Positions 1 to 64,000 of a stretch of DNA of 64,000 nucleotides are shown piece by piece (the first letter of the stretch is position 1; every line of letters begins with the position of its first letter). Made by a program: the position numbers and the translations under genes. This stretch comes from an uncultured Planctomycetaceae bacterium. Lineage in GTDB: Bacteria > Planctomycetota > Planctomycetia > Isosphaerales > Isosphaeraceae. The stretch spans positions 448,001 to 512,000 of the forward strand of contig CAWIAD010000002.1 of NCBI GenBank assembly GCA_963833985.1, given 5' to 3'. The notes beneath the pieces are model-generated. The model saw nothing but the letters and a program-made list of their open reading frames with translations, did not search any database and was not told the origin of the DNA.

Positions 1-90
1 CTCCAGCAGCGCAGTGGCCAGGTTGCGCAGGAGCATCCGGCGATGTTCCGGGGATCGTTTGAATTTTCGGCCGGCTTTCTGGTGACGCAT
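1..90 (-). CDS. rplQ: 50S ribosomal protein L17 (5' part, runs off window)
   Basis: Manual translation MRHQKAGRKFKRSPEHRRMLLRNLATALLE; position downstream of rpoA. Confidence 0.95.
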   Translation of the reverse strand, partial: MRHQKAGRKFKRSPEHRRMLLRNLATALLE

Positions 91-168
91 GATTTTTCTT
101 GGTTAGTGGCCGGTGGCCGGTGAGGAAATCGTGTCAGTGGCCAGCGAACAAGCAGAGGCCACGCCGGC

Positions 169-1164
169 TCATCCCTTGGTCGGCACGCTCATGCCCAGAT
201 CGAGCCCGATCTCGTGCAGCTTGGCACGCACTTCCTTGAGCGTGGTCTCGCCAAAGTTGCGGACGTTCAGGAGCTGCTCCTCCGATCGGCTGACCAGGTG
301 CCGGACGGTGGTGATCCCCTCGCTCTCCAGGCAGTTCGTGGCCCGCACGGAGAGTTCCAGCTCGGCAAGGCTCATGTCGAGCTTCCGCTCCAGCTCGGCG
401 TCCAGGGGCGCATGCTGATGGCCATCGTAAGGACTGGCCTCGGTGGAGAGGCCCGGTCCCGGTTCATTGTACTGAACGAATGGATTGAGGTGCTTGCGGA
501 GGATCTTGGCGGCCTCCACCAGCGCCATTTCGGGGCTCAGGACACCCGTCGTCCAGATCCGCAGGAGCAGCTTGTCGTAGTTGGTCCGCTGGCCGACGCG
601 GGTATTCATGACGTGATACTCGACGCGCTGCACCGGGCTGAAGCTGGCGTCGATGGGAATCACCCCGATCTCGAGATCGTCGGTGTGCCCCTCCGCGGCC
701 GTACGGTAACCGCGGCCATTCTCGATGGTCATCTCGAGGTGGAACGGCACGTCGTCGGTCAGGGTGCAAAGAATATGGTCGGTGTTAATAATCTCGACCG
801 ACTCGTCGTGCGAGATGTCAGCGGCCGTGACCACGCCCCGGTGGTCGCGATCGATGCGGACGGTCCGAGGATGCTCGGAATGGTTCTTGACCACCAGGAG
901 CTTCACGTTGAGCACCAGGTCGGTGATGTCGTCGACCATGCCGGGAATCGACGAGAACTCGTGCTGCACGCCCTGGATCTTGATCTTGGTGATCGCACTG
1001 CCTTCCAGGCTGGAGAGCAAGATCCGCCTCAGGCTGTTGCCCACGGTGTGGCCGAAGCCGCGTTCGAAGGGCTCGACGTGGAACTCGCCGAAGGTGTCGG
1101 TCAAGGTCTCGCGGTCGCAGATCACCCGGCTGGGCAGTTCGAGGCCACGCCATCGAATACGCAT
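169..1164 (-). CDS. rpoA: RNA polymerase alpha subunit
   Basis: [22 protein letters not shown] motif; alpha-[14 protein letters not shown]...NFGETTL. Confidence 0.99.
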
Positions 1165-1205
1165 CGCGGTTTCCCCCCAAGTAAGCGCTCAGACGAACCC
1201 CGGAA

Positions 1206-1832
1206 TCAGCGGCTCAACAGCTCGATGATGAGCTGCGGCGTCACGGGGAGCGAAATATCCAGTGTCGACGGCATCCGGGTGACGCGACCCTCGGGGGGAT
1301 CGACGCTCGACCGGTCGAGCCAGTCGGGGACCGGCGGCGCGCCCTCGGCCAGATTACTGGCCACCAGCCTGCGCGAATGCTCGCGGTTCTTGACCTGGAC
1401 CTGGTCGCCGGGCCGGACGAGATAACTGGGAATATCGAGCTTGCGGCCGTTGATCAGGATGTGGCCGTGGCGGATGAGCTGCCGGGCCTGCGGCCGGCTG
1501 GAGGCGAAGCCCAATCGCGTCACGACGTTGTCCAGCCGCCGCTCCAGGAGCGACATCAACGCATCTCCCGTGTTCCCCGTGCGCCGGTTGGCCTCGGCGT
1601 AATACTTCCGGAACTGACGCTCGAAGATGCCGTAATAGCGTTTGACCTTCTGCTTCTCGCGCAGCCGGATGGCATATTCGCTGGCCTTGCCGCGGCGAAA
1701 CTGATGCATGCCGGGCATCCCTTCGCGGCGGTCGACAGCGCACTTGGGCGTGTCGCACCGCGTTCCCTTCAGGAACAGCTTGGTTCCCTCGCGTCGGCAG
1801 AGCCGGCAAACCGGTCCAGTATGACGTCCCAT
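1206..1832 (-). CDS. rpsD: 30S ribosomal protein S4
   Basis: CRLCRREG, LREKQKVK, LERRLDNVV motifs. Confidence 0.99.
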   Translation of the reverse strand: MGRHTGPVCRLCRREGTKLFLKGTRCDTPKCAVDRREGMPGMHQFRRGKASEYAIRLREKQKVKRYYGIFERQFRKYYAEANRRTGNTGDALMSLLERRLDNVVTRLGFASSRPQARQLIRHGHILINGRKLDIPSYLVRPGDQVQVKNREHSRRLVASNLAEGAPPVPDWLDRSSVDPPEGRVTRMPSTLDISLPVTPQLIIELLSR

Positions 1833-1932
1833 GGTGAATCAGGATTCCTTGGTCGTATCGGGTTCTTGAATGTTTGCGGAGGCGTTCGCGGCAGTGCACT
1901 TCAAACGACGGGCAATCGGCTTGCCATATCGT

Positions 1933-2313
1933 TCAAACCCGCCGCTTCTTGGGCGGCCGGCAGCCATTGTGCGGCAGCGGTGTGACGTCCTCGATGGCCT
2001 TGATCGAAAGGCCGGAGGCCTGGATGGCCGTGATCGCGCTCTCGCGACCCGAGCCTGGCCCCTTCACCTTGACCTCGACTTCCTTGACGCCGTACTTGGT
2101 TGCGGTGGCGGCAGCCGTCTCGGCGGTGCGCTGGGCGGCAAACGGCGTGCTCTTGCGGCTTCCCTTGAAGCCCACTGTCCCGGATGAGGCCCAGCAGAGG
2201 GCATCGCCGTTGGGATCGGTGATCGTCACCGTCGTGTTGTTGAACGTCGCCTTGATGTGCACGACCGCCCGGCTGACGTTGCGTCGTGTCTTCCGCTTCT
2301 TGGCCTTGGCCAC
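1933..2313 (-). CDS. rpsK: 30S ribosomal protein S11
   Basis: [37 protein letters not shown]. Confidence 0.99.
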
Positions 2314-2535
2314 GGATCCAGTGCTCCTCGATCAATCGGGTCGAATCAACGCTTGGCTTGTTCCTGGAAAGCTTCCCGGCCACGCGAGCTCCACTCGCTT
2401 GTGTGGCGGACGGCCCGGACGGCTCAGGCCGGGGCCAGATCACCTCATGACGCCCCGGAGAGCACCGCAAGACCGCGAACAGCCCCGGGCCAACAACCGC
2501 GGCCGCGTCGCGTCAGGACGCGACGCGCACCGGTA

Positions 2536-2919
2536 CTAGCGCAGCTCCTTGACGCCCTTCTTTCCGGCCACGGTCTTCCGTGGGCCCTTCCGCGTGCGGG
2601 CGTTGGTGCGGGTGCGCTGGCCCCGGACCGGCAGTCCCTTGCGGTGCCGCAGACCGCGGTAGCAGCCGATGTCGCGCAGCCGGGCGATGTTTTGCTGCAC
2701 CTGGCGTCGCAGCTGGCCTTCGACCACGTATTCGTTGTCGAGCAACGAGGCAAGCTTGGCCAGGTCGTCCTCCGTGAGGTCGCGTGCCCGCTTGTCCGGA
2801 TCGATGCCGGCGCGCTCGCAGAGCTGCTCGGACAGGAACGGGCCAATGCCGTAAATGTAGCGCAGCGAGATCACCGCGCGCTTATCGTTGGGTATATCCA
2901 CACCGAGAATACGAGGCAT
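2536..2919 (-). CDS. rpsM: 30S ribosomal protein S13
   Basis: [32 protein letters not shown]. Confidence 0.99.
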
Positions 2920-3030
2920 CCGTTTTGAATCTCCGTCGCTCGCTCGCCTGGCGGTTCTCTGAAAATGCGAGGAGCCGCCATGCGGGCCTGGCAGCTCATG
3001 GATCAGGCACTCTCGAGCCCGTCGAGAGGA

Positions 3031-3144
3031 TCAGCCCTGTCTTTGTTTGTGCCGCGGGTTGGTGCAAATCACATAGAGCTTCCCTGCCCTGCGCACGATC
3101 TTGCAGTTCTCGCACATCCGCTTTACGCTCGAACGTACTTTCAT
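3031..3144 (-). CDS. rpmJ: 50S ribosomal protein L36 (not in ORF track)
   Basis: Manual translation [37 protein letters not shown]. Confidence 0.97.
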
Positions 3145-3486
3145 AACAAAACCTTCTTCAAATCATCGGCCAGCACCAGGGAATCTTGCCTGGCAGTGCC
3201 AGGACTCGTGGACCGGCATGAGCAGGAGGCTTCCCGACCACAACCAGTGGGGCGGGCCGACCGGCATGCCTTGTCGATACCCGGGTTCTTGAGGATCGAC
3301 TCGGATTCCAGTGCGCCTCCGGCACGGGGCCGAAGAAACCAGCTTTGGAGGGGTGCTGACGCGTCGCCACATCCCGAGCCGAATTCAACTAATATACCGA
3401 GGCGGCCAGGCATCCGCAAGAGCTCACCCGCGCTCGCGTCGGGTTTTTCAGGACCCCCGCCGTGAGTCGACTGCGCCCGGGGAAGA

Positions 3487-4404
3487 TCAGGGGGCCGCCG
3501 AGCCGGAATCCGGGACGGCCTCGTCGTCCTCGAGGTACGTCAGCACGCGAGGGCCCTCGGGGGTCATGGCGACGGTGTGCTCGAAGTGAGCGCTGGGCCG
3601 CCGGTCCCTGGTCTCCACGGTCCAGCCATCGTCGAGCGTACGGACGTCCTTGGTGCCCATGGCGACCATCGGCTCGATCGCCAGAACAAGCCCGGGCTCG
3701 AGGCGGATATCGTGTTGCAGCAGAGCCTTGTTGACGAAGTTCGGCACCTGCGGCTCTTCGTGCATCTCCTGGCCGATGCCGTGGCCGACGAACTTCTCGA
3801 CCACGTAAAAACCCTGGCTCTTGATATACCGCTCCATCAGGCCGGCGACCTCCGACCAGTAGCGGCAGCGTGCCAGGGCCCGGATGGCCAGGTCGAGCGA
3901 TTCCGCGGTCACGCGGAGGAGTTTCTGAACTTCGGGAGCGATCTCGCCGATGGCCAGCGTCACGGCCGAGTCGCCGCACCAGCCATTGACCTTGCAGCCG
4001 GTGTCGATCGAGACGATATCGCCCTCCTTCAAAGGGCGGCGATTGGGAATGCCGTGAACGACATGGTGGTTCACGCTGGCGCAGATCACCGCCGGAAAGG
4101 CCGGCTTGCCCTTGGTCGTGCTCGGGTAATTCAGAAACAAGGGGAGCGCGTCGTGTTCCTTGAAGACGGCCGCCACGGCGTCTTCCATGTCGGCGGTCGT
4201 GGCACCCGGTACGGCGAACTGGCGGGCCCGGTCCAGGGCCTTCGCCACCACGCGGCCCGCCTCCCGCATGAGCCCGATCTCGCGCGGACTTTTAAGCTTC
4301 GGAACGGGCCGGGGACCACCGGGAATGGGGGTTCCCTTGCGACCCAGGCCCGAGAGGAACGCAGGAAAGGACGGCCGGGGGACCATGCCTCGCTGGGACG
4401 ACAC
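3487..4404 (-). CDS. map: Type I methionine aminopeptidase (true start probably further downstream)
   Basis: VVHGIP, GDIVSID, GHGIG..MHEEP, IEPMV, SAHFEHT motifs. Confidence 0.97.
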   Translation of the reverse strand: MSSQRGMVPRPSFPAFLSGLGRKGTPIPGGPRPVPKLKSPREIGLMREAGRVVAKALDRARQFAVPGATTADMEDAVAAVFKEHDALPLFLNYPSTTKGKPAFPAVICASVNHHVVHGIPNRRPLKEGDIVSIDTGCKVNGWCGDSAVTLAIGEIAPEVQKLLRVTAESLDLAIRALARCRYWSEVAGLMERYIKSQGFYVVEKFVGHGIGQEMHEEPQVPNFVNKALLQHDIRLEPGLVLAIEPMVAMGTKDVRTLDDGWTVETRDRRPSAHFEHTVAMTPEGPRVLTYLEDDEAVPDSGSAAP

Positions 4405-4508
4405 GCGCTATAGCTCCTGTTCGATCCTGACCAGCTCCGCCTCAAGTGACGAAGCCATTCTAGCAGAGTGCCAGCCCCGCAGGGCAGCCGGCTCTCCCGC
4501 CGGGCGGC

Positions 4509-5882
4509 TCATTTGCGGTTCACCAGCCCGGGGTAATTCCGCATGACCAGGTGGCTGTCGATCTTCTGGACCAGGTCCAGGCAAACGCTGATCACAATCA
4601 AGAGCCCGGTGCCTCCCAGGAACGACGCCACGGTGAAATCCACGTTGAGGGCGGTCTGGACGAGCGACGGGATCACGGCGACCAGCGCCAGAAAGGCCGC
4701 ACCGACGTAGGTGATGCGAAGCATCACCTTCTCGAGATAGTCAGCCGTGCGCCGGCCCGGCCGGTAGCCGGGTATGAAACTGCCGTAATCCTTCAGGTTC
4801 TCGGCCATGTCCTTGGGGTTGAAGGTGATGGCCGTCCAGAAGTAGCAGAAGAAGTAGATGAGGATAATGTAGCAGACGGTGTAGATGTAGCTCTGGCGCT
4901 GGAACGCGTCGGCGACCTCCTGCATCAAGCCGGCGAACGTCGAGCCCACGGTCCAGTTGTCCGACCGCAGGTTGGCCGTCGCCTTCGCCAGGCCATTGAA
5001 TACGAACGAAGGGAAGATGAGCAGGCTGGAGGCAAAGATGATGGGCATGACGCCGGCCTGGTTCACCTTCAGAGGCAGGTACTGGCGGGTGCCGCCGAAG
5101 ACCCGCCGGCCGCGCACGTGCTTGGCGGACTGGGTGGGGATGCGCCGCTGGCTCTCGGTGATCGCGATCACCCCCACGACCACGGCGATGAACAGGGCCA
5201 GCAGCATGAGGAGGGTGATGATGCCGTACTTGCCCGGCTCGGGCGTCAGCTTGGAGGTCGAGTTCTCCCAGAGCCCCTTCATGGCCACGGGCACCCGCGC
5301 CAGGATGCCCGCCATGATCAGCAGGCTGATCCCGTTGCCGATCCCGAACTCGTCAATCTGCTCGCCCACCCACATCAGGAAGATGGTTCCGGCCGTCATG
5401 ATCGACACGCAGACCAGTCCATGCCAGAAATCGCGATACTGCGGGAGCACCACGTTCATCTGTGGACTCATCATATACTGCACCCAGAACGCGCTCTGGA
5501 TGGCACACAGGCCCACGGTCGCGTAGCGGGTGTATTCATTGATCCGTTTCCGGCCGCTCTCCCCCTCCTTCATCATCGCCTCGAGCGAGGGTACGACGCT
5601 GCCCAGGAGCTGGAAGATGATCGATGCCGAGATGTAGGGCATGATGCCCAGGCCGAAGATCGTGCTCATGCCGATCGACGTGCCGCCGAACATCGCCACC
5701 GTGCCAAACAGCTTACCGGCCGTGTTGGTGCTTTGCTGCTCCTCCCAGTTGCGCAGTTGTGCCTGGTTGACGATCGGCAGGGGTACATAAAAACCGATCC
5801 GGTAGATGGCCAGAAGCGCGGCGGTGAAGAAGATCTTTCTCCGCAGTTCAGGCACCTTGAAGATGGTCAGCAGCTTATCCAC
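4509..5882 (-). CDS. secY: Preprotein translocase SecY
   Basis: LGIMPYISASII, GIGNGISL, AGVMPIIFASS, IPGYRPG, LGGTGLLI. Confidence 0.99.
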   Translation of the reverse strand: MDKLLTIFKVPELRRKIFFTAALLAIYRIGFYVPLPIVNQAQLRNWEEQQSTNTAGKLFGTVAMFGGTSIGMSTIFGLGIMPYISASIIFQLLGSVVPSLEAMMKEGESGRKRINEYTRYATVGLCAIQSAFWVQYMMSPQMNVVLPQYRDFWHGLVCVSIMTAGTIFLMWVGEQIDEFGIGNGISLLIMAGILARVPVAMKGLWENSTSKLTPEPGKYGIITLLMLLALFIAVVVGVIAITESQRRIPTQSAKHVRGRRVFGGTRQYLPLKVNQAGVMPIIFASSLLIFPSFVFNGLAKATANLRSDNWTVGSTFAGLMQEVADAFQRQSYIYTVCYIILIYFFCYFWTAITFNPKDMAENLKDYGSFIPGYRPGRRTADYLEKVMLRITYVGAAFLALVAVIPSLVQTALNVDFTVASFLGGTGLLIVISVCLDLVQKIDSHLVMRNYPGLVNRK

Positions 5883-6020
5883 GGGCGACTGCCTCCGCTT
5901 GCAATCTCGACCGGACCGGAATCATGCTTTCGACAGCTCTACATTCCATAGGACGCCTGGCGCGGCTCAATCGCCCGGGAACCTCTGCGGCCGCTCTCCC
6001 GGCGGATTGGACCTCCGGGT

Positions 6021-6503
6021 TCAGGCCTCCGCACCGCGCTGCCGCCGGCTGTAGGCAACAAGGGCGTACTGGCCGCCGGCCGCGGCGATCTTCGCGATGG
6101 CCGACTGGCTGAACCGGGTGGCGCGGACGTCCAGCGGCTTGCTGACCGCACCGTCGCCAAGGATCTTGATGCCGTCGAAATTGTGTCCCTTCACCAGCCC
6201 CCGGGCGCGCAGGGCCGGTTCGTCGACGACGGCCCCGGGCTCGAAATGGGCGTCCAGATCGCTCAGGTTGACGATCGCGTACTCCTTCTTGAAGGCTCCG
6301 TTGAAGAAGCCTCGCTTGGGCACGCGGCGGGCCAGCGGCATCTGACCGCCCTCGAAGATCGGGTTCAGCTTGAACCCTTGCCGCGAGGCATGCCCCTTGT
6401 GGCCCTTGCTCGAGGTCTTGCCATGGCCCGAGCCGACTCCCCGTCCCACCCGCTTGCGCAGCTTGCGGCGGTGGACGGCCTTGTGCACGTCATGCAGTTG
6501 CAT
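6021..6503 (-). CDS. rplO: 50S ribosomal protein L15
   Basis: RVGRGVGSGHGKTS, FEGGQMPL; start taken at MQLHDVH overlapping the rpsE stop. Confidence 0.97.
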   Translation of the reverse strand: MQLHDVHKAVHRRKLRKRVGRGVGSGHGKTSSKGHKGHASRQGFKLNPIFEGGQMPLARRVPKRGFFNGAFKKEYAIVNLSDLDAHFEPGAVVDEPALRARGLVKGHNFDGIKILGDGAVSKPLDVRATRFSQSAIAKIAAAGGQYALVAYSRRQRGAEA

Positions 6504-7006
6504 CAGAGGGCCACTCCTCGAAGGCGAGCGATCTCTTCCTTCGTTCGCAGTTGCGTCAGGGCGTTGATCGCCGCCTTGACGAGGTTGAGCTTGTTGTTGG
6601 AGCCGAAGCTCTTGGTGAGGACGTCCTTGATGCCCGCGGCCTCGACCACGGCACGCACGGCGCCCCCGGCGATCACGCCGGTTCCCGGCACGGCCGGCAT
6701 GAGCAGCACCCGTGCCGCCCCGAACTTGCCGATGACCGCGTGCGGGATGGTCCCACCCTTGAGCTGCACCCGGTTCATCTGCTTGTGGGCATCCTTGACG
6801 CCCTTCTCGACGGCCGGAGGCACCTCGTTCGCCTTGCCGTACCCCCAGGCCACCTGGCCGCGGCCGTTGCCGACGACCACCAGGGCGTTGAAGCTGAACC
6901 GCCGCCCACCCTTGACCACGGCCGCGCAGCGACGGATCGAGACGACGCTCTCGGCCCACTCCCCACGGTCGCGATCGCGTTCTCGCGTCTCGATAGCCAC
7001 AGACAA
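6503..7006 (-). CDS. rpsE: 30S ribosomal protein S5
   Basis: [25 protein letters not shown]. Confidence 0.98.
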
Positions 7007-7027
7007 TCTCCTGCGATGAGAAACGGA

Positions 7028-7405
7028 TCAAAACTTCAAGCCGGCCTCGCGAGCCGCCTGGGCGAGCGCTTCCACCCGGCCGTGGTACTTGTAGCTTCTG
7101 CGGTCGAAGCAGATCTTGTCAATGCCGGCCGCCCTGGCTCGTTCGGCGACCACCCGGCCGACGATGGCGGCCGCGGCCTTGTTGCCACCGTATTTCACCT
7201 CGGCCTTGATGGTCGGGTCCATGGTGCTGGCCGAGGCCAGCGTCGTGGCCGTCTGATCGTTGACCACCTGAGCGTAAATATGCTTGGAGCTCCGGAAAAC
7301 GGCCAGCCGCGGGCGCTCCGGCGTTCCCATGAGCCGCTTCCGAACCCGGTGCTGGCGCCTCCGGCGGCGGGTCTGGACCAGCAGATGATGATTGGCGGTA
7401 TCCAC
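7028..7405 (-). CDS. rplR: 50S ribosomal protein L18
   Basis: [28 protein letters not shown]. Confidence 0.98.
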
Positions 7406-7486
7406 GGGACTGTCCTCACGGTTCGGGATGAATCTCTGCGATCAGCGGCCGCCACGGACTGCCCGGGCCAGCGGCCGCCTGGGCGA

Positions 7487-8038
7487 CTACTTCGACCCGA
7501 AGGCCTTGCCGGCCTTGCGGCGGACGGCCTCGCCCTCGTAGCGGATGCCCTTGCCCTTGTACGGCTCGGGGGGCCGGACCTTGCGCACCTCCGCGGCGAA
7601 CTGGCCCACGGCCTGCTTGTCGGCCCCGGTGATGGTGATGTGGGTCGCGTCGGGAACGGTCACGGTGACACCGGCCGGCGATTCCAGAACCACCTGGTTG
7701 GCATAGCCGACCTGGAGGGCCAGGGTGTTGGCCTTCTTGAGCTGGGCCTGGTAGCCGACGCCGACGATCTCCAGCTTGCGGGTATAACCGGTCGAGACGC
7801 CCTGCACCATGTTGGCCACCAGGCTGCGGGTCAGCCCGTGCAGCGCGCGGCTGAGCCGCTCGTCATCGCGCCGGACCACCTCCAGAAGCCGCTTCGAGTC
7901 GTCATACTTGAGCGTGATCTCGGGCCGGTGCGAGAAGCTGAGCGTTCCCTTGGGTCCCTCGACCTGAATCGTCTGCTCGACGATCGCGACCTTCACGTTG
8001 GCCGGCACTGGAACCGGCTTGCGTCCGATTCGCGACAT
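7487..8038 (-). CDS. rplF: 50S ribosomal protein L6
   Basis: MSRIGRKP, RPPEPYKGKGIRY. Confidence 0.99.
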   Translation of the reverse strand: MSRIGRKPVPVPANVKVAIVEQTIQVEGPKGTLSFSHRPEITLKYDDSKRLLEVVRRDDERLSRALHGLTRSLVANMVQGVSTGYTRKLEIVGVGYQAQLKKANTLALQVGYANQVVLESPAGVTVTVPDATHITITGADKQAVGQFAAEVRKVRPPEPYKGKGIRYEGEAVRRKAGKAFGSK

Positions 8039-8118
8039 GGGTTGATCGTCCTCTTGGAGTTCTCAGGAGACCGCCGGGCGGAGCCGGAAACGGGGACCGC
8101 CACGGCTGCCTGGTTGGT

Positions 8119-8520
8119 TCAGTAGATCATCGCCAGCACTTCGCCGCCAATCTTCTCGACGCGGGCCCGGCGGTCGCTCACGATTCCCTGGGGAGTGCTC
8201 AGGATCTGGATGCCCATGCCGCCCAGGATCGGTTTGAGCTCCTTGTAGCCGCGATAGATTCTCCGTCCGGGCTTGCTGATCCGATCGATGCGAGTGATCA
8301 GCCGTTCGCCGTTGGGGCCGTACTTCATATGCAGTCGCAACGTGCGGGCGGGCGTCGTCTCGATTTCCTCGAAATCCCAGACGTAGCCCTCGTCCTTGAG
8401 AACCTGGGCGATGCCGCGCCGCATCTTCGACGTCGGCATGTCCAGGTAGGTGCGCTCGATCCGGACGGCATTGCGGATCCGGGTGAGCATGTCGGCAATC
8501 GGGTCAGTCATCATGGGCAA
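8119..8520 (-). CDS. rpsH: 30S ribosomal protein S8
   Basis: DPIADMLTRIRNA, SKPGRRIY, ILSTPQG. Confidence 0.99.
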   Translation of the reverse strand: MPMMTDPIADMLTRIRNAVRIERTYLDMPTSKMRRGIAQVLKDEGYVWDFEEIETTPARTLRLHMKYGPNGERLITRIDRISKPGRRIYRGYKELKPILGGMGIQILSTPQGIVSDRRARVEKIGGEVLAMIY

Positions 8521-8657
8521 GAAGCCTTCCTGAACCGTCGCGGGTCACGTGCGTCCCGAGCAAGGGAGCCGGCAGGGCGCCAGGTCGGCACGTCGGGGCG
8601 GCGGGGGAACTCGGGCAATCGGGGATCCTGTTTCATCGGGCTGGGCCTGCCAGCGGT

Positions 8658-8843
8658 CTACCAGCTCGCCTTCTTCACACCCGGGATCAGGCCGCGGAGG
8701 GCCAGTCCCCGGAAGCAGATCCGGCAGATTCCGAACTTACGATAGAAACCACGGGGACGCCCGCAGAGCCGGCAGCGGTTGCGGTGCTGCACGGCGAACT
8801 TGCGGGGCGTCTCGGACTTGATCTTCTGTGCTTTCGTCGACAT
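8658..8843 (-). CDS. rpsN: 30S ribosomal protein S14 (Zn-binding type Z)
   Basis: 61 aa; RCRLCGR...[15 protein letters not shown]. Confidence 0.98.
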
Positions 8844-8912
8844 CTTACTTCCTCTCGCCGGTCACGGCGGACGCCAGGAGTGCCCTGACTGGAACCATTC
8901 CGGTGCGTCGGA

Positions 8913-9500
8913 TCACGACTTGCCCGCCGGAGCCCCCTTGCCACCGGCCGTCGGCGATCGGAACGGCAGGCCGAAGAAGCGGAGCAGCTCCCGGGCCTGC
9001 TCGTCGTTCTTCGCGGTGGTGACGATGGTGATGTCCATACCCTGGGTGTGCTGGAGCTTGTCGGCGTCGATCTCGGGGAAGACGACCTGCTCGGCCAGGC
9101 CAAGGCTGTAGTTGCCGTGACCGTCGAAGCTATTGGGGTTGACGCCGCGGAAGTCCCGGATACGCGGCAGGGCAATCGAGATCAGACGGTCGAGGAACTC
9201 GTACATGCGCTGGCCGCGGAGCGTGACCTTGCACCCGATGTCGTTGCCCTCGCGCAGCCGGAACCCGGAGACGGAGGTCTTGGCCTTCGTGATCAGCGGC
9301 TTCTGGCCGCTGATCTTCCCCAGGCTGTCGGCCGCCACATCGAGCTGAGCCTTGTCCTGGGTCGCCCGGCCCACGCCCATGTTGATGACGATCTTGGCGA
9401 TCTTGGGGATCGCCATCGGGTTGTCAAGGTTGTACTTGGCGGCCATCGCCGTGGCGATGTCCTTCTTGTAGAGATCGAGCAGGCGAGCCATTGCCGTCAT
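8913..9500 (-). CDS. rplE: 50S ribosomal protein L5
   Basis: [25 protein letters not shown]. Confidence 0.99.
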
Positions 9501-9580
9501 CCTTCATTCCGCCGCGTGTCAGACCCCGCCGCGCCGTCTTGCCGGCCGCGCCGGCGATTCTGGATCCGGGTCAACCTTGG

Positions 9581-9958
9581 TTACGCGTTTTTCTGGGCCG
9601 AGGCCGCATGGGCCGCTTTGCGCGGACCGATGTTACCCAGGCCGTTGCCGCACGACTTGCAGTACCGCTGTTTCTGGCCGTCGTCGGTGAAGCGGTGACC
9701 GACGCGGACGCCCCGGTTGCACTTGGGGCAAACCAGCATCACGTTGGAGACGTCGATCGGCATCTCCTTGGACAGCCGCCCGCCCTGGGGGTTCTTGTTG
9801 CTGGGCCGCATGTGCTTGTACACGCGGTTCACGCCCTCGACGACAATCTTGTTGCGCGCGGGCAGCACCCGCAGCACCTTGGCGAACCGGCGCTGCGTGG
9901 GCGTCCCGCGATCGTCGCCGGCGATCACCTCCACCTGGTCGTCTCTGCGGATAATCAT
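9581..9958 (-). CDS. rplX: 50S ribosomal protein L24
   Basis: DQVEVIAGDD, VVEGVN, EMPIDVSNV. Confidence 0.97.
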   Translation of the reverse strand: MIIRRDDQVEVIAGDDRGTPTQRRFAKVLRVLPARNKIVVEGVNRVYKHMRPSNKNPQGGRLSKEMPIDVSNVMLVCPKCNRGVRVGHRFTDDGQKQRYCKSCGNGLGNIGPRKAAHAASAQKNA

Positions 9959-9987
9959 AGATCGGCTCTCTTCACGGATACCGGCCG

Positions 9988-10368
9988 TCAGACAACCTCG
10001 GCCGCGAGGCTGATGATCTTCATGAACTGGCGGTCGCGCAGCTCCCGGGCGATCGCCCCGAAGATGCGGGTGCCGCGGGGATTCTTCTCGGCGTCGATCA
10101 GCACCACGGCGTTGCGGTCGAACTTGACGTACGAGCCGTCGGTCCTCCGGGTCTGGTTGCGGGTGCGGACGATGACGCAGCGGACCACGTCGCCGGCCTT
10201 GACGTCGCCTCCGGAGGAGGCCTTCTTGACGCTGGCGATGATGGTGTCACCAAGGCCCGCGGTGCGCCGCTTGTAAAGCGAGGCGCTGCCGCCAAGCACC
10301 TTGATGCACATCACCTCCTTGGCGCCGGTGTTATCGGCCACGTCAAGCCGGGTTTGCATCTGGATCAT
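9988..10368 (-). CDS. rplN: 50S ribosomal protein L14
   Basis: [21 protein letters not shown]. Confidence 0.99.
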
Positions 10369-10428
10369 GGAACGAAACCTTCAGAGATTCGGAATGCAGA
10401 GTGCGGAATCGGAACGCCAGGAGACGGT

Positions 10429-10761
10429 TCAGGCCGGCACGCCCCCCTCGTCCTCGCCGGCCAGGGCCTGCTGGGCGCCCTTGCGGACGATGCGGATCAG
10501 CCGCCACCGTTTCAGCTTGGAGATCGGCCGGGTCTCCATGATCTCGACCAGATCGCCCAGGTGCGACTCATTGGCCTCGTCATGCACGTGGCAGACGGTC
10601 CGCCGGCGCATCAGCTTGCCGTACTTCGGGTGCGGCACCAGCCGCTCCACCACGACGCGCCGCGTCTTGTTCATCTTGTCTGACGTGACCGTACCGATTT
10701 CCGTCTTGCGGCGGGACCGTAGGGACGTCGCTTCTGTGCTGACTGTACTTTCAGGGCTCAT
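10429..10761 (-). CDS. rpsQ: 30S ribosomal protein S17
   Basis: GTVTSDKMNKT, HPKYGK, ETRPISKLKRW. Confidence 0.98.
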   Translation of the reverse strand: MSPESTVSTEATSLRSRRKTEIGTVTSDKMNKTRRVVVERLVPHPKYGKLMRRRTVCHVHDEANESHLGDLVEIMETRPISKLKRWRLIRIVRKGAQQALAGEDEGGVPA

Positions 10762-10825
10762 GGAACTGGCTCACCACCAGGCTGAATCGTTCAAAAGTCT
10801 CAGGGTACCGATGCGCGACACCCGG

Positions 10826-11053
10826 TCACGGGGCAACGGGCGCCGCGACGGCCTCTTGCCGCTCGATCTCACGGAGCCGGAGGATCGTCTTGATCCGGGC
10901 GATCTCACGCTTGGCCTTGACGATCTCGCTGGGCGCTTCGAGCCGCTCGGTTTCGCTTTGCAGCCGGAGCCGGAACAGGTTGTTCTGGACGTCCTTGAGC
11001 AGCAGCTCCAGTTGCTCGTCGGTCTGGTCTCGAAGTTCGGCGGGCTTGCTCAT
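10826..11053 (-). CDS. rpmC: 50S ribosomal protein L29
   Basis: LFRLRLQ, KREIARIKTIL; start at MSKPAELR. Confidence 0.95.
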   Translation of the reverse strand: MSKPAELRDQTDEQLELLLKDVQNNLFRLRLQSETERLEAPSEIVKAKREIARIKTILRLREIERQEAVAAPVAP

Positions 11054-11086
11054 TGCAGCGTGTCTCCTGGCGCGGGGCCTCGTCAT

Positions 11087-11506
11087 TCAGATGGTGGGAC
11101 GACGGCCGACGAACCGGCACTTGATCGGCATCTTGTGGGAAACGCGTGCCAGGGTTTCTCGGGCGACCTCCTCGCTCAGTCCGCTGATCTCGAAGAGGAT
11201 CGTCCCCGGCTTGACCACGGCCGCCCAGAACTCGATCTCGCCCTTGCCTTTACCCATGCGGGTCTCGGCGGGAATGGCGGTCACGCTCTTCTGGGGGAAG
11301 ATCCGGATGTAAACCTTGCCGCCCCCCTTGACCATCTGGCTGGCGACCACGCGTCCCGCTTCGATGGTCTGGGCGCTGATCCGCCCGGGTTCGAGCGCCT
11401 GCAACCCGTACTCGCCGAAGGCCACGTAGTTGCCGCGGGTCGCATTACCTCTTACGCGGCCTTTTTGGCTTTTTCGGAACTTGACCCGCTTGGGCATCAA
11501 CGCCAT
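11087..11506 (-). CDS. rplP: 50S ribosomal protein L16
   Basis: [21 protein letters not shown]. Confidence 0.99.
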
Positions 11507-12146
11507 CGGCGGCCTCCATCTTTAAATAGTCGCCCTGGTTGACCCATACCTTGATCCCGATATGGCCTTGAGCCGTCTTGGCTTCAGCGAAGCCGTAGTC
11601 GACCTTGGCCCGGAGCGTGGACAGCGGCACCGACCCGGCCGCGGCCGCCTCGGTGCGCGACATCTCGGAGCCGCCCAGCCGCCCCGACAGTTGAATCTTG
11701 ACACCCTTGGCCCCGCCGTCCATGGTCTGCTCGATCGCCCGCTTCATGGTGCGCCGGAAGCTGGACCGCTTTTGCAATTGCTCGGCGATATCCTCGCTGA
11801 TGAGCTGCGCGTCGATCTCCGGCCGGGCCACCTCGACGATCTTGATCTCGATCCGCCGCCCGGTGAGGCTTTGCAGCTCCTCCTGAAGCTTCTCGACCTC
11901 GGCCCCCTTGCGGCCAATGATCACTCCCGGCCGTGCGGTGGAGAGCAGCACGGTCACCGCGTCGCGCGTCCGCTCGATCTCGATCTTGGGGATGCCGGCG
12001 AAGCCGTACTTCTTCTTGATGAACGCGCGAATCTTGAAATCTTCGACGAGCAGGTCGCTGAACTCGTGCTTGGAAGCGTACCAGCGGCTCCGCCAGTCTT
12101 CCATGATTCCCACGCGAAACCCGGTCGGTCGAACCTTCTGGCCCAT
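11445..12146 (-). CDS. rpsC: 30S ribosomal protein S3
   Basis: [30 protein letters not shown]; 3' end overlaps rplP by 62 nt. Confidence 0.99.
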
Positions 12147-12213
12147 AGAATCACGCCCCTTGAGTGGGTAGGTCTCCCTTGATCTCGATGCTTGGCTTCC
12201 CGCGGCCGGGACC

Positions 12214-12597
12214 TCAGTCTGCCGCCTCGGCCGGTTCCCCGAGCGGCGCCGTCGGGTCCCAGAGCCCGATGGCGATGTGCGAACTGCGGCGCCGGATCAG
12301 GTACGCCATGCCACGCGCCCGCGGCATGAGCCGCTTGAACATCGGGCCGCCATCGCCGCGGGCGTCGCTGACGACCAGGTCGCCCGCATTCCGTACGCCC
12401 TTGTCCTCGGCGTTGGCCATGGCGCTTTTGAGCACCTGTTCGATCATCCGGGCGCCCCGGTGGGGCGTGTACTTCAGAAGGTCCAGGGCGTCGTCGGCGT
12501 ACTTGCCCCGGATCAGATCCAGAAGCGGCCGGACCTTCCGCACCGAGATCCGGGCGAATCGGTGGGTCGCGTGGTACTGTGAAATCGCTGTGGCCAT
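12214..12597 (-). CDS. rplV: 50S ribosomal protein L22
   Basis: RISVRKVR, SAMANA, PRARGMA. Confidence 0.98.
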   Translation of the reverse strand: MATAISQYHATHRFARISVRKVRPLLDLIRGKYADDALDLLKYTPHRGARMIEQVLKSAMANAEDKGVRNAGDLVVSDARGDGGPMFKRLMPRARGMAYLIRRRSSHIAIGLWDPTAPLGEPAEAAD

Positions 12598-12619
12598 GAT
12601 CTTCTACCCGTCCGCTCGT

Positions 12620-12901
12620 TTACTTCTTGGACGACTTCGACGCCTTGCCGCCATGCCCCTTGAAGGTCCGGGTGGGCGCGAACTCGCCGAACTTGTGCCC
12701 GACCATGTCTTCGGTCACATACAGCTTCATGAAGATCCGCCCGTTGTGCACGGCGAAGTTCTTGCCCACGAACTCGGGCACGATGGTACTGGCTCGCGCC
12801 CAGGTCTTGATGGGCTCGCGGCTCCCCGAGTTGTCGGCCCGGTAGACCTTTTCGAGGAGCCGCTCGACGACGTAGGGGGGTTTCTTGAGTGAGCGTCCCA
12901 T
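12620..12901 (-). CDS. rpsS: 30S ribosomal protein S19
   Basis: [24 protein letters not shown]. Confidence 0.99.
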
Positions 12902-12953
12902 AGCTTTCCTTGGAAGTTGTCAGTGGTCGGCTGCCGGTGAAACGGAGTGGCCG

Positions 12954-13811
12954 CTAGATCTTCAGTTGCCCGTACCGCACGCTCGTGCGGCGACGGATGA
13001 TGGCCTTGTTCGAGGGTTTGCGGCGACGGCGGGTCTTGCCGCCCTTGGCCAGCACGCCGGAAGGCGAGCGCGGGGTGTGCCCCTTTGAACGGCCCTCACC
13101 ACCACCCATCGGGTGGTCGACGGGGTTCATGGCGGTGCCGCGCACGTGCGGCCGCCGTCCCAGCCAGCGCTTGCGACCCGCCTTGCCCAGGCGGATGTTC
13201 ATGTGGTCGGGATTGCCGACCATGCCGATCGTGGCCCGGCAGGTGGCGGGAATCCGCCGCACTTCTCCCGAGGGGAGCGTGAGCTGCGCCCAGTCGCCCT
13301 CGCGGGCGGTGAGCGTCGCGCCCACCCCGGCCGACCGGCAGAGCTTGCCGCCGCCGCCAGGCTGCATCTCGATATTGTGAATCGACAGGCCCGTGGGGAT
13401 CTTCGCCAGTGGCAGACAGTTGCCCAGCTTGGGCTCGGCGTCGGGCCCGCTGTTGACCGTCATGCCAGCCTTCAGCCCATCAGGCGCCAGGATGTACCGC
13501 TTCGTGCCGTCGGGGTAGACCACCAGAGCGATCCGCGCCGAGCGGTTCGGATCGTACTCGATGTGGGTGACCTCGGCCGGCGTGCCGTCGTGATCGTTGC
13601 GGCGGAAGTCGATGACCCGGTACTTCCGCTTGTGGCCGCCGCCCCGGTGCCGCGCCGTGATCACTCCCTGATTGTTGCGGCCGCCCGACTTCTTGAGCGG
13701 TTCGGTGAGGCCTTTCTCGGGCTTCTTTTCCTTGTCGGTCAGCTCGGCAAAGTCGCTGACCGACGAGTTGCGGCGCCCCGCCGTCGTTGGCTTGTAGGTT
13801 CGAATGCCCAT
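12954..13811 (-). CDS. rplB: 50S ribosomal protein L2
   Basis: [29 protein letters not shown]. Confidence 0.99.
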
Positions 13812-13850
13812 GGCTTGGTTCCTGATTCGGTGGCCTGCGACCGGCGCGAC

Positions 13851-14177
13851 TCAATAGAAATCGATCCGGAATTCCTCGTGCAGGGTGACGATCGCCTTCT
13901 TCCAGTTCCGCATCCGTCCCTGCTTGAGTCGGTACCGCCGCTTCTTGCCGCGACGGTTCTGCGTCCGCACATCGAGCACCCGGACGTTGAAGAGGACCTC
14001 GACGGCCGACTTGATCTCGGTCTTCGTGGCCATCGGGTTGACCTCGAAGGTGTAGGCGTTGTGGCGCTCCGAGAGGTGGGTGGCCTTCTCGGTGATCAGG
14101 GGCCGCACCACCACCTGGTAAGGGTCGAGGTGAGGCCCGCTGCGCTGGTACTGGGGAGGCCGGCGTAAAGTGACCAT
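13851..14177 (-). CDS. rplW: 50S ribosomal protein L23
   Basis: PLITEKA, ATKTEIK, WKKAIVTL. Confidence 0.98.
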   Translation of the reverse strand: MVTLRRPPQYQRSGPHLDPYQVVVRPLITEKATHLSERHNAYTFEVNPMATKTEIKSAVEVLFNVRVLDVRTQNRRGKKRRYRLKQGRMRNWKKAIVTLHEEFRIDFY

Positions 14178-14181
14178 CAGA

Positions 14182-14952
14182 TTAGCTCTCCGTGCCGGCG
14201 GCCGCTTCTTCCGCGGCGCCGGTCTCGGTGGTGGATGCGACGGCCGCCGGATGCTCCTGACCCTTCTGCTTCAGCGCCTTGAGCGCCTCGGGGGTGAGCA
14301 CCAGGTAGCGCTGCTTGAGAATGTCGTAGGTGTTGAACTCGCCCACCGGGGCGACCGCGACCCCTTCAATATTGCGGGCGCTGCGGTACAGGACCGGGTC
14401 GTGGCCGGGGATGCCGATGAGCACCGACCGGCCCTGGAGCGTGCGGCTGGCGGCCCTGGTCTTGGTCTCGCCCACGACCTCGGCCGTTTCGGCTTCGGTC
14501 AGGTCGGGCCGGCGGATGGCCTTCAGCGCCCTGGCCACAACCTTCGTTTGAGGCTTTGCCAGGCTCAGCCCGTCCAGGATGATGGCCTGGTTGTCCTGGA
14601 ACTTGGAGAGCAGCGCCATGCGGATCGCTGCCCGGACGGCCTTCTTCGGCATGGCGTACCGGTAGTCGCGGTTGCGCCGCGCGAACGCCGCGCCGCCGCC
14701 CTTGCGCTTGTTGGTCCGCTTGGCACCGGCGCGGGCGTTCCCCGTGCCCTTCTGGCGGAACAGTTTCTTGCCCGAGCCGGCGACGTCGGACCGGCCGCGG
14801 GTATTGACCGTCCCCACGCGCCGCGCCGCGAGGTGCATGAGCACGACGTCATGGAGCAACTGCTTGTTGATCGCACCGCCGAAATCGTCCGGGTCGACCG
14901 TCTCGTGGCCCACCTGCTCGCCGGCGGTGTTGTATACGGGAATGGTCAGCAT
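14182..14952 (-). CDS. rplD: 50S ribosomal protein L4
   Basis: RQKGTGNARAG, SARNIEG. Confidence 0.98.
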   Translation of the reverse strand: MLTIPVYNTAGEQVGHETVDPDDFGGAINKQLLHDVVLMHLAARRVGTVNTRGRSDVAGSGKKLFRQKGTGNARAGAKRTNKRKGGGAAFARRNRDYRYAMPKKAVRAAIRMALLSKFQDNQAIILDGLSLAKPQTKVVARALKAIRRPDLTEAETAEVVGETKTRAASRTLQGRSVLIGIPGHDPVLYRSARNIEGVAVAPVGEFNTYDILKQRYLVLTPEALKALKQKGQEHPAAVASTTETGAAEEAAAGTES

Positions 14953-15014
14953 GATCGGGAACCTGTCCGTGAATAGGAGCCGGGGTCGCCCCTCCGACGC
15001 AGTGCGGGAGCCTT

Positions 15015-15647
15015 TTAAACCTTGTTCGTCTGGCGGATGGTGATGTAGCCGCCGGGCGGGCCCGGAACGGCCCCCCTGAGCAGCAGCAAGTTATTGGCCG
15101 GGTCGATCTTCACGACCTCGAGATTGCGCACGGTGGACCGGACATGGCCGTGGTGGCCCGGTTTCCGGACGCCCTTCTGGGTCCGCGCCGGGTCGGCACT
15201 GGGGCCCGACGAACCGGGATGGCGGTGCATCCGCTTCACACCGTGGGTGGCCCGGAGGCCGCGGAAGCCATGCCGCTTCATGACGCCGGCGAAGCCACGC
15301 CCCTTGCTCGTGCCGGTGACGTCCACCCGCTTGATCTCGGCAAAGACATCGACCGTCAGGGTTTGCCCCTCGGCCAACTCGGCCGGTGTGTTCTGCCGCA
15401 ACTCCCGCACGTAGCGTTTCGGTTCCGCGTTCACCTTGCGGGCGTGGCCACGCTCCGCCTGCGTGGCGTTTTTCCGCTTCTTGTCGTCGAAACCGAGCTG
15501 AATCGCGTGGTAACCGTCACGCTCCTCGGTCCGCACCAGGAGCACGGTGCACGGACCGCACTCCAGGACCGTGACCGGCACCGAGGTGCCGTCTTCCTGG
15601 TAGATCTGGGTCATGCCGACCTTGCGCCCCAGCAGTCCCACTTGCAT
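15015..15647 (-). CDS. rplC: 50S ribosomal protein L3
   Basis: GLLGRKVGMTQ, SKGRGFAGVMKRH, GAVPG; start at MQVGLL. Confidence 0.98.
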   Translation of the reverse strand: MQVGLLGRKVGMTQIYQEDGTSVPVTVLECGPCTVLLVRTEERDGYHAIQLGFDDKKRKNATQAERGHARKVNAEPKRYVRELRQNTPAELAEGQTLTVDVFAEIKRVDVTGTSKGRGFAGVMKRHGFRGLRATHGVKRMHRHPGSSGPSADPARTQKGVRKPGHHGHVRSTVRNLEVVKIDPANNLLLLRGAVPGPPGGYITIRQTNKV

Positions 15648-15948
15648 TGTCTTGCTCCGTTGCCTTCCGCTACATCCCGCCTCGCCGGCGCGGCTCGCCA
15701 TGGCAGGAACGCCGCGAGATGCGGGCTCTCGGGTCGGAATCACCTGGGTACAGGTCAGGTTTCAACGCGGGTCGCGGCCAGGCATTTCAGCGACCCCGGC
15801 GCCGGGGCTGTCTCTCGGTGAGCCATCGCGGGCTCTACCGATTGAGGCGTCCGACGCAACCGAACGACACGCACACCGTGCGGTGTGCGAGGTTCAGGAA
15901 ACCCAGTGACCTGCTGGCGCTTGCCGGGACAGCAGCGAGGATAGCCGA

Positions 15949-16281
15949 TCAGGCTCCCGACTGCGAAGCCTTGATCTTGATGTCCACGCCGGCCGGCAAG
16001 CTCAGCTTGTTGAGGGCGTCAATCGTCTTGTTGGTTGGCTGAACGATGTCGATCAGCCGCTTGTGGGTCCGGATCTCAAACTGCTCCCGCGACTTCTTGT
16101 CGATGTGCGGGCTCCGGAGCACCGTGTAGCGTTCAATCCGCGTGGGAAGCGGAATCGGCCCGTGGACAATCGCCTCGGTTCGCTTGGCGGTATCAACAAT
16201 GTCTTTCGCCGACTGGTCCAGGATGGTGTGGTCGTAGGCCTCCATCCGGATCCGAATGCGCTCGTTACTGACACCAGCCAC
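15949..16281 (-). CDS. rpsJ: 30S ribosomal protein S10
   Basis: [37 protein letters not shown] start estimated. Confidence 0.98.
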
Positions 16282-16369
16282 CAAGGTCTGTCCTTCCGAT
16301 TCCTGGTCCCAACCACTTCGAGGGTGAGCCAGGGCCCACCTTACCTCGCACACCACGCAGGAAAGAAAA

Positions 16370-16398
16370 AGTGTATCAGGAGGCGCAAAACCCGTCAA
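16370..16398 (-). promoter_or_regulatory. Sigma70-type promoter of the S10 operon
   Basis: Minus strand TTGACG-17 bp-TACACT, about 90 bp upstream of rpsJ. Confidence 0.7.
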
Positions 16399-16774
16399 CG
16401 CGGCTGCCACGAGTTTTTCCCGATTTCTTTCAGGCGGCTCGCTCCGCGGCACCCTTCCCCTGGACCAGCAGCCATCAGGGCGTGGGATCTACCCCTGCGG
16501 AGGCCCAATTCCCCCCGAAAAATCGCCGCCGGGCGCCTCAGCCTCCCCTCAACCCTCAATACCCTGTTCCTCTCAGTCTCTTTTTTTGAAAAAATCATGC
16601 TCGCTCCCGCCACACCAATCCGTTTGTAATCTTGCCAGGTGTATCTTGGGAGAGCGGCCAGTGCACCGGCAAGCCCGACCCCGGCAGGGAATGCCCTCAA
16701 CCCCAGGGATGATCGCGGCAATGACGCCAGGTCGAGAGCGCGGCCCAGAGAACCAACGATAACCTACCAGGTGA

Positions 16775-19442
16775 ATGATGAGCACTCAAAGACGAGAGAT
16801 TCGTATACGGCGAGCCCGAGGCCGGGTCCTCCTGCTTGAGCCGCTGGAAGACCGCCAGTTGCTCGCAGCGACGGCCGAGGCGTTCACCGGACCGTCGCTG
16901 TCCGGATTGATCACACAGGCCGAACAGGGCAAGAACACCTCGAAAGAGGTGATCAAGACCATGCTCAGTGCCCTCCAGACACAGCTCACCAACGGACCGC
17001 TTGCCGATCTCAACAATGGCTCGGTCAATGGCGACGGCTTCGTGGCCGAGTCCGAGAGCCTGGTCGGCAGCTTCAACCAGAACGTGGACCAGCAGCTCCT
17101 GCCGCGCTTCCCCCATATCGACAACATGCTCAAGCTCGAAGGACTCCAGGTGGTGGCCAACCTGGTCTCGCTGAACCAGCAGAGCACCGTCGGACTCATC
17201 TCCGCCAATGTCTTGCCCACCCAGGCGGGAGCGGCCATCAACACCCTGACCCAGGGACCGATCTACTCGCTCAACACGCCCTTCAGCGCCTACGTCACCA
17301 CCACCCAGACCTTTGAGACGGACCTCGGGGCGCTGGCCAGTACGCTCAGTTCCACGGCCTCCACTCCGCTGGCTCTGAGCGATGTCAACACCACGCTCCA
17401 GGCAGGAGCCGAGGCCTACCGCGCGCTCATGAACGCCGGGCTTCAAGTGACCCACACCGGCCTCGACACCACCGTCAATGCGGCCATCACCACGCTCGAG
17501 AGCACCGTCAACTCGATCGCGGCCGCGAACAACGCTTCGGCCCAGGCCGACATCCATCAGCGCCATCGCCGCGTTCGACTCGGAGATCCTCGACACCACG
17601 GGTCTCTTCGGCGTCAACGGCCCGGTGGCACAGAAGAACTCCAGCCTGGGCTATATTCCTCATCAGCTCGTCGGAACCCAGGCGGCGACCACGATCACCG
17701 CGTCCGGCACGGCGGTTGCCGGCGCCACGGCCACGCTTACGGCCACCCTCCAGACCGCCAGCGGCACTCCCCTGGTCGGCAAGGTCCTCAGCTTCACACT
17801 CGACGGTGCCTTCGCCGGCAACGCGATCACCGACGGCACCGGCGCGGCAACCTTGACCGGCGTATTCACGAGCAATCCCGCAGGCACCGATAGCGCCGGC
17901 ATCGTTGTCAGCTTCGCCGGTGACAGCACGAACCTGCTGAGCGCGGGGACAGGCGATCTGGTGGTCACTCAGGACAGCACCACGACCACGCTGACCTCGA
18001 GCGCCAATCCCAGCGCCACGGGTTCCTCGGTGACCTTCACCGCGACGGTCGCTCCGGTCACGGGCACGGGCACGCCAACCGGCACGGTCACCTTCATGGA
18101 CGGCACCACCACGCTCGGCACCGGCACGCTCAGCAGCACCGGGACCGCCACCTTCAGCACCAGCACCCTGACCACCGGCACGCACTCGATCACGGCGGTG
18201 TATGGCGGCGATACGAATTTCACCTCCAGCACCTCCACGGCGCTCTCTCAGCTGGTTAACCAGGCAAGCTCGACCACGCTCATCTCGAGCACGAACCCGA
18301 GCGTGTTCGGCCAGTCCGTCACCTACACGGCCACCGTCGCTCCGTCGTCCGGCACGGGTACACCCACCGGCTCTGTCACCTTCATGAACGGCACAACTTC
18401 GCTCGGCACCGGTACACTCAACAGCTCCGGACAGGCCACGTTCAACACCAGCAGCCTCGCGGTCGGCACCCAGTCGATCACCGCCGTCTACGGCGGCGAC
18501 ACGACGTTCGCCAAGAGCACCTCGACGGCCGTTTCCCAGGTCATCAATCAGTCGACGACCACGACGACACTGAGCCCGAGCGTCAACCCCAGCGTGTTCG
18601 GCCAGCCGGTGACCTTCACGGCCACCGTGGCGGCAGCCTCGCCCGGAGCCGGCACACCTACGGGCACCGTGACCTTCATGAACGGCACCACCACGCTCGG
18701 CACCGGCACACTCAGCGCCAGCGGAGTGGCCACGTTCAGCACGGGCAGCCTGGCGGTTGGCACCCAGTCGATCACCGCTGTTTACGGCGGCGACACCAAC
18801 TTCAAGACCAGCACCTCCACAGCCGTCTCGCAGGTGATCAACCAGGCAAGCTCGACGACCGCTCTGACCTCCAGCTCCAACCCCAGCTCGTTCGGCCAGC
18901 CTGTGACCTTCACGGCCACGGTTGGTCCGGTGTCGCCTGGTGTGGGCGTGCCCACGGGTACGGTCAACTTCCTGAACGGCACGACCACGCTCGGCACCGG
19001 CACACTCAACGCCTCGGGCGTGGCCACCTTCGCCACCAGCATCCTGCCCGCGGGCACGCAGTCGATCTCGGCCGTTTACGCGGGCGACACCAACTTCAAG
19101 ACCAGCACCTCGACGGTCGTCTCCCAGGTGGTCAACCTGGCCGCGACGACCCTCGGCAGCGTCTCCGGCACTGGCAGCAGCACCACCGGCGGCACCGCCA
19201 CCCTGGTGGCCACGCTCACCTCGTCAGTGACTCACGCAGGCGTGTCGGGCGAGACGATCAGCTTCCTGGTGGGCACCAGCACCACGCCCGTGGGCACGGC
19301 AGCCACCAACAGTAGTGGCGTGGCCAGCATCACCATCCCCAACACCGGCCTGACCAGCGGCGAGACCGTGACCGCCGAGTACACTGGCAGCTCGAATTAC
19401 CAGGCCGCAGCCAACGCGACCGGAACGCTCACGCTGAGCTGA
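16775..19442 (+). CDS. Large Thr/Ser/Gly-rich surface protein with planctomycete LEPR-XLL leader and about four bacterial Ig-like repeats; frameshift near 17555
   Basis: LEPLEDRQLLA leader; repeated S.NPS.FGQ.VTFTATV...PTGTVTF..G...ITAVYGGD units; ORFs 16775-17893 and 17478-19442 join at GACATCCATCAGC. Confidence 0.85.
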
Positions 19443-19477
19443 TGCCGTGACGATCGGTCACGCTCAGATCGGGGCGC

Positions 19478-19535
19478 AAAAAACAACGAGGGCGGGGAGC
19501 TCTGCAACGGCTTCTCCGCCCTCGTTCTTTTCTTT
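19478..19535. terminator. Bidirectional intrinsic terminator
   Basis: AACGAGGGCGGGGAGC / GCTTCTCCGCCCTCGTT stem with A-tract before and T-tract after, between convergent genes. Confidence 0.75.
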
Positions 19536-19562
19536 CGATCGCGGCCAGGACGTACCGCGGCC

Positions 19563-20186
19563 TCATACGGTCGCAGCCGCGGTGGGCTCGATGTCGACGT
19601 CTCCAAAAAGCTCGCTGAGCGACAGCCGAAAGCCGGGAATGAGCTCTCCGCCGTCCAGCTCAGCGGGCTCCGCGAGGATCTGAACCTGGGTCAGCGCCGT
19701 GTAGGCATACACCTGTCGCGAGACCCGATAAATCACCCAGACTTGCTGGACACCGGCCCGGAAATAGTCGACGAGCTTGGCGTTGATCTCGTTGGCGCTG
19801 TTGGACTCGCTGACGACCTCAACGGCGAGATCGGGAACCATATCCCAGGCTTCGCCGTCAGGTATTCTCCTGCGCACAGGCCACTTTCTTGACGAGACGA
19901 AGGCCAGGTCGGGACGCCGCTTCAAACCACGCGCTGCATCCAGCAAGAAGAGAAGTTCTACCAGGACCTTGCCACGTTGCTGGGACTGAACAATCTGGTT
20001 CATCGCGAAGGCGATCAGCGAGGCGAGCTCGCATTCGGATGCACCCATCGGCGGCGTCTCCACAACATTTCCGTCAACGACTTCGTACAGGCGATCCGAA
20101 GCGACGGTCTGGCCCTGTGAAACCGCGGGTGCGGCGGGGTCGCTGGTCGTGGCTGGCGGGCGCGGGGCGGACACGAGGCCGGTCAT
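19563..20186 (-). CDS. Uma2 family (DUF820) endonuclease
   Basis: YEVVDG, RRPDLAFVS, PDLAVEVVS, YFRAGV..VWVI. Confidence 0.9.
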   Translation of the reverse strand: MTGLVSAPRPPATTSDPAAPAVSQGQTVASDRLYEVVDGNVVETPPMGASECELASLIAFAMNQIVQSQQRGKVLVELLFLLDAARGLKRRPDLAFVSSRKWPVRRRIPDGEAWDMVPDLAVEVVSESNSANEINAKLVDYFRAGVQQVWVIYRVSRQVYAYTALTQVQILAEPAELDGGELIPGFRLSLSELFGDVDIEPTAAATV

Positions 20187-20294
20187 GGTCGATGGGCTCC
20201 CACGTCATGCGAATCGCGGTCAAGTTCGATGTTCCGCTTCGACAGGATCCTCGAAACCGATTCACGATCCATCAAGGCATCTCGCCGAACAAGT

Positions 20295-22421
20295 TCAGCC
20301 GGTGAGCGCCTCGAGCATGCTCTCGGGCGCGGCTGCGTACTCCAGCGGCTCCATCGTGTAGCTGGCGCGGCCCTGGCTCAGGCTGCGCACGGCCGTGGAG
20401 TAGCCGAACATCTTCTCGAGCGGGGCGCGGGCGTCGATGACCATCAGCTTGCCGCGCGTCGAGGTGCGGTCGATCAGGGCCCGCCGGCTCGACAGGTCGC
20501 CCGTGACGTTGCCCAGGTAGTCCTCGGGCGTGACCACCTCGATCCGCATGATCGGCTCCAGCAGCACCGCCCCGGCCTCCTCCACGGCCTTCCGCAAAGC
20601 GTCGGACGCGGCGAAGCGGTAGGCCAGGTCATTGGAATCCACATCGTGATAGGCCCCGTCGGTGAGCGTGACCCTCAGGTCCACCAGCGGGTATCCGGTT
20701 CGCCCGCCCGACTTGGCCTCCTCGCGCAGGCCGGCCTCGATGGCCGGGATGAACTCGGCGGGAATCACGCCTCCCTTCATCTTGTTCACGAACCGGAGCA
20801 CAGGAGCCCCCTTGGGCTGTGTTTCGGGTGCGAGGTCGATGGTGATCTTGGCGTACAGTCCCGACCCGCCAGTCTGGCGAATGCACGTGCCTTCCACACG
20901 CGAGACCGCCTTCTTGATCGTCTCTCGGTAACTCACCCGCGGCCGGCCGACGTGCACCTTGAGGTTGTAGTCGCGCGTCATCCGGTTCTTGAGGATCTCC
21001 AGGTGCAATTCACCCATGCCGGAGATGAGCGTCTGGCCGGTCTCCTCGTTGACCTTGAAGGTGAACGTCGGGTCCTCGCGCGTCAGCGCATTGAGCGTAT
21101 CGGACAGCTTTCCCTTGTCAGCCGAGCTCACCGGCTCGATCGACATGCTGATCACCGTCTCCGGGAACTCGATCCGCTCCAGCAGGATGGGATGCGCCGC
21201 GTCGCAGAGCGTATCACCGGTGACCGAGTCTTTCAGGCCCACGATCCCCACGATGTCGCCGGTACCCGCCAGGGTGATCTGCTCGCGGTCATCAGCGCGG
21301 ATGTGGTACAGCCGCGAGCAGTTCTCTTTCTTGTCCTTGCCCGGGTTGTAGACGCGCGTGCCGGCCTTCAGGCTGCCCGAGTAGATCCGCACGAACGACA
21401 GGTCGCCGTGCGCGTCGTTGGTGATCTTGAAGACCAAGGCCGCGAACGGCTCGCTCGGGCTCGGCTTGCGAGCCAGCTCGGTGCCTTTCTTGGGGTGGTG
21501 GCCCGTGATCGGCGGCCGATCGAGCGGGCTGGGCAGGTAGGCCGCGACCGCGTTCAGGAGCCGCTGAACGCCCACGTACTTGAAGCTTGACCCGCACAGC
21601 ACCGGCTGGGCCCGGCCCGTCAGCGTGGCCCGGCGGAGGGCTGCGTGCATCATGCCTTCGGACAGCTCTGCGCCGTCGAGATGGCTCATGTACTCCTCGG
21701 CGAACGTCTCGTCGAAGGCCGAAAGGCTGTTGAGCATCGTCTCGCGCCAGGCCTCGGCGTCGAGCCTCAGGTCGTCGGGAATGTCCACGACGGTGAACGT
21801 CGAGCCCAGGTCCTCGGTCTTGTAATAGATCGCCTTCATGGTGATCAGGTCGATGAGCCCCTGGAACTCGCCCATCGTCCCTTCCGGCCCCGCGCCGATG
21901 GGGATCTGGATGGGAATCGGGTGGCTCTCCAGCAGCCGCTCCTCGATCTCCTTGTAGACCCGCTCGAACTCGGCGCCGATGCGGTCCATCTTGTTGATGA
22001 AGCAGAGCCGGGGAACGTGGTACTTGGCCGCCTGCCGCCAGACGGTCTCGCTCTGGGCCTCGACGCCCTCAACGGCCGAGAAGATGACCACCGCACCGTC
22101 GAGCACGCGCAGCGAGCGCTCGACCTCGGCCGTGAAATCGACGTGCCCGGGCGTGTCGATGATGTTGATCGTGATCGGGTTCTCGTCGGCATCCTTCCAC
22201 CGGCAGGTGATGGCGGCCGCGACGATGGTGATGCCGCGTTCCCGCTCCTCCTCCAGGTAATCGGTGGTGGTATTCCCCTTGTCCACGTCGCCCATCCGGT
22301 GGATCTCACCGGTGTAGTAGAGGATGCGTTCGGTGGTCGTGGTCTTGCCGGCGTCGATGTGCGCGATGATGCCGATGTTGCGGATCTGTCGTAGGTCCGT
22401 CAGGTCGGGTTCGCTGGCCAT
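20295..22421 (-). CDS. fusA: Elongation factor G
   Basis: AHIDAGKTTTTERIL, RGITI, DTPGHVDF, NKMD, GMGELHL, LLEPIM; start at MASEPD. Confidence 0.98.
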   Translation of the reverse strand: MASEPDLTDLRQIRNIGIIAHIDAGKTTTTERILYYTGEIHRMGDVDKGNTTTDYLEEERERGITIVAAAITCRWKDADENPITINIIDTPGHVDFTAEVERSLRVLDGAVVIFSAVEGVEAQSETVWRQAAKYHVPRLCFINKMDRIGAEFERVYKEIEERLLESHPIPIQIPIGAGPEGTMGEFQGLIDLITMKAIYYKTEDLGSTFTVVDIPDDLRLDAEAWRETMLNSLSAFDETFAEEYMSHLDGAELSEGMMHAALRRATLTGRAQPVLCGSSFKYVGVQRLLNAVAAYLPSPLDRPPITGHHPKKGTELARKPSPSEPFAALVFKITNDAHGDLSFVRIYSGSLKAGTRVYNPGKDKKENCSRLYHIRADDREQITLAGTGDIVGIVGLKDSVTGDTLCDAAHPILLERIEFPETVISMSIEPVSSADKGKLSDTLNALTREDPTFTFKVNEETGQTLISGMGELHLEILKNRMTRDYNLKVHVGRPRVSYRETIKKAVSRVEGTCIRQTGGSGLYAKITIDLAPETQPKGAPVLRFVNKMKGGVIPAEFIPAIEAGLREEAKSGGRTGYPLVDLRVTLTDGAYHDVDSNDLAYRFAASDALRKAVEEAGAVLLEPIMRIEVVTPEDYLGNVTGDLSSRRALIDRTSTRGKLMVIDARAPLEKMFGYSTAVRSLSQGRASYTMEPLEYAAAPESMLEALTG

Positions 22422-22760
22422 GGTCCTCTTTCCTTCTCCCGGCCGAACCGATCCCTCCGGGCGCAGACCGGCGGCAGAAATCCCAGGCAGCTTCGGTGTT
22501 GTGCGTTTCTGGCTGGCGTGCGGGCCTGGTCCCACAAGCTCGTTCTTCCAGCTTACCGCCAGAAGCGCGCGGAATCAGCGCGAGTCGGCGCGGGCCGGTT
22601 CAGCGGTTACCGGCCTGGTGGGACCATCCCGACTCGAGTGAACCCCAAAGGTTACCAGAAGCAAGAAGAGCTATCGCTCGCCGGCACCGCCATACGATAC
22701 CGTCTTTGGCGCCGCTCAACCGGCCACGTTGATTCGTTTCCTCTCCGTGCTCTCCGTGGT

Positions 22761-23619
22761 TCAAGAGTCTTCCTGGCGCGACTTGCGGCTGCTCCACCAC
22801 CAGAGCACCATGGCAAGCGCAACGACCGCCGTAGCGGCGATCATCCACGGCGTGTACCCGTAAGCCGAGGGCGGCACGTAGATCAGGCCGGTGATCCGGT
22901 CTGCCTTCACCGCGATGTTGTCGAATTCCACGTCGATGGGCGCCTTGAGGGCCTGGGGCAAAACCTGAAACGCCAGGCTCTCGACGCGGTGGTCGCCGAA
23001 CGTGACGGCCCCGACCCGGCGGGACGGCTGACCGTGCGGACCGGCGTGGAACTGGAGCTCGCTGCCCACACGCACCAGCCGGATCGTGCCGGCCTTGTCG
23101 TCGGTGGAGCTTCCCCCGGCTTCCGCCGCACGCTTGCTTTCGGCCGGCGGCTGGAACCAGTGGCTGTAGCCGTGTCCCGCGCTCTTGCTGTTCGTCCGCG
23201 AGATCGCCGCCATGCCATCCGCGCCCGCCACGAAGATCGACAGGTTGATCCATTCCTTGTCCGGCGCGGGAAAGATCGCAGCGAGTAATCGACGCTGACG
23301 TCGAAATCTCCCTCGAGCCCGAACCGGCTGTTCAGGCCGATGAGCGGCCGCATCTCCATGCCGGGCGGGACGATCAGGCGCATCACGCCCTTCGAGAAAT
23401 CGGTCTTCGTGACCGCCACGCTCGTATTGGCAAGCGCCACCGCATGTGATCGAAATCCTTGCCGGCGAACGACTCGTTGATCTCCGTCACCGCCGGGTCC
23501 TGGGCGACGGCTCGATGGGTCGATTCAAATCCCGCCATGAGCAGGACCAGAAGCGGGCAGACGTACGCCGCCCCTGGAAGAGCGAAGCGACGATGAAGTG
23601 TGAACATCACACCGAACAT
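22761..23619 (-). CDS. Secreted, C-terminally anchored hypothetical protein (DUF1583-like); two apparent frameshifts
   Basis: Three overlapping ORFs (23383-23619, 22907-23440, 22761-23231) join into signal peptide + FGLEGDFDVSVDY domain + C-terminal TM helix. Confidence 0.55.
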
Positions 23620-23622
23620 CGT

Positions 23623-24612
23623 TTACTCCACGCTCGCGGCCTCGCCCCCGGCGATGGTGGCAAGCGCCTTCCACGGCCCGGGTGCCACCGTCTGCTTGAT
23701 CCAGTGGACCGAGCCGTCGGCCGTCAGCAGGTTCACGCCGCCAGGGTGCCGGCTGGTCGCGGTCTCCGCGAGCTGGCCCTCGGTGTCGGTCACGCCCGTG
23801 GTGCAGCTTTGCTGATGGGGCGGCAAAAAATGGTGATAGCGCGTGTAAAACGCGTTGCCGTCAGACCAGCGCTGGCCGGACCATTCCAGCGAGTGCGGCG
23901 TAGCGCGGGGTGGTCACCGGGCTGGCCTGCCCGCAGCTTGCCATCGTCGGGCTGATCTCGTACAGGTCTCCCAGCGGGTCGGGCTGTGCGGAATTGCCCA
24001 GGCAGCGCTCGCTGAAGACCGCCGTCGCGCTGGTGCCGTCGCGGATCGACGAGAGCTTGATGGCACTCTGGAACCAGAACGCTCCGTCGTTGACACCCGT
24101 ATTCTTGACCGGGTCGCTGATGAGATTGATGGGCAAGGTCCCGCGCAGGCCCGGTAGTTGTTGCACGAATTGCCATCCTTGTCCGCGATAAAGCCGACGT
24201 CCGACGGGCACAGGAAAACGCTCAGATTGGTGAGCAGCCCGGTGGCGTTGGGCGCGCCGTAGAGCGGGTGATGGGCCCACGGCAGGCCGCTGAAGTTGAG
24301 CGCGCTGTAGACGGTCGTCTGCTCCAGGTAAGGAAGCAGTTGCGAATGCGCCGACCAGCGGGGCAAGAAGCCCGCCGGCGCGCCGCCGCCAGCGCCGAAC
24401 GGGTAGACCGTGTGCACCCCTTCGTACCCCGCCAGCGCCACCCCGATCTGCCGCAGGTTGTTCAGACAAGAGCCTCTTCGCGCCGCCTCGCGCGCCATCT
24501 GCACCGCGGGGATGAGCAAGGCGAACAGCAGGCCGATGACCGCGATCACGACCAGAAGCTCAATGAGCGTGAACGCGCGCGGGGGATACCGGCGGCGGGG
24601 AACTGGCGTCAT
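23623..24612 (-). CDS. DUF1559 / prepilin N-methylation domain protein; two apparent frameshifts (~24140, ~23890)
   Basis: [50 protein letters not shown] spread over three frames. Confidence 0.85.
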
Positions 24613-26461
24613 GCGCGTCGTTGGCATCGTTCGCATCCTCCAGCTCGGGCAAGCCCAGCGCGCGGCGTACCCGATTTGCCTCGGCCAGGTCGATCTCGTA
24701 AACGTAAATCGAATGGGCCACGACCGCAATGGGATGGAATTGGTGGAAGTAATCATAGGCTTTCAGGGGCACCCATGTCTGCGAGCCCTTGCCGTTGGGC
24801 GATGAAAACGGCACGCCAACCAGGTAGTTGGCGCTGACGGCGTGGAGGCCGGGCACCGGCCCGATGTCCGCGTCCTCGCGTCCCGGATGGGCGCCCGGCC
24901 CGAAAGGCGGGAGTTCATACCGGATTCCCAGGACTTCGGGAAACATGAAACCGAAGTAGGCAAGCTTCACCGTTCGGCCGGGCGCGTGCTCGTCTAGCCA
25001 GTCCTTCAGCCCCACCAGCCCCTGGCCCCAGTCGATGTTGCTGTCGGCGAGATGCTCCAGCCCGTGCTGAGGCCCGCCGGCCGCCTCGTTGAAATATGTC
25101 AGGAAATACGGGTAAACGGCAACCGCGCCGGCGGCCGACCAGACGAGGGTTCCGGCCACGATCACCGACCACAATCGCCGGCTGGCCGCGAGGAAGGGTC
25201 CCAGCCGCCCGGTCAGGATGAAGAGGTACGGATACACGGGCAGCGCGTAGCGGCCAAAGTTCAGTCCCGTCTGCGTGCTGACGAGCGTCAGCAACGCCAG
25301 TGCCGGGACAATCAGGCAAGCCTCGTCCACCAGGCCGCGCCGGTACTCCCTTCGCCGCGCTGCCAGCACCGCCGCGAAAAACATAAGGCCCATCATGCCG
25401 GCCGGCGTCTTGACCGCGAGGTAGTAGAGGTAGTAATACCACCAGCCCGCACCGCGCCTTAACTCCCCGCGCAGGTACTTGTAGTAGGTCCCGCCGTCCA
25501 CATCGGACATCTGGTCGTCCAGCCCCAGCAGGTATTGCTCCGGCAACGGCACCGGCAGGCGAGCCAGCACGGAACCGTGGAAGCGATTGTCAAGCGATCG
25601 GGGCATCACGGGATCGTTCGCCTTTGGGCCGATCAAAAGCCGGCTCTTGAACGCGAATGAACCCAGGCTGCGTCCCGTGCCCTCGAAGAGGTAGACGCTG
25701 TTCAGGACATAGAGAGACACGAAGCACGCGAGCGCCGCGTGGACGAAGAACTTGCGCCATGGAAGCCGGGCGCCATCCACACCCAATCGGCCCGTCCAGG
25801 CCGCCCATAGGCCGAGAACAATCCAAACGGCTGGCAGCACGACGAGCGAGAACTTGGTCCCCTCAGCGAGTCCGAGCAGAACCCCGCAGAGGATCGCTTG
25901 CTTGAGACTGGGCCCCTTGAGATAAGCCCAGAACGCATAGCACGCCCCCAGCGCAACGACCGTCGCGCCCATGTCCATCGTGACCAGGCCGCCGTGGGCG
26001 AGGATCTCCGGGCAGAAGGTCCACATCGAAAGGCTGATCAAACCTCCGCACGCTCCGAACAGGGTCCGCGACCACCGATACACCAGATAGCCGCCCAGAA
26101 CCGAGATTGAGACCACGACGAGCCTGCACATGACGTACAATCGCATGTAGCGATTTTTATTTAGCATCATGAACTCGCGGCTCATGTCTGTGCCCCGCAC
26201 ATCGCTATCGGGCGCGCACCTTTGATAGTCCGTCGGGACGCCCGCAACGACGGCCGGCAGCGAGAAGGCGAGCCTGATCAGCGGAGGGTTGTGGTGATAG
26301 CACCAGAAATCACCGAAGTGCCAGTGGCTCATCCCGGCTGGGAGATGACACCCCTCGTCGACAGTGACAGAGTTTCTAGGCAGGCTGAGGCCGAGAAGGA
26401 GCACATGAACGCAAAGCAAGCAGGCGGTAAGCACGCGGTACCATGAATGGTTCCAGGCCAT
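24560..26461 (-). CDS. GT-C membrane glycosyltransferase (GT39/PMT-ArnT-like)
   Basis: [42 protein letters not shown]; many TM segments. Confidence 0.85.
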
Positions 26462-27598
26462 GTGTGCCTTCGAGACAAACAGCCGGTGAGCCCTCAGCCG
26501 GGGCGCCTTTTCACTCCGCATCGGGTATAGGGCTCCGCCAGCAAGTGGAACGATTCAGACCGCGAAAGTCCTGGCCCATGATCGCTCCCAAAGTAGTTGA
26601 AGGGAGGTCAACTTTACTACAACTATTTATATAAATGTATTATGAGTGCGTGCAACTCGCTCTGGAACTGCTACGCCGCCGCGGTCAGGCTTTCAGAGGT
26701 CTACAGAGGAACACCGGACCGCTCGATCAGTAACCGCCGAGCCTGACCGTGCTCAAACGCAATGACTCAGCTTACTCTGAGGGGCTCAGCCGGTAGATAC
26801 GAATTGACCTGCCGACACGGGCCACCGGCTCTGTTCTCAGGAGCTTGACTCGCATGCTCGACCCAAGTGGCGAATAACGATCCGCCACGGCGACGCAGTG
26901 GCTTGCGCTGTAGTCTAGCAAGACGTTCTCGCTCACCGCCAAGAACGTACAGTGCGCGAGGCCTTCAGAAGCTGGCGCGACATCAGGAGGCTTCAGTCCG
27001 TACGGTTCCCCGTCTCCTAGGCCGTGGACGAATATCTGGACTCGCCCCTCGCTCGAATGCTCGGACACCCAAGACGCGAGTCGCGCCAGGTCTTGGCCCC
27101 AATCAAGATTGTCACCGATAAGTGCCGGGCGCCCCCGGGGGCTCGACCAACAAAGCTCATTCTGCCATCCGAGGTGATCGGGTACGGCTTCGACCGCGTT
27201 TGCGGCGAGCCAGGCGAGCAGGCTACCCAGAACGAACCGGCTGACAAAACGGGTCGTCTGCCATACCTGACCTATCCATATGCACAAAGGCGGGAGGACC
27301 GGAAGCATGTACCGGAAAAAGGCGCTAGAGCCCGAGCCTGTACACATTGCGACTGAAAGCGCAAGCGCCGCGGGTGGTACGACAAGGCAGGCTTCCGCCC
27401 AGGAATTCCTGCCGCCCCCTCGCACAAGGCGGGGAATGTGAGCCAGGGAGAGAATCGACAAGATCACGACTGGCAAGGGCACCTTCAGCAGAAAGGTGAC
27501 AGCGTACCAGTACCACCAGCCGCCGAGTCTGCTTTGACCCCACAGGTACGTGTACTGAGGGCCTTCGGAATCGGCCAATTGGACATCAAGGCCCCTAA

Positions 27599-29108
27599 TT
27601 CTACTGTATCTCTACGTTCGTAGTTGGTTCTTCAAAGGGGGTAAGAGTTTGCGTGAGTAATGCTGGAAGAATCGGGCGAGCTCGTTGCGTTCCAACCAAC
27701 GTGTGGTGCACCGGGAGAGCTTCTCGGGGCTGTTGACGTTGAGACGTTCCTCGATGATCCCTGCGATCAGTTGCCGCAACCGCGGTGACGTCAATGCCGG
27801 TGTCTGTATTTTTTCCCCGCCGCGTCTCCTGATTCAGGAACCACGCGGCCACGAGCGACAAGGTTTGATGGTGATGCCAGGCGATCCAGTTCCGCACCTG
27901 GTAATCGGCCAGGCCCGCCTCCCCTTTGCCCCGCTCCAGGCACTCCTCGATCCGATGCGCCAGTTTGGCCACCCGGCCAAATTCGATCAACGGAGTTTCG
28001 GCTTTACTATTTGATAAATAATAATCATGTTTAACAGTTCCATCGGCCTGTTGCTCACGCGTGATGAAGAGGACCTCCTCGAAACCTGCACGATTGCCCG
28101 GTCCTCGAGATTGGACGCGCCGCTTGATCGCGTCGACCACCAAAGGTCCCTTCTCGCCATCACGGACGTCGAGCCTCGTCCACGCCGATTCCGGCAGGGC
28201 CGCACGCCAATGATCCACACGCATGAAAGGAGCCTTGGGGGGTTGACCCCGCCCCCCATATTCCGGTGGCGGTGCCTCCAGATCGCGGATCGTCGTGTTC
28301 GACGGAACCGCCAACAGATACTGCTCCCCCCGCTCCCTCAACGCCTGGCGAAAACTCGCGGGACGGCCCATTTCATCGTCCCCCGCCACCCACGCGTGTG
28401 GCAGCAACCCACCTTGCTCATCCAGCATCGCCAGGGCCAATTGATGGCGCGTCTGGAACTTGATGGACTTGGGGACGCCAGCCTTGTTCCGGCGGTCGCG
28501 ATCCTTGGCCCATTCCTTGGGCAAGTAAAGCCTTACATTGGTAATCGTATGCTCTTTTCTAGACGCATAAGCCATGTAGACGCCAACCTGACAGTTCTCA
28601 ACCTTCCCCAGCCGGCCGCACCACTGCCGCGCGACGCCCACCGACATAGTCCCTTTCTTGGGGAAGCCCGAAGGGTCGAAGATAATCACCCCATCCTTCT
28701 CGCCCAGTTGCTCGCCGACCTGCTGCGCCAGGATCGTGAGCAGGGGTTGATGATCCCATGGCACGTGCCCGATGAACTTTTGGATTCCTTGTCGTTCTTG
28801 ATCGTGGAGATAAGCGATTCCCTCGCCGGTCTTGTGCTCAAGCTTCGACAGCAGACCGGTAACGTACTCGGTTGCATGTCGATGTTGTTCAGGTTCGCTC
28901 AGGGTCGCAGCGAACGGCTCGATGAAGACGTCCAACCGTTCCAGCAGACCATCGATCAAGTCAGGCGACACCTGCGATTGTGCCAGCATGTCAGCCAACC
29001 GTGCTTCGTATCGTCGATCCATGACGCCCTCGCTTCCTTGTAACATCCTTGACGGAAGCGAATATCAGAAAAAACCTTACAGTTCGTCAACCCCAGGATA
29101 CAGTAGAA
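27599..29108 (-). mobile_element. IS701 family insertion sequence
   Basis: Inverted ends TTCTACTGTATC / GATACAGTAGAA; 4-bp CTAA duplication (27595-27598, 29109-29112). Confidence 0.92.
27612..29022 (-). CDS. IS701 DDE transposase; C-terminus probably made by -1 frameshift at GGGGAAAAAA (~27810)
   Basis: DPSGFPKKG.MSVGVARQWCGRLGKVENCQVGV, KGEAGLADYQVRNW; alternative-frame tail TPALTSPRLRQL. Confidence 0.9.
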
Positions 29109-30247
29109 CTAATGAACTCCGCCGGGACAGGTAAGGGAGCCCTCTCCAGCGGGCAGGCGCTGCCCGGCCCGCGGTTGGAATCCTGGTGCTTGTCGCCGGC
29201 CCATGTGGTGACGCGACACTGTCGGAGAGTCATTCCCAGGCCCGTGAATGCGTACGCGGCATCCAGCGCCACAAGACTCGTAGCAAATAGGAGCAGTCCA
29301 AGGCCGGCGATGCTGCCCAGAACCTTAACCCTCCGCCCGACGTCCGGACAAGATATACATAGCTGAAAGCGCCCTGCACAGCATGATCACGGCCCAACAA
29401 GGATAGAGGACCAGGAGGGTGAACTTGGTTGCCTGTGCCAGCCCCATCGCGAGCCCCGACGCAAGTGCATCCCTCGCGCGAAGAGATACAACGAGCGATG
29501 AGAAGCACCTACAAGAAACAACCAGAAGCACAGCGGCTGGCATGTCGGAGGTGACGAGAGACCCGTGAGCCAAAACAGGTGGCATTAAGCACCAGATAAA
29601 AAGCGACGCCACGCCCGGCCACGTTCCGTACATCCGGACCGACCAATCGAAGATGGTCAAGCCCCCAACGATTGTCAGAACCATTGGCAAAACTCGGCAG
29701 ATCCGATAAATCATGTGGTAGGAACTGCGATACCGCGACTGGAAGACATGACCGACCTCCCACTCGGTGCGGTCCGCTAGGTCTTTGTCCAACGAGGCGG
29801 GGTAGTCAACCCGAATGCCCGCTACATGGCAAGGGAGGGCGTAGAGTAACTTGCTCAGGGGGCCGCAGACACGATACACGGAGAAGGAACGGCGCTGCCA
29901 TGCCGCCAGGCCCGCTGGAAGGTGGGCATATTCCGTAACGGCTACAGAGTTTCCCCAGGCTCCGGGAAGCATGAGTACGACGGACGCTACAGCCAATGAG
30001 GCCACCACATACCGAACGCGGCACGGGACGGGAGACACGGACCGCCTCCTTCGTTCTAACGCTGTTCAGAAGGGGAGCCAGGCGTGGCCACAACGTGTCA
30101 GGGTGCGGGCGGCGTGATGGAACCCTGGCTCTGACTTGCGATATGCTTCGTCACGCGCGAAGGTGTGGACCATTCCGCTCAGGCAGTGAGCACGTCGTCG
30201 TCTACAGGCCGGACCGCTCGCTCAAGGGGGAAGACTCGGATTCGGTC

Positions 30248-31257
30248 TCAGCCCTCGGCGCCTGCTGAGTCCGAAGTCCCCCCGGGCACTTCTCTTTTCA
30301 CAAGCCTCATCCTGATCAGGAAGAGGAGAAGACCAACCGCGCCGGCTACGCACAGAAGGAGGCCCAGCCTGAACCGGGACGCGCCGGGGGAGAGAGCTCG
30401 GGAAGACCAACCGAACTCAGAGTAAAGTCTCGCTCATCGGGAGAACCGAGAGCCAGCTCCCCAAACTCGAAGGTGCGAGTGGTCCGTTGCGTTTTGATTG
30501 TGACCCGCCTGGGGAGCGGTGTCCCGCCAACCGGGTCACCGTATTCGACCTCGGAGGTGCGGCAAGAACCCTTGACGCACGCCTCTTGTTTACGCAGTGC
30601 CCAGCGGTCGTTCGGGGCAACCAGGAGCCAGCAGTCCATGAGCTGCGGGACGCCGTTGAACGAGTATCCTCTCGTATACGATATCTTGACCAACTCCTCC
30701 TTACCGGCGTTCTCCCTGGAAACGTTCGTAATCTTGGTCCCTGGCTCGAAGAGGAATTCGTCAATCGCGGTGATCGCCACAAAAGGTGCGTAGATGTAGT
30801 CCTGGCGAAACTCCTCGAGCGAGGCTACGAGCTTGCTTTTCTCACCGCGCCGACTGAAGCTTTTCAAGGCAAAAGGTCCATCGCCGGTCGGACCGGACGC
30901 CCGGAAGGCGTACGCGCTGTTCGCGACCGATATCGAGACCTCGGTTTCCCCCGCGGTCTCGACCCCGGGCGCGGGTTGCTTCGAGACCCTGAGAAGTTCG
31001 CCGCTAAATTCAAACGATATGGCATGTCTGCGGGTGGACGCCGCCGGAGGCAGCCCTTGCGTGACCTCGATCTCGATTCCCGAGCCACGGCACTGTGACA
31101 GGCGCCCATGGAGCTCCTTGAGCGCCGCGGGATATTCATGCAAGACCCGTTGCTTCAGGTCACCGTCCTGCGCGGGCACACTCCTGGTGCAGATCGCCAG
31201 GGACGAGCACACCGCAACCGCCAGGAATGAGAGAAGTGTTTTGCGGAAGACCTTCAT
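30248..31257 (-). CDS. Secreted hypothetical protein with C-terminal TM anchor (apparent frameshift ~30385)
   Basis: N-terminal signal; ends FTLSSVGLPE; shifted frame gives RLGLLLCVAGAVGLLFLIRMR. Confidence 0.6.
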
Positions 31258-31403
31258 TGGGCTACTTCCAATCCAGTGGATCAGAACTCATCTTTCGGTT
31301 GATGACGCCCCTCGGCGCGCCCGGCCGGCTTGAGGAAGGTTGTCGGGGGACGGCGCCACCGCTCCGGTGGAAGGGCAACGGGTTCCTGACCGGGTCGTAA
31401 AAG

Positions 31404-31679
31404 TCAGGGGCCGTAGCAGTAGCACGAACCCCCGCCTGCCTCCGAGTGAAAGCTGCAACCGCATTGTGAATTCGTGCAGGTCCCGGGCGGGCAGGACGTG
31501 TCGTTGGGATTGCACGTGCAGTCCCACTGGCTACAGAAGCTGCCCACGCACGCGCACGGACAGCAGCTATCGCCGTCGTCGGCGTGTGCCAGTGGTGACG
31601 CCAAAACGAGCCCCGCGGCGAGAAGAACGACTGATGTGAATACGATCGAGTTCCATGAAAAACGCGCCAACCCGTTCAT
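31404..31679 (-). CDS. Small secreted cysteine-rich peptide
   Basis: AGGAAGG RBS; 33-aa signal ending AHA; 58-aa mature part with 13 Cys. Confidence 0.8.
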   Translation of the reverse strand: MNGLARFSWNSIVFTSVVLLAAGLVLASPLAHADDGDSCCPCACVGSFCSQWDCTCNPNDTSCPPGTCTNSQCGCSFHSEAGGGSCYCYGP

Positions 31680-31722
31680 TTGTCCTTCCTGGGAGGTAAA
31701 GTCCGCTACGGAACCCTGAAAG

Positions 31723-32184
31723 TCATCCGGGCGGGCCCTCCTTTTGAGCGCCGGAGGCCACCGCTCCTTCCAACTTGAGAATTAGGGCCGGCTGGGCGGG
31801 ATGGTCGGTAAGGATTGTTACCCGTCCGTTCACAGGGCTTCCTCCCCTTCCTCTACCGTCCACCACGAGAACAAGCTCTCGCGACTGTCCGGGCCCCAGC
31901 AGCGTGGGCATGTCGCTGATTACTGAACATGGGCAAAACGTTGTTGCACCGAGAAGCGTCACCGTCCTGTCGGAAGCGTTCTTAATGTGCACGCATGCTT
32001 CGTATTCGCATCCTGCGTCCATCCTACCTAGCGATATGTGCTGCGGGTCGAGGGAGAGCCTGCGACCGGTGACATACTCGACCCCCGCGGAAAACGTCCC
32101 GAAATAAGTCGCAAAAGAAAGACAGAGCACGGCCCCCCAACTCAGAAGGAGGGCAAACAGGGGAACGACTGTCTTCGATGACAT
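31723..32184 (-). CDS. DUF1573 domain protein
   Basis: N-terminal TM; ISLG...IKN.SDRTVTL....FCPC...LGPGQS pattern. Confidence 0.75.
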   Translation of the reverse strand: MSSKTVVPLFALLLSWGAVLCLSFATYFGTFSAGVEYVTGRRLSLDPQHISLGRMDAGCEYEACVHIKNASDRTVTLLGATTFCPCSVISDMPTLLGPGQSRELVLVVDGRGRGGSPVNGRVTILTDHPAQPALILKLEGAVASGAQKEGPPG

Positions 32185-33323
32185 CGCAGCCTTCTCCCTG
32201 CGTCGAGGGCACTTTCATTGGAAGCGGATACAAACCGGAGAGCACCCAGGACCGCCAGTGACGCGTCGAAGCAGCCGGGACCTGGTCTCCGCACGGGTCT
32301 TATTCCTCATCACCCCTGCTCCGCGTGACTCTGAACCGAGAACGACCGGCGCATCTCATGTTCAATTGGAAGGATAGTCCTGTTTGGATTGGTTCACCAC
32401 GGTGACGAATCGCCCACTTTCCTGTCACTAACAGCATCAAGAATCAAGATAAAAGTCATTCTACTGTGACTGTCATGAATCAGTCAAGAAAAAATCCGCG
32501 TGATCGTTGGTTAAAAAAATGGAGGCATGCCCCATAAAAAGAAAGGAAAGAACGGGCAATGCGATCTTACCGCGGACGGATTCGGTAACTCGTGCGGATC
32601 TTGCTGGGAGGATCCGCCCATTGATCGCGCATGGCAGGTTGGGGCCAACCACATCCTGACGTATCACACGCCCGCCAGCGAAGGGCAACTCGCAGCGCTT
32701 CCCGAGAATCCGGCCCCTCCATCGCATGGCATTGCAGATGAAACGACGCGCCGGTGCGGGGACGATCCCACCACGCGACAGCCCCAGCGACCTCCGCGCT
32801 GAATGCGCGAATCCAGGAATGCGATTGGTCGCACGGCCTCGATCAGACTTCGCCTCTCAAGATTGGCCACGATCGAAGGGATGCTGTAATTCACACGACT
32901 CAAGAACCAGGCGGCGCAAGTGCTTGCTGGCTCCAGCGAACGCGGTGCAGCCAGGTCACGCCTGGACGTTGAGCCTTGGCCTTCGGCTGATCGGCCAGGC
33001 CCACCGCGCGGTGAAAAGCAAAAGGGTGGCTCCAATGCTCTTCTGGCTGTTCAGGGATGGCTATTGGGATGATCGACCACCAGCCCTTCGGCCTGGGCGG
33101 CACGCCGCTGCCGTTCCGTGACCCGAGCCGTTGCGGGCGGGCCAGGCCGGCCGACTGTGCACGAGCACGAGGCGAGGGGAGAGCGGATATGGATGCCGAG
33201 CGGCCAGGCAGCCGTGCAAACGGTCCACTGGCGTTGAGCCTGTGCGGTCCACGCGATCGCGATGCCAACCGGCTGGGCAAGAAGCCCGGGGGAAGCTAGA
33301 CTTGGCTAGCTCAGGGAGACGCC

Positions 33324-33563
33324 ATGGAAATCGCGAATATCCACGAAGCCAGGTCGCGGCTTTCGAAGCTGATCGAGCACGCTTTGAACGGCGAGGAAGT
33401 CATCATTGCCAGGGCCGGGCAGCCCGTGGTGCGGTTGGTGCCAGTCACGACCGACGCTTCACCACGCACCGGCGGCCAGTGGCAGGGCCGCGTCCGCATC
33501 GCCGATGACTTCAAGGTTCTTCCGGACGACACCGCCTCCGCCTTCGGCAGCGAGAAGCAATGA
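33324..33563 (+). CDS. Phd/YefM family antitoxin
   Basis: NIHEARSRLSKLIE....GEEVIIARAGQPVVRL. Confidence 0.9.
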   Translation: MEIANIHEARSRLSKLIEHALNGEEVIIARAGQPVVRLVPVTTDASPRTGGQWQGRVRIADDFKVLPDDTASAFGSEKQ

Positions 33564-33937
33564 CGCTCCTGCTTGATACTTGTGTCTTCCTGTGGTGGCT
33601 TGACGACCCGCGGCGCCTCTCCAGAGCGGCCCGTAAGGCGATCGGCGACGGCAAGAATACCGTTGACATTTCAGCCGCCGTTGTCTGGGAAATCGCCATC
33701 AAACGGGCACTCGGCAAATTCGATGCCCCGCGCGACCTCGAGGGGGCGATGGCCTCCAACCGCTTCCTTCCGCTCCCGGTCACCATCCCGCACGCCCTGG
33801 CCGTCGAGACGCTGCCAAATCATCATCGCGATCCGTTCGACCGTATGCTGATTGCCCAGGCGCGGCGTGAAGGATTCAAACTCGTGAGCCGTGACCACCA
33901 TGTGCCGCTCTACGGCGTACCGCATATCCTTGCGTGA
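33560..33937 (+). CDS. VapC/PIN toxin
   Basis: LLLDTCVFLWW, WEIAIK, HRDPFDRMLIAQA; ATGA overlap with antitoxin. Confidence 0.92.
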   Translation: MTLLLDTCVFLWWLDDPRRLSRAARKAIGDGKNTVDISAAVVWEIAIKRALGKFDAPRDLEGAMASNRFLPLPVTIPHALAVETLPNHHRDPFDRMLIAQARREGFKLVSRDHHVPLYGVPHILA

Positions 33938-34144
33938 GCTTCAGACCGGAGGAATCGCCCTTCCATCAACCATCGCCGTGAAAGCAAAAGCAGATTTGAA
34001 CCTGGTAAAACGGTCCACGTGTCTTGATGCTTCCTCTCATTGGTCTCTGGCCCCGGTGTCTCCCGTTCACGACCTGCCATGACAGACCGCGGCCCATGGT
34101 GCTTCCACGATTGCGCAATGAACTCCGGATCAAGCAAACAACCC

Positions 34145-35461
34145 ATGTCGAATTCCCCGTCGTCAACTGCTCTGCCGGGTCCGCCTGAACGTGTCGCCTC
34201 CGTGGACGCGCTGCGGGGGCTGACAATCCTGCTCATGGTCTTCGTCAACGACCTGGGGCGGGCGGCTCCTGCCTGGATGCACCACATCCGGCCCCCCAAT
34301 GCCGACGGGATGACACTGGCCGATGTGGTCTTCCCGTGGTTCCTGTTCATCGTCGGCGTGTCGATCCCGCTGGCGTTCGAGCGCGCCCGGGCGGCCGGGG
34401 TCCCCGGCTGGAAGCAGCTTGCCCACGTCTTGTTGAGGACGGCGAGCCTGCTGATCATGGGGGTGATCGTGCTCAACAACGAGGAGGACAATTCCTCCCA
34501 CGCTCAGCTCTGGGGCACGCTCGCGTTCACCTGCTTGCTGCTGGCATGGTGCACCGTGCCGCGTGAGGCCGGCCGCCGCCGAACGGTGTGGATCGTCCTC
34601 AAGGGCGTGGGCGTGGTTGGCCTGCTGGCGCTCCTGGCCATGTTCCGGAGCGAGCCGGGACCGGCCGACTTCCCCATCGTCGGCCGGGTCGAGCAATGGG
34701 CCTGGCTCCGGACCGGCTGGTGGGGCATCCTCGGGCTGATCGGCTGGGCGTACCTGGCGGCTGCCCTCCTGACGCTTGCGCTCGGCCGGCGCAGGGAGTG
34801 GCTCATGGGGGCGATGGCCCTCTTGATGACGCTCCACCTGGCGATGAATCACGGCGGGCTCTTCTCCAGGGTCGAGAAGAAGGTCTGGCTGGGCCCGGTC
34901 CGGCCGGTCATCGATGCGTTCCAGGCCGGGGTGGACGGGATCGATCGCTACGTCGGCCTGGGCGACGCGACCGGCTCGCTGGCGGCCATCGTGATGGCCG
35001 GCTGCCTGCTGGGAAGCGTCCTCCGTGGCGACTCTGAAGTCGCGACCCATCGAGATCGGCTCCGCTGGGCGGCAGTGTACGCCCTCGGCCTGTTCGTGGC
35101 CGGGCTCTGCACCGACACCTTCGAGGGAATCAACAAGATCGGGGCGACTCCGGCCTGGTGCTTCTTCTCGGCCGCGCTGGCGTGCCTGACCTGGATGATC
35201 CTGTATCTCCTCATGGACGTGGCCGGCTGGCGGGGGTTCTCGCTGCTCATTCGCCCCGCTGGCGCCAACCCGCTGGTCGCTTACTTCCTGCACCCGATCA
35301 CGGTCGGGACGGTCGCGCTGGTGGGTCTGGGTGGGACCCTGCTTCGCTACCATGAATCTCCCGACCCAAAGGTCGCCGTTGCCGGCTCACTGGCAATGGC
35401 TTGCTTCGTTTGCGTGCTGACGGGGCTGCTCGGGAAGGTTGGATTCCGTGTGAAGCTGTGA
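34145..35461 (+). CDS. DUF5009 / HGSNAT-like membrane acyltransferase
   Basis: RVASVDALRGLTILLMVFVND, ADVVFPWFLFIVGVSIP, GANPL. Confidence 0.85.
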   Translation: MSNSPSSTALPGPPERVASVDALRGLTILLMVFVNDLGRAAPAWMHHIRPPNADGMTLADVVFPWFLFIVGVSIPLAFERARAAGVPGWKQLAHVLLRTASLLIMGVIVLNNEEDNSSHAQLWGTLAFTCLLLAWCTVPREAGRRRTVWIVLKGVGVVGLLALLAMFRSEPGPADFPIVGRVEQWAWLRTGWWGILGLIGWAYLAAALLTLALGRRREWLMGAMALLMTLHLAMNHGGLFSRVEKKVWLGPVRPVIDAFQAGVDGIDRYVGLGDATGSLAAIVMAGCLLGSVLRGDSEVATHRDRLRWAAVYALGLFVAGLCTDTFEGINKIGATPAWCFFSAALACLTWMILYLLMDVAGWRGFSLLIRPAGANPLVAYFLHPITVGTVALVGLGGTLLRYHESPDPKVAVAGSLAMACFVCVLTGLLGKVGFRVKL

Positions 35462-35622
35462 AACGATGCGGGTGTGCCGGTTTTTCCGACCCATGCGACG
35501 GCCGGGAAAAGCAGTGTGAAGAGACCCTCCGGTTCGCCATACTCATCCCTGCGGGCGCAACCCGCGATGGCAGCGCGACGCGCCACACAGATTCCGACCT
35601 TGCCCTTCCTGGAGCCGATCCG

Positions 35623-36402
35623 ATGGTCACGCCCGACGCCGACCCGACGCCCGAGGATGCCACCATCGGCGCACCAGCCGCCGGGGCTGGCGCACCGGCC
35701 GCAAGTCCGGGACGGCTCGTGAGCATGGCACTCGCCGCGGGGCTGCTTGGCGGGGTTGCGGCCTGGCTCGCGGGCGAAGCGATCCTCCATTCCTATCGGG
35801 ACGTTCTCAATCCTCAGGTCAAACGCGAGGTCGACGCGGAGGCCGTGCACCGTTTCGCCAGGGCGCAGCTCACGAGCGCCAGGGACACGTACACCGCGCT
35901 GGGTGCGATCGTCGGGTTCAGCCTGGGGCTCGCGGGAGGTCTGGCGCGGCGCTCCGCTTCCGCTGGAGCGAAGGCCGCGCTGGTGGGTGGCCTGCTCGGA
36001 GCGATCGCCGCGGCGTCGATCTCGCTGCTGGTCGTGCCCCATTTCTTCAAGACCCACGATCCACAATCGCAGGATCTGATGTTACCGATGCTGACGGTCG
36101 GCTCGATCTGTTCGGTCATCGGCGGGGCAGGTGGGCTGGCCTTCGGCGTCGGCGTCGGCGGGCGCGGTCGCTGGATGAAGTCTCTGCTGGGAGGTCTGGT
36201 CGGAGCGGCGCTGGCCACGGTTGCCTACGAGCTCATCGGGGCCGTCGCCTTCGCGACCGACAAGGCGGACCTACCCATCTCCGAGGCCGTTGCGACACGC
36301 GCCATGCTGTGTCTGCTGGTCGCACTCTTTGCGGCCGCCGGCTCGGCCCTGGGCCTGGGCCTTACATTCCGCAAGCCGAACGCCAGTCCGCCCACGTCGT
36401 GA
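35623..36402 (+). CDS. Hypothetical multi-pass membrane protein
   Basis: GGAG RBS; several Gly/Ala-rich hydrophobic helices. Confidence 0.65.
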   Translation: MVTPDADPTPEDATIGAPAAGAGAPAASPGRLVSMALAAGLLGGVAAWLAGEAILHSYRDVLNPQVKREVDAEAVHRFARAQLTSARDTYTALGAIVGFSLGLAGGLARRSASAGAKAALVGGLLGAIAAASISLLVVPHFFKTHDPQSQDLMLPMLTVGSICSVIGGAGGLAFGVGVGGRGRWMKSLLGGLVGAALATVAYELIGAVAFATDKADLPISEAVATRAMLCLLVALFAAAGSALGLGLTFRKPNASPPTS

Positions 36403-36482
36403 GACCGGGAAACGACGCGGCCAGCCACGTCCGAAGATGGCGACGCGGCCGGCCGGCGGATCAGTGAGCGAGCAGTGACCGA

Positions 36483-37586
36483 TCAATAGCTATCGGAGCT
36501 GATCACCTCGGAACCGGCCCGGGTGCCGAGCGACTCGTAGACGAGCATGCTGATCGAGTCCTTGATGAACTTCACGCTTCCATCGGCAAAGGCGAAGTTC
36601 GCACCGCCCGGATGATTGCTGCTGGCGTTCACGAAGTTGGATCCTTCCGGGGCACAGCCGAGGCATCCGCCCAGGCGACAGCTGTGCCAGGGATAGTTCT
36701 TGGAGTTGGGCGGCACGACCGTGTTGAACAGGGTCCAGCCGCGCTCGCCCTGGGCCCAGACTTGCCCGGTATACTGCTTCAGCCCTGTCGTGTCTCCGCT
36801 GAGCGTGCCGCTGGTGAAGAACGTGTTGCAGGACTGGAGTGCCAGCGTGACCGCGCCGGGGTTCGTCTTCGCGTCATACAGCGTTTCGACAATGGCATTA
36901 TCAGGGGGCCCCGCCATCCCGTTGCCCCGATAGGTGATCTTGCTGTAGTCGCCGACGAGCCCTTCGCCGAAGGCGATGGTGTTCGAGCTGCCGTCGGTGA
37001 CCGCAGCCAGAGTGACCGAAGCTCCCGAATTGGTATTCGGGTTGTAGAGCTTGAAGATCCCGGTGGCCTCGCCATCGTTGGGATACTGGATGGTGGTTGT
37101 CCCGATGCTGCCCGCATAGCTATTGATGTTCGCCGTGTACGTCACGACATTGCCAATGCCCGCCAGGCCATCCGAGGGGCAGAGGAACGAATTGATCTTG
37201 GTCGAGTAAACCGTGGAGTTGATCGCGTCGTACATGCCATCCCAGCAGCAGGCCCAGTTGAAGTTCGCCGCGTTGTACAGCGAGGTCTGCTCGATGTAAG
37301 GAAGCAGCATGGCCTGGGCGCTCCAGGACGTCCAGGAGCTGAGGTTGTTCGGGAACGCCGTTCCCGGGTAGCCGTTCGTCGAGTCGCAGCCTGGCGGGAA
37401 CGCCCCCGCCGCCGAGTGGTAATTGTGCATGGAGAGGGCCAGTTGCTTCAGGTTGTTGACGCACTGGGCCCGACGGGCCGCCTCGCGGGCGGACTGCACG
37501 GCCGGCAGGAGAAGTGAAATAAGAACAGCGATGATCGAGATGACTACCAGCAACTCGATCAGTGTGAATCCCTGACGCTTCCGCAT
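36483..37586 (-). CDS. DUF1559 domain protein
   Basis: [51 protein letters not shown]. Confidence 0.93.
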
Positions 37587-37741
37587 GGTCTGAAGTCCCT
37601 TCGGAAATGGAAGCAAGACACGTGAGAGGGGGAACACCGGATCGACGCCCGATTCTGAAATCGGCTCGAGGGACCGGCGATCGAAAAATCAGCGGGCGAA
37701 AGGTTCGTCTGGCTTACGGGGAGAGTCGTATCCGCGAGCAT

Positions 37742-37942
37742 CTATCGCTTTGCGGCGCCCTGTTTCTTATTCAGCGCCCTCTGCTTGTAAAGTTCGGCTC
37801 TGGCCTTGGTCTCGGCTTTCGTCGCATCCCCGATCTGGACATGAGTGTCGTCTTGAGAACCGCCGCAACCCACGAGTACCAGAGGCGAGAACAGCGCAAG
37901 ATACAACAAGTGACGGCGTTCTTGGAAGCGGGGCTTGGTCAA
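37742..37942 (-). CDS. Small lipoprotein upstream of DUF1559 gene
   Basis: Lipobox LVGC after a hydrophobic stretch; TTG start estimated. Confidence 0.55.
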   Translation of the reverse strand: MTKPRFQERRHLLYLALFSPLVLVGCGGSQDDTHVQIGDATKAETKARAELYKQRALNKKQGAAKR

Positions 37943-38384
37943 TTCGGGTCTCCCGACAAGTGACGAGGACAAGCCATCGGACGCCCGGGATGGCGCCGTG
38001 ATCAACAGCAAATCGGTGACGAACAAGGCTACTCGGTGTCGCTATTCAACGCTACGAAATTCTTCATTGTCCAGGGCCACGTCGCACTTCGTCATCATCC
38101 GGCACCACCGGACGTTCTGCCCGGTTCCGGATCGAATGCCCCGGGAACGATCCCAGAACATGTGCCGCGACGGCCCCCTCCTGGAGTGGGTCAACGTCAC
38201 GCAAGTCGTATATTTACAAAGGCTTACATGCAGCGCTTCGCCTCGACCAGCACCATATTCGGATCAGTTCTTGCTCGCCGGGAGTTGACGATCACCGCAC
38301 ATTGAGTTACAAATTTTGTCATCTGTCACTCACCCGGCTGCCCTCCGGCTGACGGGTCCACACCGTGTATGGGGAGGAGTTCCG

Positions 38385-39365
38385 ATGGAAATGCGACGCC
38401 TGGGAGTCGGCGGCCCGATGGTCTCGGCGGTGGGGCTGGGCTGCATGGGGATGTCGGACTTCTACGGACCGGCCGACGAGAAGGAGAGCGTCGCGACCAT
38501 TCACGAGGCCGTCGAACGCGGCGTGACGCTGCTCAACACGGGCGACTTCTACGGGATGGGGCACAATGAATTGCTGATTGCGCGGGCCATCGAGGGGCGG
38601 AGGGATCGTGTCTTCCTGTCGGTAAAGTTCGGGGCCCTGCGGACGCCGAGCATGGCGTTCATCGGATTCGACGGCCGGCCCGCGGCCGTCAAGAACTTCC
38701 TGACCTACACACTAAGGCGTCTCAGCACGGACTACGTGGACCTGTACCAGCCGGCCCGGGTCGATCCATCGGTCCCGATCGAGGATACGGTCGGCGCGGT
38801 GGCCGAGATGGTTCAGGCGGGATACGTCCGGCACCTCGGCCTGAGCGAGGCGGCGCCCGCCACGGTCCGCCGGGCGCAGGCCGTACACCCGATCGCGGCG
38901 CTGGAGACCGAGTATGCCGTCCTGACGCGCGAGATCGAGGCCGAGACCCTGCCGACTCTCCGGGAGCTGGGAATCGCGACGGTGGCCTATGGCGTCCTGT
39001 CGCGCGGCCTGATCGGCGGCGCGGCGCGGGGGCTGGGGGCCGCGGGCGATTACCGGACCATGCTCCCCCGCTTCCAGGCGGAAAATTTCGCCGCGAACAC
39101 GAAGCTGGTTGACGCACTGGAAGCAATGGCCCGGGAGAAAGGAGCAACCGCGGCTCAACTCGCCATCGCCTGGGTCCTCGCGCAGGGTCAGGATATCATT
39201 CCGCTCATCGGGGCCAGGACCAGGACCCGGCTGGCCGAGGCGCTCCCCGCGCTCGACCTGAAGTTGACCGCCGAGGACCTGGCACGGATCGACGCGGCCT
39301 TCCCCGTTGGCGCGGTGGCCGGCGATCGGTACGACAGGCATGGCATGGCGATGGTCAACCGCTGA
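38385..39365 (+). CDS. Aldo/keto reductase
   Basis: GLGCMGMS, DYVDLYQ, GLSEA, AQLAIAWVL; GGAGGAG RBS. Confidence 0.95.
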   Translation: MEMRRLGVGGPMVSAVGLGCMGMSDFYGPADEKESVATIHEAVERGVTLLNTGDFYGMGHNELLIARAIEGRRDRVFLSVKFGALRTPSMAFIGFDGRPAAVKNFLTYTLRRLSTDYVDLYQPARVDPSVPIEDTVGAVAEMVQAGYVRHLGLSEAAPATVRRAQAVHPIAALETEYAVLTREIEAETLPTLRELGIATVAYGVLSRGLIGGAARGLGAAGDYRTMLPRFQAENFAANTKLVDALEAMAREKGATAAQLAIAWVLAQGQDIIPLIGARTRTRLAEALPALDLKLTAEDLARIDAAFPVGAVAGDRYDRHGMAMVNR

Positions 39366-39408
39366 CCGCGATCTGCGCCATGATTTCTCCGTCCCGCCCG
39401 GCATTCGC

Positions 39409-40020
39409 ATGGCACGTGACCGCTCCCGCGACACCACCGACGCCCAGCGCCAGCGCATCATGGATGCCGCCGAGGTGGTGATCCGCCGCCATGGGCCGGC
39501 CAAGACGAACGTCGTCGACGTCGCCCGCGAGCTGGGTCAGAGCCACGCCAGCGTGTATCGCTACTTCGCCAGCAAGGCCGACCTGCTCGACGCCCTGGTC
39601 GAGCGCTGGCTGATGCGCGTGTCCGAACCCCTGGAACGGATCGCGCGGGGCGAGGGGCCGGCGGGGGACCGGCTCCAGGCGTGGCTGATGGCGCTCTTCC
39701 GGGCCAAGGTCCGCAAGGTCACTGCCGATCCGGAGCTGTTCGCCACCTACCAGGCAATGGCCGCCGAGTCGCCCAGGGCCGTCGCGCACCATCTCGCCAT
39801 GCTGGACGAGCACGTCACGGCGATGGTCGCCGCGGGCATCGCGGCAGGCGAGTTTCCCCCCGACACGGACCCCCGGCGAGCCGCCCGCGCCCTCCTCAGC
39901 GGCTCGCTCCGTTTTCACCACCCCGCGCTCCTTGCCCAGGCCCCCGGACCGCCCAGCGAGCAGGAAGCCGAGGACGTTTTCGCTCTCCTCGTCAAGGGAC
40001 TGAGATCGGAAGCGGGGTGA
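39409..40020 (+). CDS. TetR family regulator
   Basis: VVDVARELGQSHASVYRYFASK HTH. Confidence 0.92.
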   Translation: MARDRSRDTTDAQRQRIMDAAEVVIRRHGPAKTNVVDVARELGQSHASVYRYFASKADLLDALVERWLMRVSEPLERIARGEGPAGDRLQAWLMALFRAKVRKVTADPELFATYQAMAAESPRAVAHHLAMLDEHVTAMVAAGIAAGEFPPDTDPRRAARALLSGSLRFHHPALLAQAPGPPSEQEAEDVFALLVKGLRSEAG

Positions 40021-40089
40021 GGGCAGCCACCGAGGCCTTTCAGGCTATCAGCGCGGGCAAATGGCGGGCAAATGGGTCCAACCACTTTC

Positions 40090-41353
40090 CAGGGCCAATC
40101 ACAGTTAGGAGATGCCCAACTTGGTGAAGAGTTCGCCGACTCGGGCAGCGTTTCTCCTCATGGCCTCCGCGATATTGTTCGCTTGCCACGAGCGCAGCAA
40201 ACCGATGGCCAGGTTTCGGAACGCTGCCATGACCTCTGGCCCAGAGTTCTTGCGGATGCGGCTGGCATCCTCTCCCAGGGTCACGTCGCGTACGTAGTGA
40301 GACTTGTTTTCGATCGTCCAATGGCCTCGTGACCATTGAAGAAGCCGCTCAGCGCCGGCGACTGCACGCGGCACGCTCGTGATGAAATAGCGAGTCTCCG
40401 TCGTGCACTTGCCGTCGCGTTTGACAACCGACTCGATCCGACCCACCTGGCTGACACCCGGCCAGTCGAGGTAAGTATTCAGCGCGGTCGTGGCCGTCAG
40501 CGTGCGGCGCTCATGGCGGCCGTGCCCTTTGTCGATCGTCGTCGCCGTGTCCATCGCCTCAAGCCAGAGCCGGCGCTGCCGAGGGGGAAAAAGACCCGTC
40601 AGCCTGCGGGGCCATCGCCGCTTGGATGTCGGCCAGGAGCGTCGGCTGATTGTCTTTGACAACCCAGAGATAATGGCCACCGCTGTCTATGATTTGTCGA
40701 CTCAGGTCGCGCTGGCAGAACATGGCATCACCGGTGATCACGCGACCCTCCAGGACCAAGTCCAAGAGCAATTTGAGGGCGGCCTTATGCTCATTGGTCT
40801 TATCGACCCCGCCGCGCGGTACCTCGGCTTGGGCGACCGTCAGCCCTGACTCGTGCGCCACCAGCGAGAGTAGATGGACCGCCTTGCTCAGCCCATCGAA
40901 GCTGCCGCGTGCCGACTTGCCATCAAGGGCAAAAGCTTCAGGGGAACCCGTCTCGGCCGCCGGTAGTCGGCCCATCATGGCGTCGGCCCACCGAGTTAAG
41001 GCGGCCTCCAGCGCGGCTGGATCCAAGCTCATGAGCACCTTGCGGATCCCGCCGGACTTGGGAGGGCGCCGCGTGAAGCCAAGCCGGTGCATCAGCGCGA
41101 TGTCATGGTCCTGGGCCCATTGGGCGATCGCCGCATAGCTGCGGGCTCCGCACATGATGGCGCAACAGGTCAACGCCAGGATCGCTCTAAGCGGATGCTG
41201 GCGGCCATGACGGCTGCGAGGGTCCGGAATCTCGCCGAGGAAATGAAGCAAGCCTAGGAGTGGGGACGCGTCCATGCCATGGCCCTCGTTGGTGTCATCC
41301 TGAGCAACGAAGACTTAACTATCTACTCCAGGCTAAATCTGTCAATAGCCCTG
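40090..41353 (-). mobile_element. ISAs1 family insertion sequence
   Basis: Ends CAGGGCCAATCACAG / CTGTCAATAGCCCTG; 10-bp duplication AACCACTTTC (40080-40089, 41354-41363). Confidence 0.92.
40105..41275 (-). CDS. ISAs1 transposase in two frames joined at TTTTTCCCCC (~40585)
   Basis: IPDPR, ALDGKSARGS, DAMFCQ, VKDNQ; then KGHGRHERR, RGHWTIEN..HYVRDV. Confidence 0.9.
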
Positions 41354-41681
41354 AACCACTTTCTGGATCACGGTCGGCTCAATCGTCGCATTCAGCCTCT
41401 TATCCGTAGGGTTATGGCCGAAACGGGCGACTCGACGCAAGGGCGGAATGGATGGCAGAAGGGCCACCCATTGGCGGATAGCTCAGACTGTGGGTGGTCC
41501 GGTTTTATTTTTCTACAAACCTGGACTGGGCCGGTTCTCGGTGCGATTCGCGGTTGGAATCGTCGATGCGAATCCCGAGGATTCTGATACGCGTCCTGGT
41601 GAGCGCTGCTTTTGCTGGCCTGCTCGCGGCTGAGCCGTCCGCCTGCGGTAGGGCACCAGGGTGAGCGATCGCCGTTCCTCT

Positions 41682-42012
41682 TTATTCAAAAATCGGCGTC
41701 AGCTTTGCCAGTGCCTCATCGACGATCGCGTCCGGAGCCTGTTCCAGCTTCTTGCCCCCGCGCGCTCAGATCGAGCGCGCGGGGTTGGTCGCAGCGTATG
41801 ATGCCAATCGTTTTCGTCCCCGCGCCCTCCAGCTTCACCGCAAAACCTGCCGTCCGCGCGAAATTACCGCCGCTGGTGATCGGCAGCACAACGGGCACCT
41901 TCGTCACGCGGTTGAACGCCTCTGGCGACACGATCAGCACCGGTCGCCGCCCTCGCTGCTCGTGTCCCTGCGTGGGATCAAGCTCGACCAGCCAGATTTC
42001 GCCCCGCTTCAT
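41682..42012 (-). CDS. pemK: PemK/MazF toxin, apparent frameshift near 41760
   Basis: RGEIWLVELDPTQGHEQRGRRPVL...TSGGNFARTAGFAV...CDQPR; shifted frame gives KKLEQAPDAIVDEALAKL. Confidence 0.88.
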
Positions 42013-42269
42013 CAAATCAGCTCACTGCCGACAGGTCCGGTGTCGAGCCATTCGCGGTCTTCCTTGCCGCGCGGCGCCTTCGCGTTGCATTGGGCCAGGA
42101 GCTCGTCGAGCGTATAGTGCGGCCGCTCCTGAGGTTCGACGACCAGCCGCCCCCCTTGCACCGCCAGGCCTACCTTCGCTCCCGCCCGCAAGTGCAAGAT
42201 GTCGAGCAGTGCGGGCGGCACGGCCAGCATGATCGAGCCCCCGACCTTACGCAGATTTGTTATGTGCAT
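42012..42269 (-). CDS. pemI: PemI/MazE antitoxin
   Basis: MHITNLRKVGGSIMLAVPPALL...YTLDELLAQC...REWLD. Confidence 0.9.
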   Translation of the reverse strand: MHITNLRKVGGSIMLAVPPALLDILHLRAGAKVGLAVQGGRLVVEPQERPHYTLDELLAQCNAKAPRGKEDREWLDTGPVGSELI

Positions 42270-42284
42270 GACCCACTCCTGAAA

Positions 42285-42302
42285 GTTATACTCCAATATA
42301 AC
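42285..42302. promoter_or_regulatory. Putative PemIK operator
   Basis: Palindrome GTTATA-ctccaa-TATAAC just upstream of pemI. Confidence 0.65.
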
Positions 42303-42489
42303 CTTTCTCGGAGAGGATTCCAACCCCCCCTCGCTGGTCTGCCCATGGACAGGACCGCATCCGACAGCGAAATGGTCTTGATGACGATTCCATCGTCGCA
42401 GCACCCCAACGGGCGAGAGGAAGGAGCCGAGTGCGGACTGCCCTACGCCCCGCACTGGCCTCAACCGGCTGGCGGCGCCCTTGCTGGCC

Positions 42490-42562
42490 GGCAAACGGCG
42501 GATGGCAGAAGGGCCACCCATTGACTGATATCTCGGACCGTGGGTGGCCCCGTCTTATTTCC
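42490..42562 (+). repeat. Repeat A copy 2 (short form)
   Basis: GATGGCAGAAGGGCCACCCA-ttgactgatatctcggaccg-TGGGTGGCCCC. Confidence 0.9.
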
Positions 42563-42663
42563 GTGCACCAGGCATTAGGTTAGACTGATTGCTTGGGCGT
42601 CTTGGACAGATGTCCGCCTGCCTCATTCTCGTTCGGCCCGCGTTCTTACGGGAGGCTACTCAT

Positions 42664-43798
42664 ATGTGCTCACTTCGGCACCTCGTGATGCTGGCCGCTG
42701 TGGTTACTTGCGGGATTGGCACCATTTTCTCCGTCGATCGGATTTACCGACCGATCGCGCGAATCGACCCGTCACCGGAGCCGACGCAGTTCGCCGGTTC
42801 GCCCCGAGAGTCGATTGTCCCCGTGGAGGCGCTCGTCGACGTTCGCAAAGCCGAGCAGAGCCGGCGAGCAGTACGGCCCGCCGGCGATCCAAAGCGGGAG
42901 GACGGCCTGAACTACGAGAGAGTGTTGAAGGGAGAGGAGGGCGGCACGTTGCTGCCCAAACCCGCCGAGCCCATGCCGCCGACCTACTGCCGTTCAATCG
43001 AAACGCGCCCCGAAACACACCAACGAGACGGCGGGACTGTACGGTGTCCACCGCAGCACTGTCCACTTATTCGAGAACAAGTCAGGTTTCGGGTTCACAC
43101 GAATGTTTTGGTTCACGAATGACCGCGGCGGTGAGGTCGCATCACGAGACATTGACCGTGTCGAACTGGTCAGCCTGCTGACCGACGACGAGCCTTCGGT
43201 GTACGTGCTCGACGAGATGGCGACGCCGGCGCTCGCCCGGCAAGCGAAACGCCGGCCGCTCGACGAGTTCGAGCGCCGCGGCCTCGACGCCGTGCGCCGC
43301 GGCGAGGAACTGGTGTGGACCCGGGAGGCTCCGACGCGGATGTTCGGCGCGATCTGCGCGAAGGCGCCTTGTCTACACTGTCACGCGAACGCCAAGGAGG
43401 GCGACCTGCTTGGCGCGTTCACGTACTATCTGAAGGTCCCAGTCGATCGGCTGAACATTCGCGAATTAGGCGGCGAACGTCTCCTCGAGCCCGACCCGGA
43501 AACGAAGCTCATCCGGGACCGGCTCGAAGACAAGCTCGACCTGAGATTCGAAAAGACATCATTGGAAGATGTGCTCGAGCTCATCAAATCCGCGACTCGC
43601 AGGGGCCCGAACAATCCCGGCATCCCGATCTATGTGGACCCCATGGGCCTCCTGGAGGCCGAGAAGACACTCGCGACGCCGGTCTCGTTTACCGCGAAGG
43701 GGGAGCCGTTGAAATCGTCGCTGGAGCGGCTGTTGAAATCGATGAGCCTGACCTATGCGGTCAAGGATGGGTTCCTGATGGTCACATCGCGAGACTGA
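42664..43798 (+). CDS. Exported protein with CxxCH heme motif and C-terminal STN-like domain; apparent frameshift ~43000
   Basis: N-terminal hydrophobic segment; GFGFTRM, CLHCH..GDLLGAFTY, F..TSLEDVLE.I....GIPIYVDP. Confidence 0.6.
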
Positions 43799-43824
43799 AC
43801 CGGGACCGTCACTGGGATGCCATG

Positions 43825-44079
43825 GGCGGCAAATGGGACAGGCGGCAAATCGGAAAATGGCGGCAAATGGGCCACTCGCATGGCGGCAAATGGGGCCACC
43901 CGCATTCTGGCTCACGGTCGGCTCAACCGTCGCATTCAGCGACATATTGGCAGCGCCACCGCCGAAATTGGCGACTCGACGCAAAGCCGAATGGATGGTA
44001 GAAGGGCCACCCATTGGATGGCAGAAGGGCCACCCATTGGCTGATATCTCAGACTGTGGGTGGCCCCATTTTCTTTTCC
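43825..44079 (+). repeat. Repeat A copy 3 (long form, stuttered)
   Basis: Four GGCGGCAAAT starts, duplicated GATGG.AGAAGGGCCACCCATTGG, end GTGGGTGGCCCC. Confidence 0.92.
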
Positions 44080-44101
44080 TTACTGAGCTGAGCGGCGTCT
44101 G

Positions 44102-44740
44102 TCAGGCGCCGTGCATCGAGGCCAGGCCAGGCCTCTCCGCAACCTTTCCCCTGCGGCCGAGGACGACACGGGCGGCGAGGAGTGCACCTCCGAGTCCCAG
44201 GCCCAGCAGGATCCCGCTGGGGGGTTCGGGGACGGTGGAGAAATAGACGCCCGTCGCGGAGGTCTGGGTCATCATGATGACCCCGCCGCTGGTGGTGATC
44301 GGCCCCGTGTCGAAGGCCGAGACCGTGGCGACCGTCGGCGGTGTCACATCGGGCAGAAGATAGGTCGAGAAGGCAGGCGCCGTGAGGTCGATCAGGTCGG
44401 TCTGCGTCGTGACGTCGCGGAGACCGATCGTCGAGAGCGAGGGCGTCTGGAACAGGACGAGAGTGTCCGTGATCGAGGCGTTCAGCACGCCAGCAATCGA
44501 CAGGTTGGGGTCCGTGATCTTCATCGAGTAGACCTTGGCCCCGAATTCCTCCGTGATCGTGGGAGTCTGGGTCGGATCATAATTGAACGTGAGCTCAGTC
44601 AAGGCATTCTCAAACGTTCCCGGATCCAGCTTCGTGCCCCAGGAGTAATAACTGAACCCGGCGTGTATGCCGGCCAGGCAAGGTGCGGACCACACCAGCC
44701 AGATCAGCATCGACGAGATGAGCATTCGCTTCATCTTCAA
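44102..44740 (-). CDS. PEP-CTERM-type exported protein
   Basis: Signal peptide; C-terminal VPEP + TM + Arg cluster. Confidence 0.8.
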   Translation of the reverse strand: MKMKRMLISSMLIWLVWSAPCLAGIHAGFSYYSWGTKLDPGTFENALTELTFNYDPTQTPTITEEFGAKVYSMKITDPNLSIAGVLNASITDTLVLFQTPSLSTIGLRDVTTQTDLIDLTAPAFSTYLLPDVTPPTVATVSAFDTGPITTSGGVIMMTQTSATGVYFSTVPEPPSGILLGLGLGGALLAARVVLGRRGKVAERPGLASMHGA

Positions 44741-45034
44741 TATATCCTTTCATGACTGATGGTCAGCGCTTTACCTGATGGTAACATTTCAGGTCGATGT
44801 CTAGCGCTTGAATGCGAATGGGGATGGTAAGCGACCGACCGAGCGAGGTCAACGAAAAAATCGGAAAAGTCCGATAATTCGCGGATCTCTGCCAGAAGGG
44901 CGTCGGGGAGACTTGAAAACTCAACCAGAACTTCCTGCTTTCAAATTCGTCGCGACGTCGCCGAGGGGGCATCGCACCGGAGCAAGAGGCAGGTCCAGAA
45001 GGGGGTGCCGGGGCGAAAGACTCCTGCCAGGGAA

Positions 45035-45223
45035 GGCAAATGGGCAAATGGTGGGCAAATGGGGCTACCCACCTTCTGGCTCACGGTCGGCTCGATCGTT
45101 GCATTCAGCGACTTATCGGCAGTATCATCGCCGAAACTGGCGACATGACGCAAAGCGGAACGGATGGCAGAAAGGCCGCCCATTGGCTGATAGCTTGGAC
45201 TGTGGGTGGCCCCGTTTTGTTTC
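45035..45223 (+). repeat. Repeat A copy 4
   Basis: GGCAAATGG x3, GGGGCTACCCAC...GTGGGTGGCCCCGTTTTGTTT. Confidence 0.92.
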
Positions 45224-45328
45224 TAATCCTGGATCGATACAATTCGGACTGGGGCGCTCATACGCAGGCTGATACTTCAGCCACGCGCGGGCTACCGCAG
45301 TTGCCAGGTCTTGATGAGGCTCTGACTC

Positions 45329-46477
45329 ATGGCCGGACCGGTGCGAAAGAGGTTCGTGCTCAGCCTTCGGAGCGCGATGCTTCTCGTCCTCTTAAGCGGG
45401 ATGTGGATGGGCTGGAGAGTCAATCGTGCGAACGATCAACGGTGGGCCGTGACCGCGATCCTGCGGGCTCGCGGCAGCATCAGCTACGATTATCAGTTCT
45501 CGGTATCGAGGGGTTATCGTCGTCTGAGTGCACGGCCTTCGGCCCCGGCCTGGCTCCGGAAGTGGCTGGGCGATGAATTTTTCCAGGAGGTAACCTCGGT
45601 CCAGTTTATCAACCGGCCTGTGACGGACCTCGACTTGGCCCCGCTCGCGAGTCTCGACCGCCTTGAGGAGTTCCACATCTCGGGAGCCCCGATCACGGAC
45701 GCCGGGCTGAAGCACCTCGCGAATTTGAAAGCGCTACGCATCCTCTCGCTCTGGGAGACACCCGGTATTACCGACGCCGGCCTCGCATACCTGAGTTCCC
45801 TGACGAATCTGCAACACTTGAACCTCTACCGTTGCGAAATAACCGACGCCGGTTTGGTCCACCTCCGCACGATGGACAACCTCGAGACGCTCGACCTCGC
45901 CAAGACCGGGGTCACGGGCCCCGGCTTATCGCAACTGGGTCGAATGTCCAAGCTCAAGAAGTTATTTACGCCCACGAACAGCGCCGGCTTGACGCACATC
46001 GGCCGCCTGCACGGGCTTCAAGAACTTTGTGCGTATCAACCCCGAAAGCCGATCCCGGGCGACGGCCTGGCGCACCTGGCCAACCTGAAGAGTTTGAGGG
46101 TCCTGCAACTGGGAGACAATCTCTGCTCCGACACCGGGCTGGCCACGCTTTCAGGACTGAGCGGCCTGACTCAACTGGGTATCGGCGGAGAACAGGTGAC
46201 CGACGCCGGGATGAACCATCTCGCCAAACTCAAAGGGCTCCAGGAACTGACCGTAGACGAATCGAGAGTCACCGGCGCTGGATTGGCGGTCCTTCTGGAC
46301 CTGCCAAGCCTGACATCCCTGGATCTCCAGGACTCCGCGGGGGTGGGAGACAGCGGGGTCGAGCCGCTCAGAAAAATGACCGGCCTTCAAATCCTCGGGC
46401 TCGTCGGCACGACGGTGAGCGACGACGGGATGACGGTGATTCGCCAGGCCCTGCCGATGGCCAGGGTAGTTCGCTGA
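45329..46477 (+). CDS. Leucine-rich repeat protein
   Basis: Repeated ITDAGL.HL..L..L..L.L units; RFVLSLRS leader plus TM. Confidence 0.92.
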   Translation: MAGPVRKRFVLSLRSAMLLVLLSGMWMGWRVNRANDQRWAVTAILRARGSISYDYQFSVSRGYRRLSARPSAPAWLRKWLGDEFFQEVTSVQFINRPVTDLDLAPLASLDRLEEFHISGAPITDAGLKHLANLKALRILSLWETPGITDAGLAYLSSLTNLQHLNLYRCEITDAGLVHLRTMDNLETLDLAKTGVTGPGLSQLGRMSKLKKLFTPTNSAGLTHIGRLHGLQELCAYQPRKPIPGDGLAHLANLKSLRVLQLGDNLCSDTGLATLSGLSGLTQLGIGGEQVTDAGMNHLAKLKGLQELTVDESRVTGAGLAVLLDLPSLTSLDLQDSAGVGDSGVEPLRKMTGLQILGLVGTTVSDDGMTVIRQALPMARVVR

Positions 46478-46673
46478 GCCGGAGCCGATGCAGTGGGAAA
46501 GCCCATGAGTTTGAAGCGGACGTTTTCAGAGGCGAGCGAGGACAGATGAATCGAGGTCTGGACGCGCTCATAACTTTATCCATCCTGCGCAGTTTGCTCG
46601 CGATCGGAAGGATGTCCCCTTCAGCTTCGTCCATGAGCACGCGGGGGCGGAGCCGGGTGCCTTGATCTCCAGG

Positions 46674-47126
46674 CTAATGGACTCCATAGAGGGGCACGCC
46701 AACCGCCTGGGCGGCGGCTTTCAGCTTTTCATCAAGGGTTGCCAGCGGTAGACCTCGCCGCATGGCCAATTCCAGGTAGGCGGCGTCATAAGCCGAAAGA
46801 TGGTGCTCGCGGGCAACGCTCAACGTATTCCCGAACGCATGGACCTTGGTTTCGTCATCGACGGTGATGGGCAGCAAGGATAGAAAGCCAAGCCAAGTGA
46901 CCGTATTGGTCTGGGTTGAGCGCTTGCGGCGTTCTCCGACCAGCAGGGTGTTGGCCACCTCAAGATGCCAGAGATCGGGCACAAAAGCCTGCTCCGAAGC
47001 CAGTGCGTCAAGTGCGCTCTGCGAGTATTGGTCCTGTTCGTCGGGGAAGCACCACGCTATGGAAACCGAACTGTCGATCACCAGCCCTTCCTTGGCCGGC
47101 GTGACGGCACTTCTCTTCCGACTCAA
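46674..47126 (-). CDS. VapC/PIN toxin
   Basis: VIDSSV..AW.FPDE, LEVANTL, LSAYDAAYLELA, LATLD. Confidence 0.9.
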   Translation of the reverse strand: MSRKRSAVTPAKEGLVIDSSVSIAWCFPDEQDQYSQSALDALASEQAFVPDLWHLEVANTLLVGERRKRSTQTNTVTWLGFLSLLPITVDDETKVHAFGNTLSVAREHHLSAYDAAYLELAMRRGLPLATLDEKLKAAAQAVGVPLYGVH

Positions 47127-47377
47127 GGCCGTCCCTCCTCAATCATCTCCTTGATTTCGCGGGCGGTCAGAGGACCGTGCTTGCGGGCATGCTTTTGGCT
47201 GTAGGCCCGGAACTCAGCGATTACGGCGGAAATGTCCTGCTTGGCTACCGCCTGGGCAGGAGACAGGATCGCGATGGGCTTGCCGCGTTTGGTGATCGTG
47301 ATCGTTTCGCCCTTCTCGACCTGGCTGAGAAGCCGGGGCAGGTGTGTCTTGGCTTCGTAGCTGCCGACGGATTTCAT
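47123..47377 (-). CDS. Phd/YefM antitoxin
   Basis: VGSYEAKTHLPRLL..VEKGETITITKRGKPIA. Confidence 0.9.
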   Translation of the reverse strand: MKSVGSYEAKTHLPRLLSQVEKGETITITKRGKPIAILSPAQAVAKQDISAVIAEFRAYSQKHARKHGPLTAREIKEMIEEGRP

Positions 47378-47607
47378 TTTGTACCCTCAATGCATGAACT
47401 GGTCTAATTCACCTAGTCTAACCAACTTTACCGATCTTGCCAAGTAGGCTTTTTGTCCGGTTGGGCCCGAGCATTCCACCGAATCAACATAAAGAGGATC
47501 AGGCAACCATCCGCCCGGACAAAGAGAGTACATGCAATGCAATGCAATCCATCAGACACATCGCCGGGCCCCCGGTCCGCCAGTCCCGGCGCTCGGCGCG
47601 TATGGCA

Positions 47608-47674
47608 CATGGCCACGTGCGTGAGCACGTGGTTTTCACGGGCGCAGCCCCCAACCTCGGGCGTGAGCCCGACC
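47608..47674 (-). repeat. Repeat B (inverted copy)
   Basis: Reverse complement of GGTCGGGCTCACGCCCGAGG...GTGAAAACCACGTGCTCACGCACGTGGCCATG. Confidence 0.9.
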
Positions 47675-47690
47675 AGAACCCGGCTGCCAG

Positions 47691-48217
47691 GCCTACGATC
47701 TGACTGATCTGAACCCGGTGGCCGCGGGCATCGCCGAGGTGCACGAGTCGAGTGCCCACACGTCGATCAAGGAATGGGTCGAGCACGTCCGGGACCAGGG
47801 TCGAGCCGAGGATCTGAAGGCTGCCGAAGCCGGCAGCGTGGCAGGGTCGCAGGCAGCGGAGGGGCTCGAAGAGGGTCTGTGGCTGTGCCGATCGAGGACC
47901 GCAGGAGGCTGGACCCGGACGCGGGTCGCGGTCGCGAGGGGATGGTCGAAGGGTTCTCGCTGGGCAGCTATCTGCTGCTGGTGGACTACACGGGGCAGCT
48001 GTATCGCGAGGGGAAGGCGGCGATCTCGGCGGAGCTGGCCGGGATCCTGGAGCGGCTGGGGAGCAATGCCGAGAGCTGGCAAGCGCGGCTGCTGAAGCTG
48101 GCCGGCGGCCGGCTGCTGGGGCGGTTCTTCGCGGCGAGCCGGGAGCGGCTGCGGGACGTGGCGGGGCGGCTGGGGCGGCATCACCTGGCGAACCTGGGCG
48201 GGTGCGCGGTGCGGTGA
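47691..48217 (+). pseudogene. 3' fragment of Y1/HUH RAYT-like transposase
   Basis: AY..DLNPVAAGIAE...HTSIKE, YLLLVDYTG...GKA.I...ILERLG; 1-nt frameshift near 47888 relative to the 62504-62983 copy. Confidence 0.75.
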
Positions 48218-48261
48218 GGTGACGACGACGTCGGCGTGGGAATACGCGTGATCTGGCGATG

Positions 48262-48400
48262 TGCAGGTCGGGCGCACGCCCGAGGTTGGAGGCTGCGCCC
48301 GTGAAAACCACGTGCTGACGCACGTGGCCATGCGCCGCAGACTCCCAGGACGCTGACACACGTGGCCATAGGCCGCAGACTCCCAGGACGCTCACGCACG
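48262..48400 (+). repeat. Repeat B plus two short GCCGCAGACTCCCAGGACGCT units
   Basis: Matches the 63017-63462 array. Confidence 0.9.
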
Positions 48401-48593
48401 GGGTCATCCGGCCGGACTGCGGGGCGCTCGGGCACCACAGTGTGCTCGGGCATTGCGGGGCGCTCGGATCCGGTCATCCGGCCTGGACTGGGGACTGCTC
48501 GGGACCGTAGCCGTCCCCCACGGGTACCCAGTCGCTCGCGCACTGCGGGACGTTCGCGCACGCGGCTGCGCGCTCTGTACCGGTCGGAGCGAC

Positions 48594-50435
48594 GAATGGC
48601 ACTAGCTTAAGGACAAGTGAAGGCAGGTCCCCTGGTGAAATTGCGGATGAGTAACCTGGCTGAATCTTGCCAGGTATAATGGAAGTGGGAGGTACTTCCC
48701 GCTCGAGTGAGTTGCTGTTTGGACTAGGCTCCACGGCAGCGATTCCTGGGCCGCACCATTTCCATTCGAGACATAGGAGACCTCCCATGATCACCCTGCA
48801 GGAGGTTCGCGCTCGCTTTGCGCACGACCATGGACTGCCTTTCGCCGGCTCCTTGAGCGAACAGAACATCCTCAACGCTCTCAATGAGCATGGCATCAAG
48901 TATCGAGACCGAGTGTTCACCCCCGTCACCACCATCTGGGGCTTTCTCTCCCAGGTGCTCAACGACGACCAAAGCTGCAGCAACGCAGTTTCGCACATTA
49001 TTGCCCACCGGGCGGCCAGCGGGCTGGGAACGTGTTCACCAAACACGGCCAGCTACTGCAACGCCCGGGGCCGCATCGTCACCGACGTCCTGCGCACCCT
49101 GGCACGGCGGACCGCCGAGGAGTTACAGACCGCAGCCGAGGAGCAGTGGAAGTGGATCGGGCGGAATGTATTCATCGTCGACGGGTCGGGCATCTGGATG
49201 CCTGACACGCCGGAGAACCGCGAGGTGTACCCGCAGCCGGTGGTCCAGCAGCCGGGGATTGGTTTTCCCCTGGCCCGAGTCACCGTACTCCTCTCGCTGG
49301 CGACCGGCGCTTGCCACGACCTGGCCATCGCCCCGTACGCGGGCAAGGGGACTGGCGAGACCACACTGCTGCGGCGGATGTACGAGTCGCTTTCCCCTGG
49401 CGACGTGGTTCTGGCGGACGCTCTGTTCGACAACTACTTCCTCGCATGCGAATTGCGGTGGCTCGGCGTCGAGCTGGTCGCCCGTGTACAGGCGGAGCGC
49501 GTTGGGAGCCGGACGGTGGAGAGCCGGCCCGACGGCGACGTCATCCTCTGGCGAAGGCCTAACAAGCCGCGCGGGATGACAGGGGAGGAGTATCGCCGCT
49601 ACCCGAAGACCCTGCTGATGCGGCAGGTGGCCGTCGATGCCCGCGACAAGGACAACCGAGCCGAGCGCTTCAAGGTCGTCACCACGATCCTCGACGCGTC
49701 GATCGACGGCGGACAACTCGGCGACCTGTATGAGCGGAGGTGGGATGGAGAGATCGATATAAGATCGATCAAATCGGTGATGCAGATGGAGTTCCTGCGG
49801 TGCAAGACGCCGGAGATGGTGCACAAGGAGATCTGGGCCCATCTGTTGGCGTACAACCTGCTCCGCACGGCGATGGCGGTGGCCGCCGGGGCGAACGGGA
49901 TCGAGCCCCGGCAGGTGAGCTTCAAGGGGGCCAAGCAGGCGGTGACGGCGTTCGCTCCGAAGATCGAAGCGGCCCGGCCGAAGGATCGCCCCGCGCTGAT
50001 CGACGCGATGCTGGCGGTGATCGCTTACCACCGCGTCGGCAACCGTCCGGGACGATGGGAGCCGCGGGCGACGAAACGACGGCCGAGGCATGGGGCTCGC
50101 CTGAACCAGACCCGAGCCGAGGCCAAACTGGCGCACAATCGCGCGAAATGGTACTAGCAAGCGGTGAGGTTGTGGGACATTCCCTTTGGCTGAAAGCGGG
50201 CCGCGCCGCAAGGGCGTGTGGCGGGAGCGGCACCGCGCTGACCGGTTAAGCGCACGACCGAAGGAGGCCATCTGCGAGGTGAGGCACCTGCCCAGGTACC
50301 GGCAAGGGGCTCAAGAACGAGTCTCTGTCAATCGCTGGCGCCTGACGGCGGCTGTGCACGGCAAGTAGCCGTATACCTTGTCCGCCCCGCACGGCGTTTC
50401 TGACAGGCCGCTACGGCCTTAAGCTAGTGCCATTC
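48594..50435 (+). mobile_element. IS4 family insertion sequence
   Basis: Perfect 19-bp TIR GAATGGCACTAGCTTAAGG; 11-bp duplication GTCGGAGCGAC (48583-48593, 50436-50446). Confidence 0.95.
48787..50157 (+). CDS. IS4 DDE transposase
   Basis: IVDGS..MPDT, LADA, Y..RW..E..IR.IK (YREK-like) motif; AGGAGA RBS. Confidence 0.93.
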   Translation: MITLQEVRARFAHDHGLPFAGSLSEQNILNALNEHGIKYRDRVFTPVTTIWGFLSQVLNDDQSCSNAVSHIIAHRAASGLGTCSPNTASYCNARGRIVTDVLRTLARRTAEELQTAAEEQWKWIGRNVFIVDGSGIWMPDTPENREVYPQPVVQQPGIGFPLARVTVLLSLATGACHDLAIAPYAGKGTGETTLLRRMYESLSPGDVVLADALFDNYFLACELRWLGVELVARVQAERVGSRTVESRPDGDVILWRRPNKPRGMTGEEYRRYPKTLLMRQVAVDARDKDNRAERFKVVTTILDASIDGGQLGDLYERRWDGEIDIRSIKSVMQMEFLRCKTPEMVHKEIWAHLLAYNLLRTAMAVAAGANGIEPRQVSFKGAKQAVTAFAPKIEAARPKDRPALIDAMLAVIAYHRVGNRPGRWEPRATKRRPRHGARLNQTRAEAKLAHNRAKWY

Positions 50436-50831
50436 GTCGGAGCGACTGTGGCAACCCGGCCGGTGTTGGCGGGAGGAGCACAATCGACGGCGAATTCGCA
50501 AGATCGCCGGCCTTTCCGCCGTAGACTAAATAGGATGGGAGAGCATGCGATGGCATTCCGGATCGGCATCGGTGCTCAAGGAGAGCGTGCCCTACGGAAC
50601 CAGGCCGCGGGTGCTCTGGCATGCCGAGTACGCATCGGCCCGCAGCCAGAGCGTGCCCTACGACTCTTTGACAATCCGGTGGATGGATTGGACCAGCGCC
50701 CGGGCCGGCGGCGCGCTGGCTCCGCTCGTTGACCCGGCAGTTGAGGCGGTCCGCCGGAGCATTACGGCGCACCAATCCCGGATCGAACCCAATCGAAAAC
50801 GCAAACTTAAATCCTGTAGCCAAAACGATTA

Positions 50832-51234
50832 GGGGCAAATGGGGCCACCCACCTTCTGGCTCGGGGTGGCAAATGGGGCCACCCACCTTCTGGCTCACGG
50901 GCGGCTCGATCGTCGCATCCAGCGACTTATTGGCAGCGTCACCGCCGGAATTGGCCACTCGACGCAAACCGGAACGGATGGCAGAAGGGTCACCCATCGT
51001 CTGATATCTCAGACTGTGGGTGGCCCCGTTTTGTTTGCGTTTTGTTCGTTTTGTTCCCTCCGAGCCGGACACAGCACAAAGCGCCTCGACCACAGCAAGT
51101 CAAGCTGCCAGGCCAACTTTCGACACTGAATCCCGCTCGGACGACTGGCGCGCCACGCCAAACTGTGGGTGGCCCCTTTCTGCCACTAAACTGTGGGTGG
51201 CCCCTTTCTGCCACCCTTTCTGCCACCTCTGCCC
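50832..51234 (+). repeat. Repeat A copy 5 (50832-51057) plus stuttered right-end pieces (51160-51234)
   Basis: Near-identical to 56784-56989; GTTTTGTT x3; ACTGTGGGTGGCCCCTTTCTGCCAC x2. Confidence 0.92.
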
Positions 51235-51488
51235 CGCTGCCGATGGCCCGCGCCTGCAATTTCGTCCGGCTTGCGGCTGACCCTCCGACTCCAGGCTCGA
51301 GCATTCGTATCTCCAGACGGAGTCGCGGTTGACAGCAAAGTCGGCGGCGGGGGATGATCCAGTGGAGCGCGAGCAACCTTGCCATCACCTCGGCGGCCGT
51401 AACGGCGGCGCACCCCACGCGCGCGGCAAAGGGCTTCCTTCGCAGTCATTCTCATCGTGAAAATAGGTTCTTCTTCCAAGGGAAAGCC

Positions 51489-52103
51489 ATGGCGACTGCA
51501 CGGTTCAAGACTGCGACCGAGTCAACCTCTGGGTGGAAGGATCTACTCGTGGAACTGCTTCCACCCCAGGGTCAGTGGAGCGAGGACGAATACCTCGTTC
51601 TGACCAACCATCGGAACCGCCTGGTCGAGTTCACCGATGGCTTTCTGGAAGTCTTACCCATGCCTACGGACAAGCACCAAAGCGTGCTGAAGTTCCTGTT
51701 CCTTGCGTTTTACAGCTTTGTGGAGCCCCGTGGAACAGTCCAGTTCGCCCCGTTACGGCTGCAAATTCGGTCAGGCAAGTTCCGTGAGCCCGATCTCTTG
51801 ATACTGATCTCGGCATCCGATCCGCGCCGGCAGAACCGCTTCTGGCTCGGTGCCGACCTCGCTCTGGAAGTTGTGAGTGAAGAGAAACCGGAGCGAGACC
51901 TCGTTGAGAAGCGGGGCGACTATGCCGAGGGCCGCGTCCCGGAATACTGGATCGTCAACCCCCAAACCGAAACCATTACAGTCCTTGTCTTGCGTGGCGA
52001 TGCTTATGAAGAGGCCGCCATTTACCGGCGGGAGGACGCGGCGGCGTCGCCGTTGTTGTCGGGCTTCTCGGTCGAAGTGGCCGCGGTTTTCGACGCGAGT
52101 TAA
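51489..52103 (+). CDS. Uma2 family endonuclease
   Basis: VEFTDG.LEVLPMP...HQ, REPDL, DLALEVVS, EYWIVNP. Confidence 0.9.
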   Translation: MATARFKTATESTSGWKDLLVELLPPQGQWSEDEYLVLTNHRNRLVEFTDGFLEVLPMPTDKHQSVLKFLFLAFYSFVEPRGTVQFAPLRLQIRSGKFREPDLLILISASDPRRQNRFWLGADLALEVVSEEKPERDLVEKRGDYAEGRVPEYWIVNPQTETITVLVLRGDAYEEAAIYRREDAAASPLLSGFSVEVAAVFDAS

Positions 52104-52345
52104 GACAACCCTCATGGCACGGCACTCGTAGAGTCGAGGTGTGGCGCGGTTGCTTGGATCGAGGTTCGAATTCCCTCATACCCCCTCCTTCGTCTGCGGA
52201 CGCGCGGATGGGAAGCGGATGAGTGCCAGCCACTTTCTCGTAGCCCTCATGGCATTGCCGCGGGGAGCGGATCCAAGGCGAGAGTGGAGACCTTTCCCCG
52301 GAAGCAACAACCGTGCGTGAGAGACGGGCGCCGGCTACTCCGCCT

Positions 52346-52515
52346 GGCAAATGGGGCCACCCACCTTCTGGCTCACGGTCGGCTCAATCGTCGCATTCAG
52401 CATCTAATCGGCAGCATCATCGCCGAAACTGGCGACATGACGCAAAGCGGAACGGATGGCAGAAGGGCCGCCCATTGGCTGATATCTTGGACTGTGGGTG
52501 GCCCCGTTTTGTTTC
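52346..52515 (+). repeat. Repeat A copy 6
   Basis: Closest to copy 4. Confidence 0.92.
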
Positions 52516-52620
52516 TAATCCTGGATCGATACAATTCGGCCTGGGGCGCTCATACGCAGACTGATACTTCAGCCACGCGCGGGCTACCGCAGTTGCCAGG
52601 TCTTGATGAGGCTCTGACTC

Positions 52621-52674
52621 ATGGCCGGACCGGTGCGAAAGAGGTTCGTGCTCAGCCTTCGGAGCGCGATGCTT
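52621..52674 (+). pseudogene. Truncated duplicate of the LRR gene 5' end
   Basis: Identical to 45329-45382, cut by IS3. Confidence 0.9.
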
Positions 52675-54269
52675 TGTCTTGCTTCAGCCGGAAATGGAGA
52701 GACGTCGCACCCGAGTTATACTACAACTCGGCAGGAGTCTCACCATGCGAAAGCCCCGCAAGAACTATACGCCTGTCGAGAAGGTCGCCATCCTCCGGCG
52801 CCACCTCATCGATCGCGTCGCCGTTTCCGATCTCTGCGACGAGCACCAGCTGTCGCCCACGTTGTTCTACCTCTGGCAGAAGCAGTTCTTCGAGGGGGGC
52901 ACGGCGGCCTTCCAGCGCAAGAACGGACCCTCTGAGAGCCAGCACCTTCGCACCATCGCAGCCCTCCGCGACAAGCTCCAGCGCAAGAATGAAGTCGTCG
53001 CCGAGCTCATGGAGGAACACATCCAGCTAAAAAAAGAGCTTGGGGAGCTCTGACCAAGGCATGGGTTCCCCACGATACCCGCGACGGCATCGTTGACTTC
53101 GTCAGGCGCTGGTCGCAGCGAACCGAGATCCCCGTCGCCAGGTTCATCACCTGGCTGGGGATCGCAGCCAGCAAGTTCCAGAACTGGAAGACTGGCTATG
53201 GACTGGCCAACGAGCACAATGCCTTGGTTCCACGCGACTGGTGGCTGGAGCCGTGGGAAAAGCGAGCCATCATCGAGTTCCACAAGGACCATCCCGTCGA
53301 CGGCTACCGGCGACTGGCGTTCATGATGCTCGACGGCGATGTCGTCGCGGTCAGCCCTTCCAGCGTCTATCGCGTGCTCCGTGATGCGTGGTTGGTAAAG
53401 CATCATAACAGCAAACCTTCACTCAAAGGCAAAGGCTTCCAGCAGCCACTTTTGCCCCACGAGCACTGGCACGTGGACATGTCGCACATCAACGTCGCCG
53501 GCACGTTCTACTCGCTTTGCAGCCTGCTCGACGGCTGCAGCCGGTTCATCGTCCACTGGGAGATCCGCGCGAGCATGACCGAGGCTGAAGTCGAGACGAT
53601 CATCCAGCGCGCACGCGAGCGATACCCTGACGCCCGCCCGCGGATCATCTCTGACAACGGGCCCCAGTTCATCGCCAGGGATTTCAAGGAGTTCATTCGG
53701 ATTTGCGGTATGACACATGTGAGAACATCGCCATATTATCCGCAAAGCAACGGCAAGATCGAGCGCTGGCACCGCTCGCTGAAATCCGAGTGCATCCGGC
53801 CCGGCGTGCCGCTGTCGCTGGAGGATGCCCGTCGTCTCGTGGAACGTTATGTTGATCACTACAATCAAGTGCGTCTTCATTCTGCGATCGGTTACATCGC
53901 CCCGGCCGACAAGCTGGCCGGCCGTGGTCCAGCGATCTTCGCCGACCGCGACCGTAAGCTGGAGACTGCCCGTGAAAGGAGGGAACAGGTGCGTGCGACG
54001 ACCCGAGCGACGGGTTGATCACAGGGAGGCAATTGTCTCGTTCAGCTCGGGGCGGCTACGATGAGAGATGGCCTGGGCGGAGGGTAGGGCAACGTGGCGA
54101 CACGACCTGAGCGCCGACCCAGGGACCAAGACAGAAGGGGGCGGCACGATGCCGCCCTGTCTTCTCCTTCGGGATTGGTAAGAAAGCGGAAAACCGGTCC
54201 ATCTGTGTGAGTGTTCACTCCACCTTATCTTTCGACCCCGGTTTCTCCATTTCACGCTGAACCATTACA
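52675..54269 (+). mobile_element. IS3 family insertion sequence
   Basis: TG...CA ends TGTCTTGCTTCAGCCGGAAATGGAGA / TCTCCATTTCACGCTGAACCATTACA; no target duplication. Confidence 0.9.
52744..54018 (+). CDS. IS3 OrfAB transposase, -1 frameshift at A7G (53029-53036)
   Basis: OrfA HTH 52744-53053; OrfB WHVD, ISDNGPQF, YPQSNGKIER. Confidence 0.92.
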
Positions 54270-54602
54270 CCCTTCTCTCGGGCTGTCCAGCCTCGGACTC
54301 TCGCCAGACAATGTTCAGTAACCGTCCCGTCTCCCCGACTGGTTCCAGGTTCATGCCGGATCCCTGGGATCGATTTCTCTTGAGTGACAGGTGCCCGCAG
54401 GGAAGGCTTTCGGTGAAATGACCGGAGACACAACTCTGCCCGGTAATATCACTCGCCAGCTTTGCATGCCTGAGATCAATTGCCGTCGTGTTTCTCCTAC
54501 TCTTTCGCAAGCTCAAAATCCGCTTCTGTTTGCGGAAGGGAGAAGGGGCAGGCGACAGGCTTTGATGTTCGCGAGGCGTGTCCGGTGGTGGGGATTGAGC
54601 AT

Positions 54603-56531
54603 TCAGGCCCCGGCGCCAGAGGACCTCAGCAACGGCACGATGTCGTGATGCCCGCGCTTCGTGGCCCACGCCAGAGGGGTTGCCCACGGTTCCGCATCCG
54701 CCTCCACGGGGTCCGCGCCGCGTTCCAGGTACAGTCGGACAAGCTCGACGCGTCCCCAGCGGCAGGCCCAGCCGAGCGGCGTCGAGTGGAGCAGCGAATC
54801 GCGTATCGTCAGCGACGCGCCAGCGTCGAGAAGCATCGCCGCGCGCTTGCAGTGCTCATTCTCGGGAGGCGCGAATGCCCCGCTGCGCCCCGCGACCGGC
54901 GTGGTCAGGTGATGGAGCATCGTGTAGCCGCCTTCGAAGGGTATATCGACATCGACTCCGTGATCGAGAACGAGCTTCAAACCCTCGGGCAGCCTGGCGG
55001 TCATGAGCACGCCATTCCACCACGGATCGTCGCGCTTTCGCGTGAGATGCGGCAGACACATCCGTATGAATTCCGGTTCACCGCCGCAGAGGAACTCGGC
55101 TGCTTGTTTGGCTGTTAAGGGCTCAGTGCCATCCAGACAGTACGCGGTCACGGCGCCGTCGAGAATCGCTCGAGCGATTTCCGGGTCCGCCACACTCTCG
55201 ACCGTGAGCCGCGCTCCGTGCTTGCGCAAGAGCGCCTTCATCTTCTCGTCTTCGGCTCTGCCCATCGAATCGCCACACGCGCAGACGACCGCATCGACGT
55301 CCGCGCCGCGTGTCAGCAGCAACTCGGCGATTTCGTGCCGGCCGCACATGGACGCGAACCAAAGAGGCATGCCGGAGCTTTCTCCGCCATCGAACTCATT
55401 GGGATCGAGACCGAGGTCGAGCAGCGTGGCGACCATGTCGAGCCGGTTCACGCGCACGGCGATCCCGAGCAAGCCTCCGCGGAAGATGTGGATCTCGTTC
55501 GGGAGCTGGCCTTCGCGATGCATCCGCAACGCAGCCTCGCGGTCGCCGAGGGCCACGGCTGCGCGGGGCGTGAACTCGGCCCCCTTCTCGAGCAGAAGGC
55601 GCGCCGTCTCGTAGAACCGCGCCGGATCGACATGCACGTTCTCCATGAAATAGAAAAACGAGGCGATTCCCTCCGGCGCCCAGCCGGCAACGATGGCCGC
55701 GAAATCGAGCGGTGTTTTGCCGCTTTTCGGCAGATCATCGCATCGTGGATCCGAGCGCGACGCGAGGGCGGCGGGCGAGGCGCCACGGTCGAGAAGCCAG
55801 CCCACAAGCGTGGGAGCGTGCTTCCAGGCCGCCAGATGCAGCGGCGTGATCCCATCAACGTCGCAAGCACCGATGAGCGCCGGGTCGGCTTCCATCAAGG
55901 CGATGGCCTCCGCGGCGCGGCCTTTGAAAATGGCCTGCCGCAGCGCATCGAACGCGTTGAGGGTGGATGCTGCCTCCTGGTTTGTTCGAGCGTGGCGATT
56001 TTCTTCCTCGCGCTCGATGGCCGCGACGATCTCGCTGTACTCGCGGTCGACGGCGATGGCATATGCCGAGGTCACGTCCCGGTGCGGCCAGACGCCAACG
56101 CGTGCGTCCGCCCCGAGCTGCATCAAGACACGGGTCAGCTCCTCATCGCGGCTCAGCACGGCGCGCCGCAGCGAGCTGTCGCGCAAACTGGTGTGTTGGT
56201 TGATCACGTCGGGACGGGTTTTGGCGAGCCGCCGCACAGCCGCCACATCACCGGCTTCGGCAACCGCGAGGAGTGCCGCGAAGTTCACGCCCTCTACGTG
56301 ATTCTTCAGCCCGGGCCAACTCGAAAAGCCGTAAGCTCGCGCCAGGACTCGCTGCGCGTCGGCCAAAGCGAAATTCGCTGGATCGCGACTCCCTTCGAAT
56401 CGCTCGATTTCGGCGACGGCTGCCTCCTCGCCGGCTCGACACGCCTCGAGCAGTTCCTTGGCCTGCTTGCGGAGCTGGGCGAGACTCGGCTCGTCCGGGA
56501 GAGTACGCGTGGACGGAGGCTGAGAAGACAT
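54603..56531 (-). CDS. Ankyrin repeat protein
   Basis: LPDEPSLAQLRKQAKELL N-terminus; GITPLHLAA, TPLGWA, TPLAWA repeats; AAGGAGG RBS. Confidence 0.9.
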   Translation of the reverse strand: MSSQPPSTRTLPDEPSLAQLRKQAKELLEACRAGEEAAVAEIERFEGSRDPANFALADAQRVLARAYGFSSWPGLKNHVEGVNFAALLAVAEAGDVAAVRRLAKTRPDVINQHTSLRDSSLRRAVLSRDEELTRVLMQLGADARVGVWPHRDVTSAYAIAVDREYSEIVAAIEREEENRHARTNQEAASTLNAFDALRQAIFKGRAAEAIALMEADPALIGACDVDGITPLHLAAWKHAPTLVGWLLDRGASPAALASRSDPRCDDLPKSGKTPLDFAAIVAGWAPEGIASFFYFMENVHVDPARFYETARLLLEKGAEFTPRAAVALGDREAALRMHREGQLPNEIHIFRGGLLGIAVRVNRLDMVATLLDLGLDPNEFDGGESSGMPLWFASMCGRHEIAELLLTRGADVDAVVCACGDSMGRAEDEKMKALLRKHGARLTVESVADPEIARAILDGAVTAYCLDGTEPLTAKQAAEFLCGGEPEFIRMCLPHLTRKRDDPWWNGVLMTARLPEGLKLVLDHGVDVDIPFEGGYTMLHHLTTPVAGRSGAFAPPENEHCKRAAMLLDAGASLTIRDSLLHSTPLGWACRWGRVELVRLYLERGADPVEADAEPWATPLAWATKRGHHDIVPLLRSSGAGA

Positions 56532-56783
56532 GATGTCCTCCTTTATGCGGCGATTGGCCGCATGGCTCGGTGTCCGCGTCGCGAGCCGAAAGAAGGTACG
56601 TTGGCAATCAATGGCAATGCATGAGTCAGGTGGGCTCAGCCCTTTCCGCGGACACAGTAGCGTCCTGAACGCTAGCGTCCAGTTTACCAGGGACGGTGCT
56701 CCCGACAAGCGTGACGTACGGGAAAGCCGAATGAGCCGGCTGCGGCTGTCTCGTGGTCGTCGCTTTCGGAGTCGCGCGGCCCC

Positions 56784-57160
56784 GGGGGCAAATGGGGCCA
56801 CCCACCTTCTGGCTCGGGGTGGCAAATGGGGCCACCCACCTTCTGGCTCACGGGCGGCTCGATCGTCGCATCCAGCGACTTATTGGCAGCGTCACCGCCG
56901 GAATTGGCCACTCGACGCAAACTGGAACGGATGGCAGAAGGGTCACCCATCGTCTGATATCTCAGACTGTGGGTGGCCCCGTTTTGTTCGCGGATGTGGC
57001 GGCGTGGTGGCCGGATGAAGAGGTCGTGCGGCGCCGTGGGAGACTCTTTCCGCCACGCGACAGGGCGCGGCGGGCACTGCCGGTCTCGGAGGCTTGTGGA
57101 TGCCAGAGGAGCCAACCATTGGCTGATATCTCAGACTGTGGGCGGCCCCGTTTTGTTTCC
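56784..57160 (+). repeat. Repeat A copy 7 (56784-56989) and short copy 8 (57099-57160) enclosing a RAYT internal fragment (56991-57097)
   Basis: Fragment DVAAWWPDEEVVRR.GRLFPPRD matches 60905-61010. Confidence 0.88.
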
Positions 57161-57296
57161 TTGGATAACCTGGCCGACTGGCGGCTGACATACCCGCGGC
57201 GTCAAGACTCGGTGGTACCGCAGTGCGATTTCCGGCCCGCTTACAAGGCCCAAGAACCGAGAATCCGCCTTCGGTTGCGATTCAGACGTGTGACGT

Positions 57297-58001
57297 TCAA
57301 GCAGCCGACACATTCCGGCGCCAGGCGTAGGCGCCGACAAGCCCGAGCAGACCGATGCCGAGTAGAGCGATGGACGAAGGCTCCGGGATTGGTCCCTGCG
57401 CGTTGCCAAACGTAACCGGCAGAACAAAACTTCCGCCGTAATAGGGTGGGCCGCCCGGACCAGGGCCAAAGGCGATCGTTCCCGTGAGCGCCCCTGGGCC
57501 ATGGAACGTACCAATGGAGTAATTAAAAGCGGAAAAATTCGTCGGTGCCAGCGTCGGGGGCGGAAACAACACAGGCGCTTTCACGGGGTTCACGTAAGGG
57601 ATGATGGGGCTGAAGGAAGAGGAATGAGTCGCGCCGACGATGCTCGCTTCGCCCCCCTGGCCAGCCGGTGGAGGGACGAACGTCCCTGAGAGAGAAATGT
57701 ACTCATATCCAAGCCCTTGGTAATTGTTGTAACCATTCTGAGCAACCAGATCCCCAGTCCCCGTGGATGTCCCGGTGATGGTAATCGAGTCGCTGAATTG
57801 CGTCACGGATTCCGTTGCGGTACCCGTAAAGAACCCATCGCCGTTCTCGAGGGGAAGGGCCGTAACCTGGATGACACCGTTGACCGCTTGAACCCCGTTC
57901 AGCGTGAACGGTATGGAGCCGGCCATCGCCGCTGACATTCCCCCGCACGTCGCCAGAATGACCAGTCCTGCCCTGGCGATCTCATAGGCTTGTGAGCACA
58001 T
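57297..58001 (-). CDS. PEP-CTERM exported protein
   Basis: IPEPSSIALLGIGLLGL...WRR tail; signal peptide; AAGGAG RBS. Confidence 0.85.
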   Translation of the reverse strand: MCSQAYEIARAGLVILATCGGMSAAMAGSIPFTLNGVQAVNGVIQVTALPLENGDGFFTGTATESVTQFSDSITITGTSTGTGDLVAQNGYNNYQGLGYEYISLSGTFVPPPAGQGGEASIVGATHSSSFSPIIPYVNPVKAPVLFPPPTLAPTNFSAFNYSIGTFHGPGALTGTIAFGPGPGGPPYYGGSFVLPVTFGNAQGPIPEPSSIALLGIGLLGLVGAYAWRRNVSAA

Positions 58002-58683
58002 TTCCATCTCCTTCGCGGTTTGCAGCGTAGTTGTTGAAATGTACCGACAATTCTTGCCGACCAACGATTCGAATGAACCGTTCTCGCAAGCAGGCCTGAT
58101 GTGACGGCCAGCGTTCTGGCCGCGAGGACCCGCTGACCGTTAGTTAAGCTCGGTCGAATCACAATGTCAACGGAAAAAGAGTCAATTGCAAAAAAATCGT
58201 GTGGGAACGGCGTAATTGCAAAACTGAACATCTCTGTGTATGCAGTGATCATAAAAAGACCGGCAATGCATTCTTGACCTGGGCGGTGGGATTCGGGTGG
58301 CTTGTGCGGACCTTGCTGGGAGGTCTGCTGATGACAAATGCCCGTGCGCATCTGGTGGATCCGACCGTGACCCGCTGGTATCACTGCATCACGCGGTGCG
58401 TGCGGCGGGCGTTCCTGCTGGGGGAGGGAGGGCTCGACCGTAAAGAACGGATCGAACGGCGGTTGCAGGAACCCGCGGAGATCTTGTCCGTGGCCGTGGG
58501 CGGGTGTCAGGCGACACTAAAACTGCCCCCCCTGACGACACTAAAACTGACCCCCTCCTATACACATGACGAGGAGGGGCTATGGACAAGTTGGGATCCG
58601 ATTTGGTCAACCTGCACAGTATGCAGGCGGACCAATCGGACGGAACGAGTGTCCACCTGCGAACCACGCAGGAGGATACCAGG

Positions 58684-59922
58684 ATGCTGCAACCGGGGGT
58701 CGTGGATCGGATCCACGAACTGTCCGGCCAAGGTTTCGGGAGCAAACGGATTGCTCGTGAGTTGGGGATCTCCCGTAACTCGGTCCGCCGTTATCTCGCT
58801 GGAGCCACGGTCGGCTTTCAAGAACGTCCCGCGGCGCGTCGTCTCGACGACGGCACGCTTCGCGAAGTGCACGATCTCTACGGTACTCTTGCCGAGGGAA
58901 ACGCCGTCGTCATTCAACAGGAGCTGGCCAGTCGGGGCATCCACGTCGAGTTGCGAACCTTGCAACGAGCCGTCGTTCCTCTGAGACAGGAACAGCGCGC
59001 TGAGGCTCTGGCCACAGTCCGGTTCGAGACCCCGCCGGGTCAACAAATGCAAATCGATTTTGGTGAGAAGACCGTGCGGATCGCAGGTCAGCCCGTGAAG
59101 GTGCACTTGATGACCGCGGTCCTGGGATACTCGCGCCGGATCTATTGCCGGGCATTTCTCGCCGAACGGCAGGATGATTGGCTCGAGGGAATCGACGGGG
59201 CATTCCGACATTTTGGCGGTCTCACAGAACAGATCCTCTGTGACAACGCGTCACCCTTGGTCGTCTCCCACGACCGCCAGTCCGGTGAGGTCGTGTGGAA
59301 TCCAGGCTTCGAGGCCTTCTGCCGCGATCGTGGAGTTCTTGCCAAGGCGTGCCGTCCCCGCCGCGCGCGAACCAAAGGCAAGATCGAACGGGGCGTCGGC
59401 TACGTCAAGCATAATGCCCTGGCCGGTCGTTCATTCGTTTCCTTCGCTGAGCTGGAACGACACCTGGCAAGGTGGCAGGTTGACGTCGCCGACCAGCGGA
59501 TTCATGGCACCACCAAGGAGCGTCCGGCTGTGCGCTTCGAGCGCGATGAACGAGAGGCTCTGGGGCCTCTGCCCACACGCCCTTTGCCGACGCGGACTCG
59601 TCGGTTGAAGCGTCGCGTGAGCACAGATTGCTTCGTTGATATCGATACAATTCGATATAGCGTGCCCTATCAGCATGTTCGAGAGACCGTCGAAGTGGTC
59701 GTCAAGGAGGAAGACGTCGAGATCTGGTTGCGTGGGACCTGCATCGCCAAACACATGCGGAGCCGCGAGCCCCGCGCCTGGGTTCGCAATCCGATGCACT
59801 TCGAGGGACTGTTCCGCCGCATGAGCGGAGCACAGGCTTTGCCTCCTCCCACGCCGAGCGATAACTCCGGAACCCGCCCGTTGTCAATCTATGCCGAACT
59901 GGTGGAAGGAGGCCGCCTGTGA
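58684..59922 (+). CDS. istA: IS21 transposase
   Basis: HTH; RFETPPGQQMQIDFG, LGYSR, CDN, TKGKIER. Confidence 0.95.
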   Translation: MLQPGVVDRIHELSGQGFGSKRIARELGISRNSVRRYLAGATVGFQERPAARRLDDGTLREVHDLYGTLAEGNAVVIQQELASRGIHVELRTLQRAVVPLRQEQRAEALATVRFETPPGQQMQIDFGEKTVRIAGQPVKVHLMTAVLGYSRRIYCRAFLAERQDDWLEGIDGAFRHFGGLTEQILCDNASPLVVSHDRQSGEVVWNPGFEAFCRDRGVLAKACRPRRARTKGKIERGVGYVKHNALAGRSFVSFAELERHLARWQVDVADQRIHGTTKERPAVRFERDEREALGPLPTRPLPTRTRRLKRRVSTDCFVDIDTIRYSVPYQHVRETVEVVVKEEDVEIWLRGTCIAKHMRSREPRAWVRNPMHFEGLFRRMSGAQALPPPTPSDNSGTRPLSIYAELVEGGRL

Positions 59923-60785
59923 ACCTCCTTGTTGACCCTGATGACCCGCAAGAGGAGCGGATCCTCGCGGCGCTGAAGCGGCTCCAGTTGACTCACCTGC
60001 GTGAGTCTCTCCCCGCAGTTCTGTCCGAGGCGGCCAAGGGGAGCTGGACCTACCTGGAGTTCCTCGATCAGATCCTGCGGCGCGAGATGGACGCCAAGCA
60101 GGGCAAGCGGATCCGGATGGGGATGCAGATCGCCCACTTCCCCTGTGTCCGGACCATCGAGGCGTTTGATTTCGCGTTCCAACCGTCCGTCGACGAGCGG
60201 TTGATCCGGGAGCTGTCGACCGGCAATTTCATCGCTCATGGTGAGAACGTGTTGATATTCGGACCTCCTGGAGTAGGAAAGTCTCATCTGGCCATCGGCC
60301 TCGGCCGAAAAATCGTGGAGCAGGGTCACACGGTTCGATTCACGACGGCCACAGCGCTTTTAGCGGCCCTGGCGAAAGCCGAGACGGAAGGAGGGCTCTC
60401 TGAGAAATTGACCGAGTTCTGCAAGCCTCGCTTGTTGATCATCGACGAACTGGGCTACCTGCCCTTCGAGCGTCGGGCAGCGCACCTGTTCTTCCAGTTG
60501 GTCAACCGCCGATACGAGAAAGGGAGCCTGCTGGTCACGACGAACCAGCGGGTTTCCGAATGGGGAATCGTCTTCGGAGACGAAGTGCTGGCGACGGCAA
60601 TCTTGGATCGGTTACTCCATCACAGCCACACACTTTTGATCACGGGAGAAAGTTATCGTCTGCGGGAGAAGCGTAAGAGCGGATTGATCCGATCGCGGTT
60701 GGCGAACGCCGACCCGGAGAAGCCCCACCTGGGGCCGGAGGTGACGATCGAAAAGGGACACGAGAAGGCCAGCAAGAACCGATAA
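59919..60785 (+). CDS. istB: IS21 helper ATPase
   Basis: GPPGVGKS, IIDELGYLP, AILDRLLHH, GESYR. Confidence 0.96.
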   Translation: MNLLVDPDDPQEERILAALKRLQLTHLRESLPAVLSEAAKGSWTYLEFLDQILRREMDAKQGKRIRMGMQIAHFPCVRTIEAFDFAFQPSVDERLIRELSTGNFIAHGENVLIFGPPGVGKSHLAIGLGRKIVEQGHTVRFTTATALLAALAKAETEGGLSEKLTEFCKPRLLIIDELGYLPFERRAAHLFFQLVNRRYEKGSLLVTTNQRVSEWGIVFGDEVLATAILDRLLHHSHTLLITGESYRLREKRKSGLIRSRLANADPEKPHLGPEVTIEKGHEKASKNR

Positions 60786-61010
60786 CAAGGGAGCATGCTG
60801 GAAGTGGGGATCAGTACACGTCCGAGGGGGTCAGAATTAGTGTCGCCTGACAGCGGGTTCGCCATCCTCGATAACCACCTGCATCTGCTGGTGCGGCTCG
60901 ACCCGGATGTGGCGGCGGGGTGGTCGGATGAAGAGGTCGTGCGGCACTGGGAGAGGCTCTTCCCGCCCCGCGACAAGACGTGGCGGGCCCTGCCGGTGTC
61001 GGGGGCTTGG

Positions 61011-61127
61011 GGATGGCAAAAGGGCCAACCATAGGCTGATATCTCAGACTGTGGGTGGGCCTATTTTGTTTCCGTTACCGGACCTGCGATCCGACAGAAT
61101 GTGGGTGGCCCCATTGCTCCCCCTTTT
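61011..61127 (+). repeat. Repeat A short copy 9 (61011-61073) and right-end variant (61095-61127)
   Basis: GGATGGCAAAAGGGCCAACCA...GACTGTGGGTGGGCC; GTGGGTGGCCCCATT. Confidence 0.85.
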
Positions 61128-61292
61128 GACCTGGCTGTCTACGCTTCGCAGGATGAGTTACCTCACCACCACGCAGGACTTGCTTCTGGCTGCTGGTCCG
61201 GCATTGCCAGGCGGGATTCGTACCCGCAGGGTTTCATCGAAAGGTTTCCGAGTTCGTGTCTCTTCCTGCTTTCCAGAGCTTTCCTGACGCAA
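61128..61292 (-). ncRNA. Probable 5' fragment (domain I) of a group II intron; no RT gene
   Basis: Minus strand begins TTGCG and contains GAAACCTTTC..AACCCTGCGGGT..CAGCAGCC.GAAGC.AGTC.TGCGTGG..GCGAAGCGTAGACAG, recalled from group II intron 5' regions. Confidence 0.55.
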
Positions 61293-61345
61293 GGACGTAG
61301 TTAGTTTGCTAAACGATCTGCGTTCCCGTTTCGGCTCCCTGCACT

Positions 61346-61654
61346 TTACGGCTGCCTGTGGAGCCGGGAATCCATCCAGCGCTTCAGCGACTGCTGGCTT
61401 TCGGCGGATCGACGACCCAGCAGTAGACCTTCCACGCTCACGTCCTCGTCAAGCGCGGGCCACTGAATTCCACTTCCACCCCCGATCAGCCGCCAGGCGT
61501 TTCGCTCGCTGGGCGCCGCGTGCCACAATCGCGGATACCAGGTCAGAGGCACGGTCAACGTCCGGCCATCGACAAGTTCGACAGAAAGGGCATCGTCCCG
61601 AATCTCGGCACGGCGAGCAAGGGGCGCTGCCGTCTCAGTTGTGGAAGAAGTCAT
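61346..61654 (-). CDS. DUF2442 domain protein (putative TA partner)
   Basis: VELVDGRTLTVPLTWYPRL, GIQWPALDEDVSVEGLL. Confidence 0.88.
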   Translation of the reverse strand: MTSSTTETAAPLARRAEIRDDALSVELVDGRTLTVPLTWYPRLWHAAPSERNAWRLIGGGSGIQWPALDEDVSVEGLLLGRRSAESQQSLKRWMDSRLHRQP

Positions 61655-61871
61655 TCCAGCTCCGGAGCAAAAGTTCCTGGTTCTCCGCGACAATGTCCAG
61701 AAGTCGCCCCAATTCCTTGCTGGAAAACCCATGGCTGCGTTCAAGCCGAACCGGGTCTAGCCAGAACTTGGCGGTGCATTCATCTCGCTCCGCGTGAATA
61801 TGCGGCGGTTCGTCACGATCCCCGGAGTAAAAGAAGAAGCGGAACGGTCCGTCGCGAAAAGCGGTCGGCAT
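61635..61871 (-). CDS. DUF4160 domain protein (putative TA partner)
   Basis: FRFFFYS..EPPHIH...AKFWLDPV. Confidence 0.88.
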   Translation of the reverse strand: MPTAFRDGPFRFFFYSGDRDEPPHIHAERDECTAKFWLDPVRLERSHGFSSKELGRLLDIVAENQELLLRSWNDFFHN

Positions 61872-62331
61872 CGTTCGATTTTACCAGATCAAGATCATTG
61901 CTCGCATCTTCCCGGTGCAATCGGCCGAATCAAAGCGAACCGAGACGGGGACGGAGTGCAAACGGGGATGCAGCTCGGGGGTAGAAATGGGCGCGTCGCT
62001 CGTTCACCAAACTGATCGCGTTCCCCGTTTCGGCTCCGCGTCACCGCTTCGGCTCCGCCAAACAAAGTAATCTCCCCTGCGATCAAAGTAATATCCCCTT
62101 TGGCCTCACAAAACGTAGCGGCGATTCGCTATGTCCCCCTGGATCACGATACTTCCAGCCACGCTGCCTGAGCTGCCAGGCCTGCATCCGTCGCCACTCC
62201 CTGAGATCCATGTGGCCAGTTCTGTCAACGTCCATGCCACATTATACTAGGCATAAAGGGACGGGCAATGCATTCTTGACCCGAGCGGTGGGATCGGGTG
62301 GCCTGTGCGGATCTTGCTGAGAGGTCCGCTG

Positions 62332-62983
62332 ATGACGGTTGCCCGTGCGCATGTGGTGGATTCGGCGGTCACCCGCTGGTATCACTTGGAAAAAAAATGG
62401 AAAAAAAAGGACATGGAAAAAGGAAAAAAAAGGACAGGCATTGTTGCTTGCCCCGAGACGCTTGCGAGACGGCCATGCCTGTCCCTTTCTTCTCCTTTCT
62501 TCTGTGCCCGAGGCGAGCGCCCATACGTCGATCAAGGAACGGGTGGAGCACGTTCAGGAGCAGGGGCGCGCCGAGGACCTGAAGGCCGCCGAGGCCGGCA
62601 GTGTGGCAGGATCGCAGGCGGCGGAGGGACTGGAAGAAGGGCTGTGGCTGTGCCCGATCGAGGACCGCAGGAGGCTGGACTCGGACTCGGGTCGCGGTCG
62701 CGAAGGGATGGTCGAGGGGTTCTCGCTGGGGAACTATCTGCTGCTGGTGGACTACACGGGGCGGCTGTTTCGCGAGGGGAAGGCGGCGATCTCGGCGGAG
62801 CTGGCGGGGATCCTGGAGCGGCTGGGGAGCAATGCCGAGACCTGGCAGGCGCGGCTGCTGAAGCTGGCCGGCGGTCGGCTGCTGGGGCGGTTCTTTGCGG
62901 CGAGCCGGGAACGGCTGCGGGAGATTGCGGGACGGCTGGGGCGCCATCACCTGGCGAACCTGGGCGGGTGCGCGGTGAGGTGA
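62332..62983 (+). pseudogene. RAYT-like transposase with its central region replaced by palindromic element C
   Basis: MTVARAHVVDSAVTRWYH (62332-62386), 117-bp insert, then VPEASAHTSIKER...GGCAVR (62504-62983). Confidence 0.85.
62387..62503. repeat. Palindromic element C with stuttered ends
   Basis: GGACAGGCAT / ATGCCTGTCC inverted pair; repeated GG-A(5-8) units on the left and CCTTTCTTCT x2 on the right. Confidence 0.8.
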
Positions 62984-63016
62984 TGACGAGGCGGTGATAC
63001 GCGTGATGCGGCGCGA

Positions 63017-63462
63017 TGCAGGTCGGGCTCACGCCCGAGGTTGGAGGCTACGCCCGTGAAAACCACGTGCTCACGCACGTGGCCATGCGTGCCAAGCGGC
63101 GGGACGTGCGGACCGGGGACCCGTCGATGGGTCTGATGCGATGCAGGTCGGGCTCACGCCCGAGGCTAGGGGCTGCGCCCGTGAAAACCACGTGCTCACG
63201 CACGTGGCCATGTGCTATGCGCCGCGGACGCCGGGGCGGGTGCAGCAGTGCCGTGGCGATGAGCGTGATGCGGCCAGGTGCAGGTCGGGCTCACGCCCAA
63301 GGTTTGGGGCTGCGCCCGTGAAAACCACGTGCTCACGCACGTGGCCATCAGCCGCGGACTCCCAGAACGCTGACCTACGTGGCCACCGCCGCGGACTCCC
63401 AGAACGCTGACTTACGTGGCCACCGCCGCGGACTCCCGGAACGGCTGACCCACGTGGCCATG
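63017..63462 (+). repeat. Tandem array: three ~70-bp repeat B units plus three ~36-bp units
   Basis: 63017-63087, 63142-63212, 63279-63348; GCCGCGGACTCCC.GAAC(G)GCTGAC..ACGTGGCCA x3. Confidence 0.92.
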
Positions 63463-64000
63463 CCCCGCCGGGCCGGCATCACCTGACGAACCTGGGGGGA
63501 TGCGCGGCGCACTGAGCAGAGAGCCCAGGGCAACCGCGACATCGGTCCGGATGCGCAACATCTCCCGATTCCCGTGGCGTTTACACCGTAGACTCATCAT
63601 GACGGTGCATTCGCTGGCTCTTTGTCAATCCGGTCGTTGGCGAGAATCGGCGCGCGCCGCCAGGGTCAGGCGGCGCGCGGAGGCCCGGCCCCTATCTCAA
63701 GCCGGCTGTGGGCGATCCGCAGGCGGGAGCGATGAAAAAATTTCACGATCGAAGCCAATCGGAAAAGGGGAAAAGGTGATCCAACCCTGTGTTGCGAAAA
63801 GGGTAGCGTCCGACGGGTTGGTTCCGGACCCGCTGGAACGAAGCCAATCAGCCGGTCGAAAGCGGATAGGAGGCCGGCGGCCTGCACCATTCCACGCGGC
63901 ATGGGGTCCGTCCCGGCGGCCCCGGCACGATGACCCGAATCGGGCTGAGTTCGCGCGGACGGTGAGAGGTCCAGTGGCTCCCCATTCAGCTCAGGTTCAC

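Follow-up and report, generated by a model that had tools for sequence, protein, structure and literature searches.

The described systems closest to the locus analysed here include TIRtrons, with their TIRYT-type enzymes, and the Y1 transposases of subclass 2.3. In TIRtrons, the majority of described terminal inverted repeats (TIRs) read GGGGWSAS, and the rest bear no relation to this sequence (Di Nocera et al. 2013, PMC3733652). The accessible accounts of TIRYT-type and subclass 2.3 Y1 enzymes describe them without an identified DNA structure or tested activity. For TnpA-REP, the accessible account reports that the enzyme cuts CT sites far from the REP in vitro and recombines them (PMC3333891). 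Our literature search, which had most subscription journals outside its reach, found no papers on co-oriented arrays of Y1-type MITEs with cargo between the copies.

We analysed a window of 64,000 nucleotides from an uncultured Planctomycetaceae bacterium (contig CAWIAD010000002.1, here C2, positions 448,001 to 512,000). An initial annotation had read a run of hairpin repeats (repeat A) and small unrelated genes in its right part as a gene capture or shuffling system. A dedicated system of this kind is possible, and the results below bear on it and on four other explanations of the array.

Repeat A in the genome

Searching the whole 10.16-Mb genome by blastn with three A copies as queries returned 14 repeat A loci. 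Nine lie at positions 41356-61075 of the window, all on the + strand, and the other five elsewhere on C2. In a uniform-placement simulation, even three of 14 copies within 20 kb gave P=0.004, and nine gave about <1e-17; the clustering and co-orientation described in the annotation go far beyond chance. The long form of the repeat measures ~170-210 bp and is bounded by GGGGCCACCCAC/GTGGGTGGCCCC; the short form measures ~60-70 bp. Folded as single-stranded DNA, the long form scored z=-3.2 for the top strand and z=-1.2 for the bottom strand. Copies in the array are mutually 80-99% alike, compared with 67-74% for distant long copies; one A subfamily has proliferated locally, in one orientation. 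A also moved as a unit, copies 5 and 7 being 99% identical with flanks that differ on both sides.

The copies in the array all lie on the + strand. Copy 1 (long, 40056..41520) is split by an ISAs1-family insertion sequence (40090..41353, - strand; Pfam DDE_Tnp_1_assoc) with a 10-bp target duplication. Copy 2 (42491..42560) has the short hairpin form, whereas copies 3 (43825..44080) and 4 (45035..45223) are long, copy 3 with a stuttered left end and a duplicated inner end. The left end of copy 5 (long, 50832..51050) cuts the downstream flank of an element of the 344-aa RAYT family. Copy 6 carries a duplicated leucine-rich-repeat (LRR) promoter and 5' end (52337..52674, 96.7% to 45054-45382) and is cut by an IS3-family element (52675..54268, +). 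Copy 7 (56786..56990) is long. Copy 8 (short) is fused to an internal RAYT fragment of codons ~75-109 (56991..57160), at the same fusion point as copy 9 (short, with a lone right end; 61010..61122), of which it is an 85% duplicate. The co-oriented series of the annotation stands, with two corrections: its entries at 40056 and 41354 are one element split by ISAs1, and that at 61095 is the lone right end. Its statement that full copies are absent from the first 40 kb also holds, with the addition of two one-mismatch motif hits there (15243 and 32641). Three more ISAs1 copies (99.8-100% identical) occupy unrelated sites, and targeting of A by ISAs1 was ruled out, with one of four ISAs1 sites at A.

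A second MITE subfamily with the same end motif, A', has 15 copies genome-wide and is represented in the window by its right part (51056..51235, +). Neighbour pairs within a subfamily were co-oriented in 13 of 13 cases (A 9/9, A' 4/4). As for replication-strand bias as a cause of the co-orientation, GC skew is too irregular to serve as a guide, and the autonomous element, at a distance of 40 kb, points in the opposite direction. Variable sites in the A interior fall on the three codon positions as 16/17/17, as in non-coding DNA. We ruled out a captured gene fragment as the origin of the interior, which has neither codon bias nor a longer ORF match.

An assembly artefact, with unrelated pieces joined via collapsed repeats and stutters reflecting sequencing noise, is very improbable. 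Frameshifts in several genes do suggest read errors, and contamination is put at 3.9%, but the A copies differ from each other by 1-20%, are shorter than 210 bp and lie in a two-contig assembly. Moreover, the same stutters and clusters occur in other assemblies, fragmented and near-complete alike.

The cognate transposase family

The end motif of A, whose tip in this family is GGGGCCAC, is shared with a family of 455-aa proteins. Counted over related-gene loci, several per genome, the motif lay within 200 nt upstream in 66 of 71 genes, in inverted form within 500 nt downstream in 32 of 54, and on both sides in 27 of 47, as against 7/580 and 0/164 control windows. A and the gene family thus have an end motif in common, at a fixed position around the genes. 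All 20 aligned proteins of the family contain the HUH and YxxxNP motifs (H72, H74, Y216, NP), and hhalign against Pfam-positive Y1 proteins gave a probability of 97.7. NF047646 matched at E=4e-10, yet below its cut-off, and Pfam Y1_Tnp was also below cut-off. The AlphaFold model of the 455-aa protein had a pLDDT of 45, and sequence searches of the PDB returned nothing relevant. Judged by its sequence, repeat A is a MITE of this TIR-flanked planctomycete Y1/HUH transposase family, which is of the TIRtron/TIRYT type and subclass 2.3-like.

Two full-length elements bounded by the end motif of A are present in this genome at different sites, 99.2% identical over 1929 nt; the whole autonomous element has moved recently. 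The gene for the 455-aa protein occupies C2:551448-552815. The annotation had proposed looking for an intact Y1 transposase flanked by A. These elements answer to that in their bounding motif, but they share with A only the ~18-nt terminus, with different outer tags and no match in the interior. One of the two copies is also frameshifted. Both points count against the explanation favoured below, in which the enzyme would act on A in trans. In G013, a transposase left end with the first 54 codons is joined directly to the arm of A. Within the window, a remnant of the cognate element (32630..33016, -) retains residues 418-455 and the right terminus, fused to a 344-aa RAYT left end; it is 84% identical to the 455-aa protein by tblastn and 75% over 267 nt by blastn.

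The annotation had named the RAYT-like fragments as the only recombinase-type sequences besides the DDE transposases and suggested that an HUH enzyme might act in trans. The first claim is corrected in that intact partners exist outside the window. The second keeps its core, the tie of A to an HUH/Y1 family, while the RAYT fragments in the window, with their different ends, are not the partner. An ordinary scattered MITE or REP would have been the alternative; A itself is clustered, whereas its end family is dispersed across this genome and its congeners. Of two pattern scans of metagenomes for A, one gave zero matches and the other one, a solitary left arm in an unrelated context.

The RAYT family and other mobile elements

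The 344-aa RAYT family has 13 near full-length copies in the genome. The window holds a 3' fragment flanked on either side by REP-like repeats of its own, repeat B (47550..48420, +); a left end with codons 1-109 interrupted by an IS21 element (58250..61009, +; IS21 at 58505-60852, istA/istB); and a copy in which a GGACAGGCA-type mini-element takes the place of codons ~20-186, followed by repeat B (62252..63470, +). In this last case, a mini-element with GGACAGGCA-type TIRs has replaced ~500 bp of the RAYT gene. That this family, rather than the 455-aa one, mobilises A and built the array is improbable. Its abundance would suit the role, as would the five of 14 A copies that abut RAYT DNA, which makes up 0.4% of the genome, and the co-orientation of RAYT fragments with A, seen inside the window as well as at C2 1.45 Mb. 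However, its own termini are of other kinds, GGACAGGCA-type on the left together with REPs of the CACGTG type, and the motif of A is absent from them; A also breaks into RAYT at several codons that have no relation to each other, the pattern expected of an invader.

Other elements in the window are the end of a repeated element with a GGGGACA-type terminus at the LRR/vapBC junction (46547..46630, eight genome hits), a DDE_Tnp_1 insertion sequence with terminal inverted repeats and an 11-bp target duplication (48594..50435, +), and the 5' remnant of a group II intron (61125..61295, -; Rfam RF02005, E=2e-13). The remnant is cut at the lone A end, and its paralogs begin at 61125.

Cargo modules and junctions

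Pfam and NCBIfam searches bore out the small unrelated modules reported between the copies. The pemIK/mazEF toxin-antitoxin pair (PemK and MazE; 41716..42269, -) lies in a segment (41536-42491) 89% identical to G035, a genome of another genus. A frameshifted CxxCH-containing gene (42664..43798, +) matches loci in G024, G025, G033, G040, G045, G046 and G070 at 85-92%, with zero family hits in Pfam/NCBIfam and zero hits in the ESM Atlas. The LRR gene (45329..46477, +) is 90-91% identical to loci in G010, G013 and G032; the vapBC pair (PIN and Phd; 46674..47377, -) is 86% identical to a paralog in its own genome and 83-88% to copies in G064, G024 and G010; and the segment 51298-52250 around the Uma2 family gene (51489..52103, +) is 92% identical to G013. 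An ankyrin-repeat gene (54603..56532, -) is 79-80% identical to G042 and G045, and over the 148 nt upstream of it, as far as the left end of A, there is a match to a paralog on contig C1 that lacks A. The two PEP-CTERM genes (44102..44740 and 57297..58064, both -) had no DNA match in 120 family genomes; one of the two calls is below the Pfam search threshold, and the NCBIfam hits are weak. Right of the array, a DUF2442 gene and a DhiT-like gene (61346..61871, -; DhiT hit weak, E=0.003) form a probable toxin-antitoxin pair. Genome-wide, 7 of 27 PIN genes have some Y1 end motif at a distance of less than 1 kb, compared with 5% of random sites, which links toxin-antitoxin genes to these motifs beyond the array.

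For five cargo modules there are counterparts in other species at 85-92% identity, for four of them in other genera, whereas the left flank of the array reaches 72-77% in congeners, none of which retains it as one block. Horizontal sharing of the cargo is supported by these identities. Breakpoints, whose position the annotation had proposed to check, fall at repeat ends, lying within 8 nt of them at 9 of 12 junctions, and A is located at junctions between unrelated DNAs. In 11 tests, a relative's continuation across A was never found (10 gave no hit in the window and one hit other repeats only), and none of the other species offered a clean A-empty site. Among 23 relative loci, no module pair was adjacent apart from one 43% LRR, and no relative, at 29 loci in one comparison and 12 in another, had repeat A attached at the equivalent junction to the module that it adjoins here. 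Modules extend differently in relatives from those in the array, and junctions inside the intervals were formed by other Y1 ends. GG-bounded stutters were ruled out as proof of a GG cut site, the GG there being the start of the motif in 41 of 63 cases.

These data speak against the modules as cassettes with a fixed boundary and a carried site: A is absent from the corresponding junctions in relatives, and the genes face both ways and have long native flanks, native promoters and ragged ends. The annotation had also reported the absence of intI and attC, and we agree. A degenerate integron array (CALIN) with overwritten attC sites is therefore extremely improbable, despite the standalone cargo rich in toxin-antitoxin pairs. 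ISAs1 and group II intron remnants are also found in integron arrays, which counts for this explanation. Against it, the best IntI score genome-wide was 184.6 bits (cut-off 265, TIGR02249), on the other contig; a pattern scan for RYYYAAC...GTTRRRY turned up just two candidates, which fold weakly and lie apart from A; and the mixed gene orientation, the native flanks and the indifference of ISAs1 to A do not fit it.

We also considered an IS26-like capture array, in which an A end would join beyond a neighbouring gene, release a circle of one A plus cargo and, through Y1 strand exchange or RecA, integrate where an A copy is already resident (model after PMC7986276); the array would grow in this way with all its copies co-oriented. 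We regard this as possible, if on the unlikely side. The unbroken co-orientation of neighbour pairs fits it, as do the modules drawn from separate places and the duplicates of A with flank: A with the LRR start, the RAYT fragment with short A, and the flank+A' units that surround a vapBC pair on C1. Similar small clusters, co-oriented and with small genes among the copies, occur again on C1 (458-461 kb), on C2 (92-95 kb) and in the genomes G005 and G010. In congeners, the end motif of the family of A lies near three shared modules (vapBC at ~10 nt in G010, and Uma2 at ~20 nt and LRR at ~0.6 kb in G013). However, the lack of any relative with A at the same junction, the other Y1 ends at junctions within intervals and the five A copies that adjoin RAYT scrap rather than genes all count against capture. 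So do ten cargo-sharing genomes from other genera, with motif counts near background (0-20 compared with 0-8 in the reversed control).

Discussion

We consider it probable that the array arose in a Y1 hotspot where a MITE proliferated locally, with deletions and with flanks carried along. A Y1 enzyme supplied in trans would bind the end hairpin of A on single-stranded DNA, nick a few bases outside the motif and join the end to nearby sites of low specificity, apparently at GG. Repeated local events would insert A and delete or replace adjacent DNA; they would restart at the A tip, leaving stuttered ends, and sometimes carry flank along, and homologous recombination between co-oriented copies would produce further duplications. 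The array would then be a scar of Y1 activity in a region where Y1 ends and genes gained by horizontal transfer already abounded, and the modules would be the pieces left between junctions. We propose that toxin-antitoxin pairs were favoured among the survivors because their loss is harmful. Gene shuffling would be a by-product, requiring no dedicated attachment site, promoter or ordered addition of cassettes.

We count in favour of local proliferation the near-identity of copies 5 and 7 despite different flanks, the failed continuations across A, the RAYT replacement and the closer similarity of array copies than of distant ones. A gene-shuffling array could fit, and local jumping with deletion explains the locus more simply. 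Module-by-module addition fits at least as well the nine clustered copies, the uniform co-orientation, the mostly intact cargo and the lack of any trace of a pre-existing island. The wider proposal that TIRYT-type HUH enzymes and their MITEs constitute an integrase-free gene-capture system, with single-stranded circles of MITE and gene integrating at resident MITEs and building arrays in one orientation out of toxin-antitoxin and surface-protein modules that soil planctomycetes exchange, is rather unlikely.

Like TIRtrons as the available text presents them (PMC3733652), this family has a Y1 gene between terminal inverted repeats at a fixed distance, with a G-rich tip, and its TIRs form dispersed families of singles, dimers and clusters. 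Unlike GGGGWSAS, the motif here reads GG(G/T)GCCACCCAC; since other TIRs in that account are unrelated to the consensus, the mismatch is compatible with TIRtron membership. The available text of that work contains no analysis of cargo, junctions or co-orientation that we could find. By length, insertions and host range as described, our family resembles TnpA-Y1 subclass 2.3 (Quentin et al. 2018, PMC6006769), with a long protein, core insertions, YxxxNP, multiple copies and Alteromonadales relatives. The accessible description gives that subclass no flanking REP-like structures, in contrast to the conserved inverted end motif and MITEs found here. The locus thus supplies, for one such family, an end motif conserved across Planctomycetes and a full element that moved recently, together with its MITEs and a candidate site of cleavage, so that the enzyme can be tested directly.

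With the REP/REPIN/BIME-RAYT systems, as far as their accessible descriptions go (PMC3116915, PMC3333891), A shares non-coding hairpin doublets, local amplification and, probably, a Y1 enzyme that acts in trans and makes low-specificity cuts. Those repeats are GTAG-tagged and served by a single-copy domesticated transposase, whereas the termini of A lack GTAG, its copies are few and the autonomous element has itself moved; A copies also mark non-contiguous junctions and have genes between them, where REPs occupy conserved intergenic positions. Integron and CALIN arrays are likewise runs of small accessory genes with toxin-antitoxin pairs punctuated by a repeat, but the present array lacks IntI, attC, a fixed crossover, a common gene orientation and a repeat carried by each module. 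IS26 arrays and translocatable units, in the available account (PMC7986276), have co-oriented copies, unrelated passengers between them and no target duplications, as here. IS26 is an autonomous DDE element with demonstrated targeted integration, whereas A is a Y1-type MITE with duplicates of A and flank only. If capture were the true explanation, the array would stand beside integrons and IS26 arrays as their HUH equivalent.

Copies and distribution of repeat A

The genome containing the window (C2:448001-512000) comprises 10.16 Mb in two contigs (C1 and C2), with a GC content of 65%. Sensitive blastn searches using three copies as queries located repeat A at 14 loci in the whole genome: nine at window positions 41356-61075, every one on the plus strand, and five scattered over C2. 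The co-oriented cluster claimed in the initial annotation is thus real, and clustering by chance is excluded; family matches in Pfam and NCBIfam likewise confirmed the annotation of its cargo. The first copy is interrupted by ISAs1, with a 10-bp duplication. In long copies, a left end is followed by approximately 100 non-coding bases and then by a short hairpin, which is also found on its own; variable sites are spread evenly over codon positions. With six candidates scored per genome, A-like sequence was present in 5 out of 13 congeners and in no other genus. Elsewhere in the window, five Big_3_5 domains in one protein produce a tandem repeat of ~294 bp (17478-19442).

The transposase family sharing its ends with repeat A

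The 12-mer that bounds long copies as an inverted pair occurs 54 times in the genome, and two of these sites form the termini of an element 1.9 kb in length, which contains a single long ORF. The element has two copies, 99.2% identical and differing in their flanks, one of which is frameshifted. Its 455-aa product falls under the Pfam and NCBIfam cut-offs and matches Pfam-positive Y1 proteins by profile comparison (97.7%). We collected 79 relative loci, nearly all planctomycete and several per genome, from the best 80 of 103 confirmed; the HUH and YxxxNP motifs were kept in all 20 of the 79 that were aligned. Of the 71 loci whose flank was long enough, 66 had the end motif within 200 nt upstream of the gene; its inverted form followed no more than 500 nt downstream in 32 out of 54. 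The corresponding counts in control windows were 7/580 and 0/164. In one congener (G013), A's arm is fused to a piece of the element that comprises its left end and codons 1-54, and a right-end remnant of the element lies at window 32630-33016. Repeat A is therefore a MITE of the 455-aa Y1 transposase family. A and the resident elements have only ~18 terminal bases in common, so that movement of A in trans by the 455-aa protein is inferred. Another Phd and PIN pair adjoins the transposase remnant left of the array (window 33324-33937), and the autonomous element has tandem repeats of its right-end module at C2:554600-555310 (L040), which a later IS insertion separates from the gene.

The RAYT fragments in the window, noted in the initial annotation, belong to a separate 344-aa family with different ends (13 near full-length copies in the genome), which A interrupts. 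The ends of this family are asymmetric, the left being of the stuttered GGACAGGCA type and the right consisting of CACGTG-type REP clusters (window 62252-63470, 13 genomic copies).

Junctions and cargo

By comparison with A-free relatives or paralogs, 9 out of 12 independent junctions (1.7 expected) showed homology stopping no more than 8 nt from the terminus of A, scored with the furthest-reaching relative per junction and with termini placed by eye; the other three stopped 15, 55 and 63 nt off. This pattern is expected of any inserted element too. More tellingly, in 11 out of 11 tests, the relative's continuation across A was absent on the other side, and in 23 relative loci of up to 20 kb no two of the modules lay side by side, bar one LRR at 43%; thus, A joins unrelated DNAs. 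A GG in the target at ~9 of 11 crossovers, scored by eye against a GG frequency of 9%, is no more than suggestive. In G011 (L027) and G010 (L028), orthologous aldo-keto reductase genes have an A copy next to them at a matching position, and the genes on the other side of A differ.

Modules were searched for in 120 other genomes of the family, with two to three candidates scored per genome, so that the figures are lower bounds. Matches reached 89% for pemIK, 85-92% for the CxxCH gene, 90-91% for the LRR gene, up to 88% for vapBC, 92% for Uma2 and 79-80% for the ankyrin gene; both PEP-CTERM modules had none. Other genera were among the matches for all modules matched, the best Uma2 match excepted, and the array's left flank reached 72-77% at most in congeners. 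The CxxCH gene, which has no family assignment, is tandem or multicopy in several other genera (L143, L145, L146, L203, L205, L212).

No IntI scored above the cut-off genome-wide and a simple pattern scan detected no attC-like site at A, as the initial annotation had stated, and an integron is rejected. In one further locus (L021:1183-3331), what is presumably a tyrosine recombinase gene adjoins a plasmid RepA-like ORF. Of the proposal that A marks the junctions of a capture and shuffling system, the joining of unrelated DNAs stands; a cassette system is less likely, as no relative examined had A at the corresponding junction of a shared module. Many relatives carry ends of other TIR families near the modules.

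Mechanism of array formation

Local MITE copying by a trans-acting Y1 enzyme is the most likely explanation, and on balance a probable one. The enzyme would join the ends of A to single-stranded DNA at low-specificity sites close by, thereby generating local copies and deletions, carrying flanks over and leaving stuttered tips; co-oriented copies would also recombine with each other, and genes would be shuffled as a by-product. We counted 63 stutters, in each of which an outer tag is combined with a truncated motif start. Stuttered tips occur at the ends of several unrelated Y1 families and in several assemblies (window 43825-43885 and 51040-51235; L040, L041, L059, L002, L004).

An IS26-like array run by the same Y1 chemistry seems rather unlikely, although several observations point to it. 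All 13 same-subfamily neighbor pairs less than 6 kb apart were co-oriented, these pairs not being independent; array copies are 80-99% alike, versus 67-74% to distant ones; repeat-plus-flank units occur in duplicate; and three shared modules lie near the family's end motif in congeners. A second MITE subfamily, which has this end motif too, forms two co-oriented runs of three copies each (C1:458559-461095, L234; C2:91814-95240, L235), in which single genes or a vapBC pair separate the copies; two C1 copies share ~60 nt of duplicated flank, and similar runs occur in G005 and G010. By contrast, A's absence from the same module junction in relatives argues against a cassette system, as do the other Y1 ends inside the array (at the LRR/vapBC junction, at one after vapBC and at those after both right-hand modules), genes pointing both ways with native flanks retained, and RAYT scrap adjoining 5 of the 14 A copies. 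At window 62387, where a different mini-element replaces ~500 bp inside a RAYT gene, insertion accompanied by deletion is seen directly. Genome-wide, moreover, 7 out of 27 PIN genes and 7 out of 61 Uma2 genes lie within 1 kb of Y1 ends (5% of random sites), and 12 out of 13 congeners have dispersed copies of the end motif, up to 84 of them. At window 61125-61295 lies the 5' remnant of a group II intron; TIR ends belonging to other families also truncate its paralogs elsewhere.

Comparison with known systems

The array is a TIRtron-type MITE cluster, not an integron; the limited literature holdings searched contained no description of such arrays. In Di Nocera et al. (PMC3733652), TIRtrons are Y1 genes flanked by TIRs, and TIR families occur as dimers and clusters. 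Compared by description only, the 455-aa protein fits Y1 subclass 2.3; according to Quentin et al. (PMC6006769), members of this subclass are long, occur in multiple copies and are common in Alteromonadales, and no flanking structures were recognized for them. By analogy, the array may work like an IS26 array, for which an IS6 review gives a translocatable-unit model (PMC7986276), or like the REPIN clusters described by Bertels and Rainey (PMC3116915); TnpA-REP, according to Ton-Hoang et al. (PMC3333891), cuts CT sites at a distance and recombines BIMEs.
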